Virus record (IMG/VR): IMGVR_UViG_3300045988_069849
Location: 162,273-226,272 of that record
Length of the DNA: 64,000 nt
Reading direction: 5' to 3' (one strand)
Source of the DNA: a virus
This document shows, in pieces, positions 1 to 64,000 of the stretch. The translations under genes were made by a program, and so were the position numbers. Position 1 is the first letter of the stretch. Each line of letters starts with the position of its first letter. The notes beneath the pieces are model-generated. The model saw only the letters and a list, made by a program, of their open reading frames with translations. It did no database searches and was not told the DNA's origin.

Positions 1-11
1 AATCAAGTACT

Positions 12-1313
12 TCAACACTAATTTCTTTTATATCATAGTTATAGTAATAAGTACCGTTCCCAAGTTTTTGGATTGTCTAAGGATAAACGTCCATTTGTAT
101 TCTATTCGGCTCTAACATAAGGTGTTATTTTAAAATTTATAGGAAATTTGTATCTAAGCAAAGAATAGTGTAATCTCCTATTCTTACTTTTAAAATAGTA
201 GGGTTTATTGTTATACATGAAATGTACTCGAAAATGATTGTCATAATCAACAACCTCTACAATGTGAATATATTTATTATAAAACTTAGATATGTTAACT
301 TCTTTTCCATTCCAGTTAGAGAATTTCAATCCAGTTAATTCCTCTACCTTTCTCAGCAAGTTCTTAGAGTTGCAAAATTTCATCCATCCAAAATAAGACC
401 TCATTCTTCTATTCAATTCATCTTTATCAATCTTATTCTATTTATATAGATTTATAAGCCTAAACATCCTCATTTTTATAGATTTTTTCAGTAGAACATG
501 AGTATGATAGAATTTATAGCCTACGAAATCAATACCTCTGCTTTCTACAGGGAATATTTGATAATTAGGCTTCAACTCTAGGTTAAGAACCTGTTTCAAA
601 TATAGTTTTATAGATACTAATACATTTCTCAAATAATTCTTGTCATTACCAAGAATCACAATATCGTCAGCATATCGAAAGTAGTACTTACATTTTAACT
701 CCTCTTTTACCCAGTGGTCAAAATATGTCAGATATAAATTTGCAAAGAATTGTGATAGATAATTTCCAATAGGAACTCCCTTCGCTGAATAAATTATTTC
801 TTTCAACAGTTTTAATAGTTTTTTATCCTTTATCTTTCTCTATAACATTTCGTATAAAATGTCGTGAGTTATAGAAGGATAGAATTTTTTTATATCCATT
901 TTCAAGCAATACTTTGTTTCTTCTGGATGTTTCTATAACACCTTAAACAAATCATACTCTACTTTATGAATACCTCTATTTCGTATAGAGGAATATGTTT
1001 GGTCTATAAATATACTAGTCCAAATAGGCTCCATAATATTCATTATAGCATGGTGAGTTATTCTATCTGGATAGTATGGAAGTCTAAAGATTAATCTTTC
1101 TTTAGGTTCGTATATTATAAAGGTACTATATTCAGAGGTTTGATAAATCAAATCCCTTAACTTATCGGATAATTCCTTATTTTCTTTTAATCTATTCTTA
1201 TCATGCTGCTTGATTCCACATCTAATAGACTTATTTCTTCTAGCTTTATCGTCAGCTAGTTCGATGTTATCTTCAGCGTATACTTTCTCGTGCAAATATC
1301 CTACACGTTTCAA
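12..1313 (-). CDS. DGR reverse transcriptase; one frame read through in-frame TAG codons at 102-104, 438-440, 840-842, 933-935 (and 18-20)
   Basis: ORF-track fragments 933..1313, 438..806 and 102..416 (-) share one frame (lower coordinate = 0 mod 3) and each ends on TAG. The fragments contain RT motifs: RLIFRLPYYPDRITHHAIM (motifs 1-2), GVPIGNYLSQ (DGR-type SQ motif), YADDIVILG (YxDD). N-terminus LHEKVYAEDNIELADDKARRNKS resembles the DGR RT N-terminus. Apparent start is TTG at 1311-1313; putative TGA stop at 12-14. Confidence 0.8.
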
Positions 1314-1450
1314 TTTTTTATATATTTCATCGGAAGCGTTCGAGAATTAACCTACTAACACCCTTCATTCAACACTACGTTATCTTTTGCCTAGAGGCAA
1401 GGATATTACTTAGCAAACTAAAAAAAAATAATAAAATGTTTCTAAATATA

Positions 1451-1556
1451 TAATAACTCGACATTGGAATTGGCATTGCTGACGTCATTGTTAGAATTGA
1501 AATAGCTGAGACCTGCATTGCTGCCATTATTCGCGTTGCTGCCTACTAGCAGTACT
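1451..1556 (-). repeat. DGR template repeat (TR), A-rich in sense orientation
   Basis: A ~105-nt segment between the RT and the target gene. It is homologous to 1656-1762 and to 29043-29140. All ~27-28 mismatches against each copy fall at adenines of this copy, read on the minus strand. Confidence 0.8.
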
Positions 1557-1630
1557 TTTTTGCCAATCAACGGTTTTTAGAAGTAATATCCTACGATTTA
1601 TCATCTAAATCGATTTTTATATTGTATATC

Positions 1631-3448
1631 TTAAGATACTCTATTCAGAGTCCTGAACCCGACAATGGAAGAGGCACCGCCGACGCCACCGTCAGAATTG
1701 AAACAGCCGAGACCCGCACCGCCGCCAACATTCGCGCCGCCGCCCACCCGCAGCGTGCGAAGCGCTGTGCTGCTTGCGTTGCAGTAATGGTAATCGCAAA
1801 TATAAGTAGTAGCACTTCCTCCAACAGCGGATGGAATTATTTCAGCGGTTTCACCTAAGTCAAATGCCTTAATATAACCATCAGATGCTACTTCGTATCC
1901 TGCAACGGTTTTCTCTCCAACTACGTCGGTAAATTCCGATACGTTAGTAGTTGTATAGACAGTGCTAATCTCATTAGCAGCTGCTCTCACTATAACTACT
2001 CCGTCCAGGTTAGTCCAAATGTCTCCAAACGGATTATCGAACCCTCTCCAGCGAGGTACTTTAAATGTATGAGTTGCTACTGTATTTGTGCCATCTTGAG
2101 CTGTACATTCTGGAATAACTAAATCTTTTACTCCAGTGAAGTTACCAAATTCATTGCAGTAACCACAAGGCGTAAGTGGATATGTTGCATTATATCCTGA
2201 CCAACTTGTAGCTGCGTTAGCCCAATCTGTAACTCCAGGTCCCAAACCCCCTTGATGATATCCATCCGCAGTTAACTCTGCATTATATGCAGCCTAAGAA
2301 TTAAAATTAGCATATTCAATGACATAATTCCAGTAGAATATCCATTTGTAATATTCATAGCATAGCAATTCTGAACCAGCATTTGTTGCATATGTTCTCA
2401 TAGTAGCTCTAGAAATATTAGTTCTAGGCTTTCCTAAATCACTTCTGAATATATCCTTAGTTTCTAATTCTGTAGTTAGATAATCATCGTAGTTAGCTCT
2501 ATTTCCTCCACCTCTAAATGCAGTAGTAGTATTAACTACTGATACAGCTTTTGGAGTTGCGGAGACTGTGGTATCAACTGTACTTCTGTATGCATCTATT
2601 AATAGTTCAGGAATTTCTACCCATGAATCATCAATTTTGACAGTAGAAGTTCTAACCCATCTTTTGTTTCCATCGCTGCCAGATTTTCCATAAAATTTAG
2701 GAGTATTAACTCTTACTGTTCCATCAGTTCCATCTAAGACAGATGGAGTTTCTCCGTCTTCTTTATAAGACCAGTCATCTGGAAACAGATAGTAATTTAC
2801 TACATCATTGTTTGCTACACAACCTCTATACGCTGATTGAATAGGAAGAGATTTATGCAGCAAAGGATTACCTATTCTAGTAAGTTCCGGAGATGCTACT
2901 GTAACATCCCATTCTACTCCATAGGAATATAAATCCATATTACTATTTAGCTCAGTAATCTACTTATCAAGCTTTTGTTGTGCCTTCTACAATTCTTCCC
3001 AAGCCTCATTTAGCGCTGTAAATTGCTCTTCTAGCTTAGAACTTGAATCTGCCCATTCAGCAGTACCATCTGCTGAGAAAACTAGCATCTATCCAGATGC
3101 TCCTCCAGATGGAATATGTTTATTTCCAGAAGTAGTTGGATGTACATAATTATTAGCATTATTAGCTATAGTACTTAACTTTTCCTTCTCAGTTTCAGTA
3201 TAATTGGCTTCAGAAAGTCCCTTTCCTAACTCCTTATCTACTTTGCCTTCAAGCTCACCCTTAGTAGCTAATTCACTAATATCCTAATGCTCAGTTAAAT
3301 ATCCACTATCATTCTGTAACTAAGAAGTTTTAGTTGGAATTGCATTAGCCTTGGCATATGTCGTATCTATAACATTTCCAGCACCATCGTAAGTAGCTTT
3401 TAAATCGTATGTGGTTTCCCCAACCTTTATAGATTTGATTGCTGCCAT
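1631..3448 (-). CDS. tail fibre / receptor-binding protein (~605 aa); DGR target with VR1 at its C-terminus; in-frame TAGs at 2294, 2960, 2987, 3089, 3284, 3320
   Basis: One frame (lower coordinate = 2 mod 3) runs from ATG 3446-3448 to TAA 1631-1633, linking ORF-track fragments 2294..2938 and 1631..2245. It contains the conserved tail-fibre motif HIPSGGASG[Q]MLVFSADGTAEWAD, in which the Gln is encoded by TAG. The C-terminal ~35 aa are encoded by the GC-rich VR. Confidence 0.7.
1656..1762 (-). repeat. DGR variable repeat VR1
   Basis: A GC-rich island in an AT-rich genome. It aligns to the TR with ~28 substitutions, all but at most one at TR adenines. It lies at the 3' end of the tail-fibre ORF. 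Confidence 0.8.
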
Positions 3449-3461
3449 ATCATTGTATTAT

Positions 3462-3662
3462 TAAAGTTTCATCAACTACATCGTGATCTATTCCCTCTAT
3501 GGAAGCAGTTAGGTCCTCAACAGCCTTCTACAATTCTGCTTTAGTAGCATAGTTCTTGAGAACTTCCTAGTCTACTCCAGAGCCTCCTCCTATACTTCCT
3601 CCAACAACTTTTACTGGTTTGGCAGAACTCTTAAACTGTCCTTCAATATAAATTGTTCCCAT
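3462..3662 (-). CDS. small late protein (~66 aa), two in-frame TAG
   Basis: Manual translation with TAG=Q gives MGTIYIEGQFKSSAKPVKVVGG... It lies directly upstream of the tail-fibre start. Confidence 0.35.
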
Positions 3663-3689
3663 ATTGTTTAAAATATTAATTGTTCATTT

Positions 3690-5506
3690 TCTCCATCTAC
3701 CTCTACACTAGAACCTGGCTATAAAGCGTCTATCTTTTTCTACAATTCGGCTACGGCCTAGCTAATTAGTTCTTCTACCTCAGCTTTGGTGTAGTATCTC
3801 TCTATAAGATATTCGCTCCTAACATATCCAGTATCTTGTAAATCTTTTTCTCCATAGGTGCAATAATAAGTATCTTCTTCAGTCTTACTATTCTCAACTA
3901 GGTCATCATAATCAGCTTGTGGTAAGCATACAAGTTTTGGTACTTCTTCAGTAATAGCAACTTGCTTGCCTCCAGCAAATAGCCTGTTATCTTCTGTGGT
4001 AAGTTTAACAGAACTCTCAATAACTTGCTCAGTTCCTGTTTCCTCAGAAGGTTCTCCAGTTGTTCCCTATTGTACTTCTTTTTCTCCAATTTTCTAAATA
4101 GTAATATCAGAAGTTTCTACTGATGTAGATTTCAAAAGCTCAGTGCTAAATTCTTTAGCAGCAGCAGCCTAATCATCCTGATATTTTTTCTAGGTAACAA
4201 ATATGAAATCATCATCTCCGGTTTCAGGAGAGTCTCCCCTTAAACTTTCTTTTGTTACGTAATCTTCGGCTATCTAATCTGATAAATCAGATAATGACTA
4301 TTGAGTAGCATAAGTAGACTGAGCATTTTCCTTAGTAAGAAATTTGTCATCAACCTGCTAAATAGTATAATAAGCCTTAATATCTTCTGTAGTAACGTAG
4401 TTTCCAAGTTTTTGCAAACCTTGAACTATTTCATCAATCTACTTCTTGGAGTAATAATTTGTAGCAACCCAGGACTGATATTGATTGGTAGTATGATAAT
4501 TCTAATCCAAATATTCCTTAGTAATATAAACCTTTGCATCATTTGTGACGTCATATACATAGTAATATGTATCAGGCTCTACCGTCCCTTCCTCTACTAA
4601 CTTTAGATACTCTTCTTCAGTTAATGTTACTAAGTTCGGAATATCCGATTCAGTAGCAATCTAATCTTCACCTATAAATAATCCTTCAGACCTAACGTCT
4701 ACTACTAGCTAGCTCTCTCCCTCTACTACAGGAGATTTTATCTATCCAACAGTGATGCTTTCTAAGGAACCATCTCCATCTACCTTAAGAGTTTTATCTA
4801 ACTCGTCTTGGATGGCCTACTAATCTTCCTCATATTCTTTCTTTGTAACGAAGACAAAATCATCTCCTTCCATTCCCTCTCCTCTAAGACTTTCTTTAGT
4901 AACGAAAATATTGTCTGTTTCTTCCTTAGTATAATACTTAGTCAGGGATAGAGCTAAAGAATCATTAGAGACATAATTAGTAGTTAATTCTTCCAGTGTA
5001 GCATAATCTGATAGGCTGGCAATAGTGTTATCTAAGTCTGTTCTAATCTATACTACAGTAGTATTAAGGGCCTTCTGTTTTAATTGCTCTTCTATCTTTT
5101 TTCCCCATTCCGCAGATAGGTAAAACTAGTCATCGTCTAAGCTATCCTCATATATATAATAATATGTCTCAGCATGAAGATACGTTTTACTTTCATCTAT
5201 GGGCCTAAAATCGTCTGTAGTATTCTCAGACCATTCTTTATATTCAGCCTCTGTACAGGTGATTATCTAGATAGATTCATAGGATGCTTTCCATCCTTCC
5301 TTGTATTTAATCTTAGACTTATCAATTAGCATATAAATATTTCCGTTATCTATGTTAGCAACGGTCATACCTTGATAAGCATACTTCTCTGGAATAGAAT
5401 AAAGTTCGTCTAAGTTATTAACGACTGTTCTATTATCGAGAGGCTTCGGAGTTTCTACGGTTAAAGCGACACCTAAGGTAGCATCACCTGTATATTTAAA
5501 TGCCAT
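3690..5506 (-). CDS. late structural gene(s) with internal tandem repeats (DDFVFVTKKEYEED / DDFIFVTQKKYQDD); TAG-interrupted; probably 1-2 genes, internal boundaries unresolved
   Basis: Start is MAFKYTGDATLGV (ORF-track 5267..5506). The track fragment 3898..4089 is in a different frame. Coding is continuous only if TAG is sense. A ~45-nt repeat unit occurs at ~4170 and ~4840. Confidence 0.3.
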
Positions 5507-5507
5507 T

Positions 5508-7080
5508 ATTGTGATAGAATAAAGTTAATTTGATGTGGCAATGCTGAGGAGTAAGTATCTTTCTTAGTCCATACCTTGTAAGTAAATCCATTTATCTACT
5601 CGGTAGACGTTTCCCAACCACTTAGGTCTACATTTAAATATCCAAGTCCCCCATCTACGGTAAATGAATTTAACTATGTGTTACTTCCTGGCAATTTTAT
5701 AATAGCCTTACCACTTAGTGAAAATGTGATAGTTCCAGACGATTGTCCAAAAGGAACTAGCGCCTATTTAATCACACTATCAGTATTACCAGAATACCAA
5801 GGATATGTGGCTACTACCTAAGCGGTAGCGGAAATAGAACCAGCTTCTACTCTCTTATCTGTAACTTCTCCTTTATTGTTTATCAAATATTCTCCAGCGG
5901 CATAACTCACTGTACCAGAGTGAGTATAAGTACCAATAGAATTATATGTATCAGACTCTACAGGAGAACTGTTATAAGTAATAGTTTCTTGTCTGTCAGT
6001 TTCTTCTCCAGCATCATTCTTTATAAATGTAAGTGTAGGAGTTAATAAAGCAGTTCCTACTTCTACTATTTGAGAAGTAAAACTATAATAAAGCTATGGG
6101 TATACTAAATCTCTAACTACTGTTGGAAATAGTAAAGTATCAATAATCTCATTAAAGGGCTTGCCCTTAAGTTTCTCTACTGTAGTCCCTTCAATTACTG
6201 TTGAAGTAGTATCATCTGGGAGTTCTGTCTAATAAGTAGCTATAGTTTCTAAGTTAGTTTGTATATTAGTAATACTTTCAGTATTAGCTTCTACTTTAGT
6301 ATTTGTCTCTTGTTGTGCTTCCTAAGTTTTCTATACTTCTTTCTTTGTTTCTTCTAGAGCAGGTTCAAGATTCTTAACATAGATACCTGGAAGGATAATA
6401 GAAGAGGTTTCCTCTCCAATCTCCTATTCTATTAAATGAATAGCATTATCTTCCTAAGTAGATAAAATCACCTCTAAAGAATTATCTTCCTTTAGTTCTA
6501 TAGTTTTGGAATTTTGGAGACTATTCTTAATCCAATTAAGAATGTTTTTATCAACATCTATATTCTCAATAGCATTATTCAACTCAACTATAGCTTCATT
6601 GATTTTTACTATTTCTTCAGATAGATTATTAATCCCTTTTCTATTAGTATCAATTTCTCGTTGTAAATCCTCCTTCAATACAGATATAGAAGTTCTAATA
6701 TTGCTTATATCGACTTTCAGTTCTTCTATTGCTTCTGTATTAGATTCATATTCACTAATAAAGTATAGGGCATAGTCTAGGGCATCCTTCACAGTATTAA
6801 TACCTTCTGCAACGTCACTAGTATAGGTCCATTTTTGTTCTATATACTATACTAGGTCTTTTTGCAGTTCTATGGTTCCACTAATGTTTCCCCACAATAG
6901 ACTCTACTCATCAGCAATACCTAAGTTCTTTCTTACTTTAGCTTTTTCTAGTTCTGTCCTATATTCTCCTAAATAGTTATTTCTTAAGAGGGGTATAGGC
7001 TCACATTTTATAGGCTTACCCTTTTTACCACAAGGCACTATATCTGCGTTACTTACCGAAGTGTAAATAGACTGTATCAT
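5508..7080 (-). CDS. late structural protein (~520 aa, coiled-coil region; fibre/baseplate-like), several in-frame TAG
   Basis: Start MIQSIYTSVSNADIVPCGKKGKP at 7078-7080. It contains ORF-track fragment 6454..6792 and continues through TAG codons to TAA near 5508. The exact frame was not verified along the full length. Confidence 0.4.
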
Positions 7081-7234
7081 TCTAGTTTAATAATTGCTAT
7101 TTAATAAATTCGTGATTATCTAGTCTTACAGGTAGGTTAATAAAACAAATTAGATTAAGAATATCTTGATAATCTGGTTTATATCCCTTTTTGAGTTTTC
7201 TTAGAAAATCCTCATACCTTTTAATAGCCTTTCT

Positions 7235-7379
7235 CTTAAGAGCATCCACAACCTATACGTTTATGTCCATGGTGGTGATTATCACAGAATCCTCCACAGG
7301 TACGGAACATCGCTAGTAATCTCTCAGCCTCCATGAATTGTTTAAAGCATATTAAATAATCTATAATGTTAAGAGTCAT
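7235..7379 (-). CDS. small Cys/His-rich protein (MTLNIIDYLICFKQFMEAERLLAMFRTCGGFCDNHHHGHKRIGCGCS)
   Basis: Manual translation of a short ORF. Too short for the ORF track. Confidence 0.3.
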
Positions 7380-7481
7380 CCATATGAAATCTCGAGCAAA
7401 TATATCTGCTTCCTAATCTCTAGTTAGACACTTATTTAGTAAAGCATCAAAGAGTTTCTTACAATAATTAATGTAACACTA

Positions 7482-7967
7482 CTACAAGTTTCCTGTAAAG
7501 AAAACATCTACCTTACATTTTTTTATAGTAGTTCCTTCTATGTTTCGTTCAAGAACTTCTTTAACTGTACACTCTTCTAGCTTACCTTCTACTTCTTTAT
7601 ATAATTTTTCTCCATCAGTAACATAGATAGTCTCATAGTATTCCTTGTATTCGTCCGATGAATTTTCATACCATTTCATATTAGGAATAATGATATGGTC
7701 TACTACGTAATAACCATCATCCTTGACCTTAAACATACACGAGTCTAAGTCTTCTGTATGGTCATTAAGTAGGACATCTATCAGAGTAGCATCACTTATA
7801 CTAACTTTGATGATAGTATTCAAGGTAGCACTCTCACTATACTTATAGGAGTCGTAAGAAGTTACTACCTCTACATCTTCATCAATATACTAGCCATATT
7901 CTTTTGAGAAATCTTCTATCAGTATTTCCCCATTAATTTGGGTATGTATATCAATACTAAATTCCAT
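7482..7967 (-). CDS. late protein (~161 aa), one in-frame TAG
   Basis: ORF-track fragment 7482..7823 extends upstream through a TAG to the start MEFSIDIHTQINGEIL. Confidence 0.45.
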
Positions 7968-7980
7968 ATTGTAATAATTA

Positions 7981-8709
7981 AGACTCAATAGGCCACTAGC
8001 CATATTGAGCAGGGGTAGAAAAAGGTTTCCATTTACCTGCTTGTCTTATTCGTCTAGACATGAAGACGGAAGTAAATGATAAACTAATATCTTGAGGATA
8101 ATCTGTCCAGATATAAGAATATCCATCTGGGGTCGGAGGTAGTTTATCTAGTCCAGAAGAAGGCTGACCATTCCAATAGTAGTTATAGTCATATGCCTTT
8201 AGAGAAGTAACTTCTGTAGTTTCTTTCCCTTCAGCATCTATATACAGCGGATTTCCGTCCTCATCTGTTTTCTATTTATATTCTATAACTGGTGTTATTC
8301 CCTCGGTTCTAGTATATATAGTCTATATAATAGTAGAGACATCACTCGCTACTATTTCATAGATAGTAGTTCCCTATGATTCATCAGCTCCCTAAAAAGT
8401 AAATTTAGTTCTTTTCCATATATACGGATTCTCTTCTGTTGGAAGCTCAAAAGTATCAGACCACTACTTACTTGATAATTTTATTTCAGATTCATCGGCA
8501 GTATTAGCAGGGAGATAATGTATTTTAATAATAATACTATTAACTGCTTCACTTGAACCGGATAAATCTGATACCTACTTAAATAATTTTTTTAGGTCGT
8601 CTTCTACATTTGATTTAGAACCGGAAGCATTACTTATAATTACTGTCCCATCAGAGATAGGATAAATCTACTGCTAATCTTTGTTGTATACAATTGTTCC
8701 AGTTGCCAT
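7981..8709 (-). CDS. late structural protein (~240 aa), multiple in-frame TAG
   Basis: Manual translation MATGTIVYNKD[Q]QIYPISDGT... It starts directly after the portal stop. Confidence 0.4.
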
Positions 8710-8710
8710 A

Positions 8711-10882
8711 TTAATGTATTTGTCTTATTTTGTCATTATATGGATTTCCATCATGAAGCTAAGCCAACTCTATTTCAGTTCTTTTTTCTTCAATATCCAT
8801 TTGTCTATCTTTATAAGTAGAATCAGACTGAGCTTTAAGCCAGTTAACTTTATATTCTAACTGCATCTTCTACTATTCTAATCCTAGTCTCTATTCATCT
8901 AAGCTTTCAATCTTTTGCTGAGCTTTCTATAATTCTTGCTATAACTACTGAGCCTATTGAGAAGTTTCTTCTAATTTTTCTTGTAGTTGCTGAAGCTGAT
9001 TATTTTCCTCTTTGCGAACTTGAACAGCTTTCTTAACCTTATATTTAAGGTCTGTCAGACTCTTAGATGTAAGAGCCTCAAAAATAATATCTGGGTCCAT
9101 CTGTTGACTTTTTACGAACTCTGGAATGATTGCTTTTATAGTCTATAGATCTTCCATCACTTCTGAACTAGCAGTAATATGAATATCGTAGTCAGTAACA
9201 GTAAAATACTCAGGAAGTGCGGTGAATATCTGTTGATATTTATCCCCAAGTATAATAGTTCCAGTTAATCCTTTCTTATAAGTAACTTTAGCCTAATTAA
9301 GACTATCTAGTAGTATCTCGCAGGTTATTAAATCCATCTGCTAAAAATAGTGCTTAGTTACTATATACGAGTTAGCTACTCCCTACTTAATATTAGTAAC
9401 TGCATCTCTAGTTTCTATACCGTTAAGTCGTTCCCTAAATACTCCAGTTATTGATGATGTAGTTTGTTCTACTGATTGAATAGCTAATTCAATAGCCTAT
9501 ACAGCCTATGCTTTTAAGGTATCATCAAATCCGTTATATATCTAGTTTGGAGCTTGCTGTCCATCATTCCTACCTTCTTGGCTTGAGTCTATCCACATGA
9601 TACCACCTTTTTTATAGGCTAACCATTTTTGTACTCGTTCTGGCCATTTAACTCCTAAGTTGGTAGGCAACAGAGACATATCCATAATAACTCCGGCAGT
9701 ACCACTATTAGCTATTAGATTATCTCTATAATAGTTTAATAAGTCGTATCTATCCTACAGATGTGCACATTTTAATATAAGAGAATAAGGCTACTAAGAG
9801 CGATTTAAGAAATATACTCCATTTACCGATAAAGAACAGAAGTTGGGATTATCTTTAGATCTCATAACAGTCTTGTCTAATCCTCTAAGAATATATATCT
9901 CTTCTCCTATTCTAATAGTATTGTATCTCTACATCACAAAATCATCATCTGTTTCAATCCATTCAACATCATAGACTGGGATTAACTAGAACCTATGAGC
10001 ACTATATTCATTGTCTGGATAGCCGGGAATGGTTTCATGATTCTAATCTTCATTTACTACTGTACAAGTATCTCCATATACTCTTCTATAAACAGCAGCT
10101 GAATCATCAGCTCGCCATTCATCTTTTAGTCTTCTTAAATCTTCTCTAGATATTTCTTTGCCATATTTAGCTAAAATCTAACTCTTACTCATCCACTTTC
10201 TTACTACAACTCTATATGAGTTCCTTACATATGGAGATTCTGGATTTCTATCAACAAATGTATTAAGTGGGTTTAATACCTCTATTTCAATATTAGTTCC
10301 AGAAGCCGATGATTTCACTCTAAAGAATGTATAACCAGTAATTAATAGGTCTGTTAGTAACTAACGTAACTTAGTAATTAAATCGGTTTCTCTGGATTGC
10401 ATAATATAATGTACTATATTCTAAGCTGCAATTTCATATTGAGAAATAAAGGATTGGTCAATATCCTATATAATTTTATCTAACTAAGTCTTTACAGCTT
10501 TATCAGTAATATCCTTGCCATCAATAAACTTAAGAATTGAATTACTTAAATGGTCTTTCAAAAACTTTACTATTCCCTTGGTTATTTCTAGCTATTTTTC
10601 TCTTGTTATATTACTGATAGTATCTGAATCTTTGCAAGAAATTTTCGGAAGTATAGGAGTTCCTAAATATTCTCCAACTAGAGCATCTACGTGTTTCTTT
10701 AATAAAGGCGTAAACTCTACCGAAGTGGGGCTACCTATTCCGAAGTTTTCTTCCAGATAACGGAACTATTCAGGATCTCTTTTACCATTATAATAATTAT
10801 AAGCTTTCTGTAACTCATACTTATCATATACAAGTTCCGCAATAGCCTCGTTTGTCTTGTCTATCAATTCCTTCTCTTTCAT
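8711..10882 (-). CDS. putative portal protein (~724 aa) with a Q-rich C-terminal coiled coil; about 25 in-frame TAG
   Basis: A single frame runs from ATG 10880-10882 (MKEKELIDRTNEAIAELVYDKYELQKAYNYYNGKRDPE...) to TAA 8711-8713 when TAG=Q. It sits immediately downstream of terL and its size is portal-like. No motif-level proof. Confidence 0.45.
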
Positions 10883-11102
10883 AACATAAATTATGTTGTT
10901 CTGGAGGAAGTTTAGTAGCGTTATAATACTTAACTCTTTGTAACTTCCTACTTCTTAATTCTTCCTTAATAAATGGCAGAAATTCTTCGTCTGGTAAATC
11001 TGCTATTATTACTAATGGCATTTCTGACCTATCAAAGTTAAAAGAGACTTTATACCCAACTGGGTCTAAACTCTCAATATCTAGTCCGCCTATATACTCC
11101 AT
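10824..11102 (-). CDS. possible small ORF in an alternative frame, spanning the terL/portal junction
   Basis: ORF-track 10824..11285 is an uninterrupted 153 codons. It overlaps the terL 3' end and the portal 5' end in a third frame. Only the part downstream of the terL stop could be an independent gene. Confidence 0.2.
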   Translation of the reverse strand: MEYIGGLDIESLDPVGYKVSFNFDRSEMPLVIIADLPDEEFLPFIKEELRSRKLQRVKYYNATKLPPEQHNLCYEREGIDRQDKRGYCGTCI

Positions 11103-13437
11103 TTTGTACAAGTCCCTCATATATTCTAGGATCACTTGTTTCAACTCTGTATGGGTCATCATATTCGTTTCTTTGCATATTAAGTTCAGGAGTTTTCTTA
11201 GTTGGAATAACTCCAAATCTTTTAATTCCTCTCTCGTCGTAATAGTAACCAAAATCTTGGAACTATTCAACTTCTTTCTCCACAAGTACGGGCTGTCTTC
11301 CTGATAGCTCTTGGTCTGCCAACTCAGTCATACCTACAGCGGCTACAATATCATACTTACCCTTATTTTCATCATTATATGCAGTAAACTATTCTAGCAT
11401 TTCTTCGAACCATATAGTATGGCAATAGTCTTCTATAAAGGCGGCTGTTAAATCAGTATGCTATTCAATTATAGTTTTTGTAGCAGGAGTTCCATACTAT
11501 TTAGTAGTTCCATTTCTGACATCAGTTAGAGTAGCTCTTGGGCGCTTCATAAAATAGTTAAGGCATCCTTTTTCTCTAGCCCAAGTAACCATACCCATAC
11601 GAGTAGCTTCTATATTTATTTTACAATTATAATAGCGAGCTAAACACATAGCTATTTTATAGGCTTCTCTGATGTCTCCAGGTCTATCCTTGTACATAGC
11701 AACATACTGAGGGTCATTCATACCAAACGCACGTTTCTTAATCGTTATGCAGAAATCAGACGGATCTCTGGTTTCCTTAGAAGTCTAATTCGCTCCAATA
11801 TCAATACCGTCTATACCTGCTACGTATAAGTCTCGCATCTCTTTATAAACTGGAACTTCAAAATCCTAGCCATTATTTTCTGCTTCCTATCTAAGCTTTT
11901 CCATTTGTTCTTTATATAAGTCAGACCATATTGGATGCTCTAGAATTTTTACTTTACCATTGCTATTAGGAATCCATTTAAAGCCATCAATGTTATCCTA
12001 AGTATGTTTATTATTTTTGTAAAAATAATCAATATAACCACATTCGGGTCTTGGACCAATTTGTTTAAGTCTTATATTAGCTATCTATTCGGCAACTAAA
12101 ATTTTATTAAATTTATTAACACCTTCTAGATTAAATGCTTCTTCTGCATTCCAACAACGTTCAGCACATTTCTTTAGGTAGTCTTCTGGTACAGCTAACA
12201 GATTATCTCGCTCCTCCTATAAGAATTTCTTATATTCTACAGTATTACACACTCCTCTGTGGTCCATAAATTCTGGATTCAAAGATTGTATAAAGTATGG
12301 AATAAAGAATCCACTCTCTATAGTAGTCCCATCCTAAGTCCAATTATGTCTAAATGGAAGAATCTTATATGCTCTTGGATTATAGTAAATCTTTTTTAAG
12401 CCCTCTAGAGGAGCACCCATATCACCGCCAGTACCTCCAAACAACATTGTTCCACGAGGCATACCTTGAACTTCACAAAGTTCTTGACCTTGTACCACAG
12501 CGGTATCAAGTCCAGGCCAGGAACCAGCTTCATCATATATTAATAAATCTACACGGTCTCCACGAATGTTAGATGGTTTAGCTCCGTTAATTGCTACAAC
12601 CTCAGATTTAAATCCTACGTCTTCAAACTAACCATTTATTTTGATTTGTTTACCTGATTTCTTTCTCAAATCCTGGTCAATAAGTCGCAATTTAAAAAAT
12701 CCTCCTCCAGTACAGGTATTTAAGAATGTAAGAGCATTGTCAAACTTACTAAAGGTACCCTTAAGGAAGGTATCATTAAAGCAAGTAATCATAACCCTAC
12801 TTCTTCTAATAACAGAGTACATACGAGCAGAAAGAGAGGCGTTTATTTCAGAGAATCCAATAGAACGAGCTTTCATTAAAGCTGCGTGCTTGTGTAGCAC
12901 TCTAGCCATCTATAGATAATGAAAGAACATATAATGTGATGCAAAGAATATTGGGAAGTCATTATCAGTACCCTCACCAGAGGCTTTCTACTAGTCAATA
13001 GTAGGTAACTAATAGAAATTTAAGAAGAAGTAATTATCTCCAGTAATGGTGTATCCATTAACTGTCATTCCATACTTACATCTTCTATATTGCTCTTTCC
13101 AAAATTCGTTGTACCGCTTACTATCTCTAAGGTAGGGACAGTATTGACCAGTTCGTTTATATACTTCCCTAGTCTCGGTAAACCAATCTGGATTAAAGTC
13201 CAATCCATGAGTTTCGTCAATAGGTCTGTATCCAGTTATTTCATAAGATAAGGTAGGGTCAAATACTTCTATTTTATCTCCTATTTTAACATCCCAATAG
13301 TCAGAATTTCTGACCCTTTCCTCTCTTATTTTCTATACTAATTCTCTAGCTTCTTTAGCATCCTCTTTCTATTCTTTTTCTCTTACCTAATCTACAATAT
13401 TCTATATTTCTTCAGGTAATATCTTTTTTCTTGGCAT
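11074..13437 (-). CDS. terL: terminase large subunit (788 codons incl. stop), ~10 in-frame TAG
   Basis: One frame (lower coordinate = 1 mod 3) runs from ATG 13435-13437 to TGA 11074-11076, joining ORF-track fragments 13009..13203, 12628..12909 and 11497..11721. It contains the Walker B-like LLIYDEAG and an FGGTGGDMG motif. TAG codons sit in sensible positions, e.g. EEI[Q]NIVD[Q]VREKE[Q]KEDAKEARELV[Q]KIREE. Confidence 0.8.
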
Positions 13438-13439
13438 AA

Positions 13440-14006
13440 TTAAAAGTCTCCTGGGTCAAAACCATCCACAGCTCCAGCTCTAACAGTAGATTGTTCAGTA
13501 AGTTCTTTCTTAACCTAGTCTTCTAGTGTTATGAGTTCTTCATGAACTTTGTGAAGGGTAGCCATTTCCTTCATTACTTTTTCAGCCTGGAATACTGGTT
13601 TGCCGTTATTATCACGCTCATTTAAATCTACAATAGTTTCGAAATAATCAATAAACTAGTCTGCAGCTCTTTTAGCTGCTTCTAGTAATTTTATTGACTT
13701 GTTTGAATCTTGTAACGCTCTGTATTTCCTACAAGCTTCTCTAAATATAGGGTCATTAAATTCTGACTCTGTCAATCCAGAATCACTAATAGCTTCGTCA
13801 TGTCGTTCATGTTCCGAATACTAACTGTACGGACTTTTCCAGTCTATAGCTAAATAAATGTAAGATAGTTCTCTAGTAGCTCTATCCTTTTCTGCAGATT
13901 TATCCCTCTAGATTAAAGCCTTAAATTCCTTAACTAGCAATATCTCTGGTTCATTTATTTCTAGCTATTTAGTTAAAGTGTTATAGTTAAATACATTCAT
14001 AATCAT
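13440..14006 (-). CDS. putative terminase small subunit (~188 aa), 5 in-frame TAG
   Basis: Lies immediately upstream of terL. Manual translation MIMNVFNYNTLTK[Q]LEINEPEILLVKEFKALI[Q]RDKSAEKD... The assignment is positional only. Confidence 0.4.
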
Positions 14007-14037
14007 TAATCATTATCATACACATTAGATAATCTTA

Positions 14038-14616
14038 TTATTTCTTTTTCATTTTGGAACCGCACTTATTGACTTTCATTTTGGAACCACAAGCGTCTTT
14101 CTTAGCATATTGTTTTCTGTCAGGAACCCATTTTCCTCCCTGGAAATTACCCTTATGTCCCTTATTGGCCATAGTTTCCTAATCATTGTATTTATTGATT
14201 GATATAGAATCTCTTGAGGCTTCGTCTCTAGCAGATTTCATATCTTTCTTATACTAAGCTCTTCCAGCCTTAAATTTATCAACTTCATTAGCTTTCTTAG
14301 TAACTTTAGTTCCTTTTTGTGCTTTCTGGCAAGCTTTACAGATTCTACCGCCTTGCTTAAAATATACAAGCTCTTCTCCTTCTGGACATACTCCTTTTAG
14401 CTTCTTATAATACTCAAGCTTAGCTCCAAGCCTAGCCATTACTCCTCCTTGCATTTTCTGCATAAATTCCTGATACTTAGCTTTAATGCCGTCTTCTCCT
14501 AATTGTTCAGCATAAGCTTGTAAATCCTATTCAGATTGTACTTGTATTCCCTACGCAGCGGCATCTTGTATTAGATATGCCATAAATGCTTTTTGTAATT
14601 CTTCCTAGTTAGCCAT
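14038..14616 (-). CDS. basic Cys-rich protein (~192 aa), 3 in-frame TAG
   Basis: ORF-track 14254..14463 ends on TAG and continues. Start MANWEELQKAF at ~14616. The C-terminus ...CGSKMKKK ends at TAA 14038-14040. Confidence 0.4.
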
Positions 14617-14826
14617 TACTCTTCTACTTTAATTAAATCCTTAGTATTAAACACTGCTTCCTACATAAGTCCGGAATCAGTAAACCATCTACATCTTAAT
14701 CCTCGTAATCCTTGGTTATCTTTAAATAAAGCTGCTTCTCTTCTTAGAACAAGCATAACTGGAGAATGCATTACTTTACACTACCGTAAAGTAACACAAT
14801 CCCCAGGCTTAAAATAAACTTTTTCA

Positions 14827-15429
14827 TCAATTGTTTCCATACTTCAATTCGTTTCTTCTTTCAGTTAGCTTTTCGTTAACTACAGCCATAATTCTGTTCT
14901 CATTAACTACAACAAATCCAAACTTGTAGAACGGAACCATGCACTCGCTAGCTATTGTATAGAATACTATATCTCCAGGTTTTAGGAACTCACACTTGTG
15001 CCCAACCTCAATAACAGTACCCACTTTAATAAATTGTTGTTCTTCTTCTATTTCTCCTGTTTCATTAGATTTATATGTTGGAGCAAACCCACCTAAGTCT
15101 GTAATTAATCCACTCTTAGTAGTTTTAATTTTTTGAAACGGATTTTGTTCGAAAGGTTTAATTAATGCATACCCATACATAGGCATAATTTCTACACCAT
15201 TCATATCCTCAGATAATGATTTGGCGTAAGATTCTAAAGCTGCATTATGTTTAGAGAATTTATCTTCTAATTCATCTACTGCTGTATTGAATCTTTCCTG
15301 TTTTTCTCTTAATAAAGTTTTATCTGCAGCTTCTCCATTTACTATAAGGTGCTGTCCTGTACCTTCCATACCAGTTATAGCTAGTGCTAGTTTCTCATTA
15401 CTGTTCAATTCTGTTCTTAAAGTTTCCAT
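14827..15429 (-). CDS. hypothetical protein (200 aa), standard code
   Basis: Intact ORF in the track with a TGA stop. Confidence 0.6.
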   Translation of the reverse strand: METLRTELNSNEKLALAITGMEGTGQHLIVNGEAADKTLLREKQERFNTAVDELEDKFSKHNAALESYAKSLSEDMNGVEIMPMYGYALIKPFEQNPFQKIKTTKSGLITDLGGFAPTYKSNETGEIEEEQQFIKVGTVIEVGHKCEFLKPGDIVFYTIASECMVPFYKFGFVVVNENRIMAVVNEKLTERRNELKYGNN

Positions 15430-15530
15430 AATTCATTTTACCATTTACATAAATCACAATGTTCATCTTCTATTCTAGTTTTGTTCTCTAGTATACAACC
15501 ACACTCCTCACATACTTCTCCAAATGAAGT

Positions 15531-15776
15531 CTATAATTTATGAGGACAAGTATTACAAATATTTAATCTTGTGGTTGCTAAATCTTGATTAATTCCAAAT
15601 ATATGGAAATATATACTCTTCAATATTACTAAAGGTTTAGTAAATATTGCTTTAATCCATTTCTTTGGCATCTTTTCAGTAGGTTCTTGAGTCATAAGTA
15701 TATAAGCCTTAGTAGGGTTAGCCATTACTGGAGTCCCATATAGTAATAAATTATTTACCATTTCTTCGCAGGACAA
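15531..15776 (-). CDS. small Cys-containing protein
   Basis: ORF track. Confidence 0.35.
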   Translation of the reverse strand: MSCEEMVNNLLLYGTPVMANPTKAYILMTQEPTEKMPKKWIKAIFTKPLVILKSIYFHIFGINQDLATTRLNICNTCPHKL

Positions 15777-15970
15777 TGCTTCTTCTCATTAGGTATCTTT
15801 AATTCCAGTAGACATCCGCATCCTTTTATATACCCTTCTTTTGGACCAATACTTATGTCATTGTTTTCTGGATTTAAATACAACTGTCCATTACATATTG
15901 CATCTTCTTGATTACATATTGGACAGCGTCTACATATTTTCCATCTTTCTTCTATTTCCTCTAGTGTCAT
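15755..15970 (-). CDS. small Cys-rich protein (CxxC pairs)
   Basis: ORF track; RCPICNQEDAICNG...GCGCLLEL. Confidence 0.4.
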   Translation of the reverse strand: MTLEEIEERWKICRRCPICNQEDAICNGQLYLNPENNDISIGPKEGYIKGCGCLLELKIPNEKKHCPAKKW

Positions 15971-15972
15971 AA

Positions 15973-16887
15973 TTAATATTCAATACGTTGACGTTTCTTT
16001 TTATTTTCTGCCAATATAGATTCTTTCTTGTAAAAAGAAAGCATTCTTATTACTTCATCTTTTAAATATGGTAAGTGATATACTGTCATGTTATCACTGT
16101 GGTCGAAGTGTACTAAAACTAAGTCTTCAATTTCAAATTCTGGGTTTTTCTTCTGAATCATCCAGGCGTAAGTACTTAGCTGAAGGGCATAATGCCAATA
16201 ATTAACATCATCTAAATTATTTAGAGGATACTTCATCTTAACTGATGTCTTAGTTTTAGAATTAAAGAAGCTCTTTGTTTCTATTTTTTTATTAGTCTTC
16301 CAGTCACCAATAATTATCTTATTACCTCTTTTAACTAATAAGTCAATTTGTCCAGCTATTCTTAGTTTTCCGTCCTCAGATACTCTAGAGATTAGATACT
16401 CAGGATATACCCCATTCTCCAAATCTAGATTGTTATAGTCTTTTATACACTCAAACTTGCCACCTATTTGATATTTACTTAGGTCTATATCCTTCTTCTT
16501 TTTGTAAAAAGAGTTTTCCAAATCTGCATGGATTCTAGTTCCTCTCTCGCAAGAGTTTCTGTTCTCCATATCCCATGCATCTAAGATAGCTTGTTGTTCT
16601 TTATTAAACTCGTCTTCTGTAATGTTATGAAGTTCAAGTAGAACTTTGTCAAATTTCTTAGTATTCAGCAGAGATTTTTTCTCGATAGCCCAATCTTCTT
16701 TAGGTAGAAGTTTCTCTAGTGCTTTATAAGCTGACCAGAACTCTTTATCAAAGGGTTGGGTGAAAGAATGAATTAAAGTCGTTACAGATATAAATTTCTG
16801 TTCTGGCTTTGTAACATCATAATAAATATGAGCTTCCTCTTCGAAAGCTATGTTCCCATTTTGTTTTGTAATTTTACTTTTGTCCAT
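15973..16887 (-). CDS. PD-(D/E)XK-family nuclease (RecB/Cas4-like exonuclease)
   Basis: GQIDLLVKRGNKIIIGDWKTNKK matches the D...(D/E)xK core. 304 aa. Confidence 0.55.
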   Translation of the reverse strand: MDKSKITKQNGNIAFEEEAHIYYDVTKPEQKFISVTTLIHSFTQPFDKEFWSAYKALEKLLPKEDWAIEKKSLLNTKKFDKVLLELHNITEDEFNKEQQAILDAWDMENRNSCERGTRIHADLENSFYKKKKDIDLSKYQIGGKFECIKDYNNLDLENGVYPEYLISRVSEDGKLRIAGQIDLLVKRGNKIIIGDWKTNKKIETKSFFNSKTKTSVKMKYPLNNLDDVNYWHYALQLSTYAWMIQKKNPEFEIEDLVLVHFDHSDNMTVYHLPYLKDEVIRMLSFYKKESILAENKKKRQRIEY

Positions 16888-17001
16888 TAGTCATAATTCA
16901 TTTAATCATTTATCACATTTATCTATATTTATTTGATACTTTTCAAGTATATTAATATTCTTTGTAAGATACAAATCAATAAATAATACATTATATTAAA
17001 A

Positions 17002-17345
17002 ATGTCTAATATGACAAAAATGGTAACATTTGGATGTCCAATTTTTAAAAACGGGTCAGGCATTCATATTAAAGAGAAAAACAAAGGTAAATTTACTGCC
17101 TCTGCTAAGGCTGCAGGATAGTCTGTACAGGAACATGCTAAATCTGTACTAAACAATCCTAATGCTACTCCTCTTCAGAAGAAGCGTGCTAACTTTGCTA
17201 GAAACGCGGCTAAATGGAAACACGAAGATGGAGCTAAGATACATAAACCAAGTGGACATAGATCTATTCTAGATAATGGATGGATTCCTACTACTAGATT
17301 AAAGAAAGGAAATTATGGATTAATTAAAACAAGAAAGCAATGAAC
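17002..17345 (+). CDS. small basic protein with one in-frame TAG (plus strand)
   Basis: Manual translation MSNMTKMVTFGCPIFKNGSGIHIKEKNKGKFTASAKAAG[Q]SVQEHAKS...KTRKQ. Confidence 0.4.
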
Positions 17346-17418
17346 GCTGTAGTTAAATTAATTAAAGAATTTATACTTAAGATATATCTTTATTTACTAT
17401 TTATATTTAATAAGTAAT

Positions 17419-17610
17419 ATGGACTATAATAGAGCAACTCTTTATGCGGCTACTGGTCGTACTTTATTACTCCCTGGCTGGAAAGGGTATTTTTATTGGG
17501 ACTATACTAAGAATGAATTAAATTTTAGAAATGGAGACTATCATTTAGATAACAAATAGCTCAAGGAGAAAGGAGTTATGGAACGTAATGATTGGTATTA
17601 TATAATATGA
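17419..17610 (+). CDS. small protein with one in-frame TAG
   Basis: Manual translation MDYNRATLYAATGRTLLLPGWKGYFYWDYTKNELNFRNGDYHLDNK[Q]LKEKGVMERNDWYYII. Confidence 0.3.
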
Positions 17611-18043
17611 TAATTAAAAATAATATTATACCGTTTGGAGGTTATAAAGTAATTAATCTGTTTGGATTAATATTTACTAAGTCGGATTTGACTGATGAGG
17701 ATAAGAATCACGAGAATATCCATTCAGTATAGATTTTAGAATGTGCAATAGCGTTTGCAATACTTATATCTATATTATTTGGATTAGAATGGGTATGGTT
17801 AGCTATTCCATCTTTCTATATCTGGTATGGATTAGAGTATTTAATTATACGACTATTAAGACTTAAAGATTCTCAAAATGATTGCTACAGAGATGTAAGC
17901 TTTGAAGAAGAAGCTTATATGAATGAAGACAATTTACAGTATCTAGAAGGATAGAGAAAGATGTTTTCATGGATAAAATATCTAAAAGTTAATGCATAAC
18001 AAAATAGGCGAACTTAGACAATTAAGTCTAGGCTCGCCTATTT

Positions 18044-18601
18044 TTATTTACTATTATACGTACAAGTGATTCTGTTTGGCTCTTCCCACCAAGGTTTATC
18101 TGAAAGTGGAGTTCTGATGCTATTGGGCCAATTTATAATTGGAGTAGTTTCCTCTACTATAGCCTCCATTATTTTAAATAATGTATCCAAGTCTAGCTCT
18201 GGAAGCAGCTCATGAATATTAGTTATTGTTTTCTTATAATTTATCATACCTTCAAAAGTGTCGTTAATAATTGCTTTCTCTATTGTAGTATCTTTATATA
18301 AACCATGTTGTAGTATATTTCTTACTTGATGGTCTATTTGATTCCATATATCTAATAATATAGAAGAATCATCTGAAAGACTATATTGTGGATAGCTAGC
18401 CCTTAAACTGCTAAGTACTTTGCCATTAATGTAAATGTCAAATACGAAATTTTTTATATCATCTGTAGTTTCTCCAGAAATTCCTGCAGCTCTTTGTAAA
18501 AGTTTAAGAGCCTTTTCATATACTTCTCTTTCTTCACGTTCTCTTCTTGAAGAATTAAACATCATCATATTTGCGGCTACTGACATATTAGTACGATACA
18601 C
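18044..18601 (-). CDS. hypothetical protein (185 aa)
   Basis: ORF track. Confidence 0.5.
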   Translation of the reverse strand: MYRTNMSVAANMMMFNSSRREREEREVYEKALKLLQRAAGISGETTDDIKNFVFDIYINGKVLSSLRASYPQYSLSDDSSILLDIWNQIDHQVRNILQHGLYKDTTIEKAIINDTFEGMINYKKTITNIHELLPELDLDTLFKIMEAIVEETTPIINWPNSIRTPLSDKPWWEEPNRITCTYNSK

Positions 18602-18750
18602 TTAGCTTATTTAAGTTGTCTAGATAATCTAAGAACCATTGTTCGTTTTGTTTTCCTTCTTCTACAATAGTATTAATTAAAGATTCTGTAGCTAATAGTG
18701 TTATTTCTGCTAGTTCCTCTAATTCCGATTTAGTAAGTTCGTTATATTTT

Positions 18751-19065
18751 TCAATCAAGTTTAACATAATCCATCCAGTCTTTTATATATGATTTACATT
18801 CTTCCAAATCTGGATAGATACTTGTTATAGAGCATCCAGTTTTCGGATTTTTAAAGTGGTGCATCTTAGCCTCTTCTTTTTTCTCCTCTTCTGTATTTCT
18901 ATTTAATGTTCTATTCCAATAGTTGTACTTTTCATCTAACATTTCCATATCACATTCCTCTAATATTTTCATATTAGGGTTATTCATTATCTTGTCGTAC
19001 TTTCTCTTTAAATTAGAGACTTTGACAACATCATTTCCATTTAATACAACTGCACACTGTTTCAT
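18751..19065 (-). CDS. hypothetical protein (104 aa)
   Basis: ORF track. Confidence 0.5.
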   Translation of the reverse strand: MKQCAVVLNGNDVVKVSNLKRKYDKIMNNPNMKILEECDMEMLDEKYNYWNRTLNRNTEEEKKEEAKMHHFKNPKTGCSITSIYPDLEECKSYIKDWMDYVKLD

Positions 19066-19292
19066 TTCAATACCTTATAAGTACATATCTTGCCTATCTG
19101 TTTTCCTTGAATTGTTATTTGCGGAAGAAAATAGCAGGCTTGATTCTCAAATTCTTGAGGTACAAAGATATAATCAAACTTACTTCCAACTACCTTCTCA
19201 CAAACTTTATTCCAATCGTCTCCCTCTTCTATAATAAGAGTTTTAGCTCCTGTTGGAGTTACTACATAATTCTCATTTAATTTTATCATAAC
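19062..19292 (-). CDS. hypothetical protein (trimmed; the track ORF N-terminus is the tRNA)
   Basis: ORF track 19062..19364. The first ~24 residues overlap the suppressor tRNA. The likely real start is MIKLNENYVV. Confidence 0.35.
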   Translation of the reverse strand, partial: VMIKLNENYVVTPTGAKTLIIEEGDDWNKVCEKVVGSKFDYIFVPQEFENQACYFLPQITIQGKQIGKICTYKVLK

Positions 19293-19306
19293 TATTAATT
19301 TTGGCG

Positions 19307-19378
19307 TTGCCCTACTAGGATTCGAACCCAGACTAAATGATTTAGAGTCATCTGTGCTGACCATTACACCATAGGGCA
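19307..19378 (-). tRNA. amber suppressor tRNA, anticodon CUA (reads UAG), tRNA-Gln-derived
   Basis: Cloverleaf: acceptor tgcccta/tagggca, D-arm gtgt-aatggtca-gcac, anticodon stem gatga/tcatt with loop CUCUAAA (positions 34-36 = CUA), variable tagt, T-arm ctggg-ttcgaat-cctag, discriminator A. D-arm and T-arm are nearly identical to tRNA-Gln(UUG) at 34205-34276. Confidence 0.8.
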
Positions 19379-19383
19379 GTAAC

Positions 19384-19918
19384 TTATTTCTCTTTTAGAG
19401 ATTTATTTTCTGCTGCCAATTTCTCTAGTTCTTTTCTTAATTGTTCATTTTCGTGAAATAAAGCCTGCATAGTAGCGTTGATACTAGCTAATAGTATTCT
19501 CATTTGAGCAACCTATTCATACATAAGCTTTCAGTTGTTCAATTCTCTTTTTAGCTATATCTGACAATGCCATTTTGAATTTAGCAATACCAGCTCTTAC
19601 TGTTTCTAACTTGCCGCTTTCTAAGCATTCTTGTATTTTATGAACTTCAAGCTCTCCTAGATATTCGCATACATCTATAAATAAATCATCATCTAGAGAT
19701 TCTAAATATTTCTGGAATTGGTCTACCTCTTCATTAGCTAGACAGCTTTCTTCCTTCTATCTTTCATAAGATATTAATAAGAACAAAGAATCGTCGGTAG
19801 ATTCGGACTTAATAGTTAGCCCATTACCAGACATATAATATTCTTGATTCGTATTAATTGCCTCAACTAGCTATTTAAACTAGTCCTAATTTAACAATGT
19901 TTCTAAGTCTGTAATCAT
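19384..19918 (-). CDS. TAG-containing gene upstream of the suppressor tRNA (possible regulator; ~177 aa)
   Basis: Manual translation MITDLETLLN[Q]D[Q]FK[Q]LVEAINTNQEYYMSGNGLTIKSES...; at least 8 in-frame TAG. The frame was not verified end to end. Confidence 0.35.
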
Positions 19919-20236
19919 AATTGTTTTCTTTTTAGTTATATACAACAATAACCTCCGAAAAGTTAAACGCAAAGTTAAAAAATTCTAATTCAAATATTAT
20001 ACATATTTTATATATTAAGGGGAAAGCCGGTACAGGTACTTTATATAAATAGCCCCCTGGGGTTATTATAAATTCCGACTTTTATATTTGGAGGGCAATT
20101 ACCTAGATTCCAAAAATTCATAGAGTGAGTGTAGTGGCGGTCCACAACCCCTTTAGTCCCCCCCTGTATATTGATATAAAACTAAAACAAAAACAAAAAT
20201 CAATTTCCAGTATTAACATTTTAAAATTTTAAGATT

Positions 20237-20683
20237 ATGACACTCGAAGAATTGAAAGACCAGAACGTAAGCGCAGTAGAAAGAGCTAAGGCAGTAGTAT
20301 CAGCATTGGGACTGAAAGGTGGTGAACGCTCAGTTGTTGTCGGCTTGTCAAAGGGCGATAAGTTTAAGTTGGTAGCAATGAACAAGGTAGATTTGCCTGC
20401 AAATGCCAACCAACCAAACCAAAGCAACTTTACACCGATTACATTTAGCACTGACACAGGTGCAACCATTGGTGCAAAACACTTTGCGGGCGTAGAAATC
20501 GACGACGATGCTCCGGCAATCGGTTCAACTCCGTTGGAAAATGCCGCTTTCCTTGTTTATTGCATTGACCACAATGTAACATTTAAGGTAGACAAAAAGG
20601 TAACGGAAGACATCGAAGCTACCACTGACCGCCAAGCCTACAAGAAAAATACTTACAAGCTGGTAGTGGAAGACTATGATTAA
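20237..20683 (+). CDS. hypothetical protein (148 aa), GC-richer than its flanks
   Basis: ORF track. Confidence 0.55.
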   Translation: MTLEELKDQNVSAVERAKAVVSALGLKGGERSVVVGLSKGDKFKLVAMNKVDLPANANQPNQSNFTPITFSTDTGATIGAKHFAGVEIDDDAPAIGSTPLENAAFLVYCIDHNVTFKVDKKVTEDIEATTDRQAYKKNTYKLVVEDYD

Positions 20684-21666
20684 AAGATTGGGGAGAAATC
20701 CCCTTTCTTTTACATACAAATAATCTTTGTAGAAATGGACATAAGAAAAAAGTTTAAGACTATAAAGTGTTTGTATAATTGGGGCATAATCTATGACCCA
20801 AAGACTAATGAAAAGTTAAATTTCAAATCCAAACGTGTTTATTGCGTAACTTCTTGGGCTTGGATTATGACCTATCAAAAGTCAGAAGAAGATATTCCTG
20901 AGATAATTAGGATACTCTTTGTAGATTAACTCTAAGGTACTATGAGTTTTAAATAAAGTGCCCACATGAACCCCATCATCGGAACGTTGGTTAACGGGGA
21001 AAACAACATCACAACAAATCAAATCAAAGTTTTTGTTTAGTTTTAGGATTGTATCTGGCAGCTTGGAAAGACAAGCAAAATCTTTATACCTATCTGCTAA
21101 TAGGTTTAGTGTTCAACGCGAAAATTCGGTAAAGGAAGGAGAGAAATTGTCCACTAAAAAGACCCTCAATTTCCGGACTTTTTCCGATTTTCAAAAAATC
21201 CGCCAGAGTAGGAGTTATATAGCTCACACTCTCTATAGACATTATTTAGTATTTAGCCTATAAAAAGGCAACAAAAAGCGAGGCTACGCAGAAGAGCCTA
21301 ACACCAAAAATAACTGCTACAAATTCTATGTGCATATTCGCAAACTTGAGCACTATAGGATTTAGGTTGAGCTGTAAGGATTGGTCACTTATAGCAATAT
21401 TATGAGTACTGCTGATATGTCAGTGACCGTACATATCACATATAAAATATGTTATACAATTATGTTAGAAGTTGCCAGGTCTAAGAAGCCTGATTAAAAT
21501 CTCTAGATAGTAAGAGAGAACCTCATAAGGGTTCATTTTCCATCTCGAATCTATTCGCAAGTTTTGAGATTAGCTACCTCAGAATTTAGTGAACGTTGAT
21601 AACGTTGTATGTCTGGAAAACATACTAAATAATCTCCTATCTTATACTAGTTGTCAAGATAGGATT

Positions 21667-21737
21667 TCCCCATTAGTATAATGCTATTGCGCCTTCCTCT
21701 AAAGAAGGAGATTCTGGTTCGAGTCCAGAATGGGGAA
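21667..21737 (+). tRNA. tRNA-like with anticodon CUA (second candidate amber suppressor), non-canonical D-arm
   Basis: Acceptor tccccat/atgggga (U1-A72), anticodon stem ccttc/gaagg with loop CUCUAAA, variable agat, T-arm tctgg-ttcgagt-ccaga, discriminator A. The D-arm lacks G18G19 and pairs weakly. Confidence 0.4.
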
Positions 21738-22097
21738 CTTGGTATTTGAGGACTACAACTACTTGTAGACTCTGTTGCAGTTAAAGATTATAATGGGTAC
21801 GCCCTGAGACTAATGCAGAGCATCTCTTATGAATAGAGGTGTCTTATCGTGAGATAAGGCAAAGTATTGTGAGATTGAGAGAATTACTAGCTAAAATGTT
21901 AGAAGAAGACCCAGATTCAAGTAGCAATATCTACAAAGAAATATGGGGAGCTTATACTGCTGGGATGAACTCCTTGCTCGAGTAGCAACAATTCCAAGCT
22001 TGGTGAATTAAAACTAGCTAACCTAATTACTCTTTATAAGGTTGAGAATGTAAAAAGAGAATTGGAATGGTAAGCCCATCTCCCTTCGTCCTTTGCT

Positions 22098-22140
22098 GGT
22101 TTAGAAGTGAAACAGAAACCAGCACTTTTTAGTAACTTAT
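22098..22140 (+). terminator. hairpin plus T-run (intrinsic terminator-like)
   Basis: gctggtttagaagtgaaacagaaaccagc followed by acttttt. Confidence 0.35.
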
Positions 22141-22153
22141 AAACTTTTATAAT

Positions 22154-22645
22154 ATGAATACATTAGCATTAGATCATGTAAACAAGCGCGCAGAATTCGT
22201 AATGTCGTTTACTATTCCTTTCAAAGCAGTTGAAGATCCAACGTCGCAGGCCAAGTGCTACAGTCCGCATGAAGTAATTATGGCATGGCGAGAGGTGTGC
22301 ATCAAAGCATTACGAATGAGAATCGATGCCTGTATGGAAATGTTGTTCCGCAACAAGGACAGAGTGATAGGCTCGGACGAACGTGGCGTTTTGTTTAAGA
22401 AGAAGAATGGAAACATTCACCACTTTTCTCATGCTAGCTGTTTTGCTATGGAGGCTTTCATAGAGATATTGGAAGAAGCAGAGAGTGCCGGGGACATAAC
22501 TTTCGATGCTCTTCAAATACAGCAACTGATGAAGGCTTTGTACTGGATTCCAGACGAACTGAAGAACGATCATCAGGGAATAGGTTTCGGAGAACTAATT
22601 GACTGCCTGCTCTGCATTTTTAGCAACTCTCTGATAAACGAGTAG
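22154..22645 (+). CDS. hypothetical protein (163 aa)
   Basis: ORF track. Confidence 0.6.
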   Translation: MNTLALDHVNKRAEFVMSFTIPFKAVEDPTSQAKCYSPHEVIMAWREVCIKALRMRIDACMEMLFRNKDRVIGSDERGVLFKKKNGNIHHFSHASCFAMEAFIEILEEAESAGDITFDALQIQQLMKALYWIPDELKNDHQGIGFGELIDCLLCIFSNSLINE

Positions 22646-23172
22646 GAACTATCGTAATGATAGCTCTAATAGTTTCATCATTTAATTAGCATATGAAATA
22701 TAAGATTGAATTTAACTATCGTTACGGTAAAGACTATGTATACTGTAATGAATACCATGAAGATGAGCGGTTTATACAGCCACTTAATTCTAATGGTAAA
22801 CCCTTATGTACTATTGCAAAGACTAATATATTATCTATTAGAGAATGCAAATAACGCCAACGCTATAAAGATTGGCAAATTTAAGATTGCACATGGAGAT
22901 TGAACGCTGAAACATGTGGTAACTAAATAGGAGAGGTCTTGTAAGTTCAAGGTAGTTCCGCTTAGTGCTTGCCTGCTAAGTATCACTACACAGTCAGTTG
23001 GAAGACTAACATTTAAAAAACTCAATAACTTCCCAAGACATTGAGGGCACCAGTTTCTTATGAATAAATACTCTGAAAAGCCTATATATGGGCAGGACAG
23101 AGCCTCGAAAGTCTTAGACCAGAGAGATAGTAAGTTTTAGGTGTAAAATGCGATTAATAAAAGAAAAAGATT

Positions 23173-23766
23173 ATGGAACAGTATTTAGATGCAAAAATTA
23201 AGAGATTTACTCAAAAGCAATTATTCAAGAAAATAACTAAAGTTAAAACTATGCTAGGTTTAGGAGGATTACATCCTGAGAAATACCTAGAAGTTGTACC
23301 CGAACATAAAAATTGTGTCCTAGTTGACTTCAATCCAGCAGATGCATTAGTAAGAAGAAATTCTCTTATTGGAGAGTTTGATTTACTTACTAATTCTCCA
23401 GCGGAGAGAAGTCCGCTCAACTTCGTTGATTGTGATTTCTGCAAGTCCATTATAAATAATGGAGCAGATTTACTATATATTTATACGAAGATGCAGCTTT
23501 CTCCAATTAGAAACAAGTATATCACATTTACTTTTAGTTGTAGAACTGCGGGAGACGAGAGAACAATTGAGTGGTTGGCAAAGAATTTCCCAGAACTTGA
23601 TATTCCAAGAAATTACGTGTTTATAAATGATACAAGATGTAAAGAGATTGGATATCGTCAGTATGTTAAACGTATGTATGATCCAACTAGAGACAGATTC
23701 TTGGACATATACAAATACAGAGATTCTGGAGATAACATGATTACCGGACTAATTAAAATCCTCTGA
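23173..23766 (+). CDS. hypothetical protein (197 aa)
   Basis: ORF track. Confidence 0.6.
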   Translation: MEQYLDAKIKRFTQKQLFKKITKVKTMLGLGGLHPEKYLEVVPEHKNCVLVDFNPADALVRRNSLIGEFDLLTNSPAERSPLNFVDCDFCKSIINNGADLLYIYTKMQLSPIRNKYITFTFSCRTAGDERTIEWLAKNFPELDIPRNYVFINDTRCKEIGYRQYVKRMYDPTRDRFLDIYKYRDSGDNMITGLIKIL

Positions 23767-24258
23767 TGAGTCTTTGAAAATTAAGACGAAACTACCCATC
23801 TTTGGGTAGTCAGGATTAAAAAGAAAAAGAAATGAGAAAGTACAACAGATTAAATTGCGATTCAACTGTTCGCGCAAGATTTATAGATACTTGGGGACGA
23901 GTAATAACTTTAGTCGGAACCCATGCCTTCGAATATGCCATTCACATAGAAGGAGTAAGAACAGTTACTGAAACATTTGAGAATGGAACATTAGCAAGAA
24001 AAAGATTTAACGAATTAAAAAAGAAACCATGAGAAAGAGATTTAAGATGAGCAGAATTGCTTCATCAGACAACTATGAGTTGTCAAGAAAGATTCACGCA
24101 ATGTACCTCCAAAGATTTCACGAGGAGAACATAGAAGTGATTACAGAGATTTCATCTACATTAGTAATTAAAGAACAAAAGTATATTCGGGTATTTGGGA
24201 AGTTAATTCCTGTTTCCGAAGAAGAATTGAGAATACATAACACTTTAATATCTGTGAA

Positions 24259-24501
24259 ATGATGGAAGATTTGTTAACAATAGTAAGATGGGCAATAACA
24301 TTGCCTGTTTGGTTGCTAGAACATATACTTAAGGCTATGACCTTGATAGTTCTGGTATTGGTAATCATCGTCATGGCGGTATTATATCCGCTATTTCGGT
24401 CTATCTGGCGTAAGACAGGACAGTCTGTGATTTTTAAGTATGCAACAAAATGGAGAGGAAACTATCCGCTAACCAAAAAAGTATTTGACTTATGGCAATG
24501 A
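24259..24501 (+). CDS. small membrane protein
   Basis: ORF track; hydrophobic LLTIVRWAITLPVWLLEHILKAMTLIVLVLVIIVMAVLYPLF. Confidence 0.4.
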   Translation: MMEDLLTIVRWAITLPVWLLEHILKAMTLIVLVLVIIVMAVLYPLFRSIWRKTGQSVIFKYATKWRGNYPLTKKVFDLWQ

Positions 24502-24778
24502 TGAGAAGAATTACCGAAATAAACGGTGAGATAATTGTGGTAGAAACTATGATTATCGTAGGAGAAATAGTATTAATTACAGTACAAATAAATGGAGAAC
24601 TAGTTCGCTATGAAATATTATCTGTTAGACAGTTATGGGAAGGTCGTTAGGGCCTTCTCAAGCTGGTCTGAGGCTAACAAATTTCGTATAACTAGAAATA
24701 GACCAGATTGGAGGATTGTATGACATACATCGTTGTATTTATAATATTAATCATCATGTGGAAAATGATTGAAGACGA

Positions 24779-25738
24779 ATGAAAACAGTATTAACCCATA
24801 CAGGAAAAATCTATGTTGATACAGAACATAGACTAGAGTTCTTAACTGTAGGAGACTATGGTAAGGAGAACAACATCAAGGCTGATTTCTTAGGTCTAAC
24901 TAAGGAAATCAATGGAGTAGAGAATACAGCAGTAGACCTAAGCAAGAAATGGGTAGCAACTATTTCAACTCAGAAAGGCTGTCCTATGCATTGTAAATTC
25001 TGTGATGTTCCCAAGTTTGGATTCTATGGAAATGCTTCTATAGAAGATATGGATAGACAAATCCGAACTATTATAGAAGGCGAAAGTGTCAGAGAAACAG
25101 ACAGGTTTAATGTACACTTTGCTAGAATGGGAGAACCAACATGGAATGATAATGTATTAGCATTTGGACTTGCTCTCAGAGGTGTGGTTAAGTCTGCAGG
25201 GTTAATAGCTAAAACTGTTCATCCAGTAGTTTCCACGATGCTTCCGAAAGCAAATAATAAGCTTGGAAACTTCTTACAGGTTTGGTGTAGCATAAAAAAT
25301 GAGTTCTACAATGGAGAAGCAGGCTTACAGTTTTCAATCAATTCTACAGACGATGAACAGAGAAACGAGCTGTTTGACTCTAAGAGTTTGTCACTAGCAC
25401 AAATTTCTCAGTTGGCTAATGAGTTACCAATGCCAGTAGGCAGAAAGTATACTCTAAATTTTCCAGTAACCTCACAAACTATTCTCGATGCGAAGGAATT
25501 GTCAAAGCTATTTGATAGGGAGAAATTTATTGTTAAAATCACTCCTATACATGAAACAGCTTCTGCTATAGAGAATGGTTTCCAGGTAACTGGATACTCT
25601 GATTATGACGTTTATCGTCGCTTTGAACAACCTTTATTGAAAGAAGGTTGGGATGTTATAGTGTTTGTTCCATCTAAGGAGGAAGATTCTGACCGAATTA
25701 CTTGTGGGAACGCACTAATCTCTGAAGAAAAGATTTAA
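24779..25738 (+). CDS. radical SAM enzyme (CxxxCxxC)
   Basis: GCPMHCKFC matches C-x3-C-x2-C. 319 aa. Confidence 0.6.
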   Translation: MKTVLTHTGKIYVDTEHRLEFLTVGDYGKENNIKADFLGLTKEINGVENTAVDLSKKWVATISTQKGCPMHCKFCDVPKFGFYGNASIEDMDRQIRTIIEGESVRETDRFNVHFARMGEPTWNDNVLAFGLALRGVVKSAGLIAKTVHPVVSTMLPKANNKLGNFLQVWCSIKNEFYNGEAGLQFSINSTDDEQRNELFDSKSLSLAQISQLANELPMPVGRKYTLNFPVTSQTILDAKELSKLFDREKFIVKITPIHETASAIENGFQVTGYSDYDVYRRFEQPLLKEGWDVIVFVPSKEEDSDRITCGNALISEEKI

Positions 25739-25790
25739 CAATTCTTAACTAAGGAGAACGTAGTTCGCTGTATATAATAGCGAACACGAT

Positions 25791-25864
25791 GTCCCGTTAG
25801 CTCAGTTGGATAGAGCAACAGCCTTCTAAGCTGTGGGTCGTAGGTTCGAATCCTACACGGGATA
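25791..25864 (+). tRNA. tRNA-Arg (anticodon TCT)
   Basis: gtcccgt-ta-gctc..gagc-a-acagc-cttCTaa-gctgt-gggtc-gtagg-ttcgaat-cctac-acgggat-a. Confidence 0.8.
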
Positions 25865-26104
25865 CTAACAATTAAAAAACAAAACTATGATACTATTTAT
25901 TTATATCTTAGGAGTACTAATGGCATGGTTTCTAATGTATTTAGAAGAGAAATATCGTTATAAGAAGGAAAAGAACTATAAATTTACTTTAGGTAATCTG
26001 TTATCAAGCATATTCTTTTCTTTATTTTCATGGATTGTAGTAGCAGCGTGCCTAATATCCTTGTCGGATAAAATAATCTTAGTAGATAAACCCGACTAAT
26101 TAAT

Positions 26105-26178
26105 GACTCCGTAGCTCAGTTGGTTAGAGCACGATACTTTTAATATCGGGGTCCCGAGTTCGAATCTCGGCGGAGTCA
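26105..26178 (+). tRNA. tRNA-Lys (TTT)
   Basis: Acceptor gactccg/cggagtc; anticodon loop cttttaa; T-arm ccgag-ttcgaat-ctcgg. Confidence 0.8.
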
Positions 26179-26232
26179 CTCTTTTTCTTTTATTCCGCTA
26201 GTAAACATTTGTTGTGAAACACGTGTTTGCAT

Positions 26233-26305
26233 CTGGGTATAGTCGAGTTGGTAAGATGCTACATTTGGGATGTAGAGACCGCAGGTTCGAGTCCTGCTAT
26301 CCAGA
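26233..26305 (+). tRNA. tRNA-Pro (TGG)
   Basis: Anticodon arm ctaca-tttggga-tgtag; T-arm gcagg-ttcgagt-cctgc; acceptor ctgggta/tatccag. Confidence 0.7.
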
Positions 26306-26510
26306 CAAGAAGTAATCAACATTCACTATTAGTACAGCAATTAGGACTGTAGGGTGCCTTTTAGATGAATCCCTGATTACTCCGATTAACAGAGGCAATA
26401 TCCTTAATATCGTTACCACGCACTGCGGCTATTAGCTGTTAGATGATTTGGGGTGCCAAATGGAAGAACGGTGACAGCTATGTTAATTAGAACGAATCTG
26501 TTAATTGTAT

Positions 26511-26593
26511 GGGAGTGCGCCAACGTTGGAGAGTTGGGCTTGACTGTAAATCAAGTGCCTATGGCTTAGAAGGTTCGAATCCTTCCACTCCCA
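26511..26593 (+). tRNA. tRNA-Tyr (GTA), long variable arm
   Basis: Acceptor gggagtg/cactccc; anticodon arm cttga-ctgtaaa-tcaag; T-arm gaagg-ttcgaat-ccttc. Confidence 0.75.
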
Positions 26594-26686
26594 CAAATTT
26601 AATGAATATGTTAATAGGATTTTTAGTATTTATTATTCTAGAAATAGCTATAATAGCTACTATAGGGTTTACTTATTTTCACGAAG

Positions 26687-27058
26687 ATGATAAGAATTTC
26701 AAGAATTATCGCAAAGGAAAGAATAGCTGATTTGTTAGACTTAAATTTCGTGTCTAAGATAGAATTAAGACAGGGAAAACAAGGATTTAATAATCCTGCT
26801 ATTTGTAGAGTAGAAATCTATTTACTACTTGAAAACGACAAAGAGTACTTTAATTCCAAAATGACTGATATTATGTCATGGGCACAAAAGAACAAATGTA
26901 ACATTGCTTTTACTACTGCTAGTATGGCTCTCAAAGACGGATTTATTAAAGAATCTGCTTTTGATGATTTTAACTACCCAGTTCCTAAAAAGTATAAAGC
27001 ATTATGTGATATTTATTCAGCAAGTTACTTTAATCTATTTAATAGGAGAAAATTATGA
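26687..27058 (+). CDS. hypothetical protein (123 aa)
   Basis: ORF track. Confidence 0.5.
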   Translation: MIRISRIIAKERIADLLDLNFVSKIELRQGKQGFNNPAICRVEIYLLLENDKEYFNSKMTDIMSWAQKNKCNIAFTTASMALKDGFIKESAFDDFNYPVPKKYKALCDIYSASYFNLFNRRKL

Positions 27059-27355
27059 AAGAATTAAATAATTATATTCTATATTGTTCTAACTTAGATG
27101 ATAATGAGTATAATCTATTGTGGGAATACTATAATGAACAGTCCTTTCTTAATAAAATTAAAGAAGATTTTAGTTATTTATTTTTTACGTTATTTATATG
27201 GAAGATAAGTACGAAGGATTATCTGACGAAGAGCTTAAAGAGATTTTTGAAGATATGGAAGCAGACTATTGGATAGACTACTATCAGTCTCTTTGCGAAT
27301 GAAACGCAGCAGTTGGCTTTCGGAATCTCTGTCTTAACAAAATGAGTCCGTAATT

Positions 27356-27439
27356 GGGATTGTAACCGGTAATTGGTAGCCGCGCAGACTGTAAATCTGC
27401 TCTCTTTTGAGACTGGAGGTTCGAGTCCTCCCAATCCCA
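27356..27439 (+). tRNA. tRNA-Tyr (GTA) second copy, long variable arm
   Basis: Acceptor gggattg/caatccc; anticodon arm gcaga-ctgtaaa-tctgc (the same arm as classical bacterial tRNA-Tyr); T-arm ggagg-ttcgagt-cctcc. Confidence 0.7.
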
Positions 27440-27443
27440 CACA

Positions 27444-27459
27444 TTTTAATTAATTAGAT
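27444..27459 (+). promoter_or_regulatory. conserved motif TTTTAATTAATTAGAT directly upstream of a start codon (copy 1 of 3)
   Basis: The same 16-mer recurs at 40275-40290 and, nearly identical, at 41720-41735. Each copy is just 3' of a tRNA and just 5' of an ATG. Confidence 0.3.
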
Positions 27460-27460
27460 T

Positions 27461-27655
27461 ATGACAAAAGAAGAAGCAATTAGAGCTATGTCTGAAGGAA
27501 AGAAAGTAAGGCATAGATACTTTAGTAAAGACGAATGGGTGACTATAAATTCCAGCGGACTATATGAGTTCGAAGATGGTGTAAAAGTTGACTCATCGTT
27601 ATTTTGGATGGACAGACAGGATTCCTACTGGAATGATGGATGGAGCTTAGTTTAA
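27461..27655 (+). CDS. hypothetical protein (64 aa)
   Basis: ORF track. Confidence 0.4.
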   Translation: MTKEEAIRAMSEGKKVRHRYFSKDEWVTINSSGLYEFEDGVKVDSSLFWMDRQDSYWNDGWSLV

Positions 27656-27682
27656 CTTTAAATAAGAATAAAATGACAACGT

Positions 27683-27934
27683 ATGAGTACGGAAAAGGAT
27701 ACTTGCCAGAAATCTGGTACTAGTGTAATATTCCAAAAAGAAATTACGCAGTGTAGGGAATGTCCTCATTGTAGAATCGCTCCTGACCCAGACCCTGACG
27801 ACTGGTTCAATGACGATGATGAAAAAGCGCTTTGTAAAGAAGCAGGGAATAAACTAATTGAGGGAATGTTAAGACCTTACGAAAGGGTATTAATTCCGGA
27901 TTGGTGTCCATTAAAAACTAATAAACAAAAATGA
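27683..27934 (+). CDS. Cys-containing small protein
   Basis: ORF track; CRECPHC... Confidence 0.45.
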   Translation: MSTEKDTCQKSGTSVIFQKEITQCRECPHCRIAPDPDPDDWFNDDDEKALCKEAGNKLIEGMLRPYERVLIPDWCPLKTNKQK

Positions 27935-28395
27935 ATAGAATTAAGACAAAAGCCTATCTTGAGGTAACTTTAGAGCAGGCACGCGAATGGTATGAAAGCG
28001 GTAATGAAGACTTGAAGAAATTAGCTCTTACTGCATTTAGTGAGGAAATGCTAATTCCTTCCTTTAAAGAGATAGTAGAGTCTGAAGAAGATTATGGTTT
28101 TTGGAATACATTAGTATGTCCTCCAAGCATGACAGAACAACTCAGTTCTCTAGCTAGTTTACAAATAGTTGCTAACTATCTAAATAAAGGATGGATCAAA
28201 ACAGAAGGTAATACTGGCTATTTTCTTGGAAAAGGTTCTTCTCTATCTGGAAAGACGGAAACTGATATAAAAGGAGTGTACGTCGTCATGCATCAAAACG
28301 TAAAATATCCAGGTATTGTTTATTTTAGAACTGTAGCTGATGCACAGAAAGCGGTAAAGATTCTTGGTAAAAAGTTATTGCCGTTGTTTGAATAA
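27931..28395 (+). CDS. hypothetical protein (154 aa)
   Basis: ORF track. Confidence 0.55.
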   Translation: MNRIKTKAYLEVTLEQAREWYESGNEDLKKLALTAFSEEMLIPSFKEIVESEEDYGFWNTLVCPPSMTEQLSSLASLQIVANYLNKGWIKTEGNTGYFLGKGSSLSGKTETDIKGVYVVMHQNVKYPGIVYFRTVADAQKAVKILGKKLLPLFE

Positions 28396-28405
28396 ATGAT
28401 TAGAT

Positions 28406-28479
28406 GGTGTTATTAGTTCAGTTGGCAGAACGCTACATTGTGGCTGTAGAGGTCAGCGGTTCGAATCCGCTATAACACC
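28406..28479 (+). tRNA. tRNA-His (GTG) with encoded G-1
   Basis: G-1 precedes acceptor gtgttat/ataacac; discriminator C73; anticodon arm ctaca-ttGTGgc-tgtag; T-arm agcgg-ttcgaat-ccgct. Confidence 0.8.
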
Positions 28480-28697
28480 CATAGTATAATTCCCAGAACG
28501 ATCAACAAATTGGCAGATGTACAGTGTTATCTCATAACAAGACATAGTGTAGAGTCTTAGGAAAGTCTGAATAAGTGAAGAATCGGAACTCTTATTAATT
28601 ATATTATGAAAGATAGAAAATTATTTTGGTTTTGGTTTTGTGTAATATCTATAATTTACATAATTACCTATTGGTGTTTTATTAAAAATTACAACGA

Positions 28698-29258
28698 ATG
28701 AAAAAGACAATTGAAATCGAATGTCCTGATGGTTACAAACCAGTTTACAATGCAGAGACTGGAAAAGTAGAAATTGTGTCTGAAGACATTACTGCAAGGG
28801 TACAGACTTACGAAGATGCTTGTAAAATCATGAGTAGAGATGTCTATGGTAATGTTCCTGCAAATTTCTCTGTTGATGCTTTGCGCAAATTGCACGTCAT
28901 TCTCGATGCCTTAAACGAAGGACATAAGTTTAATCTATTAACTGGAACTGTATGGTATCCTTGGGTTCGGTTCTTTAGAATGAAATCAGTACCGAAAGAT
29001 GCAGAGGTCATTGGACACTTCCGTTATCAGGGCGAGAAATTCGCGTTGGTGGGCGGCGGCGCGAATGTTGGCGGCGATGCGGGTCTCGGCTCTTTCTATT
29101 CTGACTATGGCGTCGGCGATGCCTGTTCCATTGTCGGGTTGCTTGCGTGCAAATCTGAGGAGATTGCCAAATATGTATCAACTCAGTTTGGCAAACTCGT
29201 ATTCGAAGCTTGTTTTGCCAGACACTTCAATGTAGGAGAATTTGAATGGCTAGACTAA
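28698..29258 (+). CDS. second DGR target protein (186 aa) carrying VR2 near its C-terminus
   Basis: ORF track. Residues ~115-150 (LVGGGANVGGDAGLGSFYSDYGVGDACSIVGL) are encoded by VR2. They parallel the tail-fibre C-terminus LRVGGGANVGGGAGLGCFNSDGGVGGASSIVGF. Confidence 0.7.
   Translation: MKKTIEIECPDGYKPVYNAETGKVEIVSEDITARVQTYEDACKIMSRDVYGNVPANFSVDALRKLHVILDALNEGHKFNLLTGTVWYPWVRFFRMKSVPKDAEVIGHFRYQGEKFALVGGGANVGGDAGLGSFYSDYGVGDACSIVGLLACKSEEIAKYVSTQFGKLVFEACFARHFNVGEFEWLD
29043..29140 (+). repeat. DGR variable repeat VR2 (remote, opposite strand to TR/RT)
   Basis: Aligned to the TR sense strand there are 27 mismatches, every one at a TR adenine. VR2 also differs from VR1 at many of the same positions. 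Confidence 0.8.
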
Positions 29259-29506
29259 TTGTAATTCTACTATTGCTTGCCTCATGCACACACGATAAGG
29301 TAGTAAATCACAATCAAACTGATACCATAAAGTATGAAGAGATATATTGCCCAAATTGTGATGGAATTGGTCAAGTAAAGATGTCAGCTGGGTCTAGAGT
29401 TGTATTAGGCATCCTTACACTAGGTCCAGGTGCTCTTTGTGATACCGAATCATGTAGTATGTGCAATGGAACAGGAATAGTTAAAAGAAGAGTACTAAAC
29501 AAATGA
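29246..29506 (+). CDS. small lipoprotein-like/Cys-rich protein
   Basis: ORF track; MARLIVILLLLASCTHDK... is a signal peptide with a lipobox-like LASC. Confidence 0.45.
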   Translation: MARLIVILLLLASCTHDKVVNHNQTDTIKYEEIYCPNCDGIGQVKMSAGSRVVLGILTLGPGALCDTESCSMCNGTGIVKRRVLNK

Positions 29507-29982
29507 AGAAATTTTTAATGCTTATTGTGGCTATGCTCTTTATGAGTGTAGCCTCATTCTCTCAAATAACCATATCTCAAGAAGATTATGATAGGTTGCC
29601 TGGAGAGACGAGAACCCAAATCGAGAAAATAACTACCGAGAAGGCTATAAAAGGAGAAATCAAAGAAGTATCTGAATATGCAAGTCTCGGAAAGGAGATT
29701 GGAGTTGCAGTAAATGAGACACTAAAAGCAGTTGAAGATTCGGCTATAAGAATATCTGAATCTAATCTAGGACAAACAGCGATAACTATTGTAGTATGGA
29801 AATTACTATATAAGGAGATAGCTGGAGTCGTAATAGGTATACTACTGCTAGGAATATCTCTATTTTTACTAATAACTGGAAGAGGAAAACTATCTAAAGA
29901 CGATGAAGATGCTGGCGGATGGATAAGTGTAGTCGGTGGCGCAGTATTCTTTATTTCTTCTATGATTTGTGTATTTGGCTGA
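29503..29982 (+). CDS. membrane protein (signal peptide plus C-terminal TM helices)
   Basis: ORF track. Confidence 0.55.
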   Translation: MKKFLMLIVAMLFMSVASFSQITISQEDYDRLPGETRTQIEKITTEKAIKGEIKEVSEYASLGKEIGVAVNETLKAVEDSAIRISESNLGQTAITIVVWKLLYKEIAGVVIGILLLGISLFLLITGRGKLSKDDEDAGGWISVVGGAVFFISSMICVFG

Positions 29983-30078
29983 GGAGCAGTCCAGGCTATA
30001 GGCTGGTGTATTCTAGCTATATTCTGTGTATTATTGCTTCTTGGATGTATGTTAGGCTAACTAATTGGTTAGCCCTTT

Positions 30079-30167
30079 GGAAGGGTGGCAGAGTCAGGTT
30101 TAATGCAACGGTCTTGAAAACCGTCGGGCGGTAAAACGTCCCCAGGGTTCGAATCCCTGTCCTTCCG
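30079..30167 (+). tRNA. tRNA-Ser (TGA), long variable arm
   Basis: Anticodon arm acggt-cttgaaa-accgt; T-arm caggg-ttcgaat-ccctg; acceptor ggaaggg/tccttcc. Confidence 0.7.
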
Positions 30168-30176
30168 CAATTAACT

Positions 30177-30249
30177 ATAGGATTGGTGTTAACGGTTAGC
30201 ACGTCGGTCTCCAAAACCGAAGGTAAGGGTTCGAATCCTTTATCCTATG
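30177..30249 (+). tRNA. tRNA-Trp (CCA)
   Basis: Acceptor ataggat/atcctat; anticodon arm tcggt-ctccaaa-accga; T-arm aaggg-ttcgaat-ccttt. Confidence 0.75.
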
Positions 30250-30272
30250 CAAATATCAATAACTAAAAACTT

Positions 30273-30491
30273 ATGAAGAGAATTAGATTAATTTGTATGA
30301 TGGCTGTTGTAGCAATAGTTACGGCAGTCTGTTGTTCGTTTACTTCTAGGGAAGACCGAAATCATTTTTCGGTTATAAAGGTATATACCGACCCTAATAG
30401 TCACATGAATGTCTATAGAGTCTCCGTTCCTGGGAGAGTGTATTACGTACTTCATAATACGACTCAAGGAGGGTTATGTAAATTACAATGA
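30273..30491 (+). CDS. small secreted/membrane protein
   Basis: ORF track. Confidence 0.4.
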   Translation: MKRIRLICMMAVVAIVTAVCCSFTSREDRNHFSVIKVYTDPNSHMNVYRVSVPGRVYYVLHNTTQGGLCKLQ

Positions 30492-31015
30492 GCGAAACTT
30501 ATTATCTCTTAGCAGCCATTTCGTATGGCATTTTTATTGTTCAGTTCATACTCTCTTGGTTTGGTGGCGACACTGACTTAGATGTAGATTTAGATGGAGA
30601 ATTGGACATGGATGTGAGTGATATTGTCTCTTTTAAAGGACTAGTACATTTTGTAATGGGAGCAAGTGGATGGCTTTGTATTAAGCATTCCGTTTCTCAT
30701 TCTATAGAATGGTACGATTATTTAATCGCATTAATATGCGGTATTCTTTTTGTGGTTATACTTTACTACTTATATAAACTTTGTTTAAAACTCCAACATC
30801 AAGTTATTCCTGAAAAGGGTGAAGCCTTAGTTGGGAGAATTGGAACAATCACTATCCCTAATGATATTTCTGGTGGTAGTTCTGTTATCTTAGTTGAGAT
30901 AAATGGAATGCTTCAAGAATTGTCAGCTTATGCTGAAGAAGAGCATAAGACGTATAAAAACGGGGACAAAGTGAGAATTTCAAAATTTGAGAATGGAAAG
31001 TATTATTTTAACTAA
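30488..31015 (+). CDS. NfeD-like membrane protein (partner of SPFH proteins)
   Basis: N-terminal TM helices plus a C-terminal OB-like region GEALVGRIGTITIPN...GDKVRISKFENGKYYF. Lies directly upstream of, and translationally coupled to, the SPFH gene. Confidence 0.55.
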   Translation: MSETYYLLAAISYGIFIVQFILSWFGGDTDLDVDLDGELDMDVSDIVSFKGLVHFVMGASGWLCIKHSVSHSIEWYDYLIALICGILFVVILYYLYKLCLKLQHQVIPEKGEALVGRIGTITIPNDISGGSSVILVEINGMLQELSAYAEEEHKTYKNGDKVRISKFENGKYYFN

Positions 31016-31030
31016 AAAGAATTTTTAAAG

Positions 31031-40299: not shown

Positions 40300-40665
40300 A
40301 TGATAGTACAACCTATTGGAAAGTTTAAACTTACTTATGCAAATGGTATAAGTCAAGTTAAGCTGTTAATAACTCAGGAAGACTACAAGTCTATTGTCAA
40401 ACCTATATTAGATAATATAGCTGAGTTAGAGGCACAGCGAAGTGGGATTAATAAAAAGAGTAAAAGGTATAAGGAAATTTCGGAAAAACTTAGAGAACTG
40501 AAAAAACCTATATCGGAACTTGGAGAGTTTTTTACAAGCACGTCTCCTCTTGGATTAGCACTATGGAGTAGTCGCTTCCCAAACTTGATACTTCCGCCTC
40601 AACAAGGCGGTGGACATTTTGTTAGATTTGAAAAATTAGATTTGTATGAAAATAAGGAAGGTTAA
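40300..40665 (+). CDS. hypothetical protein (121 aa)
   Basis: ORF track. Confidence 0.5.
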   Translation: MIVQPIGKFKLTYANGISQVKLLITQEDYKSIVKPILDNIAELEAQRSGINKKSKRYKEISEKLRELKKPISELGEFFTSTSPLGLALWSSRFPNLILPPQQGGGHFVRFEKLDLYENKEG

Positions 40666-40902
40666 CTCTACTATCAAAAGACGAGTTCTTAGGGAAGTGT
40701 CTAGAGAGTGCAGAAAGAGGAATATGATGGACAAGAAAGGTGAAATTCCAAATGATATTAAGGACATATGGGAAGCGATTAAAGTATTAACAAAGAGAAA
40801 TAAACAATTTGCTGTTAGATATGCATCAATGTGATTATTGTTGTTGGTATAATCCTGCTAGTGGGTGCTGTAATTGTCCATACGTAATGAGACGGAAAGC
40901 GT

Positions 40903-41100
40903 GTGAGAAGGCTCGTAAACAGAAAGAAGAAAATGAAAAGCCTAGAAAGTTATAGCATATTTACTAAGCCTAAACTATCTAATCCTGTATCATGGGAGGA
41001 TATGAAAGAATTTAATACCCATATGAAGGAAGTAGTTAGAGACTATAAGATTAGGCAAGCTAAAGCTAGAGAAAGCGCTAAGAAAGTAATTATTAAGTAA
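40903..41100 (+). CDS. small basic protein
   Basis: ORF track. Confidence 0.4.
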   Translation: MRRLVNRKKKMKSLESYSIFTKPKLSNPVSWEDMKEFNTHMKEVVRDYKIRQAKARESAKKVIIK

Positions 41101-41364
41101 ATACTAACCTGGCAAGGTAAAAATCCAGTCGGGGTCTGTTAGCATTTATGCTAATAAGTCGAAGCCAGTCCCTGCGTAGTTATAATAGGCAAGCTGAACT
41201 TGAGAATTGTTAAACGGATGGTTGCCGTTAAAAGATATATAGTTACAAACTTATGTATCCAGAATATAACTAATTAAAGACTTATCTGGTGATGTTAGGT
41301 TATGGAATCCTAACAGTGGAAATTTATGAGTTATGTCACCAATTAAAAAGAAAATCTCAAACAT

Positions 41365-41437
41365 GGGCCGTTAGCTCAAATGGCTAGAGCGCTGGTTTTG
41401 CACACCGGAAGATAGGGTTCGAGTCCCTGCGTGTCCA
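41365..41437 (+). tRNA. tRNA-Ala-like (TGC) with G3-U70 but an imperfect acceptor stem (possible pseudo-tRNA)
   Basis: D-arm gctc-aaatggcta-gagc; anticodon arm ctggt-ttTGCac-accgg; T-arm taggg-ttcgagt-ccctg. Acceptor gggccgt vs cgtgtcc pairs only at positions 1-4. Confidence 0.45.
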
Positions 41438-41455
41438 CAACAAAATTAAATAATT

Positions 41456-41641
41456 ATGAAAGTATACGTAGTCGTAGTGAATCATCATCCAGCTAATGCG
41501 CCTCAGAACTATAAAACTGAGTGTCAGATATTTCTGGATAAAAAGGAAGCCGAAGGCTATAAGAAAGCCAAGGAAGAAGAATATCCCATACGTTGGGGAG
41601 GTGAATACAATCATTGTGAAATATTTAAAAAACATTTGTAA
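41456..41641 (+). CDS. small protein (61 aa)
   Basis: ORF track. Confidence 0.4.
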   Translation: MKVYVVVVNHHPANAPQNYKTECQIFLDKKEAEGYKKAKEEEYPIRWGGEYNHCEIFKKHL

Positions 41642-41644
41642 TAT

Positions 41645-41717
41645 CGCGGGGTGTTAGCAGAGGTAGCTAGTCAGGCTCATAACCTGAAGGTCGAGGGTTC
41701 GAGTCCCTCTCCCGCTA
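41645..41717 (+). tRNA. tRNA with CAT anticodon (fourth CAT copy)
   Basis: D-arm tagc-agaggta-gcta; anticodon arm tcagg-ctCATaa-cctga; T-arm gaggg-ttcgagt-ccctc. Exact acceptor pairing is ambiguous. Confidence 0.55.
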
Positions 41718-41719
41718 CT

Positions 41720-41735
41720 AGTAATTAATTAGATA
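41720..41735 (+). promoter_or_regulatory. conserved motif GTAATTAATTAGATAC (copy 3, one mismatch)
   Basis: Follows a tRNA and precedes ATG 41751. Confidence 0.25.
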
Positions 41736-41750
41736 CTTAATTTTTAGATT

Positions 41751-42176
41751 ATGAATTACGAAAATCTTACCAAAGAAACTCTCCCTGTAGAGTTTCAAAA
41801 CAGAATCGAACGATTTAATCGTCTATTCTCAGCTGCAACCGACCATTCCTTCGAAGAGGATGACTTGTTTGAGTATGAAATGTTATGTATAAAGCAAGCT
41901 CTTTCATTCTCGGAATTTTTCCAAGATTTCGGTGATGAACAGTATCAAGACTTCTTGAAGCAATATGAGAGCTTATACGACTTAGTTGATGCTATTAAGG
42001 ACAAACTTCAGTTCTTTGATAACGGACATACTGGAAACTCTATGAGCATGAGTTGGCTTTTATTCCGAACTTATCGAGAAAGACCGGAATTAGTTCCGTA
42101 TATGCACGGATGCTTGGCTCAGCTCGTTGGGGATGAAGGCTATTATGATGACCGTTCAGATGTTCCAGAACTATGA
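41751..42176 (+). CDS. hypothetical protein (141 aa)
   Basis: ORF track. Confidence 0.55.
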   Translation: MNYENLTKETLPVEFQNRIERFNRLFSAATDHSFEEDDLFEYEMLCIKQALSFSEFFQDFGDEQYQDFLKQYESLYDLVDAIKDKLQFFDNGHTGNSMSMSWLLFRTYRERPELVPYMHGCLAQLVGDEGYYDDRSDVPEL

Positions 42177-42469
42177 GCGTAATACAACAGGTCTACTTAG
42201 CTGAATCAGGCAGTTCTATTTACATAAAGGGGATTAAACCTGATAAAGAGAATGAATATTCTGGTGAGATTACTCTAAATGGTAATCCCACTAGATTAGA
42301 GAGAAAAGAACGTTACCATATAAGTAACGGTATGCTTGTTACAGATAGTTATCATATCCCTATGGAGTTCATTATTAGCTTCTTGCAGGCTAACGGATGT
42401 GTTCAAGAAGGAGAAGATGGCAAGTCGTATGTTGTTTTAAGAGAAGTAGAATTTAAATTGAATAACTAA
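42173..42469 (+). CDS. hypothetical protein (98 aa)
   Basis: ORF track. Confidence 0.5.
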   Translation: MSVIQQVYLAESGSSIYIKGIKPDKENEYSGEITLNGNPTRLERKERYHISNGMLVTDSYHIPMEFIISFLQANGCVQEGEDGKSYVVLREVEFKLNN

Positions 42470-43050
42470 TGTTATCAGTATTATATAGCGAATATGAGCT
42501 GTGGGGTTGTCCTAATTGTGGGTGCGATTCTGTTATAAGTAGTGGAGTTTCTGGAGGAGGTCTAACATCTGGAACTTGTAGACATTGCAAGTTAAAATTT
42601 GAAGTTAGAAGCGAAAATCCAATGGGAATAGTCAAATATGGCTGCCATCCAGAAAATCCCTCAGACCCGAAATCTAAATGGGTTATGGAAAGCGCAATCA
42701 GAATTGAACATCCTAGAAAAGGTATTCCTGCATGGAATTGGGAACCAGTTGACGAACGTCCAGAAGAAGGAGAATATTGGAACTCTCGTGGTCCTGGCTA
42801 TCCAGATGTTTCTGGCTTTGTAAAGACCAAAGCTGCTGGTGAGCGTATTCTAGCTATGGTGCATGAAGTGTTAGGAACTGACAAGTGTAAGACTTATCTA
42901 GATTTCAGACCAAGTGAACCAACGTGGATTCAATTCAAATTTCATAAAGACGAGTTTGATATAGAGAAACTAGATTCTCTTACTCGTGATAGTGGAATAA
43001 TTACTAAAGACATAATCAAACAATGTATTTATGGCAAAAGTAGTAAATAG
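42469..43050 (+). CDS. zinc-ribbon-containing protein (193 aa)
   Basis: ORF track; CPNCGC...CRHCKLKF. Confidence 0.55.
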   Translation: MLSVLYSEYELWGCPNCGCDSVISSGVSGGGLTSGTCRHCKLKFEVRSENPMGIVKYGCHPENPSDPKSKWVMESAIRIEHPRKGIPAWNWEPVDERPEEGEYWNSRGPGYPDVSGFVKTKAAGERILAMVHEVLGTDKCKTYLDFRPSEPTWIQFKFHKDEFDIEKLDSLTRDSGIITKDIIKQCIYGKSSK

Positions 43051-43282
43051 GGCCTCTGATATAATCCAACTTAAAGACCTAAAGGATGGGGAATTTGCAG
43101 AAGTAATAGAATGGTTTGAGGATGGAACAGTATCTAACGGAGATATAATTCAAAGATGTGGACTTGCACTATTTATATTAGGAAGTTGTTCTTACTATCC
43201 TGAGATATTTAGTAAGGGTGCTAGAGACTATACTAATACTAAGTTACGAACACTACCTGAGGGTACAACTATAATGTTATAA
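43031..43282 (+). CDS. hypothetical protein (83 aa)
   Basis: ORF track. Confidence 0.45.
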   Translation: MAKVVNRASDIIQLKDLKDGEFAEVIEWFEDGTVSNGDIIQRCGLALFILGSCSYYPEIFSKGARDYTNTKLRTLPEGTTIML

Positions 43283-43322
43283 TTTCTTTTTCCAGTTTTC
43301 TAATTAAAGATAAACTGGGTAT

Positions 43323-43884
43323 GGGCCTACTTGGATTTGACAGGCGATTACAAATTATAAGGACGTGTAGAGCGCAATCTCTTTAAACGAAGAAAAAACA
43401 ATAAATGCTACTTATAGCGAAGTAAGAATGGCAGCCTAAGCTGCTGGCTTGTTGGTAGACACTATTAACTAAGTCGGGTTACGGGAGAGACCTAGAAACA
43501 GAAGAGGTTGAGTATATTGATATAATGGAGAGCTAGGCTCTAATCCTAGTAATATACTCTTAATCAGAACACTCTAAGAGTTAGTAAGACTGAATCTCCT
43601 ACGTCATAAAACAGATGGAAGATGTGTTCCATGAGATGTGACGAATCTCTAAAGTATCATCCCGTTCTCCAACGTAAATGGAGTGGTGGAACGTTGACTT
43701 CGGTCAGCCCTATAGTTTGGTAGCTTGTAGATAAGCATCTAGAGAAATACTTAGTATGGACTCTTGTAAGACTTATAAAACTACCTAAATGCTAGAACTC
43801 CCTAGCTGATGTAATAAAAATGAGACGCACGTTATCCTTGTAACGAGGGTTGTTTGGACACGGGTTCGACTCCCGTTAGGTCCA
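43323..43884 (+). ncRNA. ssrA: candidate phage-encoded tmRNA (ssrA-like), ~560 nt
   Basis: 5' end gggccta ttggatttgacaggcg resembles the tmRNA 5' consensus (acceptor + GGAUUCGACGGG). 3' end ggac-acggg-ttcgact-cccgt-taggtcc-A forms a T-arm plus acceptor 3' strand. The 7-bp acceptor gggccta/taggtcc has G3-U70, the tRNA-Ala identity element. An internal tag-like ORF starts at GCA: AISLNEEKTINATYSEVRMAA followed by TAA. There is no protein-coding ORF across ~560 nt. Confidence 0.5.
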
Positions 43885-43887
43885 CAT

Positions 43888-43932
43888 AATAGGGCTATAG
43901 CTCAACTGGTTAGAGCACCACATCAATAATAT
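43888..43932 (+). pseudogene. truncated tRNA 5' fragment (acceptor + D-arm only) fused upstream of tRNA-Ile
   Basis: gggctat-a-gctc-aactggtta-gagc-a then a degenerate anticodon arm and no T-arm. Confidence 0.35.
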
Positions 43933-44004
43933 TGGGATGTAGTTTAACGGTTAGAACAAGAAACTGATAATTTCTAGACGGCAGTTCAACTCTGTCCTTC
44001 CCAA
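43933..44004 (+). tRNA. tRNA-Ile (GAT)
   Basis: Acceptor tgggatg/cttccca (one mismatch); D-arm gttt..gaac; anticodon arm agaaa-ctGATaa-tttct; T-arm ggcag-ttcaact-ctgtc. Confidence 0.65.
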
Positions 44005-44021
44005 CTAATACTGTAAATAAT

Positions 44022-44570
44022 ATGTAGAAAATTTCTGAACAAATCAAACAACAAGTAAAAGTTCTTAGAGAAAATGGATATTCTTATGATAAAATATCTG
44101 AAGAATTGTCTATTGGAAAAGGTTCTGTTTCTAATATCTGTAAAGAATTTGGATTATGCCAAAAGATAGTTGAGCTAACTCCAGAGAAAATTATAGAAGT
44201 TTAGAAAATGTATGACGAAATAGGTAACATAAAAGAGGTTGCGAGACTCTCTGGAATATCCTATAATAGACTTCGAAACGTTATAGTAAGCAAAAAGATA
44301 ACTCCTAAAACTGGCTACGACAACGTTAAAGAATATAGAAAGCGTACAAAATAGGAACTAGTCGAGTATAAAGGTGGAAAGTGTTAGATATGCGGCTATA
44401 ATAGATGTAATGAAGCATTAGACTTTCATCACCTCGACCCAAGCGAGAAAGATTTCTCATTATCTGGGTAGCACAAACCTATAGAACTTTTAAAGAAAGA
44501 GGTAGATAAATGTATACTTCTCTGTTGTAGGTGTCACAGAGAAATTCACGCAGGAGTAATTGCGCTATGA
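44022..44570 (+). CDS. HNH homing endonuclease with 6 in-frame TAG codons, embedded in the tRNA array
   Basis: Manual translation with TAG=Q: M[Q]KISEQIKQQVKVLRENGYSYDKISEELSIGKGSVSNICKEFGLCQKIVELTPEKIIEV[Q]KMYDEIGNIKEVARLSGISYNRLRNVIVSKKITPKTGYDNVKEYRKRTK[Q]ELVEYKGGKC[Q]ICGYNRCNEALDFHHLDPSEKDFSLSG[Q]HKPIELLKKEVDKCILLCCRCHREIHAGVIAL, stop TGA. CxxC...HH...CxxCH is an HNH/zinc-finger motif. Confidence 0.65.
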
Positions 44571-44682
44571 TGTGGAGGTTATCAGTTCAAGTCTGATTAG
44601 CCCTACAAAACCGCCAGCTCACGCGGTATATAAGAAAGGATTGCCGGACTCGCAGGTGTAACGAGATAAATACCTGCATTTT

Positions 44683-44755
44683 CGAGGCTGTGGTGTAATG
44701 GCTTGCATATCACACTGTCACTGTGAAGGTTGGGGTTCGAATCCCCCAGTCTCGG
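44683..44755 (+). tRNA. tRNA-Asp (GTC)
   Basis: Acceptor cgaggct/agtctcg; anticodon arm tcaca-ctGTCac-tgtga; T-arm tgggg-ttcgaat-ccccc. Confidence 0.6.
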
Positions 44756-44762
44756 CATTTAT

Positions 44763-44835
44763 TCCCCTGTAGTTTAGTTGGTTAGAACACGTGATTTGTA
44801 ATCTCGAGACCTCGGTTCGAATCCGAGTGGGGGAT
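44763..44835 (+). tRNA. tRNA-Thr (TGT)
   Basis: Acceptor tcccctg/tggggga (two wobble pairs); D-arm gttt..gaac; anticodon loop ttTGTaa; T-arm ctcgg-ttcgaat-ccgag. Confidence 0.65.
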
Positions 44836-44862
44836 CTTAACCATTAAATCAGATTAATTTTT

Positions 44863-45537
44863 ATGACTAGATTAGAAAAGTATTTAGTAGCAACTGCTAC
44901 TGAGATTATCGAAGCGGAAACAACTGTTTCTCGCTACTTTGTCATTGGAAACGTCAAAGTTAGAGTATCAGACCATTTAAGTAAAATGAGTGATGCAGAC
45001 TTACAAGTAATTATCCCATTGAACGGAGGGACTAAGTATATAGTTACTGTTAAGGATAGTCCTGGAAAATTTCTTGTATGGAATGCAACTCAAATAAAAG
45101 ACTTTATTCCTTCATTGCAGATTATTAAGGGCTTGAAGGAAGGAGTGCAACTTAAGCCAAAACCTAAAGACTCTGCAGTTCAGAAGATTCAGCTAGCATT
45201 AAATAATAGTAATACCGATGGAGGTTCGTTAACGTTTGATGGTACTATTATTGAGTCTAGATTGAAAGAAAAGCAACTTACTTCCAAACAGCGGGAAGTT
45301 TTCAGGAGAACTAAATCTACTTGGGATATTTCTCAGATTGGAACATTACCCAGTATGATTAAAGTAGATTTGGGATTGTCAAATGGTTCTGTAAACGAAG
45401 ATGTGCAGATATTTCTAACTTGTACATCTTTAACCTACAAAGAAATTCTGAACATTTATAAAATAATAGTTGTTGATAACCGTATGGTTCCAACTATTAA
45501 ACTGTTGCAAGAAGCTTATAGCTTGATTGTGCAGTAG
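44863..45537 (+). CDS. hypothetical protein (224 aa)
   Basis: ORF track. Confidence 0.6.
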   Translation: MTRLEKYLVATATEIIEAETTVSRYFVIGNVKVRVSDHLSKMSDADLQVIIPLNGGTKYIVTVKDSPGKFLVWNATQIKDFIPSLQIIKGLKEGVQLKPKPKDSAVQKIQLALNNSNTDGGSLTFDGTIIESRLKEKQLTSKQREVFRRTKSTWDISQIGTLPSMIKVDLGLSNGSVNEDVQIFLTCTSLTYKEILNIYKIIVVDNRMVPTIKLLQEAYSLIVQ

Positions 45538-45540
45538 GAT

Positions 45541-45612
45541 AGCGCCATCATCTAATGGTTAGGATTTAGGCTTTTCACGCCTGCCATACGGGTTCGAATC
45601 CCGTTGGCGTTA
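45541..45612 (+). tRNA. tRNA-Glu (TTC)
   Basis: Acceptor agcgcca/tggcgtt; D-arm atct-aatggtta-ggat; anticodon arm taggc-ttTTCac-gcctg; T-arm acggg-ttcgaat-cccgt. Confidence 0.7.
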
Positions 45613-45669
45613 CTATGTACCCCAGCAGCGAAAGTTGTTGGGGTATTTTTTGTTTAATATAATTAATAA

Positions 45670-45990
45670 TTGATGAGAAAAACATTTGAGTTTGTAAAGG
45701 TTGGAGGAGTCTGGTTCTATTGGTGGCCAGATTATGACGGAACACCAGAGGAACTAGCAATGGTTGGTGGTGCAGATGAACTTCTTGATTCTCTAGATAA
45801 TAAGTTTGTTAGATTGCAGATGGTTGACCCAGCTGCAGCTAAGATAACGTTGTCTAAAATTGAGGAGGATGAATGTGGAGCAACTTACTTATGCAAAAGT
45901 AAGAATTACAATGACAGGGTATGGATTTGTGCTGTAACTCTATCAGTATTCGGGGAATATCCTCAAAATATTTACCTAAAAGATATGTAA
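45670..45990 (+). CDS. hypothetical protein (106 aa)
   Basis: ORF track. Confidence 0.5.
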   Translation: MMRKTFEFVKVGGVWFYWWPDYDGTPEELAMVGGADELLDSLDNKFVRLQMVDPAAAKITLSKIEEDECGATYLCKSKNYNDRVWICAVTLSVFGEYPQNIYLKDM

Positions 45991-45993
45991 AAA

Positions 45994-46419
45994 ATGAAAA
46001 CGTTAAATGAGATTTTAGACAATTACAAAGACTATGCCGTAGTTCTCGATGACCGTTTCGGTTCTAGATTAGCAAAGTTTTTAACAGAAGAGCAGTTAGA
46101 AAAAATAGGCTTCAAGTACGATGGTGATGAGCCTTATCCAGAGCCTAAGGAATGGACTAGAGAGAATATCCTAGAGCAACTTAAGTCTGACGTGGAGTTT
46201 GGTTTTGAGAAGGCTCTAGACCAGAGAGGCATTTCAGCTAGCCTAATGTTCTACGTGGTACTAAGGTGGAATCAAGTTCTAGAAGAGGGCTTAGAGAATT
46301 ATCCTGAAGAGAATTATGCTATGTATGGGTTGCCTTTGTTTAAGGCTACTGCTGTAAAGTATGGATGGGAGAATCCTATAGGCGACGATAATGGGGACGA
46401 AGAGTTCTACAATGAATAG
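45994..46419 (+). CDS. hypothetical protein (141 aa)
   Basis: ORF track. Confidence 0.55.
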   Translation: MKTLNEILDNYKDYAVVLDDRFGSRLAKFLTEEQLEKIGFKYDGDEPYPEPKEWTRENILEQLKSDVEFGFEKALDQRGISASLMFYVVLRWNQVLEEGLENYPEENYAMYGLPLFKATAVKYGWENPIGDDNGDEEFYNE

Positions 46420-46607
46420 CGCTATGAAGGAATCTTCTATACTTAAAGCAATTTCTGACGCTATTGAAGAATACGAGGAAAATCAACAAAGACGAATAGA
46501 CCTGTTAGAGAGTAAAATTCTGCTATTTGAGAGAGAAAGGGAGGCTTTTATTCGGCATTTGAGAGAAGGAAACATTCAATTATTAAAGGATTATCTAGGA
46601 ATTAAAG

Positions 46608-46931
46608 ATGAGTAAGTACTATTTAATTAAGGAATGTAATAATATTCCTTTTATCTTAGGACAGTTCGATAGTATTGAAGAGGCTGAGGCCGCTCTTCCT
46701 TCTACAAATAAGAAGGGAGCTAAGCACTTTGTCGTTTGTTCTACAGAGCAATTAAAGTCAGCAAGGGCGGCTATATCCTACTTACAAGAAGAACTTAGAA
46801 AGAGTCGAGAGGAGGTACGGCAATGGAGGGATTTAGAACTTAAAACAAGGCTAGATTTCTCAAACCAAATCTGTGAATTATCGAAGATAGCTAATCTAAC
46901 TGTAGAGGACCTAACTAAAGTATTGTTATGA
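46608..46931 (+). CDS. hypothetical protein (107 aa)
   Basis: ORF track. Confidence 0.5.
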   Translation: MSKYYLIKECNNIPFILGQFDSIEEAEAALPSTNKKGAKHFVVCSTEQLKSARAAISYLQEELRKSREEVRQWRDLELKTRLDFSNQICELSKIANLTVEDLTKVLL

Positions 46932-47230
46932 TAGTAAGTTCTCCTTTTGATAAAGATTTGCTTGGACATGAGATAAGGGGTGTAAATACATCTTACTACG
47001 GACTTTCTGCATTGCAGGCTGTAATAAATCATGACGGAATCCGTCAAGATATTGCAAAATATATGTATAGAGACTGCATTGTAGATGGAGGACGAAAAGG
47101 AGTAATCATAGGATTTGAGGATAATAATCAATTCTTTGATTACTACTATATAGTCTATGTGCCAGAGCTAAATACTACTGTATATCAATTAGCTAATGAT
47201 GCGAGATTTATTAATTCAATTGAGATATGA
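46928..47230 (+). CDS. hypothetical protein (100 aa)
   Basis: ORF track. Confidence 0.5.
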   Translation: MIVSSPFDKDLLGHEIRGVNTSYYGLSALQAVINHDGIRQDIAKYMYRDCIVDGGRKGVIIGFEDNNQFFDYYYIVYVPELNTTVYQLANDARFINSIEI

Positions 47231-47384
47231 AAGTATATTATATTTCAATTCCCACGGCATATGACGGGCAAGTCCCTATAAACTATGAGAAGATCTCTCC
47301 TCTTTTTCTAGAGAAGAAAGACGCTATAGAATGGGCGGTAACTCAAAATTACTGGGATATTAGATTAATAGAAGAAGAAGTTTT

Positions 47385-47879
47385 ATGAAAAAGAAAGTTT
47401 TAATTATCCTTATGATTAGTATTGTATTCGGATTTGCAACTGGTTATTCTTTGCATCATCTGATACATTTCAATCAGAAACAGGAGGAAATGGTATTGCT
47501 GCCAGAGCATCCATTCTACTTATTGGATGAAGTAAACGAAGAAGTATTGTACAATACTTTGAAGCATTACGATTTTCCAAATCCAGCAATTATAACAGCT
47601 CAGGCTGTTCTGGAATCTGGCAATTTTAAATCGAAACTTTGTAAGGACAATAACAATCTGTTCGGATTGTATAATTCCAGAACAATGTCTTACTTCAAGT
47701 TCGATAGTTGGATAAGCTGCGTGTTCGCTTATAAGCAATTTATCCTTAGTAAGTATAACCCAGAAGAGGATTATTACAAATTCCTAGACAGAATTGGCTA
47801 CGCTGAGGATTCCTTGTATGAAAGTAAAGTTAAGGAATTGGAATTAGATATACTTAATAAATATGGAAGCTCAAATTGA
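47385..47879 (+). CDS. peptidoglycan hydrolase, glucosaminidase (FlgJ-like) domain with an N-terminal TM anchor
   Basis: AIITAQAVLESGNFKSKLCKDNNNLFGL matches the mannosyl-glycoprotein endo-beta-N-acetylglucosaminidase signature. Confidence 0.6.
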   Translation: MKKKVLIILMISIVFGFATGYSLHHLIHFNQKQEEMVLLPEHPFYLLDEVNEEVLYNTLKHYDFPNPAIITAQAVLESGNFKSKLCKDNNNLFGLYNSRTMSYFKFDSWISCVFAYKQFILSKYNPEEDYYKFLDRIGYAEDSLYESKVKELELDILNKYGSSN

Positions 47880-48129
47880 AGAAGCTATCAAATTTAGAAA
47901 GAAAGCTAATTTCAAGATATTAACTAGATTAAGTCAAATCATTGACCAATATCCTTATCTAAGATTTCACCAAATTCTTATTATATATAAGATTAGTGAG
48001 CTGGGAGTGGATAAGTTCAATGAGGAGAGTGTAGAAACTTTGAAGAAGCTAGAGCATGAAATGGTGGAAAAAGGAATTAGTAAGATTACTAGTAATAGTT
48101 CTGATGGGAACAATACTATTAGTAACTAG
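47863..48129 (+). CDS. hypothetical protein (88 aa)
   Basis: ORF track. Confidence 0.45.
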   Translation: MEAQIEEAIKFRKKANFKILTRLSQIIDQYPYLRFHQILIIYKISELGVDKFNEESVETLKKLEHEMVEKGISKITSNSSDGNNTISN

Positions 48130-48210
48130 GGAAGTAACGGGTTTTGAGACCGCAGTTATGACTGGTCTAACTATTATATTATGCAATCAAATATTTAACG
48201 AATAAAGATT

Positions 48211-50226
48211 ATGAATTTTAAAGATTTCAAGAAAGATGTAGAGTCTGCTTTCAATGCTATGATTGCAGATAATTTATTTGTAGTTAATGTAGACAAAGAC
48301 CTTTTGTGGATGAGTTATCTTCTCTCCTTTGAGGACGAAACAATTCGGCAAGATCACAATTGTAATGCTTGTAAGTCTTTCATACGTCACTATGGTAAGG
48401 TAGTCGCTATAGACCCTCAAACCTACAAGGTGAAAACCTTCTGGGATGATGTTCACACTCCTGGCTATGAAAAGACCGCATCTGATTTAGCTAAGCTCGT
48501 TAAGGAAGCTGGAATAGGAGATATATTCATTCAGGATGTTAATGAGTTTCACGGTTGTGACCATAATGTGCAACTTCTTCCTGATGGAACTACTAGAACT
48601 TGGACTCACTTGTACGTGACTATTCCTAACAAGTTTAAATTCAACAAGAGAGTACATCATTTCGATTCTGCCGCAGGTTATCGCGGAGATGTTAGAGCTA
48701 GAGCTGGTGTCTTTGAACGCTCTCTTTCCGAGCTTAAACTAAGTGCGGTAGAAACCGTAATTGAGTTGATAGAGGATAATAATCTCTATCGCGGAGAAGA
48801 GTTCCTAAAGACTCTGCAAGAGTTCAGAAGAACTATGCTTGAGGCCGATAATCTCTCACCAGAGGTTCGCACTAACTATTGTTGGTTTAACTTCAAATCT
48901 CCAATAGCTAAAATTAGAAATACGGCTATGGGAACTCTACTGATTGACTTAAGTAATGGTGTAGACCTGGAAAGAGCTGTTAAGTCTTATGAGAACATTA
49001 TGGCTCCATCTAACTATAAGAGACCTACTGCTCTTATTACTAAGAAACAAATTGAGGCTGCTCAGAAGAAGGTTGAAGAACTTGGGTTAACTGATGCCCT
49101 TCCTCGCCGTCATGCTCGTGTAGAAGATATTTCTGTAAACGACGTTCTGTTCGTAAATAGAGACACTCGTGCACGTATGAAAGGAGGTATATTTGACTCT
49201 TTAAAAGAGACCTCAACGGTTAATCCTAAAGAGTATACCAAAGCTACTGAAATTTCAATTTCGGAGTTTGTAACTAATGTATTGCCACACTCTAAGGATG
49301 TGCAAATTCTTGTTGAGAATAAGCATATTCCTAATTTTGTTACCCTAACTGCTCCAGAGAACCCTGATGCAGGTCAGCTGTTCAAATGGAAGAATAACTT
49401 CGCTTGGGTGTATAATGGCTCTATGGCGGATTCATTCAAGGAGAAAGTAAAAGCAGCAGGTGGTAACGTAAATGGATTCCTAAGATGTTCTCTACACTGG
49501 TTTAACTATGATGACCTTGACCTCCATGTAACAGAACCTGGTGGTAATGAAATCTATTACGGGCATAAGAGAGGATTAACTGGTGGTACACTAGATGTAG
49601 ATATGAACGCTGGTTCTGGTAAAACCAGAGATGCAGTCGAGAATATTATCTGGACTGACCAATCTAAACTCAGAGCAGGTCGATATGAAGTGCGTGTGCA
49701 TAACTTCTGCAAAAGAGAACATATAGACTTTGGATTCGAGGTAGAAATCGAAATCAATGGAGAACTTCATAAGTTCAACTATGATAAGATGGTGTCAGAC
49801 AGAGAATATATTGCGGTAGCAATTATCAAGGTAGATTCTATTGGTAATATAACCCTAAGTCCGGTAATTGCCGAAGGTGCAACTTCATACAAGTCTATGA
49901 ACGAGTGGGGCATTGATACTATGCGTTTCCAAACTGTTTCTTGCATCATGTATTCTCCAAATTATTGGGAAGGTAATGAAATAGGAAACAAGCACCTATT
50001 CTTCATGATTGATGGATGTAAAAATCCTGACCCAGTTCGAGGATTCTTCAATGAATATTTGAGACCCGATCTCGAAAAAGATCATAAGAGAGTATTCGAA
50101 GCTATTGGCTCTAGAGCTAAAGCAGAATACAACGATAACCAGTTGAGTGGACTAGGATTCTCTAGTACGTCTCACGACGAGGTTGTAGTTAAAGTTGATA
50201 ATAAACCATTTAAAATTAAATTCTAA
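48211..50226 (+). CDS. large hypothetical protein (671 aa)
   Basis: ORF track; no motif recognised by eye. Confidence 0.65.
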   Translation: MNFKDFKKDVESAFNAMIADNLFVVNVDKDLLWMSYLLSFEDETIRQDHNCNACKSFIRHYGKVVAIDPQTYKVKTFWDDVHTPGYEKTASDLAKLVKEAGIGDIFIQDVNEFHGCDHNVQLLPDGTTRTWTHLYVTIPNKFKFNKRVHHFDSAAGYRGDVRARAGVFERSLSELKLSAVETVIELIEDNNLYRGEEFLKTLQEFRRTMLEADNLSPEVRTNYCWFNFKSPIAKIRNTAMGTLLIDLSNGVDLERAVKSYENIMAPSNYKRPTALITKKQIEAAQKKVEELGLTDALPRRHARVEDISVNDVLFVNRDTRARMKGGIFDSLKETSTVNPKEYTKATEISISEFVTNVLPHSKDVQILVENKHIPNFVTLTAPENPDAGQLFKWKNNFAWVYNGSMADSFKEKVKAAGGNVNGFLRCSLHWFNYDDLDLHVTEPGGNEIYYGHKRGLTGGTLDVDMNAGSGKTRDAVENIIWTDQSKLRAGRYEVRVHNFCKREHIDFGFEVEIEINGELHKFNYDKMVSDREYIAVAIIKVDSIGNITLSPVIAEGATSYKSMNEWGIDTMRFQTVSCIMYSPNYWEGNEIGNKHLFFMIDGCKNPDPVRGFFNEYLRPDLEKDHKRVFEAIGSRAKAEYNDNQLSGLGFSSTSHDEVVVKVDNKPFKIKF

Positions 50227-50228
50227 TT

Positions 50229-50603
50229 ATGTACAAACAAGCGTCTAAAATGAAGTTGCGCTTTGCAACTAGTAAAGGTAATTTGAGTGTGGAAGATTTG
50301 TGGGACTTAAGTCTGCCTGCATTGGACAGACTGGCAGTGTCCTATGACGAAGAATTAGCCAAGAGTCCTAGAAAATCTTTCATAACTAATGATACTCCTA
50401 GCAATAGCGAACTGGAGTTAAAGTTCAACATTGTGAAAGATGTTATCACTGATAAGCTGAAAGACAAGGCCGCTAGAGAAGCAGCTAAAGATAAGGCAGC
50501 TGAGAAGGCACGCCTGACTGAACTGCTGGCTAAGAAACAGTCTGAGAAAATGGAAAGTATGTCCGAAGATGAAATCAGACAACGACTTGCAGAACTCGGA
50601 TAA
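50229..50603 (+). CDS. hypothetical protein (124 aa), K/E-rich C-terminus
   Basis: ORF track. Confidence 0.5.
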   Translation: MYKQASKMKLRFATSKGNLSVEDLWDLSLPALDRLAVSYDEELAKSPRKSFITNDTPSNSELELKFNIVKDVITDKLKDKAAREAAKDKAAEKARLTELLAKKQSEKMESMSEDEIRQRLAELG

Positions 50604-50883
50604 TTGTGTCGTATTGAAAACAGTTAGTCCACAAATCTTAGATAAACTAAGGGAAAGTGGATTGACTGTTTGTACGTGTTGTGAATTTCCTGGTACAGCC
50701 TGGTTAGTATTCAGACCAAATATGCCTACATCGGATATTCACGGTGAGGGGTATGATTTCGAAGAGATAGGACTTTTTGGAACAGAGGCTGTTCTCAAAT
50801 ACTTCGAAGCTAACACTCCGAATTATGTAGATTGCGGAACTGATGTCGATAAATTTATTAACATTTGTTTGCAGTTTAAATAA
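50569..50883 (+). CDS. hypothetical protein (104 aa)
   Basis: ORF track. Confidence 0.45.
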   Translation: MKSDNDLQNSDNCVVLKTVSPQILDKLRESGLTVCTCCEFPGTAWLVFRPNMPTSDIHGEGYDFEEIGLFGTEAVLKYFEANTPNYVDCGTDVDKFINICLQFK

Positions 50884-50969
50884 GTTAACGGTTTTTAACT
50901 TTGAATTTAACACTTGTACTGTTATTATAGTAAGTTGATTAGCGGTACGTGAGTATAGCTAATTACTAT

Positions 50970-51055
50970 GCCCGAATGGTGGAATTGGTAGACACGTCAG
51001 ATTTAAGCTCTGATGCCCAGTAATGGGCGTGTGGGTTCGAGTCCCACTTCGGGTA
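50970..51055 (+). tRNA. tRNA-Leu (TAA), long variable arm
   Basis: Anticodon arm tcaga-ttTAAgc-tctga; T-arm gtggg-ttcgagt-cccac; acceptor gcccgaa/ttcgggt. Confidence 0.7.
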
Positions 51056-51246
51056 CTAATTTAATATCAATAATATGGAAAGATATATAGAAGAACTTAT
51101 TGAAATATATAGAAAAAATACTCTAAAGTCAGATGAAGAATTAGAATCTCTGAAGAGTTTACTTAGAAATGTTCATCGTGATGGATTTATAGCAGGAGAA
51201 GAATCAATAATTAATGTTGTGGATAAACTAACAAAACGTAACTAAT

Positions 51247-52158
51247 ATGAACAGTGTATTTTTTGGAAATGAAGGGTTGACTTCTACGTCAGCAAACTTC
51301 TATGCGAACATCGCACAAGAAATGATTCAAGCAGCACAGGAACGCTTGAATAATGTGAAATTCTTTCAAGTATCTGTAGCCTCTATCGGTGGAGGAGAAA
51401 AGCAGTTAATGACAGTAGGACAAAAGTCCCTTGACTTTATAAAAGATGATTTGGAAAAGGTCGCTGCCATGAATAGTTTTTGTGCTTGGGTACGAGAAGC
51501 TATTAAAGAGAAAGAAGGAATGATTGGCAAAGTATCTGCTACTATGCTTGATGATTGGGCAGAAAGTCAGGGAATAGGACTGCCAGAGCAGCCTAAGTAT
51601 CCAGAAGCTCTACCTTCTCCGACTGAAGAGACTATCATAAAGTCGTGGGATATTAACAAGAGAAATAAATTCCTAAGATTAGAGGCGTTTGCTTCTACCT
51701 ATGGAAAGTATATTCATCCAAAAGGAGCCTTTAGTAAAGCACGAAAAGAAGTTCATGCAGCTGAGAATTGTCCTATCTATAAGGAAGGCTCTGGAAGAGA
51801 TTTAATTCTCTACTACCAAGACCCTACCATCGAAGTAGAAAAAGTGGACAATATGTTCATGTCTCTTCAAGACACCTATCGTTCTTACGAGAAGGAGTTA
51901 AATGCTCTTAAAGCTGAGCTTAAGGAGGAGGTTAATAAACTTTCTAACACTCAAGAACAAGAGTATCGTGAGAAAATGGCTGAATTTAAAGCAAAATACG
52001 ACAAATATACCTCCGAATTAGGAGAGTTGAGAAGTCGTTTCAATAGTTGGAAAACTTCTGAAATGGAACGTATTTCCAAACTAAAAATCGCTTTGCCTAA
52101 GAATCTTTTAGATATTTTCGAAGAGATTAGGAGACAAGGCGACTCTTCCTCTAAGTAA
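51247..52158 (+). CDS. hypothetical protein (303 aa), coiled-coil C-terminus
   Basis: ORF track. Confidence 0.6.
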   Translation: MNSVFFGNEGLTSTSANFYANIAQEMIQAAQERLNNVKFFQVSVASIGGGEKQLMTVGQKSLDFIKDDLEKVAAMNSFCAWVREAIKEKEGMIGKVSATMLDDWAESQGIGLPEQPKYPEALPSPTEETIIKSWDINKRNKFLRLEAFASTYGKYIHPKGAFSKARKEVHAAENCPIYKEGSGRDLILYYQDPTIEVEKVDNMFMSLQDTYRSYEKELNALKAELKEEVNKLSNTQEQEYREKMAEFKAKYDKYTSELGELRSRFNSWKTSEMERISKLKIALPKNLLDIFEEIRRQGDSSSK

Positions 52159-52789
52159 TTAGAGGACTTCCGTAGGAAGCTAACATAACATACTTAACAG
52201 GAATAATTATGAACAGTATATTCTTAAATCCGCATGGATTTAATCTTTATTCGCTGGCTACACAAAAATTTACAACCTACTCTCTAATTGAGAGTCTTTG
52301 TCTTAGTCTTTGTTAGTGTAGCTAGGTCTTTGACTACGGCTTCATCTTTGCCTGCGCGTTAGCTTCCTACATAGCTCGTCAACCACGTGTTGAAGGAGTT
52401 ACGGAATCCCTTCGGGATTCTAGCCTTTTGCTTCAGTTACAAGTAATCTTTAAACTTGGTGACTATTATCCCAAATTCTCAACAAGATGAAGAGGGAGGT
52501 TGACCAACCTAATAATGGTACAAGCTCTTCGGAGTGATAGGAGTGGGGAAAGTATCTGGTGAAGCACAGATACTGGAACCACTCTTTTTTTTGATAGATA
52601 AAATGATTATTAACTAATTTAAATTAAGAAAAATGAAGAAAGTACTATTGCTTTTCGGAATGGTTGCACTGATGTCTGCTTGTGCAGGTAATACAAAGAC
52701 TCAGGCTCCAGAAAACGATTCTATCGCAATCGTTAAAGAAGTTGCTGACACAATGAGTGTAGACACTCTAGGTGTGGATAGTCTTGTAA

Positions 52790-53131
52790 TTGATAGTATT
52801 CAGTAATATGGATTTTATCGCAACCAGAGTCAATGAACTCTTAAGTAGGGTATCTCCTATTAAGCGATGGCTTATTTCTGATGTTGCGAATGAATACTAT
52901 CGAGCAGGATATCAAGATGGTCAGAAACTAGTCTACAGAAATGTGTTAAAGGGAAGCGCATTGAGAGAGTTTATCGAAATTCTAAATCATTGCGGAATTA
53001 AACTTAGTTACAACTTACGTAAGGGTGGGCTACTGGTCAGTGTAAGAACTGATAAGTTGTCCAACTTACAGAATCTTGTTAATTGTTACAAAAATGAGCA
53101 AAACAAAGAGAACAGTCCTGACAAGGGATGA
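52790..53131 (+). CDS. hypothetical protein
   Basis: ORF track. Confidence 0.45.
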   Translation: MIVFSNMDFIATRVNELLSRVSPIKRWLISDVANEYYRAGYQDGQKLVYRNVLKGSALREFIEILNHCGIKLSYNLRKGGLLVSVRTDKLSNLQNLVNCYKNEQNKENSPDKG

Positions 53132-53474
53132 TTGTCCCCCATTGGAGGAACAATACAAAAGCATTATGGAGAACTTTGATTTTGATAAGGTTCTGGAGTA
53201 TATGCAGTGGGACAAGAGTCATAGAGAATATGATGACGAGGGTCGCTGTATAGGCAAAAGTACATGGAAAATGTATGTAGGTCCGAACGAACACAGAGTT
53301 CCCACTCTTTACGAACTATCCAGAAATGCTAGCGTACTACTAAGAGAAGTAATGAAGCTGTACAATGACAACAAAAGTCCTTATCTTTCTATAGCTACTG
53401 GACCATTCAAGGTTATTTGCAGATATGGGATGCTGGAACTTATAGCTTGCCTAGAAACTTGGAGTTATGATTGA
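53076..53474 (+). CDS. hypothetical protein (132 aa)
   Basis: ORF track. Confidence 0.5.
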   Translation: MLIVTKMSKTKRTVLTRDDCPPLEEQYKSIMENFDFDKVLEYMQWDKSHREYDDEGRCIGKSTWKMYVGPNEHRVPTLYELSRNASVLLREVMKLYNDNKSPYLSIATGPFKVICRYGMLELIACLETWSYD

Positions 53475-53880
53475 ATTTAATCAGATTTTTTGTGAGGATT
53501 TGAAAGATGATTTCGAGGAAGCTGGTAGGCATGAGAGAAATTTCGAGTTAGACGAGTTTATTCAGAAGGATTTAAGTAGAGCATTTGCGTTTGGTTATTG
53601 TCATTTAGACTGGATAAAGGAGAAAATGTGGTTTCCTGTTCCTATTAGGAAGGCTTTACGGCATTTAGGGGACGACCTAGAAGATTTTGCTCCTCAGCTT
53701 AAATGGCTTAACGAAAAATATGGTGCTATAGGAAAGAGAGTTAGAATTGTTGATTATGCAAACTATATTTTAGATAATATATTTTGTGACAATCAAGACG
53801 ATTTGCTAAAGATAGCAATATTACTCGGAACTAACATGAGAGTAAATACTGCTGATGAGCAGGCTAGAAGTGTTCACTGA
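53467..53880 (+). CDS. hypothetical protein (137 aa)
   Basis: ORF track. Confidence 0.5.
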   Translation: MIEFNQIFCEDLKDDFEEAGRHERNFELDEFIQKDLSRAFAFGYCHLDWIKEKMWFPVPIRKALRHLGDDLEDFAPQLKWLNEKYGAIGKRVRIVDYANYILDNIFCDNQDDLLKIAILLGTNMRVNTADEQARSVH

Positions 53881-54298
53881 TGGAGCTTTTAGCTCGTCTA
53901 GAGACACAGGAGGAGTAGGAGTTGTATTCGTAATTGATGGGGAAAAAGCCTATGAATTTAGTAAGATGATTCCTAATACTACTAATAATAAATGTGAGTT
54001 GTTAGCAGTAATTTATGCTCTAAATGCAGTAAGTCGTAAAATCGAATCTCTGACTATTTACTCAGATTCTCAGTACGTCATAGGATGTGCTACTAAAGGA
54101 TGGAAAAGAAAGAAGAACGTAGAGTTATGGAATTTATACGACAAGGTCTTAAATAAGGCAAAGCAATTTTGTCCTAATATAGATTTTTGTTGGGTGAAAG
54201 GACATACTTCAAGTTCAGACTTCTTTTCTCAGATGAATAATCTCGCAGATAAATTAGCAGTTGAAGCAAGTCAGGAATATGAAACTAAGAAAGAATAA
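53855..54298 (+). CDS. rnhA: ribonuclease HI
   Basis: EVFTDGAFSS...NNKCELLAVIYAL...IYSDSQYVIG...WVKGHTS...NNLADKLA matches the RNase H fold signature. Confidence 0.7.
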   Translation: MSRLEVFTDGAFSSSRDTGGVGVVFVIDGEKAYEFSKMIPNTTNNKCELLAVIYALNAVSRKIESLTIYSDSQYVIGCATKGWKRKKNVELWNLYDKVLNKAKQFCPNIDFCWVKGHTSSSDFFSQMNNLADKLAVEASQEYETKKE

Positions 54299-54695
54299 GA
54301 ATAAGAAACTTATCAAAGAAGCTATGAAGTTTTATCCATTCGATTATGGATTTGTTCTCTCTTTAGAGAAACAAGCCCTAATTAGAATGTATGAATACTT
54401 TAAGGTATCTAGAATTGCGGAAGGCAATGAACGTGTCGAAAAAGAGCTAAATCTAGCACTAAAGCTATTAGATATTGTGCTAGAAATAGATTCTGCGTAT
54501 CACCATGACTTTAGACCTGGGTCAAAGGGATTTGTAGATAGACACATAAATACTAAAAATTGGAATCGATTCCACCCTAAGGCTGCTGATCTCGATTGGA
54601 ATACTCCAATCCTTAAAGATTATCTGAGAAGAGAAAAAGCCTGGTACTTATACAACAAACTAAAGTTTGAACGTATGAGGTCTTGGTGGGATTAA
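54261..54695 (+). CDS. hypothetical protein (144 aa)
   Basis: ORF track. Confidence 0.5.
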   Translation: MKQVRNMKLRKNKNKKLIKEAMKFYPFDYGFVLSLEKQALIRMYEYFKVSRIAEGNERVEKELNLALKLLDIVLEIDSAYHHDFRPGSKGFVDRHINTKNWNRFHPKAADLDWNTPILKDYLRREKAWYLYNKLKFERMRSWWD

Positions 54696-54711
54696 TTTAA
54701 TTAATAGAATT

Positions 54712-55728
54712 ATGAAGAAAATTTTTAGTATTATTTGTTTGTGTTTAATGTGCGTGTTTGCTAGCGCACAAGTTGTTGAAACTGGAAGTTTGAAAGATAA
54801 CTGGTATGTTTCTGGTAATGTAGGTACCACAATTTGGGACAACTCAAGAAGTTGGGCTGAACCTCATGATGTATTAGTAAATATTGCGGTGGGTAAAGAA
54901 ATTACTCCTATCTTCGGACTAGAGTTAGATATGATGGCAGGTATGAATCAAGGCAGTAAAACGTTCTTCGATTCCCATAACCTTACAGCTAATGTAACTA
55001 CTAATCTAACTAATCTTATTTGTGGATACGAAGGCTCTAGACGTTTATTTGAGCCTGTATTACTGATAGGTGCTGGTTGGTATCATACTTATGGTGATGT
55101 TTATAATAATGTATCTGCAAGAGGTGCAATTAGATGCAACTTTAATATTACTGATAGTTGGGCACTAAATGTTACTCCAGAGTATATGCTACTTCCAAAG
55201 ACTACTCCTCTAAATCATGAAGTAAATGTTTATATAGGAGCCACTTACCGGTTTAAGTCTAATAAAGGAAACTTTCCTATGATGAAACTATATAGTGACG
55301 CTGAAGTAGAAAGTCTTAATGCTGCTATTAACGAGTTGAGGGTTAAGAATAGCGAATTGGAATCTCGTAAACCAGTAGAAATAATTAAGACTGATACTAT
55401 AGTAGTTACTAAGGTAGAACTTCTTACACCTAAAATTCAGTTTTTACAGAACTCTTCTGAAATCTCTACAACTTCTAATGTTGCAGTATCGGAGTTAGCA
55501 GCTTATATTTCAAATAGTGGTAAGTCATATATGATTGAAGGATATGCTTCTGAAGAAGGTCCAGTAGATTTTAATGACAACTTAGCTGTAGCTAGAGCAG
55601 AATCTATGAAGAAGGCCCTTATCAGTTATGGCGCTCCAGAGGATAAGCTTATAGTTAAAGGCTGCGGAAGCACTACTGAGTTTGGAGATAGAGAATTTAA
55701 CAGAATCGTAATCGTAACAGAACAATGA
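54712..55728 (+). CDS. OmpA-family outer-membrane protein (signal peptide, beta-barrel-like N-domain, C-terminal OmpA domain)
   Basis: MKKIFSIICLCLMCVFASAQ is a signal peptide. The C-terminal YMIEGYASEEGPVDFNDNLAVARAESMKKALISYG...NRIVIV is an OmpA-like peptidoglycan-binding motif. Confidence 0.7.
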   Translation: MKKIFSIICLCLMCVFASAQVVETGSLKDNWYVSGNVGTTIWDNSRSWAEPHDVLVNIAVGKEITPIFGLELDMMAGMNQGSKTFFDSHNLTANVTTNLTNLICGYEGSRRLFEPVLLIGAGWYHTYGDVYNNVSARGAIRCNFNITDSWALNVTPEYMLLPKTTPLNHEVNVYIGATYRFKSNKGNFPMMKLYSDAEVESLNAAINELRVKNSELESRKPVEIIKTDTIVVTKVELLTPKIQFLQNSSEISTTSNVAVSELAAYISNSGKSYMIEGYASEEGPVDFNDNLAVARAESMKKALISYGAPEDKLIVKGCGSTTEFGDREFNRIVIVTEQ

Positions 55729-56291
55729 AATACAAGAAAAAAGTAAAATGGTTAAAGGATAAACAGGCATGGTGGGATAAGCAGGGAAAAGATTTCCAAG
55801 CTGCAACCACTAGACCTGGTTCCGTTAAAACTCGATAATCTATGTTAGCTATTATACTAGCAATAGTCTTGATAATCGCCTTTATTTATTACGACCCATA
55901 TGTAGATATTACAGAGGATAATGTCTTATTATGGTATAATGGTAAGGGATATAGGGAATACATTATTCTGTGGTCCAGAAATACTAATTAAGTATGGACG
56001 TAAAGATTATGTTGATAAGTGATTGTATAGGAGTTGTGCTCTATGCGCTCCTATACTATACACTTTATCATACCTATGAACTAGATTATTTAGGTTCTGG
56101 AAGGTGGAGAAGGTGGAGAAGAATATCTGTGCCTGGTTGGGCTGTAGTTATAGCCCTAGTGAGCCTATGTCTTCCTCCTGTAGCTGTCTCGCTTTCTATA
56201 GTAAGCTGGATTATATATATGCTTAAGTTTCTCGGCGATAAATATTACGAGGTAGACGTTTCTTTTATTAAGTTTTTATCAAACTCAATAC

Positions 56292-56804
56292 ATGACACGA
56301 ATATTTAAACATCTAATTAGGATTATTAAGCATAAATACTGGGTAGCACGCTATTGTTTCCAGTTAGGTCTTTATTGGCAGGGAATAGTACATGACTGGT
56401 CTAAGTTTAGCTATACTGAATTTAGTAGGTCAATAAAGTATTGGGACGATACTATTAGTCCTCTAGCTAATGAGAAAAACATACACGGATATTCTGAAAC
56501 CTTCCTACATCATCGAGGAAGAAATCCACATCACTATGAATATTGGGTTCATAGTTTAGATGAAGGAGGAGTTCCAGCGAAAATGCCAAGAAAATATGCT
56601 TTGGAATTAGTCTGTGATTATCTGGCTGCTGGGAGAACCTATAATAAAGATTTTACCTATGGGAGTGAGTACAACTGGTGGATTAAATTTCTAAGTTCAC
56701 CTAGAGCTATACATCCCGAAACCAAGGACTTCGTAACTAAATGCTTTAGGCATTTGAGTGCCGGAGGTAATATTAAATATTTATTGAAAATTGACTATGA
56801 GTAA
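56292..56804 (+). CDS. hypothetical protein (170 aa), His-rich motif HHRGRNPHHYEYW
   Basis: ORF track. Confidence 0.5.
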   Translation: MTRIFKHLIRIIKHKYWVARYCFQLGLYWQGIVHDWSKFSYTEFSRSIKYWDDTISPLANEKNIHGYSETFLHHRGRNPHHYEYWVHSLDEGGVPAKMPRKYALELVCDYLAAGRTYNKDFTYGSEYNWWIKFLSSPRAIHPETKDFVTKCFRHLSAGGNIKYLLKIDYE

Positions 56805-57615
56805 GATAATAGGGCAAGACAAGTTAATTAAGGAAGTTAATAGAATATTTCAGGTATTTATAAATAGTAATTGCAAGATAAGACCGCACTTTATTCTTAC
56901 AGGTGAGAGCGGGTCTGGTAAGAGCTTTACTATTAAACAGTTATGTGATATGAATGAACTTAGCTTTCTAGAAGTTAATGCAGCTCAAATAACTAAAGAG
57001 GGTATTTCTGGAAATAGTTTAAGCAAAATTCTATCTCCACTTGTTAACTATAGTCACACACCTATTGTAGTCTTCGTAGACGAGTTTGATAAACTTTTCA
57101 TCAACGGAAACACTAATAGCCAACTGGCTAATGAATCTACTGCCAGTGTACAGAACGAGTTTCTCAAACTTTTAGAGTCTGATACTACTAGTGTTTTTGG
57201 CGATTATGGGAAGTACATATCAGTCCCTATTGATAATGTACTATTTGTGTTTGCTGGAGCATTCAATAATGAGCCTCACATTACATTAGATAGACTAAGA
57301 GACTTTGGAGTTAAAACAGAGTTTCTTGGAAGAGTAGGATTAATCTACAATACTAAACCTCTCACTCTAGAGGATTTGTATTCTATCTTGGAGTGTTCAG
57401 ACTTGTTGCAGAATTATCTTGACTTATTCTTTAATGTAAATAGAGAACAAGTCATTAGTGATTTGAAAGGGTATCTCGAAAGTTCTTTTCGCAATAATAC
57501 TCTTGGAGCAAGAACAATTAATACTCTTATTCACCAATACTTTATCAAAGGTGGAAAACTCGAAACTGAAGAAGTAAAAGAAATAACTTTTAACAAAAAA
57601 TTAGAATGGAAATAA
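56791..57615 (+). CDS. AAA+ ATPase (274 aa)
   Basis: Walker A GESGSGKS; Walker B VVFVDEFDK. Confidence 0.65.
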   Translation: MTMSKIIGQDKLIKEVNRIFQVFINSNCKIRPHFILTGESGSGKSFTIKQLCDMNELSFLEVNAAQITKEGISGNSLSKILSPLVNYSHTPIVVFVDEFDKLFINGNTNSQLANESTASVQNEFLKLLESDTTSVFGDYGKYISVPIDNVLFVFAGAFNNEPHITLDRLRDFGVKTEFLGRVGLIYNTKPLTLEDLYSILECSDLLQNYLDLFFNVNREQVISDLKGYLESSFRNNTLGARTINTLIHQYFIKGGKLETEEVKEITFNKKLEWK

Positions 57616-59156
57616 TTAATGCTACAGATGGTTACAAGTTGGGCCATCACAGAATGTACCCCGAAGGTACTGAACAAGTTTATAGTAACTGGACTCCTAG
57701 AAGTAATAAATACTTCCCAGAAGCAACCGAAGGTTCAGTAGTATTTGGTATTCAATACCTAATCAAAGAATATCTCATTAAACAGTTTGAGAAAAACTTC
57801 TTTAATCTACCAAAGAAGGAAGCTGTGGAGATGTTCTATCGTAGAGTAAACAACTTTGTTGGTATTGAATCCGTTGGGTACAGACATATTGAAGCTTTAT
57901 ATGACCTTGGGTATCTACCAATTCGCATAAAGGCTCTTCCTGAAGGTTCTGTGTGCCCTATTCGGGTTCCCATGATGACCATTACAAATACTCTACCCGA
58001 GTTCTTTTGGTTAACTAACTACTTAGAGACTATTATCAGCTGTACCTTGTGGATGCCATGCACATCTGCTACTAGAGCTAGGCTTTATAAGAAAGAGCTA
58101 CATCGTCATGCTTGCAAGACTGGTTTTCCAACAGATGTAAATCTTGGTTTTTGTTGTCATGATTTCTCAATGCGAGGTATGGCGGGAATGGAAGCCGCAA
58201 TTATATCTGGTATGGCGCATATGACTTCTTTTGTGGGAAGTGAAACTATTCCAGCTATTGCTGCTTTGGAAGAATATTATGGAGCTAATTCAGACGAGGA
58301 ATTGATTGCTGCTACAGTTCCAGCAACAGAACACTCTGTAATGTGTGCTGGAGGGGAGGAAGATGAGCTGGGCACTTTCAAACGTCTAATTAATGATTTG
58401 TATCCTTCTGGGTTTGTTTCTATTGTATCTGATACTTGGGATTTCTGGAATGTAATTGAAAATTTCTTGCCCAAGCTGAAGAAAGACATTATGGCTCGTG
58501 ATGGTAGAGTAGTAATCCGTCCTGATAGTGGAGACCCAGTAGATATAATCTGCGGGTTGAGAACTAATCCTCACTTCAATACCAGAATGAAAGAAGGTAA
58601 GTATTATTGCTGCTATGCTCCGTTTAACGACGATGCAGAGTATGTTGAAGTGTCCGAAGGTCAATATTATGGGGCATATTATATGCTTGGTAAAATCTTC
58701 GGATGGAATACTACTTCAAAGGATTACCGTTATCCTAGCACTAAGGTTGGTCTGCTTTATGGAGATTCTATTACTCTGGAACGTCAAAAGCAAATCTACT
58801 TGAGATTAGAAAACGCTCATATGGCGGCTTGTAATCTCGTTCTGGGAGTAGGTTCATATTCCTATCAGTATGCAAGTAGAGATAGTCTTGGGTTTGCTAT
58901 TAAGGCTACTGCTTGCGTAGTAAATGGCGAATTGAAAGAAATCTTCAAACATCCTAAAACTGATGATGGTACTAAGAACTCTTTGAAAGGTTTGATTGCT
59001 GTCTATAAATGTCTGGATGGGAAGTATACTGCTACCGACCAGGTCTCAATCGAGGAGGAAAAAGAGGGATGCTTAGAGACTGTCTTTGAAGATGGTATCT
59101 TGAAGAAAGAATATTCTCTTGAAGAAATCAGACAAAGAATTGACCATGGACTTTAA
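57606..59156 (+). CDS. nadV: nicotinamide phosphoribosyltransferase (NAMPT/NadV)
   Basis: N-terminal DGYKLGHHRMYPEGTEQVYSNWTPR matches the NAMPT signature. Length 516 aa. Confidence 0.7.
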   Translation: MEIINATDGYKLGHHRMYPEGTEQVYSNWTPRSNKYFPEATEGSVVFGIQYLIKEYLIKQFEKNFFNLPKKEAVEMFYRRVNNFVGIESVGYRHIEALYDLGYLPIRIKALPEGSVCPIRVPMMTITNTLPEFFWLTNYLETIISCTLWMPCTSATRARLYKKELHRHACKTGFPTDVNLGFCCHDFSMRGMAGMEAAIISGMAHMTSFVGSETIPAIAALEEYYGANSDEELIAATVPATEHSVMCAGGEEDELGTFKRLINDLYPSGFVSIVSDTWDFWNVIENFLPKLKKDIMARDGRVVIRPDSGDPVDIICGLRTNPHFNTRMKEGKYYCCYAPFNDDAEYVEVSEGQYYGAYYMLGKIFGWNTTSKDYRYPSTKVGLLYGDSITLERQKQIYLRLENAHMAACNLVLGVGSYSYQYASRDSLGFAIKATACVVNGELKEIFKHPKTDDGTKNSLKGLIAVYKCLDGKYTATDQVSIEEEKEGCLETVFEDGILKKEYSLEEIRQRIDHGL

Positions 59157-59583
59157 TCATCCTTTTGGGAAAGAAGCTTGCAAGAAACGACTATTAGAAG
59201 AGTATCATAAATACGGAAAGCTAATAGTCGCTTTCGATTTTGATAATACTATTTTCGATTACCATAATACTGGCGGAGATTATAGTTGCGTTATAGAACT
59301 ACTTAAAGAATGCTCACTTCTAGGTTTTGAAATGATTTTATTCACCACTGATGAAGATGATTATAAAATTATGGCAAAGCAGACAATTTGTATGCGATTA
59401 GGAATAGCAAATATTACTTCTAATACTTTATCTGCTCCAAACATTAGTAGTTCTATATTCTCTAAATCTAAGAAACCTTATTACAATATCCTCCTAGATG
59501 ATAGGGCAGGTCTGGAAGAAAGTTATGAAATCTTAAAATATGTAGTAGATGAAATTAAACTTAATCAACAAGGAAATCAGTGA
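59119..59583 (+). CDS. HAD-superfamily hydrolase (DxDxT motif)
   Basis: IVAFDFDNTIFDY. Confidence 0.5.
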   Translation: MKKSDKELTMDFNHPFGKEACKKRLLEEYHKYGKLIVAFDFDNTIFDYHNTGGDYSCVIELLKECSLLGFEMILFTTDEDDYKIMAKQTICMRLGIANITSNTLSAPNISSSIFSKSKKPYYNILLDDRAGLEESYEILKYVVDEIKLNQQGNQ

Positions 59584-60358
59584 AATTAAGTACGATGTTA
59601 CTAGATTTCCTGATGGAGAGCCTCAGTTTTTCCTTACTGAGGAATTAAACAGAAAGGAATCTATTGATGTCATTTGTAGAATATCTAATACTGAGGATTT
59701 ATTCCTCTTAGTGCAAGTAGGAGATATTTTAGATAGACAAGAAGTAGAATGGGATTTACACATTACTTATTTAATGTCTATGCGTATGGATAGAGTAATG
59801 AGTTTTAATCGTCCATTCTCCTTGAAAGTAGTATGTAATATGTTAAATAGCTTAGGCTATAGAAACATATATGTTCTTGAGGCACATTCTAGTAGAACTT
59901 TTCATCTTCTTGGTGACAGATGTTTACCTTGGGAATTTGGACACCACTCTTGGATTCCAGCCCAAAGTAATATCGTGTTCCCAGACCATGGGGCGAAGGA
60001 CAGATATGGAAGTAACTATTCTCACTATGGTTATTTAGTCTTCAAAAAGGAAAGAAATCTAGAGACTGGAAGAATTGAGTCCTTTGAAATAGAGGAGTCT
60101 AAGAATTGCTACTATTCTACATTTGTGTTCATTGATGACTTGTGTGATGCCGGAGGAACTTTCCTAGGAGAGCTTAAGGTTCTCAAAGAGAGATATCCAA
60201 ATAGCAAGTTTATCATAATCGTATGTCACGCAGTTAATGATAAAGGTCTGATTAATATGTGTAATAATTTTGACCAGGTTATTGTATCTAATTCTCATAG
60301 GGATATTAATTATCGTCCCAGCAACGAGAACTTAACTGTAATAGACGTTTGTAAATAA
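59549..60358 (+). CDS. type I phosphoribosyltransferase-fold protein (Prs/PRPP-synthase-like)
   Basis: FVFIDDLCDAGGTF matches the PRPP-binding PRTase motif. Confidence 0.5.
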   Translation: MKLNLINKEISEIKYDVTRFPDGEPQFFLTEELNRKESIDVICRISNTEDLFLLVQVGDILDRQEVEWDLHITYLMSMRMDRVMSFNRPFSLKVVCNMLNSLGYRNIYVLEAHSSRTFHLLGDRCLPWEFGHHSWIPAQSNIVFPDHGAKDRYGSNYSHYGYLVFKKERNLETGRIESFEIEESKNCYYSTFVFIDDLCDAGGTFLGELKVLKERYPNSKFIIIVCHAVNDKGLINMCNNFDQVIVSNSHRDINYRPSNENLTVIDVCK

Positions 60359-60591
60359 CAAAATAAAAATGGTAATTGAAGGTCCTTTTTACAGACTTAC
60401 TCCCATTAGTGAATCTTCTCCGAGGTTTGACTTGGAATTGTTGTATGATATTGGTGGGAAAAATCCGAGAAAAGAATTTAAAGTGGAAGGCTATGGCTAT
60501 CCCCTAGAAGCTGCTATAGAGCGATGTCGCCATTATGCAGTAAGAAAAAAGTTCGGAAAAGATGAAGTTATAACTTTAGGTAGGTACTTAG

Positions 60592-61065
60592 ATGAGTTTA
60601 AAAAGGCAAAGGAGGAAATTAAACTCGAAGTCTCAGGAGATTCAGGAGATTCTAGCGGAGAGGCTGAATAAGCTTTGTAGATTCTTAGATGAGGAATATG
60701 ACGTTAATTGTGGAGGGTGTTGCTATATAGCATACTGTCTAGCTAGGCTACTAAGTAGAGATAAATTCAAGTTCAAAGTCATTATTTACGAGGATTATGA
60801 ACTAGAAGAAAAGTTTAGCGAAGTAGCGAGAAGTCATTATCATTATGCGATTTCTATTGGAAAGTACACCATAAACGCAGCAGATTGTGATGATGACGAT
60901 AGCTTTTGCAGAAATGTGTATACTGGCGTAAAAGCTTCCGAACTACTATCTCACTATCAGAAATGTAGCTGGAATGACTGTTATAATACTCAAAAGAATC
61001 AATTCATTTTTAAGACTATAAAGGTGTTTTATGACGACCTCACGGAGGACTTACGAGAAGGATAA
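60592..61065 (+). CDS. hypothetical Cys-rich protein (157 aa)
   Basis: ORF track. Confidence 0.45.
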   Translation: MSLKRQRRKLNSKSQEIQEILAERLNKLCRFLDEEYDVNCGGCCYIAYCLARLLSRDKFKFKVIIYEDYELEEKFSEVARSHYHYAISIGKYTINAADCDDDDSFCRNVYTGVKASELLSHYQKCSWNDCYNTQKNQFIFKTIKVFYDDLTEDLREG

Positions 61066-61295
61066 ACAAATTGTGCATACGCACGATAAGTTTATCTACT
61101 GTAGTTCAGTATATCAAATATGGAGCTGGGGAGCTGCTCTAATGGAAGAAAAATACTACTCTTCTAATAAACCTATTGTATTGAAAAAGAATCAACTATG
61201 TTGTAAGAGGAAGAAGTACTCTTTGCATAGATTCTTTGAATTACAATTTGCTCCCGAAGAATATTTAATTAATAACGGTTTTAAAATTGTAGAAA

Positions 61296-61880
61296 ATGAA
61301 ACAGGATGTGATTGAGTACATGGTAGACTCATTTGTAGACTTTAAGGGTGAAGAACGTAAAATTGTAGCTTGTGCTTTAAGTCAGGCTGCTGAAGTAAGT
61401 GAGGATGATTGTGTCTTAGCAGTAGGTTGGGTAGCTCCCGATGAATACATATGCACAAATGATCCGGACTATGCTAGAATCTGTAGAGTAGTAACCGTTG
61501 GTATTGCAGTATGTAATCCTAGTGATACCTTCGATTTGGCTAAGGGACAGAAGAAGGCTTACGATAAGGCTCTTCATGATCCAAAGTGTCCAGCTATTTA
61601 TACTACATCTAGAGGTGTAGCAGGTAAAGTGCTGGTAAAAGCATTCTTGGAACAGGAGCTTACTTTCTTGAAAGAAAATCCAGAGCGTATCATTAAGGGG
61701 TATAACCAAATGAAAGCTCGATTCGAAAGAAAAGAAGCCCTCAAGAACGAAATCAAAAATCTCTCTGATAAAGAGAAGCAAGCTTTGAATCTAGCTAAAG
61801 AAGGTATAGATGTAGTTAAATGCGCTGAACTGGTAACTAAAGCCAAGGCAATAGGCGTTGAGCTAAATGAACAGGACTAA
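61296..61880 (+). CDS. hypothetical protein (194 aa)
   Basis: ORF track. Confidence 0.5.
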   Translation: MKQDVIEYMVDSFVDFKGEERKIVACALSQAAEVSEDDCVLAVGWVAPDEYICTNDPDYARICRVVTVGIAVCNPSDTFDLAKGQKKAYDKALHDPKCPAIYTTSRGVAGKVLVKAFLEQELTFLKENPERIIKGYNQMKARFERKEALKNEIKNLSDKEKQALNLAKEGIDVVKCAELVTKAKAIGVELNEQD

Positions 61881-62062
61881 GTTTTGCTATATCTTAATAG
61901 CCTTGATGGGATTGCTAATTATTTATTTGCTAATACCTAAGAAGGAAACCGCAGTTTCTCCGCCTAATGTGCAGGAAATAGTAAGGGATTCTATAATTAG
62001 AGATAGCATCTATATAGTTAACGATTCCATCGTGGAGAAAATTAAGTATATAGACAAAGAGT

Positions 62063-62437
62063 ATGATGAGAAAGTATCTACTATTATGTCTAGTTCTGAT
62101 AGCATCAATTTGTGCTTTTTCTCAGAATACATCGACCGTTACAATAACCAGCGAGCAACTAAAAACAACTAATCTGATATTTGCCGAGCATCAGAAGTTG
62201 TCTGAAACTGTTCCGTTATTGAATAAGCGAATAACTAATCTAGAACTAATAAATAAGAGTTGGGAAAAAACGGATTCTCTTCGTAGAGTTCAGTTACTGT
62301 ATTATGGAAACATAATTGAAGATAAAAATAGATCTATTGAAGGTCTTAATAAGTCTTTAAAAAAGAAGCAGAATGTCATTAAATATGGCGCTGCTGGTTC
62401 ATGTGTATTAATATTATTATGCCTATTACTGAAGTAA
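62063..62437 (+). CDS. secreted/membrane-anchored protein (signal peptide, C-terminal TM)
   Basis: ORF track. Confidence 0.4.
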   Translation: MMRKYLLLCLVLIASICAFSQNTSTVTITSEQLKTTNLIFAEHQKLSETVPLLNKRITNLELINKSWEKTDSLRRVQLLYYGNIIEDKNRSIEGLNKSLKKKQNVIKYGAAGSCVLILLCLLLK

Positions 62438-62591
62438 TGTTTAAGGACAAAGATGGTTTTCACTACAAACATCCTGAACGTAGCTGCACTAGGTGTAAGA
62501 ATTACCCTTGCTTGCCTAACATGGATAAGCTGCAAGGAGACTTCGCTTCTTATGGTTGTAGGAAGTTCGAGGATATTAATACATTTGAAGT

Positions 62592-62915
62592 GTGGAAACC
62601 AAAGAAGTAACTTACCATGTCAAATTTGTTGCTGAATGTGAGGACGGGATGGGATACGCTAATTATGTCTTTGAAAGGCTAGAATATGATAATCTAGATT
62701 ACAAGGATATAATGTGTGTTCGATTCCCGAATTGGAACCAGTGTTCTATGAAATTAGGAGATGTCGGCTATGTTTCACTAAGATACGTAGAAGAAGGCAT
62801 CGATAGATGGTACGATGGTAAAGATTTTGTTCCATACAAGGATAGTAATATAATTTTCTTGAAATTTATTCATGAAAAGCCTATCATTGAAGATGGACAA
62901 ATATTATTAGATTAA
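62592..62915 (+). CDS. hypothetical protein (107 aa)
   Basis: ORF track. Confidence 0.45.
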   Translation: METKEVTYHVKFVAECEDGMGYANYVFERLEYDNLDYKDIMCVRFPNWNQCSMKLGDVGYVSLRYVEEGIDRWYDGKDFVPYKDSNIIFLKFIHEKPIIEDGQILLD

Positions 62916-62960
62916 CATTAAAAAGGAGATAAACTATGAAGTATTTTTAAAGAATAATTT

Positions 62961-63824
62961 ATGACTGTATTAGGAGATAAGCTGAGAGAGGCTTTGAGCG
63001 ATAAAGCAAACGACGTTAATAGCTATGTATGGAAAGGACCTAAGGTAAATGGGGTCCAGGAGGAAATTAAATTGGTAGACGCAGGTTATGACCAGCTGAG
63101 ACGATTCTACAATCATTGTGAACAAATGTTGTACAACTCTGATACCAAGAATCCGGGTCGTGTAACATTACTCGGAATTGTGTCCGACCAAATACAAAGA
63201 TGTCGTGCAGAGCTTCTTATTAGATGGCTTAGAGCTGAAAAGCAATACACAAACACACGTTGTTTGGAAGACTTGAAAGCTGTTATCAAAAACAATAAGG
63301 AAGTGTTAACTAATGAGGCTATTAAGGTCTATCCAATTGGAGAGATTCTTAATGGAATCCCTGTAGAGTTTAGAGAAGTACCAGTAAGTTTAGTTATGGA
63401 TGCTTGTTTAGATTCCTTGGGATTGTTTGACAACTCTCATTTGACGCTTAACTTCATTGTAAAAATGGGACTGTGGTTTACACAGCAAGAAATGCAGAAA
63501 GACTTGTATCGTAAAGACCCAGTGACAGGTAAAGCTGTTAACAGACTGTTAGTAGTAAGTAAGGAACTTCGTTTGAATCCTTCTATAGCTCTGAAAATCT
63601 GTGATACTGGATTAAGTTATGCTGAGTTTAGATCTATGTGTAGATTGAAACGAGATAAATATGCTAACTTAACTAGTGATCAGCTCAGACTGCTATCAAA
63701 CAAAGTTCTTTATCGCTTCCAAAATCAATGCGAGAACCAGGCTAAACAATGGAAGGATAAGATGGAAGAAATCAAGAAAGTTGCAGAACTTAAAGGATGG
63801 GACATCACTAGGAATATAGATTGA
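62961..63824 (+). CDS. hypothetical protein (287 aa)
   Basis: ORF track. Confidence 0.55.
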   Translation: MTVLGDKLREALSDKANDVNSYVWKGPKVNGVQEEIKLVDAGYDQLRRFYNHCEQMLYNSDTKNPGRVTLLGIVSDQIQRCRAELLIRWLRAEKQYTNTRCLEDLKAVIKNNKEVLTNEAIKVYPIGEILNGIPVEFREVPVSLVMDACLDSLGLFDNSHLTLNFIVKMGLWFTQQEMQKDLYRKDPVTGKAVNRLLVVSKELRLNPSIALKICDTGLSYAEFRSMCRLKRDKYANLTSDQLRLLSNKVLYRFQNQCENQAKQWKDKMEEIKKVAELKGWDITRNID

Positions 63825-64000
63825 TGAAAGACCTCTTTACTCCTGTTACTCGTGATGAGCGACAGGAGCAATGTAAGAGAGCCTGGTTATTACATAAAGG
63901 AAGAGGCACCATAGAAGCCTGTACAGGCTTTGGTAAAACACGATGTGCTATTAATTGTTTAAAGGCTGTTCTATCTAAATATCCTACTATTAGAGCATTG

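Follow-up and report, generated by a model that had tools for sequence, protein, structure and literature searches.

Gene content of the tRNA island

We analyzed a window of 64,000 nt (the whole stretch from position 162,273 to 226,272 of the IMG/VR record IMGVR_UViG_3300045988_069849). Its plus strand carries an island of 25.3 kb in which 28 tRNA-shaped genes are accompanied by a tmRNA and a tRNA remnant. ARAGORN called 27 tRNAs on this strand between positions 25791 and 51056, as well as two CUA tRNAs (c19306-19378 and 21667-21738). The tRNA model of Rfam (gathering score of 29 bits) matched 27 of 27 genes at 38.5-71.5 bits, with E-values of 1e-13 to 1e-4 per gene. These E-values and the synteny of the island in 28 independent contigs (see below) exclude a chance origin of the array. 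A sequence-only reading of this DNA had described an array with duplicated and degenerate members and two CUA suppressors outside of it; this description holds, and all 27 genes that it listed were recovered by ARAGORN and Rfam together, with unchanged anticodons. The canonical members are the following (all on the plus strand; ARAGORN score, Rfam bits):

25791-25865, tRNA-Arg(TCT) (122.4, 71.5)
26105-26179, tRNA-Lys(TTT) (121.8, 70.8)
26233-26306, tRNA-Pro(TGG) (118.0, 66.4)
26511-26594, tRNA-Tyr(GTA) copy 1, class II, 84 nt (109.3, 41.2)
27356-27440, tRNA-Tyr(GTA) copy 2, class II, 85 nt (109.2, 47.4)
28406-28480, tRNA-His(GTG), encoded G-1 opposite C73 (121.8, 65.5)
30079-30168, tRNA-Ser(TGA) (122.9, 52.7)
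30177-30250, tRNA-Trp(CCA) (114.7, 60.4)
33050-33138, tRNA-Ser(GCT) (124.4, 50.4 with relaxed speed filters)
34205-34277, tRNA-Gln(TTG) (120.9, 66.3)
36100-36182, tRNA-Leu(TAG) (119.8, 60.5)
37811-37885, tRNA-Cys(GCA) copy 1, U73 (114.4, 59.1)
39198-39273, tRNA-Gly(TCC) (109.4, 55.1)
39278-39350, tRNA-Gly(GCC) (119.6, 67.7)
39522-39597, tRNA-Cys(GCA) copy 2, 76 nt (111.1, 52.9)
43933-44005, tRNA-Ile(GAT) (108.7, 64.2)
44683-44756, tRNA-Asp(GTC) (114.6, 54.7)
44763-44836, tRNA-Thr(TGT) (116.2, 60.5)
45541-45613, tRNA-Glu(TTC) (110.4, 55.6)
50970-51056, tRNA-Leu(TAA) (119.2, 56.9)

The two copies of Tyr(GTA) share 73% identity, and the G-1 of tRNA-His, already noticed in the sequence-only reading, is the G at 28406. 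C74 is encoded without CCA in 31/31 genes of the window and in 542 of the 554 tRNA genes of relatives, and U is found at position -1 in 77% of the tRNA genes of relatives. Of the 28 genes, some 23-25 look like intact decoders and jointly serve 18 amino acids plus the initiator, and at least four genes (35127, 39354, 39734 and 41365) may be non-functional in decoding. The window lacks tRNAs for Val and Arg-CGN, and its single Ala gene is damaged. The set is thus not complete, and further tRNAs may be located elsewhere in the phage genome.

Four tRNAs present the anticodon CAT (all on the plus strand):

34990-35065, CAT tRNA of elongator type, with C4:G69, C5:G68 and a TTCAA-type T-loop
35127-35200, initiator-like CAT tRNA (ARAGORN 115.0, Rfam 55.1 bits)
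39734-39814, initiator-like CAT tRNA with C1xA72 and A11:U24 (ARAGORN 109.5, Rfam 38.5 bits)
41645-41718, initiator-type tRNA(CAT) with C1xU72, a CGCGGGG acceptor, A11:U24 and intact arms (ARAGORN 108.5, Rfam 41.4 bits)

The sequence-only reading had proposed to search these four genes for lysidine determinants. Based on C4:G69, C5:G68 and a T-loop resembling that of the phage Ile(GAT) genes, the gene at 34990 is most likely a tRNA-Ile2 (lysidine) reading ATA, a codon used 20-31 times per 1000 phage codons; it would be charged with Ile. This gene also presents an antisense match to the Rfam model Plastid-ycf2, which we take to overlap plastid trnI-CAU. The gene at 35127, which is restricted to the window, L007 and L013, combines A11:U24 and a GGG/CCC anticodon stem, yet it pairs U1 with A72 and its loop contains G33. 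For the gene at 39734, the C1xA72 mismatch and the disrupted T-arm described from the sequence were both recovered: the 5' strand of the T stem is interrupted, ARAGORN forms only two T-stem pairs and the T arm is lost in the MFE fold. The same slot is occupied by an intact 77-nt initiator in L025, and the 39734 gene probably represents a decaying paralogue.

Atypical members and turnover of the island

The remaining members of the island, all on the plus strand, depart from the canonical form:

34064-34141, tRNA-Phe(GAA) with a 9-nt variable loop (ARAGORN 120.9, Rfam 67.2 bits)
39354-39436, tRNA-shaped gene without credible anticodon, 17-nt loop insertion (Rfam 52.9 bits)
40056-40142, tRNA-Asn(GTT), 87 nt, class-II-like (ARAGORN 120.1, Rfam 55.9 bits)
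41365-41438, tRNA-Ala(TGC)-like gene with G3.U70 and A73 (Rfam 39.5 bits)
43323-43887, tmRNA of 565 nt, tRNA-like domain with G3.U70 (full-length match to Rfam RF00023, 62.1 bits; gathering score of 47)
43891-43932, 5' remnant of a tRNA-Ile(GAT), broken off within the anticodon loop and directly adjacent to the following Ile gene

At least 28 related IMG/VR contigs (95-193 kb) share this gene order, and several slots alternate between alleles: Asn87 or Asn73, Cys76 or Cys86, and Phe78 or Phe74/76. The slot of Cys copy 2 contains an allele of 86-87 nt with a long variable arm instead in 13 relatives, and a GIY-YIG gene adjoins Cys86 in L002. The 9-nt variable loop of Phe, seen in the ARAGORN call as it had been by eye, belongs to a 78-nt form that represents 22 of the 26 Phe genes of the window and its relatives, the four others being ordinary alleles of 74-76 nt. 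Likewise, the long variable region described for Asn(GTT) measures 16 nt, in a gene that also has a 3-bp D stem and G73. This 87-nt form came within a cassette of about 0.8 kb and is found in the window and at eight loci, while an unrelated 73-nt Asn(GTT) occupies the same slot at 18 loci. Its anticodon stem stays paired through G.U, G-C and U-A changes and it is the sole Asn tRNA in the ~20 kb of island fetched from its carrier genomes; it would be charged with Asn.

In the gene at 39354, the acceptor, D and T arms are intact and an anticodon stem of 5 bp carries a loop of 15 nt (17 nt in the Rfam register); ARAGORN reads the gene as Tyr(ata), or as Asn(att) with a 10-nt intron. Relatives contain eight variants whose loops measure 13-19 nt, and all 21 cloverleaf pairs are standard in every one of them. 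The body is near-invariant and the loop and flanks are variable. We observed one compensatory change (A-U to G-C) and the observed score was reached by 67 of 500 shuffles; this covariation support is thin because the relatives are closely related. The Ala-like gene keeps G3.U70 and is mismatched in the acceptor at 5:68, 6:67 and 7:66, in agreement with the broken stem reported earlier. The two predictors disagree on it: Rfam accepts it (39.5 bits at 41365-41437) and ARAGORN makes no call. Its sequence is 100% identical across 23 relatives.

The tRNA 5' half noticed in the sequence-only reading is real, but it starts at 43891 and not at 43888. It is a remnant of Ile(GAT): a complete 75-nt gene stands at this place in L001, L003, L004, L009, L011, L012, L018, L019 and L026, and ten further loci contain shorter remnants. 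The tmRNA upstream of it went undetected by ARAGORN in the window. It possesses a T arm and is expanded by 273 nt compared with the Rfam model. Relatives preserve its tag frame (GCT...GCC TAA, encoding ATYSEVRMAA), in which a synonymous change was observed as well as a second allele, AEIAPVRMAA. An Ala-tmRNA fusion was found in L021. The sequence-only reading had missed the tmRNA, the gene at 39354-39436 and the link of the array to the TAG recoding of late genes.

Several of these genes could simply be pseudogenes of a decaying island, with 39354, 39734, 35127, 41365 and perhaps Asn87 devoid of function, a reading to which we give slightly less than an even chance. The broken T stem of 39734 and acceptor stem of 41365, the loss of the T-stem 5' strand through a 7-nt deletion in the L006 and L009 variants of 39354, the outright Ile remnant and the intact alternatives found in the same slots of some genomes are all consistent with it. 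In contrast, decay would not be expected to leave every stem of 39354 paired in a near-invariant body, 41365 identical in 23 contigs, or a paired anticodon stem in the only Asn tRNA fetched from the Asn87 carriers. The comparison with relatives shows the atypical members to be a mixture of alternative alleles (Asn87 and Phe78) and of copies that are probably decaying (39734, 41365 and the Ile remnant). Slots are swapped as cassettes, and deletions between adjacent tRNA genes erode the island; the exchange is likely driven by the free-standing GIY-YIG endonuclease genes of relatives. Such a turnover explains the duplicates, the remnant and several of the "atypical" members.

Codon usage and tRNA content

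The GC3 of the phage is 0.26-0.32, and a cognate or wobble phage tRNA exists for 78% of its codons, a share that rises to about 90% when U34 is allowed to read NNU in family boxes as well. The anticodons present U34 in all family boxes and all purine-ending two-codon boxes, and G34 in pyrimidine-ending boxes: the set is simply wobble-minimal, as in any near-complete minimal set. The tRNA gene content does not follow codon demand. Val represents ~58-64 per 1000 codons (GTA 29 and GTT 20-22 per 1000) and has no tRNA in the window; Cys is the rarest residue (12-18 per 1000 codons), yet it has two tRNAs, and the island contains three initiator-type tRNAs.

The sequence-only reading had explained the readers of A/U-ending codons by an AT-rich phage infecting a GC-richer host. 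These readers do fit the codon usage of the phage, but compensation for a GC-richer host was not demonstrated, the set being wobble-minimal. In its pure form, where the mismatch with host decoding sets the gene content, we consider codon compensation unlikely. The phage is indeed AT-rich (36% GC), with a U34 tRNA for every family box and dedicated tRNAs for ATA, AGA (24 per 1000), TTA (23-29) and GGA (25-32). The only hint about the host comes from a "Bacteroides sp." MAG that includes one related contig of 186 kb, and the genus Bacteroides has a GC-content of about 43%. However, the set is not selective but near-complete, and the lack of a Val tRNA, the two Cys tRNAs and the three initiator-type tRNAs all conflict with this explanation.

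The island might also substitute for host tRNAs lost to degradation in the course of infection or to cleavage by tRNA-targeting defence nucleases, its odd members escaping these nucleases or acting as decoys. Replacement, rather than supplementation, would need a near-complete set, unrelated alternative alleles are retained in one slot, and a 2H-phosphoesterase-like ORF lies within the island (35221-35631; Pfam tRNA_lig_CPD, 30.8 bits, two HxTx motifs). Phage tRNAs able to evade anticodon nucleases and retron effectors have been published (PMC10264068, PMC11555353). Nevertheless, the intact members present canonical anticodon loops, the ORFs scanned include no RNA ligase or kinase partner, and the odd members are equally explicable as decaying genes, leaving this second explanation as doubtful as codon compensation.

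Phage context and recoding of TAG

Upstream of the island, the window contains the following features:

39-14628, minus strand, late/structural block with TAG as sense (DGR reverse transcriptase, tail protein, portal, large terminase and others)
19306-19378, minus strand, amber suppressor tRNA(CUA) no. 1, tRNA-Gln-derived (ARAGORN 124.9, Rfam 66.3 bits)
21467-21638, plus strand, RAGATH-14 RNA, 28 nt 5' of suppressor no. 2 (Rfam 184.6 bits; gathering score of 149.1)
21667-21738, plus strand, amber suppressor tRNA(CUA) no. 2, whose atypical D-loop lacks GG (ARAGORN 116.8, Rfam 56.5 bits)

The minus-strand block matched PHROG families of reverse transcriptase (2e-89), tail protein (2e-82), portal (9e-42) and large terminase (TerL; 6e-60), and the presence of these four genes identifies the source as a phage. 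This uncultivated tailed phage of ~190 kb comes from the human gut. Late genes contain 4-28 in-frame TAG each and their ORFs are open only with TAG as sense; between 1 and 20 kb, the summed ORF length then rises from 1299 to 6002 aa. TAG reaches 25 per 1000 codons in late genes vs no in-frame occurrence in the plus-strand block. This block uses the standard code and includes the tRNA island, whose ~30 small standard-code ORFs are interspersed with the tRNA genes.

Both CUA suppressors lie where the two divergent gene blocks meet. The tandem of RAGATH-14 and suppressor is also found in L172, L173 and L175. Suppressor no. 1 and Gln(TTG) at 34205 share 78% identity, the closest pair of the whole tRNA set, making the suppressor a clear derivative of tRNA-Gln. 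Its "Pyl" label in ARAGORN merely names the anticodon. Ten of the 20 TAG positions of TerL correspond to invariant Gln in homologues, and CAA/CAG is the most frequent non-identical partner of TAG in a comparison with a 72%-identity homologue. Given these observations and the likeness of suppressor no. 1 to Gln(TTG), TAG is most likely read as Gln in late genes.

A bacterial origin of the island or a chimeric assembly, suggested by the one relative deposited under a Bacteroides MAG name, is effectively refuted by the phage hallmark genes on the same contig, the uniform GC-content across the whole window (30-41%), the synteny common to at least 28 independent viral contigs and a TAG recoding that is incompatible with a standard-code bacterial chromosome. 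The locus is very probably the tRNA/tmRNA island of a ~190-kb tailed gut phage that translates TAG as Gln in its late genes. Gut phages of code 15 that possess suppressor tRNAs and keep the standard code in their early genes have already been described (bioRxiv 10.1101/2021.08.26.457843; PMC9523058), as have large phages carrying numerous tRNAs and a tmRNA (PMC7162821). The island is thus a real but familiar feature, and its sole unusual part is the non-canonical tRNAs.

No tRNA-processing or CCA-adding enzyme, synthetase, release factor or SmpB was found among the ORFs scanned. We propose that the tRNA genes are transcribed together with the standard-code block (early or middle), that host RNase P and 3' nucleases excise the tRNAs, that the host CCA-adding enzyme, required since only C74 is encoded, completes them and that host synthetases charge them. 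The phage would then possess its own wobble-minimal decoding set, suited to its AT-rich codons whatever the state of the host tRNA pool. The tmRNA would contribute ribosome rescue, and the CUA suppressors would convert TAG from stop to Gln, making the TAG-rich structural block translatable.

Predicted tRNA genes of the island

We identified 29 tRNA genes in the window using ARAGORN: 27 of them form an array on the plus strand (positions 25791-51056; hereafter, the island) and the other two carry a CUA anticodon. The anticodons that a sequence-only reading had assigned were identical to those called by ARAGORN. The Rfam tRNA model (RF00005; cut-off of 29 bits) matched 26 of the 27 array genes at its gathering threshold; the Ser(GCT) gene at 33050 was missed at first owing to the speed filters alone, and all 27 genes were matched when the filters were relaxed (38.5-71.5 bits). 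Independent predictors therefore recover the cluster, with 27 genes for ARAGORN and 28 genes above gathering score for RF00005. A 28th tRNA-shaped gene, at 39354-39436, was absent from the earlier list, as was a tmRNA at 43323-43887. The tRNAs lacking in the window may be located elsewhere in the phage genome.

The atypical members that had been noticed in the sequence were also recovered. The tRNA-His gene encodes G-1 (position 28406), facing C73, tRNA-Phe has a variable loop of 9 nt, and the 87-nt tRNA-Asn(GTT) gene has a variable region of 16 nt. The CAT tRNA at 39734-39814 presents the C1xA72 mismatch and a T stem reduced to two pairs, and the truncated tRNA 5' half (43891-43932) proved to be left over from the 5' side of an Ile(GAT) gene. 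The Ala-like gene was matched by Rfam exactly at 41365-41437 (39.5 bits) and was not called by ARAGORN. As described, it keeps G3.U70 (with G1-C72, G2-C71 and C4-G69) and its acceptor stem is broken by mismatches at 5:68, 6:67 and 7:66.

All 31 tRNA and tmRNA genes of the window present a C after the discriminator (C74) and none encodes CCA. The same was observed in related phage loci (L001-L028), where C74 was found in 542 of 554 tRNA genes (98%) and CCA was never encoded. The bases following C74 are mostly TA or AA, and a T is found at position -1 in 77% of the relatives' tRNA genes. This 3'-end signal is strikingly uniform and, combined with the T at -1, points to processing by RNase P, after which a CCA-adding enzyme would have to complete the 3' ends.

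A tailed phage with a TAG-recoded late block

The array lies on the same contig as genes for the large terminase (TerL), the portal, a tail protein and a reverse transcriptase (RT). The main features of this region are as follows.

CUA tRNAs and late genes of the window
c19306-19378, minus strand: tRNA with CUA anticodon, Sup1 (ARAGORN, Rfam)
21667-21738, plus strand: tRNA with CUA anticodon, Sup2 (ARAGORN, Rfam)
Late ORF, minus strand: large terminase (PHROG, 6e-60)
Late ORF, minus strand: portal (PHROG, 9e-42)
Late ORF, minus strand: tail protein (PHROG, 2e-82)
Late ORF, minus strand: reverse transcriptase (PHROG, 2e-89)

On the minus strand, the ORFs found from 14.6 kb to the window start are fragmentary under the standard code. 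When TAG is read as a sense codon, the ORFs of at least 150 codons in this block sum to 6002 aa, relative to 1299 aa with the standard code. The late genes each contain 4-28 in-frame TAG codons (25 per 1000 codons); TerL (20 TAG) and portal (28 TAG) both yield full-length PHROG matches with TAG as sense. Conversely, the plus-strand block (20-64 kb), which houses the tRNA genes, contains zero in-frame TAG in its called genes. Its products include an AAA ATPase, an SPFH protein, a glucosaminidase, RNase H, nicotinamide phosphoribosyltransferase and PRPP synthetase, along with many further ORFs without any match. Since TAG opens the late ORFs bearing phage hallmark genes and the plus-strand block is free of in-frame TAG, the sequence belongs to a tailed phage that combines a standard-code block with a late block recoded at TAG, a layout already described in recoded gut phages (bioRxiv 10.1101/2021.08.26.457843; PMC9523058).

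The window has a GC-content of 36%. At about 20 kb (region ~16000-22000), the GC skew is inverted and so is the coding strand, which separates divergent gene blocks; the cumulative GC-skew minimum is reached at 18-20 kb and both suppressor tRNAs are found in the region ~16000-22000. This minimum may correspond to a replication origin or to a transcription divergence point.

Several other genes were identified in the two blocks. The late block contains a diversity-generating retroelement (39-3457, minus strand) composed of the RT (39-1346), a template repeat (1455-1552) and a variable repeat (1656-1753) within the 3' end of the gene for the tail protein (1631-3457). The two repeats are 74% identical, those mismatches that were checked being located at T on the plus strand (A on the coding strand), and both the RT and the tail-protein genes contain in-frame TAG. 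On the plus strand of the standard-code block, a nicotinamide phosphoribosyltransferase (PHROG, 1e-182) and a ribose-phosphate pyrophosphokinase (2e-51) separated by one small ORF (57606-60358) look like an NAD-salvage module. Immediately upstream of the first tRNA, an ORF of 319 aa (24779-25738, plus strand) strongly matches a PHROG that is uncharacterised (3e-107) and has a weak radical-SAM N-terminal match, below cut-off (22.4 bits). Finally, a 136-aa ORF (35221-35631, plus strand) is found directly 3' of the tRNA at 35127-35200. It matches the Pfam family tRNA_lig_CPD (30.8 bits; cut-off of 23) and contains two HxTx motifs (HCTL and HITI), so that it looks like a 2H phosphoesterase, whose role could be to repair the ends of cleaved tRNAs or to break down cyclic-nucleotide signals. 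This ORF matched neither PDB sequences nor PHROGs, and its single-sequence AlphaFold model was unusable (pLDDT of 34).

Amber suppressors and the meaning of TAG

We then analyzed which amino acid is likely to be inserted at TAG. In an alignment of TerL with 13 homologues at 72-97% identity, 10 of the 20 TAG positions align with an invariant glutamine. These database homologues are themselves products of an alternative code (the gene of the relative L029 does not yield the protein with table 11), and we therefore compared codons directly, free of any translation table. Where one phage has TAG and the other a different codon, TAG is most often matched by CAA/CAG (7 of 22), the remainder being scattered over variable positions. 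In addition, Sup1 and the island's Gln(TTG) are 78% identical, the highest value of any tRNA pair in the set. The glutamine columns of TerL, the CAA/CAG partners and the kinship of Sup1 with tRNA-Gln together provide good support for TAG being translated as glutamine.

ARAGORN labeled both CUA tRNAs as tRNA-Pyl; we dropped this label, which names the anticodon only. Sup1 keeps G18G19, has the T-loop TTCGAAT and an 8-9 linker of 2 nt, and aligns to tRNA-Gln, from which it derives. Sup2 has an unusual D-loop without GG. A RAGATH-14 RNA (21467-21638, plus strand; Rfam, 184.6 bits) ends 28 nt upstream of Sup2 on the same strand, and this tandem is also present in the relatives L172, L173 and L175. 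RAGATH-14 could be a leader controlling or timing the release of Sup2. In L029 and L030 (TerL identity of 72%), only the Gln-like suppressor was found within reach.

Gut phages using code 15 (TAG to glutamine) and encoding suppressors are known (bioRxiv 10.1101/2021.08.26.457843; PMC9523058; PMC10607447). As in these phages (crAss-like, Lak, Jade, Sapphire, Agate and others), the window phage has an AT-rich genome, its in-frame TAG codons are limited to structural and late genes while the early block uses the standard code, and CUA suppressor tRNAs are phage-encoded, one of them being akin to tRNA-Gln. The relatives of the window phage (186-193 kb) also resemble the ~200-kb code-15 clades in size. 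Unlike these phages, the window phage possesses two different suppressors, one of which has RAGATH-14 directly upstream, and it shows no release factor or synthetase in the ORFs scanned. Indeed, the search of about 60 window ORFs against Pfam and/or PHROGs yielded no release factor, synthetase, CCA-adding enzyme or RNA ligase.

The four CAT tRNAs

The four CAT tRNAs of the island can be told apart by their stems. The gene at 34990 is of the elongator type and pairs GGACCUA with UAGGUCC, thus presenting C4:G69 and C5:G68, which are kept in all alleles of the relatives. These two pairs are determinants of TilS as defined in E. coli, and they may differ in the real host. The T-loop of 34990 is of the TTCAA type, as in both phage Ile(GAT) genes, and the gene has an antisense match to an Rfam plastid element that we take to overlap trnI-CAU. 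The usage of ATA is 20-31 per 1000 codons. These features suggest that 34990 is probably tRNA-Ile2, whose CAU anticodon would be modified with lysidine.

The other three (35127, 39734 and 41645) all present A11:U24 in the D stem, a defining feature of bacterial initiator tRNA. The gene at 41645 is of the initiator type with intact arms, a CGCGGGG acceptor and C1xU72. The gene at 39734 is also of the initiator type (C1xA72) and its T arm is broken; this disrupted form is the commonest at its slot, where L025 possesses an intact 77-nt initiator. Finally, 35127 has a paired U1:A72, i.e., it is without the initiator mismatch at 1:72, and carries G33 in its loop. It is the only one with three G:C pairs at the base of the anticodon stem (GGG/CCC), 39734 and 41645 having two, and it is present in three genomes only. 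None of the four CAT tRNAs is a clear elongator tRNA-Met.

A tRNA-shaped gene with a variable loop

The gene at 39354-39436 begins 3 nt after Gly(GCC) and scores 52.9 bits with Rfam, with a 17-nt insertion replacing the anticodon loop. ARAGORN makes it fit either Tyr(ata) or Asn(att) with a 10-nt intron. We rejected the intron (ARAGORN -i), which would require C33 and A34; moreover, the implied anticodon varies (ATT vs ATC) and the intron would measure 6-12 nt among variants. Eight sequence variants of this gene exist in the family. Their acceptor and D stems do not vary and their T arm hardly does, the 21 cloverleaf pairs are all standard in every variant, and the nucleotides of the tertiary interactions are intact (G18G19, T54-C56 and G15:C48). 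On the 5-bp anticodon stem, the loop measures 13, 14, 15 or 19 nt and varies in sequence, its sole recurring element being CAT-Y-R at the 3' end; no common 7-nt anticodon loop could be extracted across the variants. In two contigs, a 7-nt deletion ruins the T stem. The anticodon stem shows one compensatory change (A-U to G-C) with weak statistics, since 67 of 500 shuffles score at least as high; covariation gives thin support to the structure because all relatives are close. In our reading, 39354 is derived from a tRNA and has ceased to decode; it may have taken on another role or may be a relic in a good state of preservation.

A tmRNA within the array

The tmRNA (43323-43887) matches the full Rfam model RF00023 (model positions 1-374; 62.1 bits for a gathering score of 47). 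Its acceptor pairs GGGCCUA with UAGGUCC and includes G3.U70, followed by A73, and its T arm is canonical (CGGGUUCGACUCCCG). The tag frame reads GCT ACT TAT AGC GAA GTA AGA ATG GCA GCC TAA, i.e., ATYSEVRMAA. It starts with an alanine resume codon, ends with a stop and is kept in frame among relatives: in L012 the peptide is unchanged despite GCC being replaced by GCG and the stop TAA by TGA, and a second tag allele (AEIAPVRMAA) was found in relatives. The gene is 565 nt long in the window (497-574 nt among relatives) and contains an expansion of 273 nt relative to the Rfam consensus (window 43440-43800). ARAGORN did not detect the tmRNA in the window, presumably because of this expansion. No SmpB was found among the ~60 window ORFs scanned (Pfam and/or PHROGs), which include part of the small ORFs, and the host SmpB may serve the phage tmRNA.

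Phage-encoded tmRNAs have been reported in huge phages (PMC7162821), and one is also annotated in a Stenotrophomonas phage record. Like these, the tmRNA of the window is a one-piece, full-length molecule whose acceptor stem has alanine identity and whose short tag ends in AA. It differs by its length, its expansion being located between pseudoknot regions, and by its location within a tRNA array, where it recombines with the adjoining Ala-like gene. This recombination was observed in L021 (13984-14080), where a deletion between the Ala-like gene and the tmRNA, at their similar T arms, generated a chimeric tRNA-Ala(TGC). The chimera is accepted by ARAGORN and the tmRNA is gone from that genome.

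Relatives and turnover of the island

Using the island's central AAA ATPase gene as query, we found 28 IMG/VR contigs of 45-193 kb, several of them measuring 186-193 kb. Only three fragments matched in INPHARED, all human-faecal and unannotated. Among more distant relatives, a profile search yielded only L048 (56% identity), which is without tRNAs. One TerL homologue (P0003; 1131 aa) contains intein and LAGLIDADG domains. The sole host hint for the phage is a near-complete relative (L127; contig DXLM01000001.1; 186,052 bp) that is contig 1 of a 'Bacteroides sp.' MAG (HRGM_Genome_0403), a placement that is either a weak hint or a binning artefact. The Bacteroides-type promoter motif TTTG-N17-21-TAnnTTTG was not enriched in the window (one match vs 2.0 expected).

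The order of the tRNA genes is identical throughout the relatives and single slots vary. The Ile(GAT) gene, whose 5' part remains in the window, is complete (75 nt) and directly 3' of the tmRNA in at least nine relatives, and its remnant is shortened to 19 nt in ten others. At the Asn slot, the 87-nt gene (Asn87) is found in the window and in eight loci, and an unrelated, ordinary 73-nt Asn(GTT) gene (Asn73) in 18 loci. Between the two types, homology is lost ~25 nt upstream of the tRNA and regained ~0.8 kb further on; Asn87 therefore arrived as a cassette with a 121-codon ORF. The second Cys slot contains a gene of 75-76 nt or, in 13 loci, of 86-87 nt (Cys86). The slot alleles, the Ile remnant and the L021 deletion indicate that the island turns over fast, the duplicates and most of the atypical members having arisen through deletion and the exchange of cassettes.

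In relatives, the island contains free-standing genes for homing endonucleases of the GIY-YIG (Seg-like) type, in L002 (13247-13759) and, just downstream of the tmRNA, in L025. The copy of L002 (Pfam, 47.5 bits) is interrupted and adjoins the Cys86 allele. A simple motif search found no GIY-YIG in the window.

tRNAs with long variable regions

Asn87 and Cys86 both have a 7-bp acceptor and a 5-bp T stem, with discriminators G73 and U73, respectively. The 16-nt variable region of Asn87 is drawn by ARAGORN as a 3-bp stem with an 8-nt loop and is unpaired in the MFE fold. Asn87 exists as three variants, whose changes (G.U, G-C and U-A) leave the anticodon stem paired. In relatives, the variable arm of Cys86 forms a clean 5-bp hairpin (AAAGA-GAAA-UCUUU). 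Their anticodons (GTT and GCA) are not of the Leu, Ser, Tyr or Sec type, which rules out Asn87 as a canonical class II tRNA.

Bacterial allo-tRNAs and selC* tRNA-Cys have an 8/4 or 9/3 acceptor/T geometry, G73 and U73 are considered compatible with SerRS, and the eukaryotic nev-tRNAs are further tRNAs with a non-canonical V-arm (PMC5389517 and work cited therein). Like the members of these three groups, Asn87 and the Cys86 of relatives have a long variable region on an anticodon other than Leu, Ser or Tyr, and their discriminators could be accepted by SerRS as in allo- and selC* tRNAs. Unlike the latter, they have no Sec-like D arm, pairing is weak in the V arm of Asn87, and its phage gene alternates with a canonical allele. 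Asn87 falls outside the allo- and selC* classes because its geometry is 7/5. A parent of Asn87 was sought in IMG/VR, where the combined D-arm and V-arm pattern was confined to this phage family. Among the 120 GTDB matches listed for its 17-nt D-arm word, only that of L127, which carries both Asn87 and Cys86, lies in a predicted tRNA, the other 119 being outside tRNAs. The word AGAAAT shared by the variable regions of Asn87, Cys86, Met81 and a Leu allele is too short and AT-rich to argue for a common origin.

Function of the array

The T4 tRNA cluster contains SegB and the species 1 and 2 RNAs. As in T4, T5, KVP40 and the huge phages (PMC7162821 for the latter), the tRNA genes of the island are co-oriented among uncharacterised small ORFs, homing-endonuclease genes occur in the cluster (here, in relatives), and CCA is not fully encoded and needs to be added by the host. 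The tRNA-like gene 39354 and the tmRNA are the counterparts of the species 1 and 2 RNAs as stable RNAs other than tRNAs. The island differs from these clusters by its universal C74-only 3' ends and its coupling to stop-codon reassignment, in a different genome and host, with DNA similarity limited to single tRNAs. T4-/T5-like and huge phages are classic carriers of large tRNA clusters in which endonuclease genes and odd stable RNAs are embedded (PMC7162821); such clusters, code-15 gut phages with suppressors and phage tmRNAs are all known kinds, and the island belongs among them.

The island tRNAs cover 78% of the phage codons under strict wobble and ~90% if U34 reads NNU in family boxes. In the best-supported account, the phage would carry its own wobble-minimal decoding set in the island and express it from the standard-code block; the two CUA suppressors at the divergent junction would open the TAG-rich late genes, and the tmRNA would accompany both. 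An insurance against tRNA depletion or cleavage is compatible with the near-complete tRNA set and the small 2H-phosphoesterase-like ORF of the island, which lend it no direct support. Phage tRNAs can act in counter-defence (PMC10264068; PMC11555353) and a complement this large could likewise replace cleaved host tRNAs, but the intact members of the window are without anticodon-loop substitutions of the kind described. Codon compensation alone, the rationale favored by the earlier reading, agrees with the AT bias of the phage but not with the complete lack of Val tRNA in the window or with the doubled Cys and initiator genes.

Asn87, the Cys86 of relatives and the anticodon-less 39354 are the only parts that a tRNA specialist might find unusual. 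It seems rather unlikely that the three are functional specialists rather than products of drift. Within one phage population, unrelated cassettes that can replace each other occupy fixed slots of the island, some with a tRNA shape unexpected for the anticodon. Under the specialist reading, these could be tRNAs resistant to, or decoys for, host nucleases targeting tRNAs, or V-arm tRNAs that SerRS could charge, creating a deliberate Asn/Cys-to-Ser ambiguity; the universal C74-without-CCA ends would then mark a dedicated maturation route. If they are functional, the small set of non-canonical tRNA architectures would gain phage members, and these would be relevant to the way in which phages withstand host defences directed at tRNAs.

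These results describe a family of ~190-kb gut phages that possesses two amber suppressors and a tmRNA besides a nearly complete decoding set, and their main value is for annotation: the late genes need to be called with code 15, as the terminase, portal and tail genes shatter under the standard code. The island also constitutes a clean natural example of tRNA-gene turnover within a phage population, with allele cassettes, deletion remnants and a tRNA-tmRNA fusion.

Follow-up and report, generated by a model that had tools for sequence, protein, structure and literature searches.

Transfer of sequence from a template repeat (TR) to a VR, with changes specific to adenines, is known from BPP-1, where an AAY-rich TR diversifies a receptor-binding protein (Mtd). 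More than one target can be served by the same DGR. In Quimbyvirus ('Quimbyviridae'; Benler et al., 2021, PMC8008677) one reverse transcriptase (RT) and one TR act on two, a target beside the tail-fibre genes and a distal one on the opposite strand among non-structural genes, and near-identical genomes show adenine-specific variation at both (PMC8008677). In the tentaclin DGRs (PMC10743442) one DGR serves two proteins of differing architecture that share a VR-type module. In Zeta crAss-like phages the DGRs (PMC12386605) have the order tail fibre-VR-TR-RT, an RT with the GxxxSQ motif and, in most cases, no Avd, and these phages also present amber suppression within the RT genes and a tRNA block that includes a CTA suppressor tRNA. 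We have found each of these traits in the locus described here.

The window, that is, the whole stretch of 64,000 nucleotides of viral DNA that was analysed, carries at its left end a DGR cassette on the minus strand, transcribed in the order tail fibre-VR1-TR-spacer-RT. As the initial annotation had proposed, there is also a remote TR-like repeat, VR2, located in a small plus-strand gene about 27.5 kb from the TR and RT and on the opposite strand to them. Our sequence comparisons indicate that VR2 is a real, active and remote second DGR target, and we give a probability of about 0.85 to the reading that a single DGR keeps this second target active and diversifies it separately from VR1.

The first target gene (1631..3448, minus strand) codes for a tail-fibre-like protein of 605 aa with six in-frame TAG codons, its assignment as a tail fibre with a C-type lectin coming from PMC12386605. 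VR1 (1656..1748, minus strand) occupies the 3' end of this gene, with only 8 residues of the protein remaining after it, and differs from the TR at 24 positions, 24/24 at adenines. The non-coding TR core (1455..1547, minus strand; 30 adenines) is near-invariant across 22 related genomes, and VR1 lies upstream of it across a gap of 108 nt. Between TR and RT there is a non-coding spacer of 141 nt (1314..1454, minus strand), strongly conserved across related loci and containing a hairpin, TTGCCT-CT-AGGCAA, at 1400-1387; by analogy with BPP-1, the DGR RNA probably has its structured 3' part here. The RT (39..1313, minus strand; RVT_1, E=8.9e-20) has the sequence IGNYLSQ at the GxxxSQ motif. Three in-frame TAG codons precede position 102, and a fourth, at 102, would let the protein extend to 39 if suppressed. 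A search with this RT matched 159 records, Bordetella phage records included, and its closest named relatives are the DGR RTs of crAss-like phages (52-58% identity). We found no Avd-like accessory gene in or beside the cassette, where VR1, TR and RT leave no room for one between them, and Avd is also absent from most Zeta crAss-like DGRs (PMC12386605). In locus L033, the ORFs downstream of the RT gave no match in Pfam. The cassette of the window has a DGR-type RT, TR/VR pairs that differ only at TR adenines, and a near-constant TR with VRs that are hypervariable among close relatives.

VR2 lies in target gene 2 (28698..29258, plus strand), which codes for 186 aa and has no in-frame TAG, signal peptide or Pfam match. 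In the ungapped register the core common to the three repeats is 93 nt long (VR2 29048..29140, plus strand; VR1 1748-1656; TR 1547-1455). It is found in the 3' third of the ORF, in agreement with its first placement near the 3' end of the gene, and codes for residues 117-148, the segment LVGGGANVGGDAGLGSFYSDYGVGDACSIVGL. The 22 differences between VR2 and the TR are all located on the 30 TR adenines (22/22; hypergeometric P=4.8e-15). The initial annotation had counted 27 mismatches, every one at a TR adenine, in the interval 29043-29140; the adenine-only pattern holds for the 93-nt core, but that interval begins 5 nt too early and contains 25 mismatches, three of which (29043, 29044 and 29046) are off the TR adenines. 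When the 3' part of the target gene was compared by BLAST with the window, only two other matches appeared: VR1, over 93 nt at 92.5% identity, and the TR, over 110 nt at 73.6% (E=6e-19).

The two VRs of the window differ from each other at 7 of 93 positions, 7/7 at TR-A sites, and have the same base at 23 of the 30 A sites, so the earlier description of VR2 as differing from VR1 at many of these sites was overstated. With only seven differing sites the window alone cannot show that the VRs are independent, and it is the related genomes that settle the question. We matched the VR2 locus with the RT/TR/VR1 locus of the same genome in 22 IMG/VR genomes and determined VR concordance from 20 of them. 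In these 20 pairs the TR was near-constant, VR1 and VR2 departed from it almost only at A, the VR alleles differed in every genome and the non-A positions within the VRs were invariant. The agreement between VR1 and VR2 at the 30 A sites was 14.7±1.6 within genomes, against a between-genome baseline of 14.9±2.3. Distinct A-site alleles together with no excess of concordance within genomes indicate that VR2 has been rewritten repeatedly and separately from VR1. The claim of independent diversification therefore stands across the 20 genomes, but not as it had been argued from the window, where the VRs are unusually alike. We also considered that VR1 and VR2 might co-vary, for instance if the small protein bound the receptor of the fibre (as in superinfection exclusion), and rejected this since the 20 genomes show no within-genome correlation.

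The likeness in the window deserves separate treatment. Among 21 genomes this one is the sole outlier, the other 20 having no such likeness. Specifically, its VR1 and VR2 share 15 of the 22 truly variable sites against a null mean of 7.3 (empirical and Monte-Carlo P≈0.0012), and the first seven variable A sites, at the 5' end, are identical (P≈0.006). These numbers are suggestive of VR1 and VR2 histories that are not fully separate in this genome. Gene conversion between VR1 and VR2, or such an exchange followed by partial homing anchored at the 3' side, would account for an identical 5' part next to a diverged 3' part, and in the window lineage the match of VR2 to the TR runs on for one more base on the 3' side (GGGTT vs GGGAT in most relatives). 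We take a swap of this kind as possible, if somewhat doubtful: it concerns a lone outlier, whose P is only about 0.03 once corrected for 21 genomes, an equal score was reached by one unrelated pair in 760, and a chimeric assembly over a hypervariable repeat, or chance, could give the same picture.

The gene that carries VR2 is in the standard-code early/tRNA block and begins 218 nt after tRNA-His (28407-28480), the neighbour first pointed out for it. The window has 29-30 tRNA genes, two of them with the anticodon CTA. One of these amber-suppressor tRNAs (19306..19378, minus strand) is required for the translation of the RT and the tail fibre, and the second is found at 21667..21738 (plus strand), directly downstream of a RAGATH-14 RNA (21467-21638, plus strand; 185 bits). 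Rfam also detected a phage tmRNA at 43323-43887 (plus strand; 62 bits, gathering score 47) and a tRNA at 41365-41437 (plus strand), neither of which was reported by ARAGORN. The minus-strand block, which runs from 1 to about 20 kb, has 22 in-frame TAG per 1000 codons in its long ORFs vs about 2.6 in the plus-strand block (20000-64000), and the latter are mostly spurious read-through. In recoded phages it is generally the late genes that are recoded and not the early ones. Since the VR2 gene has no in-frame TAG, where about four would be expected of a late gene, it appears to be of the early type. The RT, with its 3-4 in-frame TAG codons, can be made only after the suppressor tRNAs act.

Around the VR2 gene we found tRNAs and small ORFs, together with genes for an SPFH/Band-7 protein, NAMPT and an AAA ATPase. 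The auxiliary genes of the early block include the one for NAMPT (nicotinamide phosphoribosyltransferase; 57606-59156, plus strand) and the SPFH/Band-7 gene with a small membrane protein before it (30488-32989, plus strand). The upstream neighbour (27931..28395, plus strand) codes for a paralogue of 154 aa that shares the N-terminal domain of about 85 aa and lacks the VR module, its C-terminal half being different and non-variable; nearly all relatives have it in a syntenic position. The downstream neighbour (29503..29982, plus strand) is a conserved protein of 159 aa that has a signal peptide and, in its C-terminal part, transmembrane segments. The order orf83, 154-aa paralogue, target, 159-aa membrane protein is kept in nearly all relatives, and tRNA-His is not part of this conserved synteny. 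Two small ORFs overlap the target gene, one of 31 codons, hydrophobic, at its start (28606-28701, plus strand; ATGA) and one of 86 aa, lipoprotein-like and with two CxxC pairs, at its end (29246-29506, plus strand). Each of them was present in only 1-2 of 32 related loci and we have rejected both as conserved partners.

In the protein of 186 aa an N-terminal domain (residues ~1-95) is followed by the VR module at 113-152 and then by two helices at the C-terminal end, so VR2 is not at the extreme C-terminus: 38 residues, forming the two helices and a strand, come after it. It matches phrog_11581, annotated as of unknown function, and an exhaustive search of the family gave 244 representatives at 50% identity, mostly of 180-210 aa. 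Pfam had no match for the target protein, the target family, the C-terminus of the tail fibre or the neighbouring proteins. A weak match of the N-terminus to colicin Ib, obtained in a profile search of PDB sequences, was treated as due to chance. The AlphaFold2 model built from an alignment of 90 sequences was confident (pLDDT 94.5, pTM 0.88) and superseded a run with a shallow alignment of 36 near-identical sequences (pLDDT 45). The structure prediction that had been called for thus gave a good model, but one without a match to any solved structure (PDB), C-type lectins included, and among predicted viral structures it matched uncharacterised members of its own family only. As modelled, the VR domain does not match a C-type-lectin fold; the predicted order of elements, β-β-α-α-β-β-β, leaves room for a very divergent lectin-like fold.

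The VR-encoded segment had been described as paralleling the tip of the tail fibre, and this is correct for a module of 40 aa and not for the remainder of the protein, which is unrelated to the fibre. When the family profile was aligned with tail-fibre C-termini (hhalign), only residues 113-152 aligned with 168-207, with a probability of 96%. Since the homology is limited to these 40 residues, the same TR-encoded module is placed on two otherwise unrelated scaffolds. The non-variable neighbour at 27931-28395 has the N-terminal ~85-100 residues in common with the target protein (probability 97%), and the same domain is found in the small RT-adjacent targets of distant DGRs (loci L088-L090, L095 and L096; probability 98.7%).

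The homology of the module with the fibre tip could be taken to mean that the protein of 186 aa is a component of the virion, an auxiliary receptor-binding or decoration protein, and that the DGR diversifies two host-recognition proteins. Receptor-binding proteins are the usual targets of phage DGRs (PMC10743442), and structural proteins are likewise without signal peptides. We consider this unlikely. The gene is on the early strand, surrounded by tRNA and auxiliary genes, and is free of the recoded TAG codons that most long ORFs in the structural block contain. Its N-terminal domain is common to a non-variable neighbouring paralogue and to other small proteins rather than to fibre or baseplate proteins, and neither BFVD nor PDB gave a structural-protein match to the model. 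From position, codon usage and the absence of a signal peptide, the most likely reading, and a somewhat probable one, is that the protein is an early, intracellular and diversified binder of non-structural nature. With ~12 variable surface residues about 10^13 sequences would be possible, a repertoire that would allow it to track a variable host factor.

The variation of VR2 in populations, which the initial annotation had asked to look for, was found and is confined to residues encoded by TR adenines. The protein matched 836 clusters at 90% identity, nearly all of 186 aa and 91-95% identical, on contigs that reach about 190-200 kb. Among 118 near-identical homologues, 11 columns (residues 121, 123, 124, 127, 132, 134, 136, 137, 141, 143 and 145) had an entropy of 2.3-3.6 bits and the remainder of the protein was near-invariant. 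In the TR, AAY and TAT codons correspond to these 11 residues, and at its AGC and GAC codons the homologues toggle between G and S or between G and D. The spectrum of amino acids at the variable residues was the one predicted from AAY codons, and the flanking codons were about 99% conserved. The hypervariability of the homologues, together with VR differences restricted to A, bears out the proposal that one TR and RT serve two targets.

The same data decide against VR2 being a fossil, copied once from VR1 by duplication or gene conversion, which the DGR has stopped rewriting or never rewrote. The 92.5% identity of the two VRs in the window and the seven matching variable A sites at their start would fit such an origin. 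However, VR2 alleles differ between nearly all pairs of related genomes, and only at TR-A; even the seven differences between the VRs of the window are all at TR-A sites; and across the 20 genomes VR2 is no nearer to the VR1 of its own genome than to that of others, so the recent duplication that had been named as a possible refutation does not hold. We regard a fossil as very improbable. Ordinary strain divergence or recombination with no retroelement is hardly tenable, for although the homologues come from many samples and not from one clone, their variation is limited to TR-adenine codons between conserved flanking codons, the non-A positions in the VR do not vary, and the amino-acid spectrum follows the AAY codons.

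We have searched for the remote target beyond the window lineage. Two subfamilies, with proteins of 198 and 193 aa that are 35-40% identical to that of the window, are hypervariable at the same positions of the module. We also took the TR of a sister lineage, the RT of which is 73% identical, and searched IMG/VR for its A-to-N pattern. Several genomes of this lineage contained the TR, VR1 and one remote match, and all the remote matches were in this small-protein family. By circular distance they were 36-49 kb away from the TR, in every case on the opposite strand. IMGVR_UViG_3300045988_106556 (174 kb; loci L133, L135 and L136) has four TR-type repeats, namely the TR, the VR of the tail fibre and a pair of remote VRs, separated by 4.9 kb, in paralogous members of the family; by its sequence it would be a three-target DGR. 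The sister lineage and the distant subfamilies indicate that the remote small-protein target is a conserved feature of the clade and no accident of the window genome, and a family kept as target across lineages must matter to the phage. In the distant DGRs at L088, L089, L090, L095 and L096 (RT about 58% identical) it is the RT-adjacent target that is a small protein, with the shared N-terminal domain (KTFEDA, ALNEGW and WYPWF motifs) and a different VR module. Queries with the region and with the protein gave no match in the INPHARED phage collection, from which the lineage is absent.

A wider proposal can be put forward only tentatively, and we consider it rather doubtful as a whole. The family of ~190 aa may be an unrecognised DGR scaffold other than the C-type lectin, made of a conserved N-terminal docking domain and a 40-aa module borrowed from fibre tips, and act as a small, early, intracellular protein that can be programmed to bind variable host factors, for example defence proteins. 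Large recoded crAss-like phages would diversify it throughout a clade, in parallel to the fibre and with 1-2 copies per genome.

As to how the target is recognised, the homology of 93 nt at about 70% identity is the only shared feature demonstrated between the TR and VR2. An IMH-like element, ccattgtcgggtt, had been suggested as common to both VRs. In other genomes the T that both VRs have here behaves as an ordinary variable A site, and only the change A->G (core column 89) is fixed; for this reason we have dropped the idea. We found no IMH-like element shared 3' of VR1 and VR2, their homology ending at core column 90-92. The sole likeness past the cores is a hairpin apex, TCTGAAnAGA (TCT-GARN-AGA), at different distances 3' of the two VRs. 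The folding energy of these hairpins was no better than that of shuffled sequences (z = +0.98 and -0.41), and their stems are interrupted in some relatives and missing from other lineages.

The outcome at each TR adenine depends on its context. Adenines before G (1547, 1544, 1540, 1522, 1514, 1507, 1480 and 1458) appear as G in 94-97% of the VR copies (173 and 257 site observations; window lineage and other TR families, loci L033-L112). For adenines in AA or AT contexts all four bases appear. At four-fold-degenerate third positions 79 of 82 adenines before G were found as G, across 16 contexts, so selection at the protein level does not explain this pattern. A preprint on the BPP-1 RT describes an effect of the 3' neighbour that has the same direction but is far weaker.

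The opposite orientation of the two targets may be related to replication. According to a 2025 preprint, the DGR of BPP-1 edits targets that are co-directional with replication far better than reversed ones (bioRxiv 10.1101/2025.08.18.670894). In the window the sign of the GC skew flips at ~20 kb, the same place where gene orientation and TAG recoding change, so that the skew is confounded with orientation, and both VR genes point away from this switch. If the origin were located there, each VR would be co-directional with its own fork and opposite strands would be expected. The orientation of VR1 (minus) and VR2 (plus) would therefore fit the preference of DGRs for co-directional targets.

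Taking BPP-1 as a model, we propose that the TR (1455-1547, minus strand) is transcribed together with the conserved 3' spacer, and that the RT would be made once the amber-suppressor tRNAs of the phage act. The resulting cDNA would replace the homologous tract of 93 nt at VR1, upstream of the TR in the tail-fibre gene at a distance of 108 nt, and would also replace VR2, 27.5 kb away and in inverse orientation. The newly written VR2 allele would then be expressed in the following infection.

The system indicates that lytic-type, crAss-like gut phages spend hypermutation on a protein that is not part of the tail. Should the protein be intracellular, it would offer a tractable case to find out what non-structural DGR targets bind. 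One template of 93 nt serving two unrelated scaffolds is also a natural test of the portability of DGR variable modules. Repeats far from the RT were seen in several gut phages by Gulyaeva et al. The global DGR survey searched up to 20 kb from the RT, and its annotated VR regions were systematically C-type lectins; the window of DGRscan is 10 kb. At 27.5 kb, and 36-49 kb in the sister lineages, VR2 exceeds both of these limits, and the RT is also split by TAGs, so standard surveys miss it.

When compared with the known systems, the arrangement is closest in layout to that of Quimbyvirus. Unlike it, the phage of the window belongs to an amber-recoded crAss-like lineage of ~185-192 kb, and its RT is interrupted by recoded TAGs instead of the frameshifts of Quimbyvirus. 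The distal target of Quimbyvirus is a C-type-lectin protein in a defence-related island, whereas here it is a small family without a C-type-lectin match in a tRNA/auxiliary block. With the Zeta crAss-like phages, compared by features alone, the window shares the large genome, the tRNA block, the CTA tRNA, the recoding of late genes and the Avd-less cassette; the paper on them (PMC12386605) describes cassette-proximal targets only, with extra TR-VR pairs in two phages, and no remote small-protein target. The BPP-1 system acts on one target and includes Avd, a defined GC-rich IMH and a cruciform downstream, three elements that we did not find in the window. Both targets of the tentaclin DGRs have recognisable C-type-lectin domains and are read as receptor-binding, whereas the second target of the window lacks such a match and looks non-structural. 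In the literature we found no report of the 186-aa family as a DGR target. The two-target layout is thus already known; what is new is the lineage and the target family, and possibly also the scaffold.

Follow-up and report, generated by a model that had tools for sequence, protein, structure and literature searches.

A probable one-piece tmRNA gene with an enlarged pseudoknot domain in a TAG-recoding crAss-like phage

Positions 43323-43884 of the window (the whole 64-kb stretch of phage DNA analysed here) contain, on the plus strand, a one-piece tmRNA gene of 562 nt, comprising 561 nt and a discriminator A, and from its sequence we consider it likely to be a functional phage-encoded ssrA gene. 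The original prediction had proposed a phage tmRNA at this site; its observation is confirmed and the tmRNA interpretation is supported, whereas the tag had to be corrected. The Rfam covariance model for tmRNA, RF00023, which had been named as a check, matched 43323-43887 above its curated threshold (62.1 bits versus 47; E 7.5e-22 for the window), and the match spans the complete model, positions 1-374. The gene starts with GGGCCTACTTGGATTTGACAGGCG and finishes with GGACACGGGTTCGACTCCCGTTAGGTCCA; CCA is not encoded, the bases directly 3' of 43884 being CAUAAUA. As had been claimed, the region has no plausible ORF: stop-free runs reach at most 44 codons under the standard code and 77 when TAG is sense, and 43323-43884 is crossed by no credible ORF whether the standard code is applied or TAG or TGA is taken as sense. 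Because no long ORF exists in any of these codes, and because the complete copies of the family differ in length by non-multiples of three, the region is not a recoded protein gene, the outcome that the original prediction had itself named as fatal to the proposal. Two other forms of the gene were rejected. The model of the permuted two-piece tmRNA (RF04321) gave only partial matches of 24.8 and 23.3 bits versus a threshold of 47, and the parts of the gene stand in the standard order. For the intron-bearing form, the T-loop UUCGACU is intact and no intron family matches, Rfam intron families being absent at E values up to 1 in 43250-43935 and up to 0.1 in 39000-46000.

The tRNA-like domain and helix 2 are composed of the following elements:

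43323..43329, plus strand: 5' strand of the acceptor stem, GGGCCUA, pairing with 43877-43883; G3 is at 43325
43330..43340, plus strand: D-loop-like segment CUUGGAUUUGA, which corresponds to the conserved GGAUUCGAC block and aligns with the Rfam consensus UGGAUUCGAC
43341..43368, plus strand: 5' strand of helix 2, in sections 43341-43349, 43355-43363 and 43364-43368, pairing with 43827-43856
43827..43856, plus strand: 3' strand of helix 2, in sections 43827-43831, 43835-43843 and 43848-43856, with covariation as for the 5' strand
43860..43876, plus strand: T-arm ACGGG-UUCGACU-CCCGU with an uninterrupted 7-nt T-loop, 100% paired
43877..43884, plus strand: 3' strand of the acceptor stem, UAGGUCC, and the discriminator A; U70 is at 43881 and the A at 43884

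Both ends of the gene read as first described, apart from one C omitted from the original 5' sequence: GGGCCTA C TTGGATTTGACAGGCG is found at 43323, and GGAC ACGGG TTCGACT CCCGT TAGGTCC A is present with its last base at 43884. The proposed pairing of these ends into a 7-bp acceptor with G3-U70 is seen in the sequence. Among 42 distinct sequences of the family, 99% of the acceptor-stem cells are paired, G3-U70 is kept in 42/42, the discriminator A is invariant, and every listed 3' end terminates in ...UCCA. The ends were expected to covary in homologous phages, and they do so in four acceptor versions (GGGCCTA/TAGGTCC, GGGCCTG/CAGGTCC, GGGCCAT/ATGGTCC and GGGCTTG/CAGGTCC) and five T-stem versions (ACGGG/CCCGU, GGCGG/CCGCC, GAGGG/CCCUC, CGCGG/CCGCG and GACGG/CCGUC), all of them mutually complementary. 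Three of the five T-arm pairs show two-sided changes, and a GGUUCGANUCC-type loop is present. In helix 2, two-sided changes were found in 12 of the 23 pairs, with 92-100% of cells paired over the 42 sequences; this helix was also predicted by RNAalifold and by single-sequence folding, which returned the acceptor stem, helix 2, helix 5 and the T-arm (z = -2.0). The D-loop-like segment 43330-43340 is invariant within the close family. The gene has no anticodon arm, and no tRNA is called there by ARAGORN or by the tRNA model.

Relatives were collected from IMG/VR by two pattern searches. The scan for the 5' motif TGGATTTGACAGGCG gave ~35 loci of this tmRNA family and other phage tmRNA groups, and the 22-mer AGAATGGCAGCCTAAGCTGCTG, for which the scan was complete, was present in 63 contigs with lengths of up to ~200 kb. 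The family comprises 53 complete copies, 42 of them distinct, that are 514-601 nt long and come from large human-gut viral contigs. Ten of the 11 relatives tested scored above the RF00023 threshold, with 56-96 bits and a longest match of 604 nt; the L235-type subgroup, which has an odd D-loop segment, fell below it. The 62 bits of the window copy are lower than the scores of most relatives tested. One further copy (L075) is truncated and has no 3' acceptor strand. The score of the L235 type, together with this lost strand, suggests that the gene may be dispensable in some lineages. In GenBank phage records we found only two fragments similar to this tmRNA, both unannotated, and none of the at least 120 bacterial-genome stretches listed for the motif TGGATTTGACAGGCG, nearly all of them chance matches, was a bacterial tmRNA carrying it.

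The drawn structure was evaluated on an alignment of the 22 closest sequences (A2), in which it has 91 pairs in 16 helices. Helices were tested by name with slid-partner controls; an all-against-all helix search was swamped by G-U-rich false helices. In A2, 95.5% of cells are paired as drawn, compared to 36-50% with partners slid by 1-3 columns, and 17 pairs show two-sided changes, compared to 1-5 in the slid controls; the observed values were reached in 0 of 500 shuffles. With all 42 sequences the corresponding values are 90.9% versus 36-51% (slid by 1-2 columns) and 32 pairs with two-sided changes versus 6-15, and 16 of the 32 belong to the defining helices (acceptor stem one, helix 2 twelve, T-arm three). 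As the helices are kept through two-sided changes and the tag stays intact despite strong divergence, both the structure and the frame appear to be under purifying selection. In the relatives, at least three unrelated kinds of flank converge exactly at G1 and diverge just past ...UCCA, so the conserved unit coincides with the predicted mature RNA.

The predicted tag frame and the helix that presents its stop codon are located as follows:

43407..43439, plus strand: tag frame ATYSEVRMAA, with the resume codon GCU at 43407-43409 and the stop UAA at 43437-43439
43429..43446, plus strand: helix 5, UGGCAGC-CUAA-GCUGCUG, with the tag stop codon in its loop

Codon by codon, the frame is GCU ACU UAU AGC GAA GUA AGA AUG GCA GCC UAA, and GCU 43407-43409 sits at the consensus resume position in the Rfam alignment. 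It had been proposed that translation resumes at a GCA codon upstream of a longer frame. The frame AISLNEEKTINATYSEVRMAA followed by TAA does exist, running from GCA 43374 to the TAA at 43437-43439, but its 21-codon length does not hold: GCA 43374 lies in the hairpin at the pseudoknot-1 (PK1) site, 11 codons too early, and the actual resume codon is GCU 43407. The first 11 codons of that longer frame correspond to the PK1-site hairpin and an A-rich leader, and they are not conserved as a frame in the relatives. In the 84% identical record MT837398, a 1-nt deletion brings a TAA into the upstream frame, whereas the last ten codons stay open and encode AEIAPVRMAA.

Across the family the tags begin with Ala or Gly and end in RMAA. 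The obtained variants are ATYSEVRMAA, AAYSEVRMAA, AEIAPVRMAA, AEIDYNRMAA, AERSDYRMAA, AERSDVRMAA, AERSEYRMAA, ANTSVRMAA, GNTTYRMAA, GNTEVRMAA, GETEGFRMAA and GETEGYLRMAA, the last being a hand reading of a relative's sequence. Tag length is 9-10 codons, and 11 in two GETEG groups read by hand. Helix 5 is invariant among the copies and thus offers no covariation; since one of the two search patterns covered both helix 5 and RMAA, their invariance in the second set of relatives is partly built in. The first set, found by the 5' motif, shows the same RMAA ending. The tag stop is TAA, or TGA in three members, and TAG in none. The remark that the tag ends with TAA and not with the recoded TAG is correct as to the sequence, but this is no special feature, as TAA is the usual stop of tmRNA tags.

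Most of the unusual length lies downstream of helix 5. The PK1 site and the elements of the downstream domain are listed below:

43369..43382, plus strand: hairpin AGAG-CGCAAU-CUCU at the usual place of pseudoknot 1, its 4-bp stem invariant in the close family
43447..43826, plus strand: enlarged pseudoknot domain of 380 nt, running from helix 5 to the 3' strand of helix 2
43451-43469, plus strand: hairpin with covariation or conserved pairing in alignment A2
43476-43493, plus strand: pseudoknot whose loop bases 43484-43488 pair with 43595-43599
43510-43559, plus strand: expansion hairpin between two conserved anchors
43571-43581, plus strand: hairpin, part of the pseudoknot domain
43602-43649, plus strand: candidate pseudoknot module, from sequence reading only
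43663-43693, plus strand: helix with covariation or conserved pairing in alignment A2
43695-43706, plus strand: UUCG hairpin with covariation or conserved pairing in alignment A2
43719-43723 with 43781-43785, plus strand: helix with covariation or conserved pairing in alignment A2
43791-43806, plus strand: hairpin with covariation or conserved pairing in alignment A2

At the PK1 site, helix 3 can be recognized as AGAG/CUCU, and this stem grows to 6-7 bp in three relatives (L013, L078 and L112). Reading the sequences by eye gave no convincing candidate for helix 4 or a second PK1 stem in the window type; in other subgroups it gave a 3-4-bp candidate for this stem, in which a single compensatory change turns GCA/UGC into GUA/UAC. 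The PK1 site of the window type therefore looks like a plain hairpin in its sequence. Natural precedent exists in the tmRNA of Oenococcus oeni, which is without helix 4 (PMC1168896).

In the downstream domain, the RF00023 alignment needs a 273-nt insertion. The model's pairing ACGGGAG/CUCUUGU across this insertion was rejected, as it is not kept in the L061 type, and we prefer the pairing of GGAGA (43484-43488) with UCUCC (43595-43599). Within the close family, three pairs of the resulting pseudoknot, 43476-43493/43595-43599, show two-sided changes; for distant members its register is uncertain. Several more hairpins of the domain covary. The segment 43510-43559 has the behaviour of an expansion segment: across the family its place is taken by unrelated inserts of 27, 28, 45, 50, 54, 74 or 75 nt, and most of these inserts are closed by their own terminal helix, which has 10-11 bp in the 45-, 50- and 74-75-nt types. 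The pseudoknot domain gave no match to an intron, a riboswitch or any other Rfam family. The domain is thus ~2 times the usual size, and its extra length consists of structured expansion hairpins and pseudoknot-like modules, not of a T-loop intron. Its modules exceed the canonical three and have no one-to-one match to PK2-PK4, so that the search for PK1-PK4 suggested at the outset was borne out by one covarying pseudoknot downstream but not by the canonical layout.

The program ARAGORN, also suggested as a check, gave a divided answer. Its default run on the window reported 29 tRNAs and no tmRNA, whereas the run with -ps80 reported the tag ATYSEVRMAA but spuriously called the gene as a permuted form. 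The program recognizes the relatives of 514 nt and shorter phage tmRNAs, and it misses every member of at least 546 nt; its silence is thus attributable to a length limit and is not evidence against a tmRNA. Phage annotation pipelines detect tmRNAs by this program (PMC7162821, PMC12291355, PMC13503771), and because it misses the long lineage described here, the frequency of tmRNAs in large gut phages has probably been put too low, which calls for searches with Infernal.

Two codes are in use in the phage DNA of the window: the late genes are TAG-recoded and the early block uses the standard code. The minus-strand genes at 39-14616, including those for the portal, the large terminase and a reverse transcriptase, have 4-28 in-frame TAG codons each (20-28 in the portal and large terminase genes), and most plus-strand genes from 20 kb onward have zero. 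The features of this context are:

8711-10882, minus strand: portal gene with in-frame TAG codons
11074-13437, minus strand: large terminase gene with in-frame TAG codons
19306-19378, minus strand: suppressor tRNA with anticodon CTA, called by ARAGORN
21667-21738, plus strand: suppressor tRNA with anticodon CTA, called by ARAGORN

The terminase shares 25-29% identity with its counterparts in crAss-like phages of Bacteroides, Flavobacterium and Azobacteroides, and by this sequence the phage is assigned to the crAss-like group. By analogy of shared genome features it resembles the Zeta group: related contigs of ~185-192 kb, ~30 tRNA genes, CTA suppressors, a reverse transcriptase and traces of homing endonucleases are features that match the published description of that group (PMC7886860; PMC12386605). 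OmpA and outer-membrane beta-barrel domains among the window proteins point to a host with an outer membrane. No TAG recoding was clear around the more distant tmRNA copies, whose loci cover early regions only. In four early genes of the window, a TAG stands 3-9 codons before TAA or TGA, as if the latter were back-up stops.

The tmRNA gene lies inside the tRNA cluster of the standard-code block, and in the relatives a tRNA-Ile gene follows seven bases downstream; this position suggests co-transcription with the tRNAs and processing by RNase P. The adjoining split tRNA-Ile gave no intron-bearing tRNA call in the intron mode of ARAGORN. In relatives, a homing-endonuclease-like ORF and other inserts lie beside the tmRNA, and the region is an insertion hot spot. 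A sigma-70 promoter scan returned background level only, and the terminator matches that fall within the gene correspond to helix 5 and the UUCG hairpin. Neither tblastn with E. coli SmpB against the window and the loci nor Pfam scans of 43 standard-code ORFs of the 64-kb window (~1/3 of the genome) revealed an SmpB gene, and an SmpB scan of viral contigs returned only E. coli copies, most of them at contig ends. As the window has no SmpB gene, the partner SmpB is presumed to be the host's.

By its likeness to bacterial tmRNA, the RNA would act as follows. It would probably be transcribed together with the neighbouring tRNA genes, cut by RNase P at G1 and trimmed at its 3' end, where, CCA not being encoded, a CCA-adding enzyme would be needed to complete it; one published Zeta phage encodes such an enzyme (PMC12386605). 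Host alanyl-tRNA synthetase would charge it with alanine by recognizing G3-U70 and the discriminator A, and SmpB, presumably of the host, and EF-Tu would deliver it to ribosomes stalled on stop-less message ends. Translation would then resume at GCU 43407, adding Ala-ATYSEVRMAA, and release would occur at UAA, a codon that the phage amber suppressor is not expected to read. The C-terminal RMAA is most likely a degradation signal, by analogy with bacterial ...LAA.

The gene is most likely kept for extra ribosome-rescue capacity during infection. The demand for rescue would rise when phage nucleases cut messages, and also when suppressor tRNAs drive ribosomes past TAG stops. According to the part of PMC11903333 that cites Ma et al. 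2018, tmRNA tagging deals with TAG-ending genes in E. coli without RF1. The role in amber read-through suggested at the outset is plausible; this tagging and the possible back-up stops fit it, but do not test it. A more specific proposal, which we put forward tentatively and regard as rather unlikely, is that the long tmRNA belongs to the code-switch equipment of Zeta-type crAss-like phages, clearing ribosomes that, once the suppressor tRNAs have made UAG a sense codon, run past host TAG stops to the message ends, and marking the read-through products with RMAA.

The RNA might instead be a working tmRNA-like molecule that redirects or blunts host trans-translation and does not supplement it, either by outcompeting the host tmRNA, so that rescued proteins would carry the phage's own RMAA tag and meet another fate, or through a domain that sinks SmpB or other host factors. 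The RMAA ending, conserved across the family and different from the usual ALAA, and the enlarged, modular pseudoknot domain would suit such an activity, for which there are phage parallels: in E. coli, a tmRNA-like RNA that mycobacteriophage DS6A encodes and that has no tag inhibits the endogenous tmRNA (PMC11915505), and phage Melnitz has been proposed to tag host proteins selectively (PMC9004378). We nevertheless find this improbable, as a pure decoy could do without a tag frame, whereas here the frame is conserved together with its stop and helix 5, and as the tag still ends in a hydrophobic residue and Ala-Ala, like degradation tags. Nothing in the sequence separates redirection from plain supplementation.

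The gene could also be a passenger, acquired from a host or another phage and drifting without a contribution to infection. Such an origin is suggested by the truncated copy L075, by the subgroup below the Rfam threshold and by the insertion hot spot with a homing-endonuclease-like ORF beside the gene in relatives, and tmRNA genes are classic integration sites. Drift is very hard to reconcile, however, with 42 distinct copies that keep their defining helices by two-sided changes and have an intact tag frame, and the gene is complete and not a 3' fragment left by integration; we give this explanation little credence. That the locus is no tmRNA at all, and is instead a recoded protein gene, a tRNA-Ala with an intron or some other structured RNA whose ends resemble a tRNA, is scarcely credible: the silence of default ARAGORN, a length ~200 nt above the usual and a weak resemblance of the 3' end to YrlA (28.8 bits versus a threshold of 69) are outweighed by the full-length RF00023 match above threshold, by the lack of an anticodon arm, tRNA-model match, intron family or long ORF in any code, by the uninterrupted T-loop and by the explanation of the ARAGORN result through length.

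A functional tmRNA thus remains the preferred reading, and its likeness to known systems is extensive. Typical tmRNAs are ~350 nt long, and E. coli SsrA has 363 nt. The longest tmRNA in a comparative alignment of 2005 had 425 nt (PMC1168896). With the bacterial one-piece tmRNA (SsrA, RF00023), the phage gene shares the G3-U70 acceptor, the discriminator A, the T-arm, a GGAUUYGAC-like block and a long helix 2, as well as an internal tag frame that has no start codon and begins at a resume codon of the type GCN or GGN, a helix-5 loop that holds the stop, a tag of 10 codons with a hydrophobic residue and Ala-Ala at its end, and at least one predicted pseudoknot downstream. It differs from SsrA in its length of 562 nt (514-601 nt in the family), its 380-nt domain with extra modules after helix 5, the RMAA and not ALAA end of its tag, the CCA that is not encoded, its location in a virus and the hairpin-like PK1 site. 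The RNA is therefore of a kind already known, and it shows every testable defining feature of that kind except a clear pseudoknot 1 and a one-to-one match to PK2-PK4.

Among phages, tmRNA genes have been reported in 2.3% of isolate genomes (PMC9004378), in huge phages together with SmpB (PMC7162821), and in 79 phage entries of a 2025 tmRNA database (PMC11915505). The present gene is like these in being a phage-borne ssrA, often beside tRNA genes, that is presumed to sustain hijacked translation; the reported surveys differ in having used ARAGORN, blind to members of at least 546 nt, and the huge phages differ in their reported SmpB, none being seen in this 64-kb window. The tmRNA of Melnitz is two-piece and has a glutamine riboswitch (PMC9004378), whereas the gene here is one-piece and has no riboswitch match. 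In the very long tmRNA genes already known, the additional length comes from a T-loop group I intron or from the spacer of the permuted form (PMC11915505). The intron-bearing genes described there are alike in being far above 400 nt, but in the present gene the T-loop is intact and the extra length is spread over several modules of the pseudoknot domain. The DS6A RNA is likewise phage-encoded, with a tRNA-like domain of the tmRNA type; in contrast to that ~65-nt, tag-less inhibitor of the host tmRNA, the RNA described here has a conserved tag frame and a full body. The searchable open-access papers on crAss-like or recoded gut phages, which describe tRNAs and suppressor tRNAs, make no mention of a tmRNA. 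What appears to be new is the intron-less lineage of 514-601 nt with its modular body, the RMAA end and the crAss-like, TAG-recoding phage that hosts it; the tmRNA database, with its 97,179 sequences, may hold similar long ones.

The obtained results describe an apparently undescribed gene family in very abundant gut phages, the crAss-like and Zeta-like phages, and indicate that the pseudoknot domain of tmRNA can enlarge through expansion segments, without an intron. Work on recoded E. coli already ties trouble at UAG to tmRNA tagging, and the pairing of a ribosome-rescue RNA with stop-codon reassignment makes this phage a test case for why phages carry tmRNAs. If the tmRNA does belong to the code-switch equipment, a tag stop of UAA or UGA would keep the tag immune to the suppressor, and the doubled modular domain would be an adaptation peculiar to the phage, which might serve, for example, stability or the binding of a phage factor.

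The tRNA-Ile(GAU) gene located downstream of the tmRNA is unbroken in the IMG/VR viral loci L074, L030, L082, L108, L059, and L061, where it lies 7 nt 3' of the tmRNA. The window's own copy is in two pieces, with the break falling precisely in the anticodon loop, and the 5' remnant is still shorter in further relatives. The arrangement in the window is as follows:

43892-43922, 5' piece of the split tRNA-Ile(GAU)
43923-44570, the 648-nt insert dividing this tRNA
43933-44005, another, dissimilar tRNA-Ile(GAU) within the insert
44022-44570, ORF within the insert, with five in-frame TAG codons
44571-44605, 3' piece of the split tRNA-Ile(GAU)

Group I intron models gave no match to the insert, and the split tRNA was not called by ARAGORN in intron mode. 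Other insertions were observed beside the tmRNA in its relatives. Directly 3' of the tmRNA, the loci L090 and L008 carry an ORF beginning MGYIYCITNLINNKRYV that looks like a GIY-YIG homing endonuclease, while in L010, L076, L092, and L028 an approximately 85-nt insert whose ends are inverted lies between the tmRNA and tRNA-Ile. In the window, the 74 nt between the 3' half of tRNA-Ile and tRNA-Asp (44609-44682) are 97% identical to an unannotated stretch of the crAss-like phage cr115_1 (NC_055898.1, 39049-39122). Small processing elements or ribozymes adjoining tRNAs have been described in recoded gut phages (PMC10879173), and by analogy this stretch could be a candidate element of the same kind.

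The tmRNA itself varies within the family. Central modules are shuffled between relatives, and the tmRNA of L108 joins an AEIAPVRMAA tag to a body of the window type. The loci L235, L238, L251, L255, L260, and L258 form a subgroup in which the D-loop-like segment is aberrant (GGGCCAUACAUGGAAUUGAUUC...); L235, which represents this subgroup, scores below the Rfam tmRNA threshold, despite which the acceptor stem, the T-arm, and the tag GNTTYRMAA are all intact. The copy in L075 (IMGVR_UViG_3300045988_063986) is without the 3' acceptor strand, as the sequence breaks right behind the T-stem, between CCCGT and TGGCGTTACT..., and a terminator-like hairpin follows 3' of the break. This break could represent an insertion or deletion breakpoint, or else an assembly chimera. 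The 5' motif UGGAUUUGACAGGCG is also common to other large viral contigs (130-296 kb) with different tmRNAs of 392-490 nt, including L004, L019, L021, L063, L065, L067, L087, L094, L106, and L034, among others; the tag of one of these tmRNAs runs to 31 residues (ANVYNAEDMMSIPTSITRVAVAEEAELLMAA). In a scan of bacterial genomes, the matches listed for the 5' motif included no bacterial tmRNA.

RAGATH RNAs were identified in the window and in several relatives. A strong RAGATH-14 match at 21467-21638 (184.6 bits; threshold, 149.1 bits) lies 28 nt 5' of the suppressor tRNA(CTA) at 21667-21738. RAGATH-34 RNAs occur a few kilobases or less from the tmRNA in L244, L013, and L112, and a RAGATH-1 hammerhead is present in L246.

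Among the protein genes elsewhere in the window, a minus-strand reverse transcriptase gene (39-1313) contains four in-frame TAG codons and may be part of a diversity-generating retroelement. OmpA and outer-membrane beta-barrel domains were matched by at least one scanned protein, encoded on the plus strand within the 20-64 kb block. The scan itself names no ORF, and assigning this match to 54712-55728, which matches a PHROGs 'membrane protein' family, is only a guess.

Four genes of the standard-code block of the window have a TAG codon located 3-9 codons 5' of a TAA or TGA:

22154-22657, plus strand
42469-43059, plus strand
44863-45555, plus strand
45994-46446, plus strand

The TAG is probably the stop of these genes early in infection, and the later TAA or TGA probably curbs read-through once the suppressor tRNA has appeared.

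Follow-up and report, generated by a model that had tools for sequence, protein, structure and literature searches.

An HNH-family ORF and a complete tRNA-Ile gene nested in the anticodon loop of a phage tRNA-Ile gene: a likely homing cassette that uses recoded TAG

A 64,000-nucleotide stretch of phage DNA (IMGVR_UViG_3300045988_069849:162273-226272; hereafter the window) carries a tRNA-Ile(GAT) gene whose anticodon loop is replaced by 648 bp, within which lie a second, complete tRNA-Ile(GAT) gene and an ORF for a predicted HNH-family nuclease that is open when TAG is read as sense. We consider it likely that this insert, 43923-44570, is a homing cassette, which destroys the resident tRNA-Ile target, supplies a replacement for it, and depends on a suppressor tRNA for translation of its ORF. 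The evidence comes from the anatomy of the insert, from empty, occupied and decayed alleles in related phages, from nested relatives in other lineages, and from the way in which the ORF is written.

Results

Anatomy of the insert

The insert and the tRNA genes around it are composed as follows.

43891-43922, plus strand: 5′ half of the outer (resident) tRNA-Ile(GAT), with the acceptor 5′ strand, D arm and anticodon-stem 5′ strand, AGGGCTATAGCTCAACTGGTTAGAGCACCACA
43923-43932, plus strand: left junction of the insert, TCAATAATAT, opening with a loop-like 7-mer, TCAATAA, in place of the CTGATAA of the intact gene
43933-44005, plus strand: inner (cassette-borne) tRNA-Ile(GAT), called by ARAGORN and scoring 64.2 bits with the Rfam tRNA model
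44006-44021, plus strand: spacer of 16 nt from the inner tRNA to the ORF start
44022-44570, plus strand: putative HNH homing-endonuclease ORF, 182 codons and then a TGA stop, with TAG read as sense
44571-44605, plus strand: 3′ half of the outer tRNA-Ile(GAT), with the anticodon-stem 3′ strand, variable loop, T arm, acceptor 3′ strand and discriminator
44683-44756: tRNA-Asp, an empty allele of a second cassette described below (the Asp cassette)

Over its 32 nt, the 5′ half of the outer gene is 100% identical to the start of an intact tRNA-Ile(GAT) found in 13 related contigs, and the 3′ half, which appears as an orphan T arm in a scan of the window, is 100% identical to the intact gene of these relatives. 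Between the stem strands CCACA and TGTGG, in place of the 7-nt loop CTGATAA, stand the 648 bp of the insert, with the stop codon of the ORF directly abutting the outer anticodon-stem 3′ strand. Because relatives carry the gene uninterrupted, and because the same 648 bp replaces the loop in the window and in two further contigs (L007 and L014), the inner tRNA and the ORF are read from this comparison as one insert in the anticodon loop of the resident tRNA-Ile(GAT). Apart from the tRNA and the ORF, the insert has 26 nt (43923-43932 and 44006-44021).

The original prediction located the ORF in a tRNA array, between tRNA-Ile and tRNA-Asp, and took this for a typical niche of mobile HNH elements. 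The array is as described, with 29 tRNA genes in the window and a span of 25.8-51 kb, and the placement holds for the tRNAs that ARAGORN calls. Anatomically, however, the ORF lies inside a second, split tRNA-Ile gene. The neighbouring tRNA-Ile is cargo of the same 648-bp insert, and a free-standing gene in an intergenic niche is not supported: unlike the SegB and F-Tfl types, which have intact genes on either side, the ORF is flanked by the two halves of a tRNA-Ile gene that has been disrupted. The split gene goes uncalled in the intron mode of ARAGORN (introns up to 1200 nt) because its loop is not preserved, whereas the joined halves (43891-43922 + 44571-44605) are called as tRNA-Ile at every junction tried. 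Split tRNAs were found by manual joining and with a custom half-tRNA detector; its matches in L059 and L088, and a second one in L017, were disregarded as false or doubtful.

The inner tRNA is the sole intact tRNA-Ile called in the window and is presumed to be a functional replacement for the outer gene. The two are 67% identical, and their anticodon stems differ (AGAAA/TTTCT in the inner versus CCACA/TGTGG in the outer). Insertion at this point disrupts the presumed recognition site, which is the self-immunity expected of homing endonuclease genes. Upstream of the outer gene, a tmRNA ends at 43887, and the outer tRNA starts 4 nt later.

Empty, occupied and decayed alleles in related phages

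The original prediction proposed comparing arrays with and without the insertion. The 27 related phage contigs comprise 13 with an empty site, 3 with an occupied one and 11 with a decayed form, and the junctions are identical. A search of IMG/VR with the outer 5′ half returned 14 contigs, 12 of which have the intact gene and two of which (L007 and L014) share the 648-bp insert of the window. The gene is also intact in the 95%-identical relative MT836666 (L001), in which the loop CTGATAA is uninterrupted. A search with the inner tRNA yielded 11 further related contigs, all of the decayed form. For this uncultured phage, the related contigs measure 96-192 kb, and one record is from human faeces.

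The decayed alleles (L103-L113, n=11) retain a complete inner tRNA. Their outer 3′ half has been deleted, some 19 nt remain of the outer 5′ half, and of the HNH gene the first ~20 codons are left, still with the ATG TAG start. Every one of the 27 genomes keeps exactly one intact tRNA-Ile(GAT) at the locus. Since the decayed alleles keep the inner tRNA and lose the outer 3′ half, a genome that has the inner gene can do without the outer one.

The alleles are also shuffled against their surroundings. Two upstream haplotypes, with a 6-nt or an 88-nt spacer after the tmRNA, are each found with both occupied and empty alleles, and all four combinations of the Ile cassette and the neighbouring tRNA-Asp cassette occur. 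A four-gamete pattern thus holds for the Ile site paired with an indel under 100 bp upstream, and equally for its pairing with the tRNA-Asp cassette ~80 bp downstream, although recurrent indels could mimic it. As far as sequence comparison goes, this haplotype pattern suggests lateral spread by local gene conversion, which would be expected to produce it, rather than simple descent. The three occupied alleles are identical and document one insertion event plus spread, not repeated insertion. In this population sense, presence/absence polymorphism at one exact site bears out the claim of a mobile HNH element. Exact-match searches of IMG/VR for empty alleles of the outer tRNAs of two nested loci from other lineages (L017 and L021, below) found none, so population-level mobility is documented for the window-type Ile cassette and the Asp cassette only. 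An odd tRNA at 39354-39436 was considered as a third polymorphic site and rejected, being identical in the three relatives that cover it.

Nested relatives in other lineages

Among the 80 top-ranking IMG/VR loci that encode a relative of the HNH protein, a tRNA is found no further than 400 nt away in 77, the commonest neighbours being tRNA-Asn(GTT) and tRNA-Ile(GAT), in some cases with a copy on either side. Nesting, in places partly decayed, is seen in L017, L021, L036 and L141 to L144; in the lines below, half denotes a half of the outer tRNA.

L017/L018: HNH identity 68%; order half, HNH, tRNA-Ile, half
L021: HNH identity 53%; order half, tRNA-Ile, HNH, half
L036/L037: inner tRNA-like Ile(TAT) and a shortened HNH
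L144: HNH identity 60%; outer acceptor stem 7/7
L141, L142, L143: HNH identity 85%, 65% and 61%; outer halves partly eroded
L022: HNH identity 49%; free-standing

A homologous HNH is nested with its own tRNA-Ile in at least five other lineages, with differing outer tRNAs. Most of the distant HNH relatives are free-standing, with intact tRNA genes on either side. Between the window and L017, the inner tRNAs are 84% identical, with compensatory change at 18/20 stem pairs, and the outer tRNAs 65% identical, and the L017-type inner tRNA is also present beside the 85%-identical HNH of L141. On the strength of these two observations, we conclude from the alignments that the tRNA travels together with the nuclease. 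The tRNA precedes the HNH gene in the window, L021, L036 and L141 and follows it in L017, and a simple cut-and-copy model leaves this difference in order without explanation.

A second HNH gene, unrelated to that of the Ile cassette (BLASTP E=0.08) and free of TAGs, is found in the same arrangement. In most sister genomes it sits with its own tRNA-Asp(GTC) at loop position 37/38 of the tRNA-Asp that is empty in the window. One relative of this protein (72% identical, L139) is nested at the same position of another tRNA-Asp gene, and a second (71% identical, L140) stands free next to a tRNA-Asp; decayed alleles with the inner tRNA alone are present in L121, L135 and L137.

These loci bear directly on whether the ORF is an ordinary free-standing, SegB-like endonuclease gene, with the adjacent tRNA-Ile a co-converted flank and the nesting a functionless, one-off product of illegitimate repair. 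We consider this unlikely. Same-identity nesting recurs in at least five other lineages of the HNH family with different outer tRNAs, and the unrelated HNH is likewise paired with tRNA-Asp in two different outer tRNA-Asp genes. The cargo tRNA has in each case the identity of the destroyed gene, and the inner tRNA is selectively retained while the rest decays. A free-standing origin would accommodate the intact tRNA genes that flank most of the distant HNH relatives and the tracing of the three occupied alleles to one event. There is also the precedent of SegB, which cleaves within tRNA genes and carries adjacent tRNA genes with it (PMC2330249).

Ends of the insert

The first 3 nt of the insert in the window (TCA) pair with its last 3 nt (TGA). 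Complementary insert ends, which lengthen the outer anticodon stem, are found in all four complete tRNA-Ile cases (3, 6, 4+5 and 7 bp), and the ends of the L021 tRNA-Pro insert are complementary too; the chance of end complementarity of at least 3 bp is ~0.018 per case. Mutated, loop-like 7-mers remain at one junction (TCAATAA, TTAATAA, CTAGTAA and ATTATAC), and the TTAATAA at the 3′ junction of L017 would form a well-shaped loop. The homing-cassette model leaves the terminal complementarity unaccounted for, which hints at an RNA-level or integration-level feature. Together with the residual 7-mers and the variable gene order, it may leave room for an RNA-level split-tRNA role or for a particular palindromic stem-loop integration chemistry.

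One such role could be added to the cassette model. The outer halves might fold in tRNA-like fashion through the extended stem and serve as an RNA scaffold, either directing RNase P/Z processing by the tmRNA 3′ end or stabilising a looped-out HNH mRNA. Such a scaffold would fit the complementary ends of the four complete tRNA-Ile cassettes and of the L021 tRNA-Pro insert (against the chance per case given above), the undamaged outer halves of the occupied alleles, and the start of the outer tRNA 4 nt past the tmRNA 3′ end (43887). Yet the halves are identical to the empty allele, their integrity may reflect recent insertion alone, and they erode in decayed alleles, L141 and L143; moreover, processing of the inner tRNA would cut the scaffold. 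We regard this addition as quite unlikely.

The same features could be read as those of an intron, in which case a ribozyme or proteins would splice the 648 bp from a precursor RNA, the outer tRNA-Ile would be restored, and the HNH protein would be intron-encoded. The anticodon loop is the classic site of bacterial tRNA group I introns, and the paired insert ends extend the anticodon stem, by 3 bp in the window and by 4-7 bp in other lineages. The tRNA-Asp cassette lies cleanly at 37/38, the canonical position of protein-spliced introns, and the TTAATAA of L017 would give a well-formed loop. However, the insert has just 26 nt of free sequence, and Rfam searches returned no intron family, whether at E<=1 across 43000-45700, at E<=0.1 in five other nested loci or, with gathering scores, over the window as a whole. 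The 7-nt loops that can be composed from the insert ends (8 ways) all have C33 and the anticodon TAT or AAT, other than GAT, and never read CTGATAA. A group I or II intron was accordingly rejected, with no ribozyme core found and no functional anticodon loop restorable. In addition, every nested case has a second tRNA of the same identity, which would be superfluous for an intron, 11 relatives without the outer 3′ half have retained the inner tRNA, and we know of no tRNA splicing endonuclease in bacteria. Given the scant free sequence, the lack of Rfam intron matches, the lack of a correct loop and the dispensability of the outer gene, we conclude that the insert is not an intron, and regard the intron reading as highly improbable.

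Reading frame, recoding and predicted protein

With TAG as sense, the frame is open from ATG 44022 to TGA 44568-44570, and translation with TAG as Gln gives the 182-aa product that the original prediction described. In-frame TAGs are indeed present, although there are five of them rather than six.

44025-27, 44202-04, 44352-54, 44385-87 and 44469-71, plus strand: in-frame TAG codons 2, 61, 111, 122 and 150

The original prediction named two findings that would speak against the frame, a better code-11 gene at the same place and a lack of conservation in relatives. Standard-code ORFs there reach at most 48 aa on both strands, and the code-15 translation has ~2,000 database homologs, of which the best is 95% identical over all 182 residues (E=2e-110). 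On these sequence grounds the reading frame is real and conserved, not a product of chance. The ORF was also rightly singled out as the only TAG-containing gene outside the late block, within this window: no other plus-strand ORF has scattered TAGs. TAG is a stop in plus-strand genes, for example those ending at 43050 and 45537, and the minus-strand ORFs from 39 to 19918 are TAG-rich, with up to 28 in-frame TAGs per ORF. Two tRNA genes with a matching anticodon are present.

19306-19378, minus strand: suppressor tRNA(CUA), Gln-like, which would act in trans; ARAGORN anticodon CTA
21667-21738, plus strand: second tRNA with anticodon CUA, called by ARAGORN; 56.5 bits with the Rfam tRNA model

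The first of these is identical to the phage tRNA-Gln(TTG) (34205-34277) at 55 of 73 positions. In homologs read from DNA, the TAG positions are mostly CAA/CAG. Codon 2 is CAA in two homologs, codon 61 is CAA/CAG in four and TAG in one (with Q61 invariant in 35 sequences), codon 111 is TAG or CAG in two, and codon 122 is CAA in two; codon 150 is a variable position among homologs. This alignment of TAGs with Gln codons, along with the Gln-like suppressor tRNA in the window, substantiates the claim that the ORF is written with TAG as Gln. TAG-using homologs place their TAGs at partly different Gln positions, which argues that the TAGs arose in place in recoded genomes.

TAG 122 falls between the two Cys residues of the first zinc knuckle, and a product with the HNH domain requires readthrough of TAGs 111, 122 and 150; from the frame, a standard-code product with a working HNH domain is predicted to be impossible. 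We reasonably infer that suppressor tRNA gates expression of the ORF. By analogy with the published model for recoded phages, the nuclease would then be confined to the late phase.

Three domains are predicted in the code-15 translation.

About 44031-44144, plus strand: HTH-1, residues 4-41, matching HTH_23 (E=2.6e-6)
About 44184-44285, plus strand: HTH-2, residues ~55-88, a weak second HTH
About 44313-44558, plus strand: HNH domain, matching PHROG profiles, a C-terminal zinc-finger HNH nuclease

Membership of the HNH family, for which a profile search had been suggested, is supported by a match of phrog_2255 ('HNH endonuclease') to aa 98-179 with E=5.3e-25, and six more HNH PHROGs match too. 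The Pfam HNH model scores E=0.009 on the query alone, under its gathering threshold, and PF01844 matches 19 of 23 aligned family members (best E=7e-5). All of the motifs originally quoted are present (C121xxC124, H136H137 and C168C-R-C171-H172-REIH176), and C121, C124, H136, H137, C168, C171, H172 and H176 are invariant in alignments of 23 and of 35 sequences. An AF2 model built on the 95%-identical homolog P0001 as target, with aligned homologs, has a pLDDT of 90.9 and ends in strands 133-137 and 164-168 followed by helix 169-177, compatible with a C-terminal beta-beta-alpha-metal unit. In a Foldseek search against the PDB, this model matched the bipartite (paired-type) HTH of Tc3 and the HNH of Cap5 with probability 0.98-0.99 and weak E values (>=0.014), and HNH-domain matches to Cap5, Gme and Cas9 reached a probability of up to 0.99, with E>=0.045 for the two-domain model. 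The ORF product is therefore predicted, from profiles and the model, to be an HNH-family nuclease with two N-terminal HTH modules, and would be expected to cleave DNA.

That the ORF is instead a decaying pseudogene, whose TAGs are nonsense mutations and not recoded Gln, is hardly credible: it does have five standard-code stops, one of them at codon 2, next to plus-strand genes in which TAG is a stop, but its 182 codons hold no TAA, TGA or frameshift, its TAGs align with CAA/CAG of homologs, the same protein with the same five TAGs is present in three occupied alleles (tblastn 97.25% = 177/182), its catalytic and zinc ligands are all preserved, the same phage encodes two tRNA(CUA) genes as well as a late block rich in TAG, and the genuinely decayed copies look different, being truncated to ~20 codons.

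Discussion

Our analysis favours a homing cassette in which destruction of a tRNA gene and its replacement are coupled. We propose that the HNH protein recognises and breaks resident-type tRNA-Ile DNA near the anticodon stem-loop in co-infecting relatives that are free of the cassette, and that repair then copies the donor cassette, with the tRNA halves and flanks as homology arms, as the population data suggest. Judging from the junctions, insertion destroys the target site and the resident tRNA together. The inner tRNA-Ile(GAT), whose retention is seen in the relatives, would take over decoding and would escape cutting thanks to its different anticodon stem. Because the cassette's own tRNA takes over, invasion would cost the phage little, and no self-splicing intron would be required. 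Once the cassette has spread, as the decayed alleles indicate, the inner tRNA persists while the nuclease gene and the outer halves degenerate. Transcription of the ORF together with the tRNA array is probable, and its translation would wait for the amber-suppressor tRNA(CUA) that reads the five TAGs as Gln, so that the nuclease would be produced only while the TAG-rich late genes are expressed. Delayed translation is known for the T4 intron endonucleases and offers a parallel to this proposed wait for the suppressor.

To our knowledge, homing endonuclease genes are thought to survive within genes only by means of self-splicing introns or inteins, and otherwise to lie between genes. We are evenly divided as to whether HNH-plus-tRNA cassettes constitute a general, unrecognised homing class that invades the anticodon loop, kills the tRNA and substitutes its own isoacceptor. 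If they do, they would be a third answer to the cost of homing into an essential gene, beside introns and inteins and beside intergenic free-standing genes, and they would be a leading cause of turnover and mosaicism among the tRNA genes of phage arrays. The empty site, the fresh invasion, and the decay after which the imported tRNA has become the resident one represent the whole cycle in one phage group, and the replacement of tRNA genes by such elements offers a concrete mechanism for the patchwork evolution of these arrays. Standard annotation would miss the cassettes systematically, with the inner tRNA alone being called, as tRNA finders are blind to orphan halves and the standard code hides the ORF. 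In recoded phages, writing in the late code would hold the nuclease back until late infection. The cassette would then offer a testable case in which a selfish gene has taken on the late code of its recoded phage, which bears on the purpose of stop-codon recoding.

In searches of a full-text literature that takes in few subscription journals, we found no description of a homing nuclease that brings a replacement tRNA into the tRNA gene that it disrupts. Among the closest systems is SegB of T4, a GIY-YIG homing endonuclease that is free-standing in a tRNA cluster, cuts tRNA genes and spreads neighbouring tRNAs (PMC2330249; PMC13096335). In both cases a phage homing endonuclease is encoded in a tRNA array, has its target (presumed here) within a tRNA gene of relatives that do not carry it, and takes neighbouring tRNA genes along as it spreads. 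SegB differs in belonging to the GIY-YIG rather than the HNH family, in recognising the T-psi-C region and not the anticodon region, and in lying between intact tRNA genes, whereas the ORF described here is inside a disrupted one. Furthermore, the tRNAs carried with SegB are not dedicated replacements for the destroyed gene, unlike the cassette tRNA.

The HNH enzymes of the T5 tRNA region are also comparable, being HNH-family, site-specific and encoded in a phage tRNA cluster, and over a 70-nt stretch the DNA of the HNH motif region described here is about an 80% match to HNH genes from T5-like phages. The T5 enzymes are reportedly site-specific endonucleases described as free-standing ORFs within the cluster, and we know of no report of a nested split tRNA or a paired replacement tRNA for them.

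Group I introns provide a further precedent, and I-Ssp6803I in tRNA-fMet is an example of a homing endonuclease encoded by one. Such intron-encoded enzymes occur in bacterial tRNA anticodon loops (reviewed in PMC3984707 and PMC13011429). These introns resemble the cassette in that a nuclease gene lies in the anticodon loop, is polymorphic between relatives and disrupts its target. In the intron, RNA self-splicing offsets the cost; in the cassette, where no ribozyme was found and the outer halves cannot rebuild the loop, a complete second tRNA gene within the insert would do so. Polymorphic homing endonuclease ORFs in zeta crAss-like phages have likewise been ascribed to introns or inteins (PMC12386605).

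Replacement of what is disrupted has counterparts in two other systems, from which the cassette differs in what it carries. In fungal mitochondria, mobile endonuclease ORFs, such as those of Allomyces atp6 and Ophiostoma rps3, insert at a protein gene's 3′ end together with a new coding segment for its C-terminus. As in the cassette, the element brings a substitute for the disrupted part, and the displaced native part stays as a pseudogene; the fungal substitute is part of a protein gene, joined by in-frame fusion, whereas the phage substitute is a whole RNA gene and a separate unit. Temperate phages and ICEs that use tRNA genes as integration sites rebuild the 3′ end with attP sequence, so that a tRNA gene is targeted and the carried sequence preserves tRNA function. 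These elements rely on an integrase and duplicate an overlapping 3′ segment, whereas the cassette, which has no integrase, occupies the anticodon loop and carries an entire, divergent tRNA. Set beside these systems, the nesting of a nuclease and a spare tRNA without a self-splicing intron is apparently a so far undescribed route into an RNA gene.

Further insertions in tRNA genes

A second, independent cassette targets tRNA-Asp (GTC anticodon), and the window holds the empty form of that gene (44683-44756). Most sister genomes carry the cassette as an insert of 659 bp between loop nucleotides 37 and 38 of this tRNA (L001, the relative MT836666, 341-1072); it contains an HNH ORF followed by its own tRNA-Asp. 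This ORF has zero TAG codons and is unrelated to the TAG-recoded HNH ORF of the split tRNA-Ile (44022-44570; hereafter the first HNH).

Among the best 80 IMG/VR loci of relatives of the first HNH, the commonest upstream neighbour is tRNA-Asn(GTT), and in seven the HNH gene is flanked on both sides by tRNAs of the same identity (six tRNA-Asn and one tRNA-Met; examples are L069, L081 and L083). These tRNA-Asn(GTT) genes measure 85-96 nt and have a long variable arm, as does the one at window 40056-40142. Downstream of the latter, at 40143-40299, is a non-coding stretch that is conserved and looks structured (…GTAGTACGCAATGGTGGAATAGAAACGGCT…CATCCAC); it reappears upstream of the split tRNA-Asp in locus L139 (~1370-1470) and matches no Rfam family.

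An insertion that codes for a PD-(D/E)XK_5 (PF11645) protein was found in another phage lineage, where a tRNA-Pro(TGG) is interrupted by 810 nt 3′ of its intact loop, TTTGGGA (L021, 2864-3738). The insert has neither an inner tRNA nor an Rfam intron match, and its ends pair in a 12-bp helix (GGAACTAA/TTAGTTCC and neighbouring bases).

Other RNA genes and elements of the window

RNA features in the window

21467-21638, + strand: RAGATH-14 RNA (Rfam RF03145, 184.6 bits)
41365-41440: tRNA-like gene with an Ala(TGC) loop (Rfam tRNA, 39.5 bits)
43323-43887, + strand: phage-encoded tmRNA gene (Rfam RF00023, 62 bits, E=3e-23)

The split tRNA-Ile starts 4 nt past the end of the tmRNA gene (43887), which carries a ~273-nt expansion in one hairpin relative to the Rfam model. 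On the other side, a 74-nt spacer (44609-44682) separates the 3′ half of the outer tRNA-Ile from tRNA-Asp; its sequence matches an unannotated segment of crAss-like phage cr115_1 (NC_055898, 39049-39122) at 97% identity, and among relatives the spacer varies by indels (56, 78 or 109 nt).

The Ala(TGC)-loop gene received no call from ARAGORN and pairs at only ~4/7 acceptor positions; 20 related contigs carry it with 100% conservation. In the gene that ARAGORN calls tRNA-Tyr(ata) (39354-39436), the acceptor, D and T arms are normal but the anticodon loop is ~15 nt long (ACCAATAAAGCATTA), which could be a mini-insert or footprint. The gene is invariant across the three relatives covering the locus (L004, L010 and L011). 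The second tRNA(CUA) gene (21667-21738) follows the RAGATH-14 RNA at a distance of 29 nt.

Elements and similarities in other phage lineages

A recurrent non-canonical tRNA-like element adjoins HNH homologs in four loci:

L019, 2325-2401
L036, 157-234
L142, ~1413-1485
L144, ~1320-1400

The element has an acceptor stem, an Ile anticodon arm and a T arm, lacks a normal D arm, and holds a D-arm-like hairpin in its variable region (GTAAnTGGTTAC); it scores just 29-32 bits as an Rfam tRNA.

At the DNA level, the HNH motif region of the first HNH (44334-44566) shares 70-80% identity, over 70-185 nt, with HNH genes from very distant phages: Bacillus BCU4, Vibrio VH1_2019, Listeria LPML1, Cronobacter CR3, Yersinia fHe-Yen9-04 and the T5-like Salmonella S124.

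Follow-up and report, generated by a model that had tools for sequence, protein, structure and literature searches.

The window analysed here is a 64,000-nt stretch of viral DNA, and positions 57606–60358 of its plus strand carry three co-directional, overlapping ORFs, at the same coordinates as given in an earlier sequence-only reading of the locus. A 516-aa ORF (57606–59156) comes first, an ORF for a HAD-superfamily protein (59119–59583) second and a 269-aa ORF (59549–60358) last. From its first possible start, a TTG, the HAD ORF encodes 154 aa; most called homologues use the ATG at 59146, which gives a protein of 145 aa (59146–59583) and an overlap of 11 nt with the gene before it. With the gene after it, the HAD ORF shares 35 nt, and on the upstream side an AAA ATPase gene runs 10 nt into the start of the 516-aa ORF. 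The overlapping reading frames imply that the genes are co-expressed. Promoter and terminator scans were uninformative: the counts for sigma-70 sites, the type covered by the scan as opposed to Bacteroides promoters, equalled the shuffled expectation. The arrangement of the three ORFs, with their characteristic motifs and family matches, is far beyond chance, and the locus is best explained as an operon of three overlapping genes in a TAG-recoding gut phage of the crAss-like type (Crassvirales, Steigviridae/Asinivirinae-like).

The 516-aa protein had been assigned to the NAMPT fold from the motif TDGYKLGHHRMYPEGT...VYSNWTPR. The motif is present, and the assignment agreed with matches to Pfam NAPRTase (3.4e-32) and NAMPT_N (9.7e-10) and to phrog_448 (1e-182). 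The best PDB sequence match, however, was Namat (nicotinamide ADP-ribose transferase) of SpbetaL1 (9w5x/9w5w, 488 bits), with human NAMPT at ∼227 bits. Two motifs support this closer relationship. The selectivity-clamp helix motif (SCH) reads GSYSYQYASRD (aa 416–426, 58851–58883), in which positions 3, 5 and 7 are Tyr and Thr at position 9 is changed to Ser; Xcc Nampt has GGALLQKVDRD at this position. In the selectivity-clamp loop (SCL), which supplies a stacking residue, the third position is Arg, Lys or Tyr, and where it is Lys or Tyr, stacking falls to the fourth (PMC12774641). By sequence mapping, the predicted SCL of the phage protein is S33-N34-K35-Y36 (57702–57713), where Lys35 is followed by the aromatic Tyr36 in the Bas63-type arrangement. 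Relative to SpbetaL1 Namat, whose catalytic core, in common with NAMPT, we took as D13, Y15, F189, R192, D215, the catalytic His, R306 and D308, the phage protein keeps D8, Y10, F187, S188, R190, H243, R305, D307, G386 and D387. It also has ∼27 extra residues at aa 318–355, and the nicotinamide-contacting D215 is replaced by E213, a Glu found throughout the crAss clade. In SpbetaL1 Namat, D215A lowers activity about 8-fold.

The 269-aa protein, previously read as a Prs-like protein of the PRTase fold, does contain the motif FIDDLCDAGGTF on which that reading was based, and matches phrog_619 (2.3e-51). We dropped PHROG as a test of Adps or Prs membership, as E. coli Prs also matches phrog_619. 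Pfam gave only weak Pribosyltran and PRTase-CE matches, below gathering, in place of the Pribosyl_synth and Pribosyltran_N matches of a canonical PRPP synthetase, and a PDB sequence search returned distant PRPS matches but no Adps (ADP-ribose pyrophosphate synthetase) structure. The protein fell short of the cut-offs for canonical class I PRPP synthetases (58.3 bits against 113 for TIGR01251; at most 48 bits against at least 296 for the PRK equivalogs). By alignment it ends ∼40 residues short of E. coli Prs, without the PRPS C-terminal helices. Loss of this α11–α12 module, together with a set of residues whose roles are described for ICP1 Adps, is a feature of Adps (PMC13586617). Residues F20, R79, H113, D146, K167 and R169 correspond to ICP1 F18, R87, H121, D161, K185 and R187, with the catalytic Lys167 encoded at 60047–60049, and D196, D197, C199, D200, T204 and F205 correspond to D212, D213, C215, D216, S220 and F221. 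The last six lie in the PP loop, DDLCDAGGTF (aa 196–205, 60134–60163), which aligns with DDICDGAASF of ICP1 Adps (D212–F221) and is the predicted donor site for the ATP pyrophosphate. The adenine-contacting F92 of ICP1 Adps corresponds to Met84. An HMM for Adps, made from Namat-linked homologues outside the crAss phages, scored the protein at 141 bits and E. coli Prs at 113, a margin of only 28 bits. Pairwise scores were 44–68 bits against Adps proteins versus 28 bits against E. coli Prs. Judged by these proxies for a full PRPS/Adps phylogeny, the protein probably belongs to a divergent Adps branch; its identity to Adps proteins that are validated or linked to Namat is 26–29%. It is 42% identical to its homologue in DAC15, which Osterman et al. 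2024 list among the 'Adps homologs' in their Table S1, marked Yes for 'Namat within 10 genes' (10.1101/2024.02.11.579819). This listing favours a place within the phage Adps clade.

NARP1 is defined by the pairing of a PRPS-like with a NAMPT-like gene (Adps plus Namat); it synthesises NAD+ from ADPR, ATP and nicotinamide by a direct route, without need of NMNAT (Osterman et al., bioRxiv 10.1101/2024.02.11.579819). Genes of the two types are found here in the close proximity that defines the system, separated on one strand by 392 nt and the HAD gene alone, and the locus very probably encodes a NARP1 core. Judging from the signatures shared with experimentally characterised homologues, the pathway would start from NAD+ that has been cleaved to ADP-ribose and nicotinamide by an NADase of the host (Thoeris, SIR2-HerA, DSR, SEFIR and similar). 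Adps would then transfer the β,γ-pyrophosphate of ATP onto ADPR's distal ribose to form ADPR-PP, and Namat would join ADPR-PP and nicotinamide into NAD+, releasing PPi, with no NMN intermediate. Of the sequence-only reading of the module, NARP-type NAD+ reconstitution therefore stands, while salvage through NMN by NadV/NAMPT gives way to the Namat clamp motifs and the Adps partner. Counter-defence against NAD+-depleting immunity, also proposed there, is plausible for a NARP-type module. The HMM searches it had suggested returned the NAPRTase and weak Pribosyltran matches described above and no CTP_transf_like domain. More broadly, no NMNAT (CTP_transf_like), Nudix or Macro protein was found in the flanking genes and 39 other plus-strand ORFs of at least 100 aa (a scan of the plus strand; the window also has a TAG-recoded minus-strand block). 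The earlier failure to see an NMNAT or Nudix partner was thus borne out within the scanned part, but it does not indicate a missing component, since NARP1 needs neither. For the same reason, the idea that lack of any enzymatic partner would refute the module does not apply: the adjacent Prs-like gene is the partner.

The second gene was correctly recognised as a HAD hydrolase from its DFDNT motif. The protein contains FDFDNT, and HAD motifs I (DxDxT), II (S/T), III (K) and IV (DD) are all present on a Rossmann-like core. The predicted structure (pLDDT 93.5) has the capless HAD phosphatase fold, and from this model we are confident of that classification. Pfam gave no match. PHROG gave phrog_1238 (4.6e-15), whose label 'phosphoheptose isomerase' we regard as an annotation artefact in view of the fold and motifs. 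The nearest structural neighbour of the model was BT_0820 of the minimal HAD phosphatases (PDB 2obb; NCBIfam NF046079), followed by two polynucleotide 3′-phosphatases, the T4 Pnkp 3′-phosphatase and Pnkp1. The protein is not a member of the BT_0820 family, because it scored 20.4 bits against the NF046079 cut-off of 165, with 22% identity. The fold by itself is silent on the substrate; BT_0820 has no known function, and a literature search on BT0820 found nothing.

We surveyed HAD homologues at 78 IMG/VR loci, which formed 19 clusters at 60% identity. The gene adjoins Adps and/or Namat in 16 of the 19, spanning crAss-like, Bacillus, Lak, Phass-1 and other lineages, and in 15 it adjoins both on the same strand. 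Gene order varies, with at least four arrangements: Namat-HAD-Adps, Adps-HAD-Namat, Adps-Namat-HAD and HAD-(PncA)-Adps-Namat. DAC15 and cr126_1 share the first of these with the window, and the HAD gene also lies beside NARP1 in Bacillus Bastille-like phages and Phass-1. In Lak megaphages it stays beside Adps with Namat >80 kb away, and it is kept in modules whose pyridine branch has switched to nicotinamidase plus NadE, both of which point to a role on the ADPR side of the pathway. The otherwise similar NARP1 loci of cr85_1 and 'frurule', close crAss relatives, do not have it, as expected of an optional accessory. The sequence-only reading listed the gene without recognising it as a conserved accessory of the module. 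Searches of the literature found no paper linking NARP1 with a HAD protein and nothing useful on crAss phages and NAMPT. There is strong comparative-genomic support for the HAD gene being an accessory that moves with NARP1 across several unrelated phage groups, in a role undescribed in the searchable literature.

Taken as a whole, we put the probability that the locus encodes a NARP1 core with a pathway-linked accessory phosphatase at roughly 75%. The HAD protein probably has a function within the module. What it might act on can be suggested only tentatively: the class of substrate could be phosphorylated ADPR species that Adps cannot use, from which the enzyme would remove a phosphate to regenerate ADPR. 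Candidates are ADPR-1′′-phosphate, from RES-type NADases, and 2′-phospho-ADPR, from NADP+ cleavage. Such a step would widen the range of NAD(P)+ breakdown products that the phage can recycle. The protein may, on this tentative proposal, be a non-homologous counterpart of the Macro-domain Adpp that was independently recruited to turn phosphorylated ADPR into ADPR.

The HAD protein could instead have nothing to do with NAD+ and be a nucleic-acid end-healing 3′-phosphatase or a general nucleotidase that lies here by chance. This would fit the T4 Pnkp 3′-phosphatase and Pnkp1 as its nearest structures after BT_0820, as well as two homologue clusters without any NARP1 gene within 6 kb. It would also fit two neighbourhoods in the survey: one (L047) has a PNK-like kinase plus NT5C gene between Namat and HAD, and the other (L078) has an RlaP RNA-repair-family gene two ORFs upstream of Adps. 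We nevertheless consider it unlikely, as adjacency to Adps or Namat is retained in most clusters despite the shuffled gene order, and the overlapping frames in the window imply co-expression.

Another explanation keeps the protein in the pathway but has it pull or tidy the reactions, by hydrolysing the PPi released by Namat, removing the AMP released by Adps or dephosphorylating breakdown products of ADPR-PP. The tight linkage with Adps, as in the Lak phages, would agree with this, and labile ADPR-PP decays to ADPR-cP. In addition, HAD-type pyrophosphatases exist in Bacteroides, and the Adps study included an assay for inhibition by AMP. However, hosts already contain abundant pyrophosphatase, a HAD phosphomonoesterase would depend on a phosphodiesterase step for the opening of a cyclic phosphate, and nothing specific points to a role on PPi, AMP or ADPR-PP products. 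We therefore regard a tidying role as improbable. Separately, we observed a 2H phosphoesterase ORF at ∼35.2 kb. The possibility that it opens an ADPR cyclic phosphate upstream of the HAD protein was considered and set aside, as the ORF lies 22 kb from the module and nothing links the two.

For the core genes themselves, the alternative is classical salvage, in which the Prs-like protein supplies PRPP, NadV makes NMN from nicotinamide and a host NMN adenylyltransferase finishes the synthesis, much like NARP2 without its NMNAT. The Pfam, PHROG and NCBIfam names (NAMPT/NAPRTase and ribose-phosphate pyrophosphokinase) would all suggest this, but the same annotations are misleading for Bas63, where rescue is independent of host pncC or nadR. 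The Adps at the locus is divergent, and Namat enzymes retain in vitro roughly half the PRPP-dependent activity of NAMPT, so that the 516-aa protein may, by analogy, make some NMN from PRPP. Against this, it has the adenine-clamp motifs that Xcc Nampt lacks, its PRPS-like partner is below all curated PRPS cut-offs and without the PRPS C-terminus, and the scanned part of the window has no NMNAT. Moreover, 97% of Adps-clade genes adjoin Namat, while bacterial prs genes do so only rarely (Osterman et al.). Together these points make classical salvage very unlikely. Least probable of all is that the module consists of auxiliary metabolic genes raising NAD+ for phage replication, as phage NadV genes have long been interpreted and as natural variants with Namat deleted, implying a pathway dispensable in some hosts, might suggest: NARP1 uses ADPR, which accumulates only after NAD+ cleavage, NARP1 of other phages counters SIR2-HerA, Thoeris, DSR1/2 and SEFIR in experiments, and dispensability with patchy presence is typical of anti-defence genes.

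As a NARP1 module with an added phosphatase, the locus resembles the systems of Bas63, SpbetaL1, Fado and ICP1 in its PRPS-like and NAMPT-like pair. It shares with characterised NARP1 both clamp motifs of Namat (SCH and SCL) and, in Adps, the catalytic Lys, the PP loop and most of the residues that contact ADPR, and has a crAss homologue (DAC15) in the published Adps list. Unlike in those four systems, the operon opens with Namat and closes with Adps, the HAD gene lying between them, the Adps is of a divergent Bacteroidota-phage branch, and Namat has Glu for Asp215. The closest parallel for the third gene is NARP1-AP of Vibrio phage Gary (Adps, Macro-domain Adpp and Namat), in which Adpp dephosphorylates ADPR-1′′-P and overcomes aRES. 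There, too, three genes include a phosphatase between the core genes, and the accessory occurs in only a subset of NARP1 loci. The phosphatase here is of the HAD and not the Macro fold, and the two are not homologous. NARP1-AP is recognised by a Macro-domain Adpp within two genes of NARP1; within two positions of our module we found DUF5662, the AAA ATPase, HAD and two ORFs without Pfam hits. RyDEP-extended NARP1 of mycobacteriophage DyoEdafos likewise has an extra enzyme inserted in the locus, but RyDEP is a glycosidase that acts on cADPR immune signals to give ADPR for NARP1, whereas the extra protein here is phosphatase-fold. By analogy, Macro Adpp and RyDEP are precedents for accessories feeding ADPR into NARP1. 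NARP2 (NadV/NAMPT plus NMNAT, for example in vibriophage KVP40) also restores NAD+ in infection with a NAMPT-fold enzyme, and NARP3 (NadR plus PnuC) has the same goal. The locus differs from both in its ADPR-PP clamp and PRPS-like partner, with no NMNAT, NadR, Nudix or PnuC found, and we rejected NARP3 because neither of its gene types is present in the scanned part of the window.

Since the core pathway is already known, its identification here is a re-annotation of genes that current records call NAMPT, 'phosphoheptose isomerase' and Prs. Few viruses of the human gut are as abundant as the crAss-like phages, and with NARP1 in them, immunity by NAD+ depletion and the escape from it probably play an active part in the dynamics of Bacteroides and its phages. 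The HAD gene is potentially new knowledge, as a NARP1 accessory of a third type besides Macro Adpp and RyDEP. Knowing its substrate would reveal what molecule derived from NAD+ builds up in these hosts during defence, and could thereby lead to a form of NAD(P)+ depletion not yet recognised. If the protein is indeed a counterpart of Adpp, its occurrence in crAss-like, Lak, Bacillus Bastille-like and code-15 gut phages would imply that defences in Bacteroidota and the Bacillus cereus group cleave NAD(P)+ in non-canonical ways and beat plain NARP1.

The three overlapping plus-strand ORFs that a sequence-only reading had described as an NAD+ salvage cluster were confirmed, together with the motifs quoted for them. 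The first (57606–59156, +) encodes a 516-aa protein that matched NAPRTase and NAMPT_N in Pfam and NAMPT in PHROGs, and the last (59549–60358, +) encodes a 269-aa protein called Prs by PHROGs, with only weak phosphoribosyltransferase matches in Pfam. Between them lies a gene for a small HAD protein (59119–59583, +), 154 aa long with the earliest possible TTG as start, or 145 aa from the ATG at 59146, which corresponds to the start of called homologues. The HAD gene overlaps the upstream gene by 11 nt and the downstream one by 35 nt, and its product had no Pfam match and was labelled 'phosphoheptose isomerase' by PHROGs. The 5′ neighbours (53855–57615, +) encode an RNase H, an OmpA-like beta-barrel protein (54712–55728) with a signal-peptide-like N-terminus, a DUF5662 protein and an AAA ATPase (phrog_5534; 56791–57615, +), the stop of which overlaps the start of the 516-aa ORF by 10 nt.

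A phage operon annotated as Prs plus Nampt was previously found to make no NMN: Adps pyrophosphorylates ADP-ribose (ADPR) to ADPR-PP, which Namat combines with nicotinamide to give NAD+, and this pathway, NARP1, counters Thoeris, DSR1, DSR2, SIR2-HerA and SEFIR (Osterman et al., bioRxiv 10.1101/2024.02.11.579819). In a sequence search of the PDB, the 516-aa protein scored 488 bits against 9w5x/9w5w, which agree in sequence and numbering with SpbetaL1 Namat of PMC12774641, versus ∼227 bits against human or rodent NAMPT and ∼198 bits against Xanthomonas Nampt. It also carries the clamp motifs S33-N34-K35-Y36 and GSYSYQYASRD (aa 416–426); the counterpart of the latter is GSFTYQYNTRD in SpbetaL1 and GGALLQKVDRD in Xcc Nampt, and the motif recurs in Namat homologues from DAC15, cr126_1, ICP1 and BCP18 and from most IMG/VR loci that were examined. 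The catalytic core is kept with one exception, the nicotinamide-contacting Asp215, which is Glu213 here (codon at 58242–58244). This change is common to the crAss clade, whereas characterised Namat and NAMPT enzymes carry Asp at this position. Compared with SpbetaL1 Namat, crAss-clade Namat is also ∼27 residues longer between two conserved blocks (aa 318–355, about 58557–58670).

The 269-aa protein failed all curated PRPS models (TIGR01251: 58.3 bits versus a cut-off of 113), and PHROG family 619 did not separate Adps from Prs. By contrast with E. coli Prs, which scored 113 bits, the window protein reached 141 bits with an HMM built from eight Namat-linked Adps proteins, crAss members excluded; in pairwise comparisons it scored 44–68 bits with those Adps proteins but only 28 bits with E. 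coli Prs. By these scores, it appears to be a divergent branch of Adps. The described enzyme has the acceptor residues F18, R87, F92, H121, D161, D212 and D213, the catalytic Lys185 on a beta-hairpin and a PP loop at C215–S220, and has lost the C-terminal helices of PRPS (PMC13586617). Aligned to ICP1 Adps, the window protein shows F20, R79, H113, D146, K167, D196, D197, C199, D200, T204 and F205, with Met at the position of ICP1 F92, and in the alignment it stops well short of the E. coli Prs end. Supplementary Table 1 ('Adps homologs') includes its homologue in DAC15 (42% identical), marked 'Namat within 10 genes = Yes', and a Namat homologue adjoins 97% of the Adps-clade genes in that survey (bioRxiv 10.1101/2024.02.11.579819).

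On sequence grounds, the core pair is therefore very probably NARP1; apart from the Asp215 position, the locus has those features of NARP1 membership that could be tested, and it is predicted to work like NARP1. This core is already known, and crAss-like members were counted in the supplementary table of the original survey. The sequence-only reading had recognised no NMNAT or Nudix partner and took the pathway composition to be a possible variant, but NARP1 needs neither. No NMNAT, Nudix or Macro family member was found in the flanking genes or in 39 other plus-strand ORFs of ≥100 aa. Among the genes scanned, the locus lacks the NMNAT of NARP2, the NadR and PnuC of NARP3 and the Macro domain of NARP1-AP in the strict sense, and it does not qualify as any of these.

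By tblastn, the window was assigned to Crassvirales. The nearest annotated relatives are the Bacteroides phages DAC15 and DAC17 and the uncultured cr126_1, cr111_1 and cr85_1 (Steigviridae, Asinivirinae), to which the 516-aa protein is ∼65% identical. The plus-strand block (∼20 to 64 kb) is intact under the standard code, whereas the minus-strand block (∼39–14,628) is fragmented in table 11 and has ORFs of up to 794 aa with TAG as sense. Two of the 29 tRNA genes in the window have the anticodon CTA (19306–19378, −; 21667–21738, +). The phage thus appears to recode TAG in presumably late genes, with the NARP1 block in the standard code. Elsewhere on the plus strand, an ORF at 35173–35631 without a PHROG match was identified as a 2H phosphoesterase from two H-x-T/S motifs (HCTL, HITI) and a Pfam tRNA_lig_CPD match (E 2.6e-7); its start is likely Met17 (nt 35221), since a tRNA-Met overlaps the region (35127–35200). 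It could be an RNA-repair or a cyclic-nucleotide-degrading (Acb1-like) enzyme.

The HAD protein is predicted to be a minimal, capless HAD phosphatase. All four HAD motifs (DFDNT, the motif II Thr, K119 and DDRAG) are invariant among homologues, an AlphaFold2 model from 42 sequences had a mean pLDDT of 93.5, and the score with the BT0820 NCBIfam model was far below its cut-off (20.4 versus 165). Homologues were found in only 82 records of the phage collection, from Bacillus Bastille-like phages, Prevotella Lak megaphages, crAss-like phages, Phass-1 and a few others, and NARP1 genes adjoined the homologue in every case inspected. When the best 78 loci of an IMG/VR survey were grouped into 19 clusters at 60% identity, Namat and Adps were both adjacent on the same strand in 15; one Lak-like cluster had Adps adjacent and Namat elsewhere, two had neither, and one was left unjudged for reasons such as contig ends. 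Among the gene orders are Namat-HAD-Adps, Adps-HAD-Namat, Adps-Namat-HAD and HAD-(nicotinamidase)-Adps-Namat. NARP1 is split in the Lak genomes: HAD lies immediately upstream of Adps in Lak-C1 (locus L006, 4001–5245) and Lak-B2 (L008, 4001–5295), with Namat >80 kb (record positions 168280–169749) and >200 kb (195703–197172) away, respectively. The close crAss relatives cr85_1 (L088, 2995–5320) and Kolpuevirus 'frurule' (L089, 2995–5541) have Namat directly followed by Adps and no HAD. Given the cluster linkage, the Lak split and these HAD-less relatives, the HAD gene behaves as an optional NARP1 accessory tied more closely to Adps than to Namat. In the cr85_1 annotation, Namat is divided into two CDS (51 aa and 448 aa), which may reflect a frameshift or early stop. 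In one IMG/VR NARP1 locus (L047, 4970–6001), Namat and the small HAD are separated by a gene whose 343-aa product combines a P-loop kinase domain (AAA_33) with an NT5C-type HAD nucleotidase domain, a PNK-like architecture.

The modules of Phage Phass-1 (OQ749652.1; L007, 1881–6319) and an IMG/VR locus (L073, 5962–9963) also hold a nicotinamidase (Isochorismatase family) and the NAD synthase NadE, and in their NAMPT-like enzyme the residue corresponding to Asp215 is Ala and HDFS is replaced by GDFS (His to Gly). These genes and substitutions suggest that the two modules may encode a deamidated version of NARP1, from nicotinamide via nicotinate and deamido-NAD to NAD+. As HAD is kept in both, we infer that its place in the pathway is the ADP-ribose or phosphate side, not the pyridine side. 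Near-identical genomes vary locally around the Namat C-terminus and the HAD N-terminus. In fecal contig MT836666.1 (9280–11659, corresponding to window 57606–60358), Adps is 100% identical, Namat is 100% identical only to aa 433, and the match to HAD falls into two pieces (93.7%). There are also near-identical genomes in which the AAA ATPase N-terminus is joined in frame to the HAD motif-I region; the entire Namat gene is gone and Adps kept, as in a 185,893-bp Logan contig (ERR13992162; L087, 4001–4672, proteins P0005–P0007, equivalent to window 56791–59583). At least two kinds of junction occur (FDKLFING joined to KLIVAFDFDNT, and VVFVD joined to DFDNT); they resemble natural losses of NARP1, although they may be assembly artefacts.

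There is precedent for accessory enzymes supplying ADPR to NARP1. In NARP1-AP, found in 15% of NARP1 phages, the Macro-domain phosphatase Adpp is encoded between Adps and Namat and converts ADPR-1′′-phosphate, the product of aRES NADases, to ADPR (bioRxiv 10.64898/2026.01.28.702374), and RyDEP, a glycosidase, supplies NARP1 with ADPR by opening cADPR signals. Based on the fold, the genomic linkage and these two cases, we tentatively propose, with a probability of about 0.3, that HAD would dephosphorylate phosphorylated ADPR species to ADPR, for example ADPR-1′′-P or the 2′-phospho-ADPR arising from NADase-cleaved NADP+. Alternatively, it might remove PPi or AMP, or tidy up the decay products of ADPR-PP; it might also be a 3′-phosphatase or nucleotidase unrelated to the pathway. 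Full-text literature searches, incomplete in coverage, found no paper linking NARP1 to a HAD enzyme. As far as checked, the three-gene NARP1 with a HAD phosphatase is a variant not described before, well supported by comparative genomics, and the locus would be of greater interest if HAD indeed opens a new substrate entry into NARP1.
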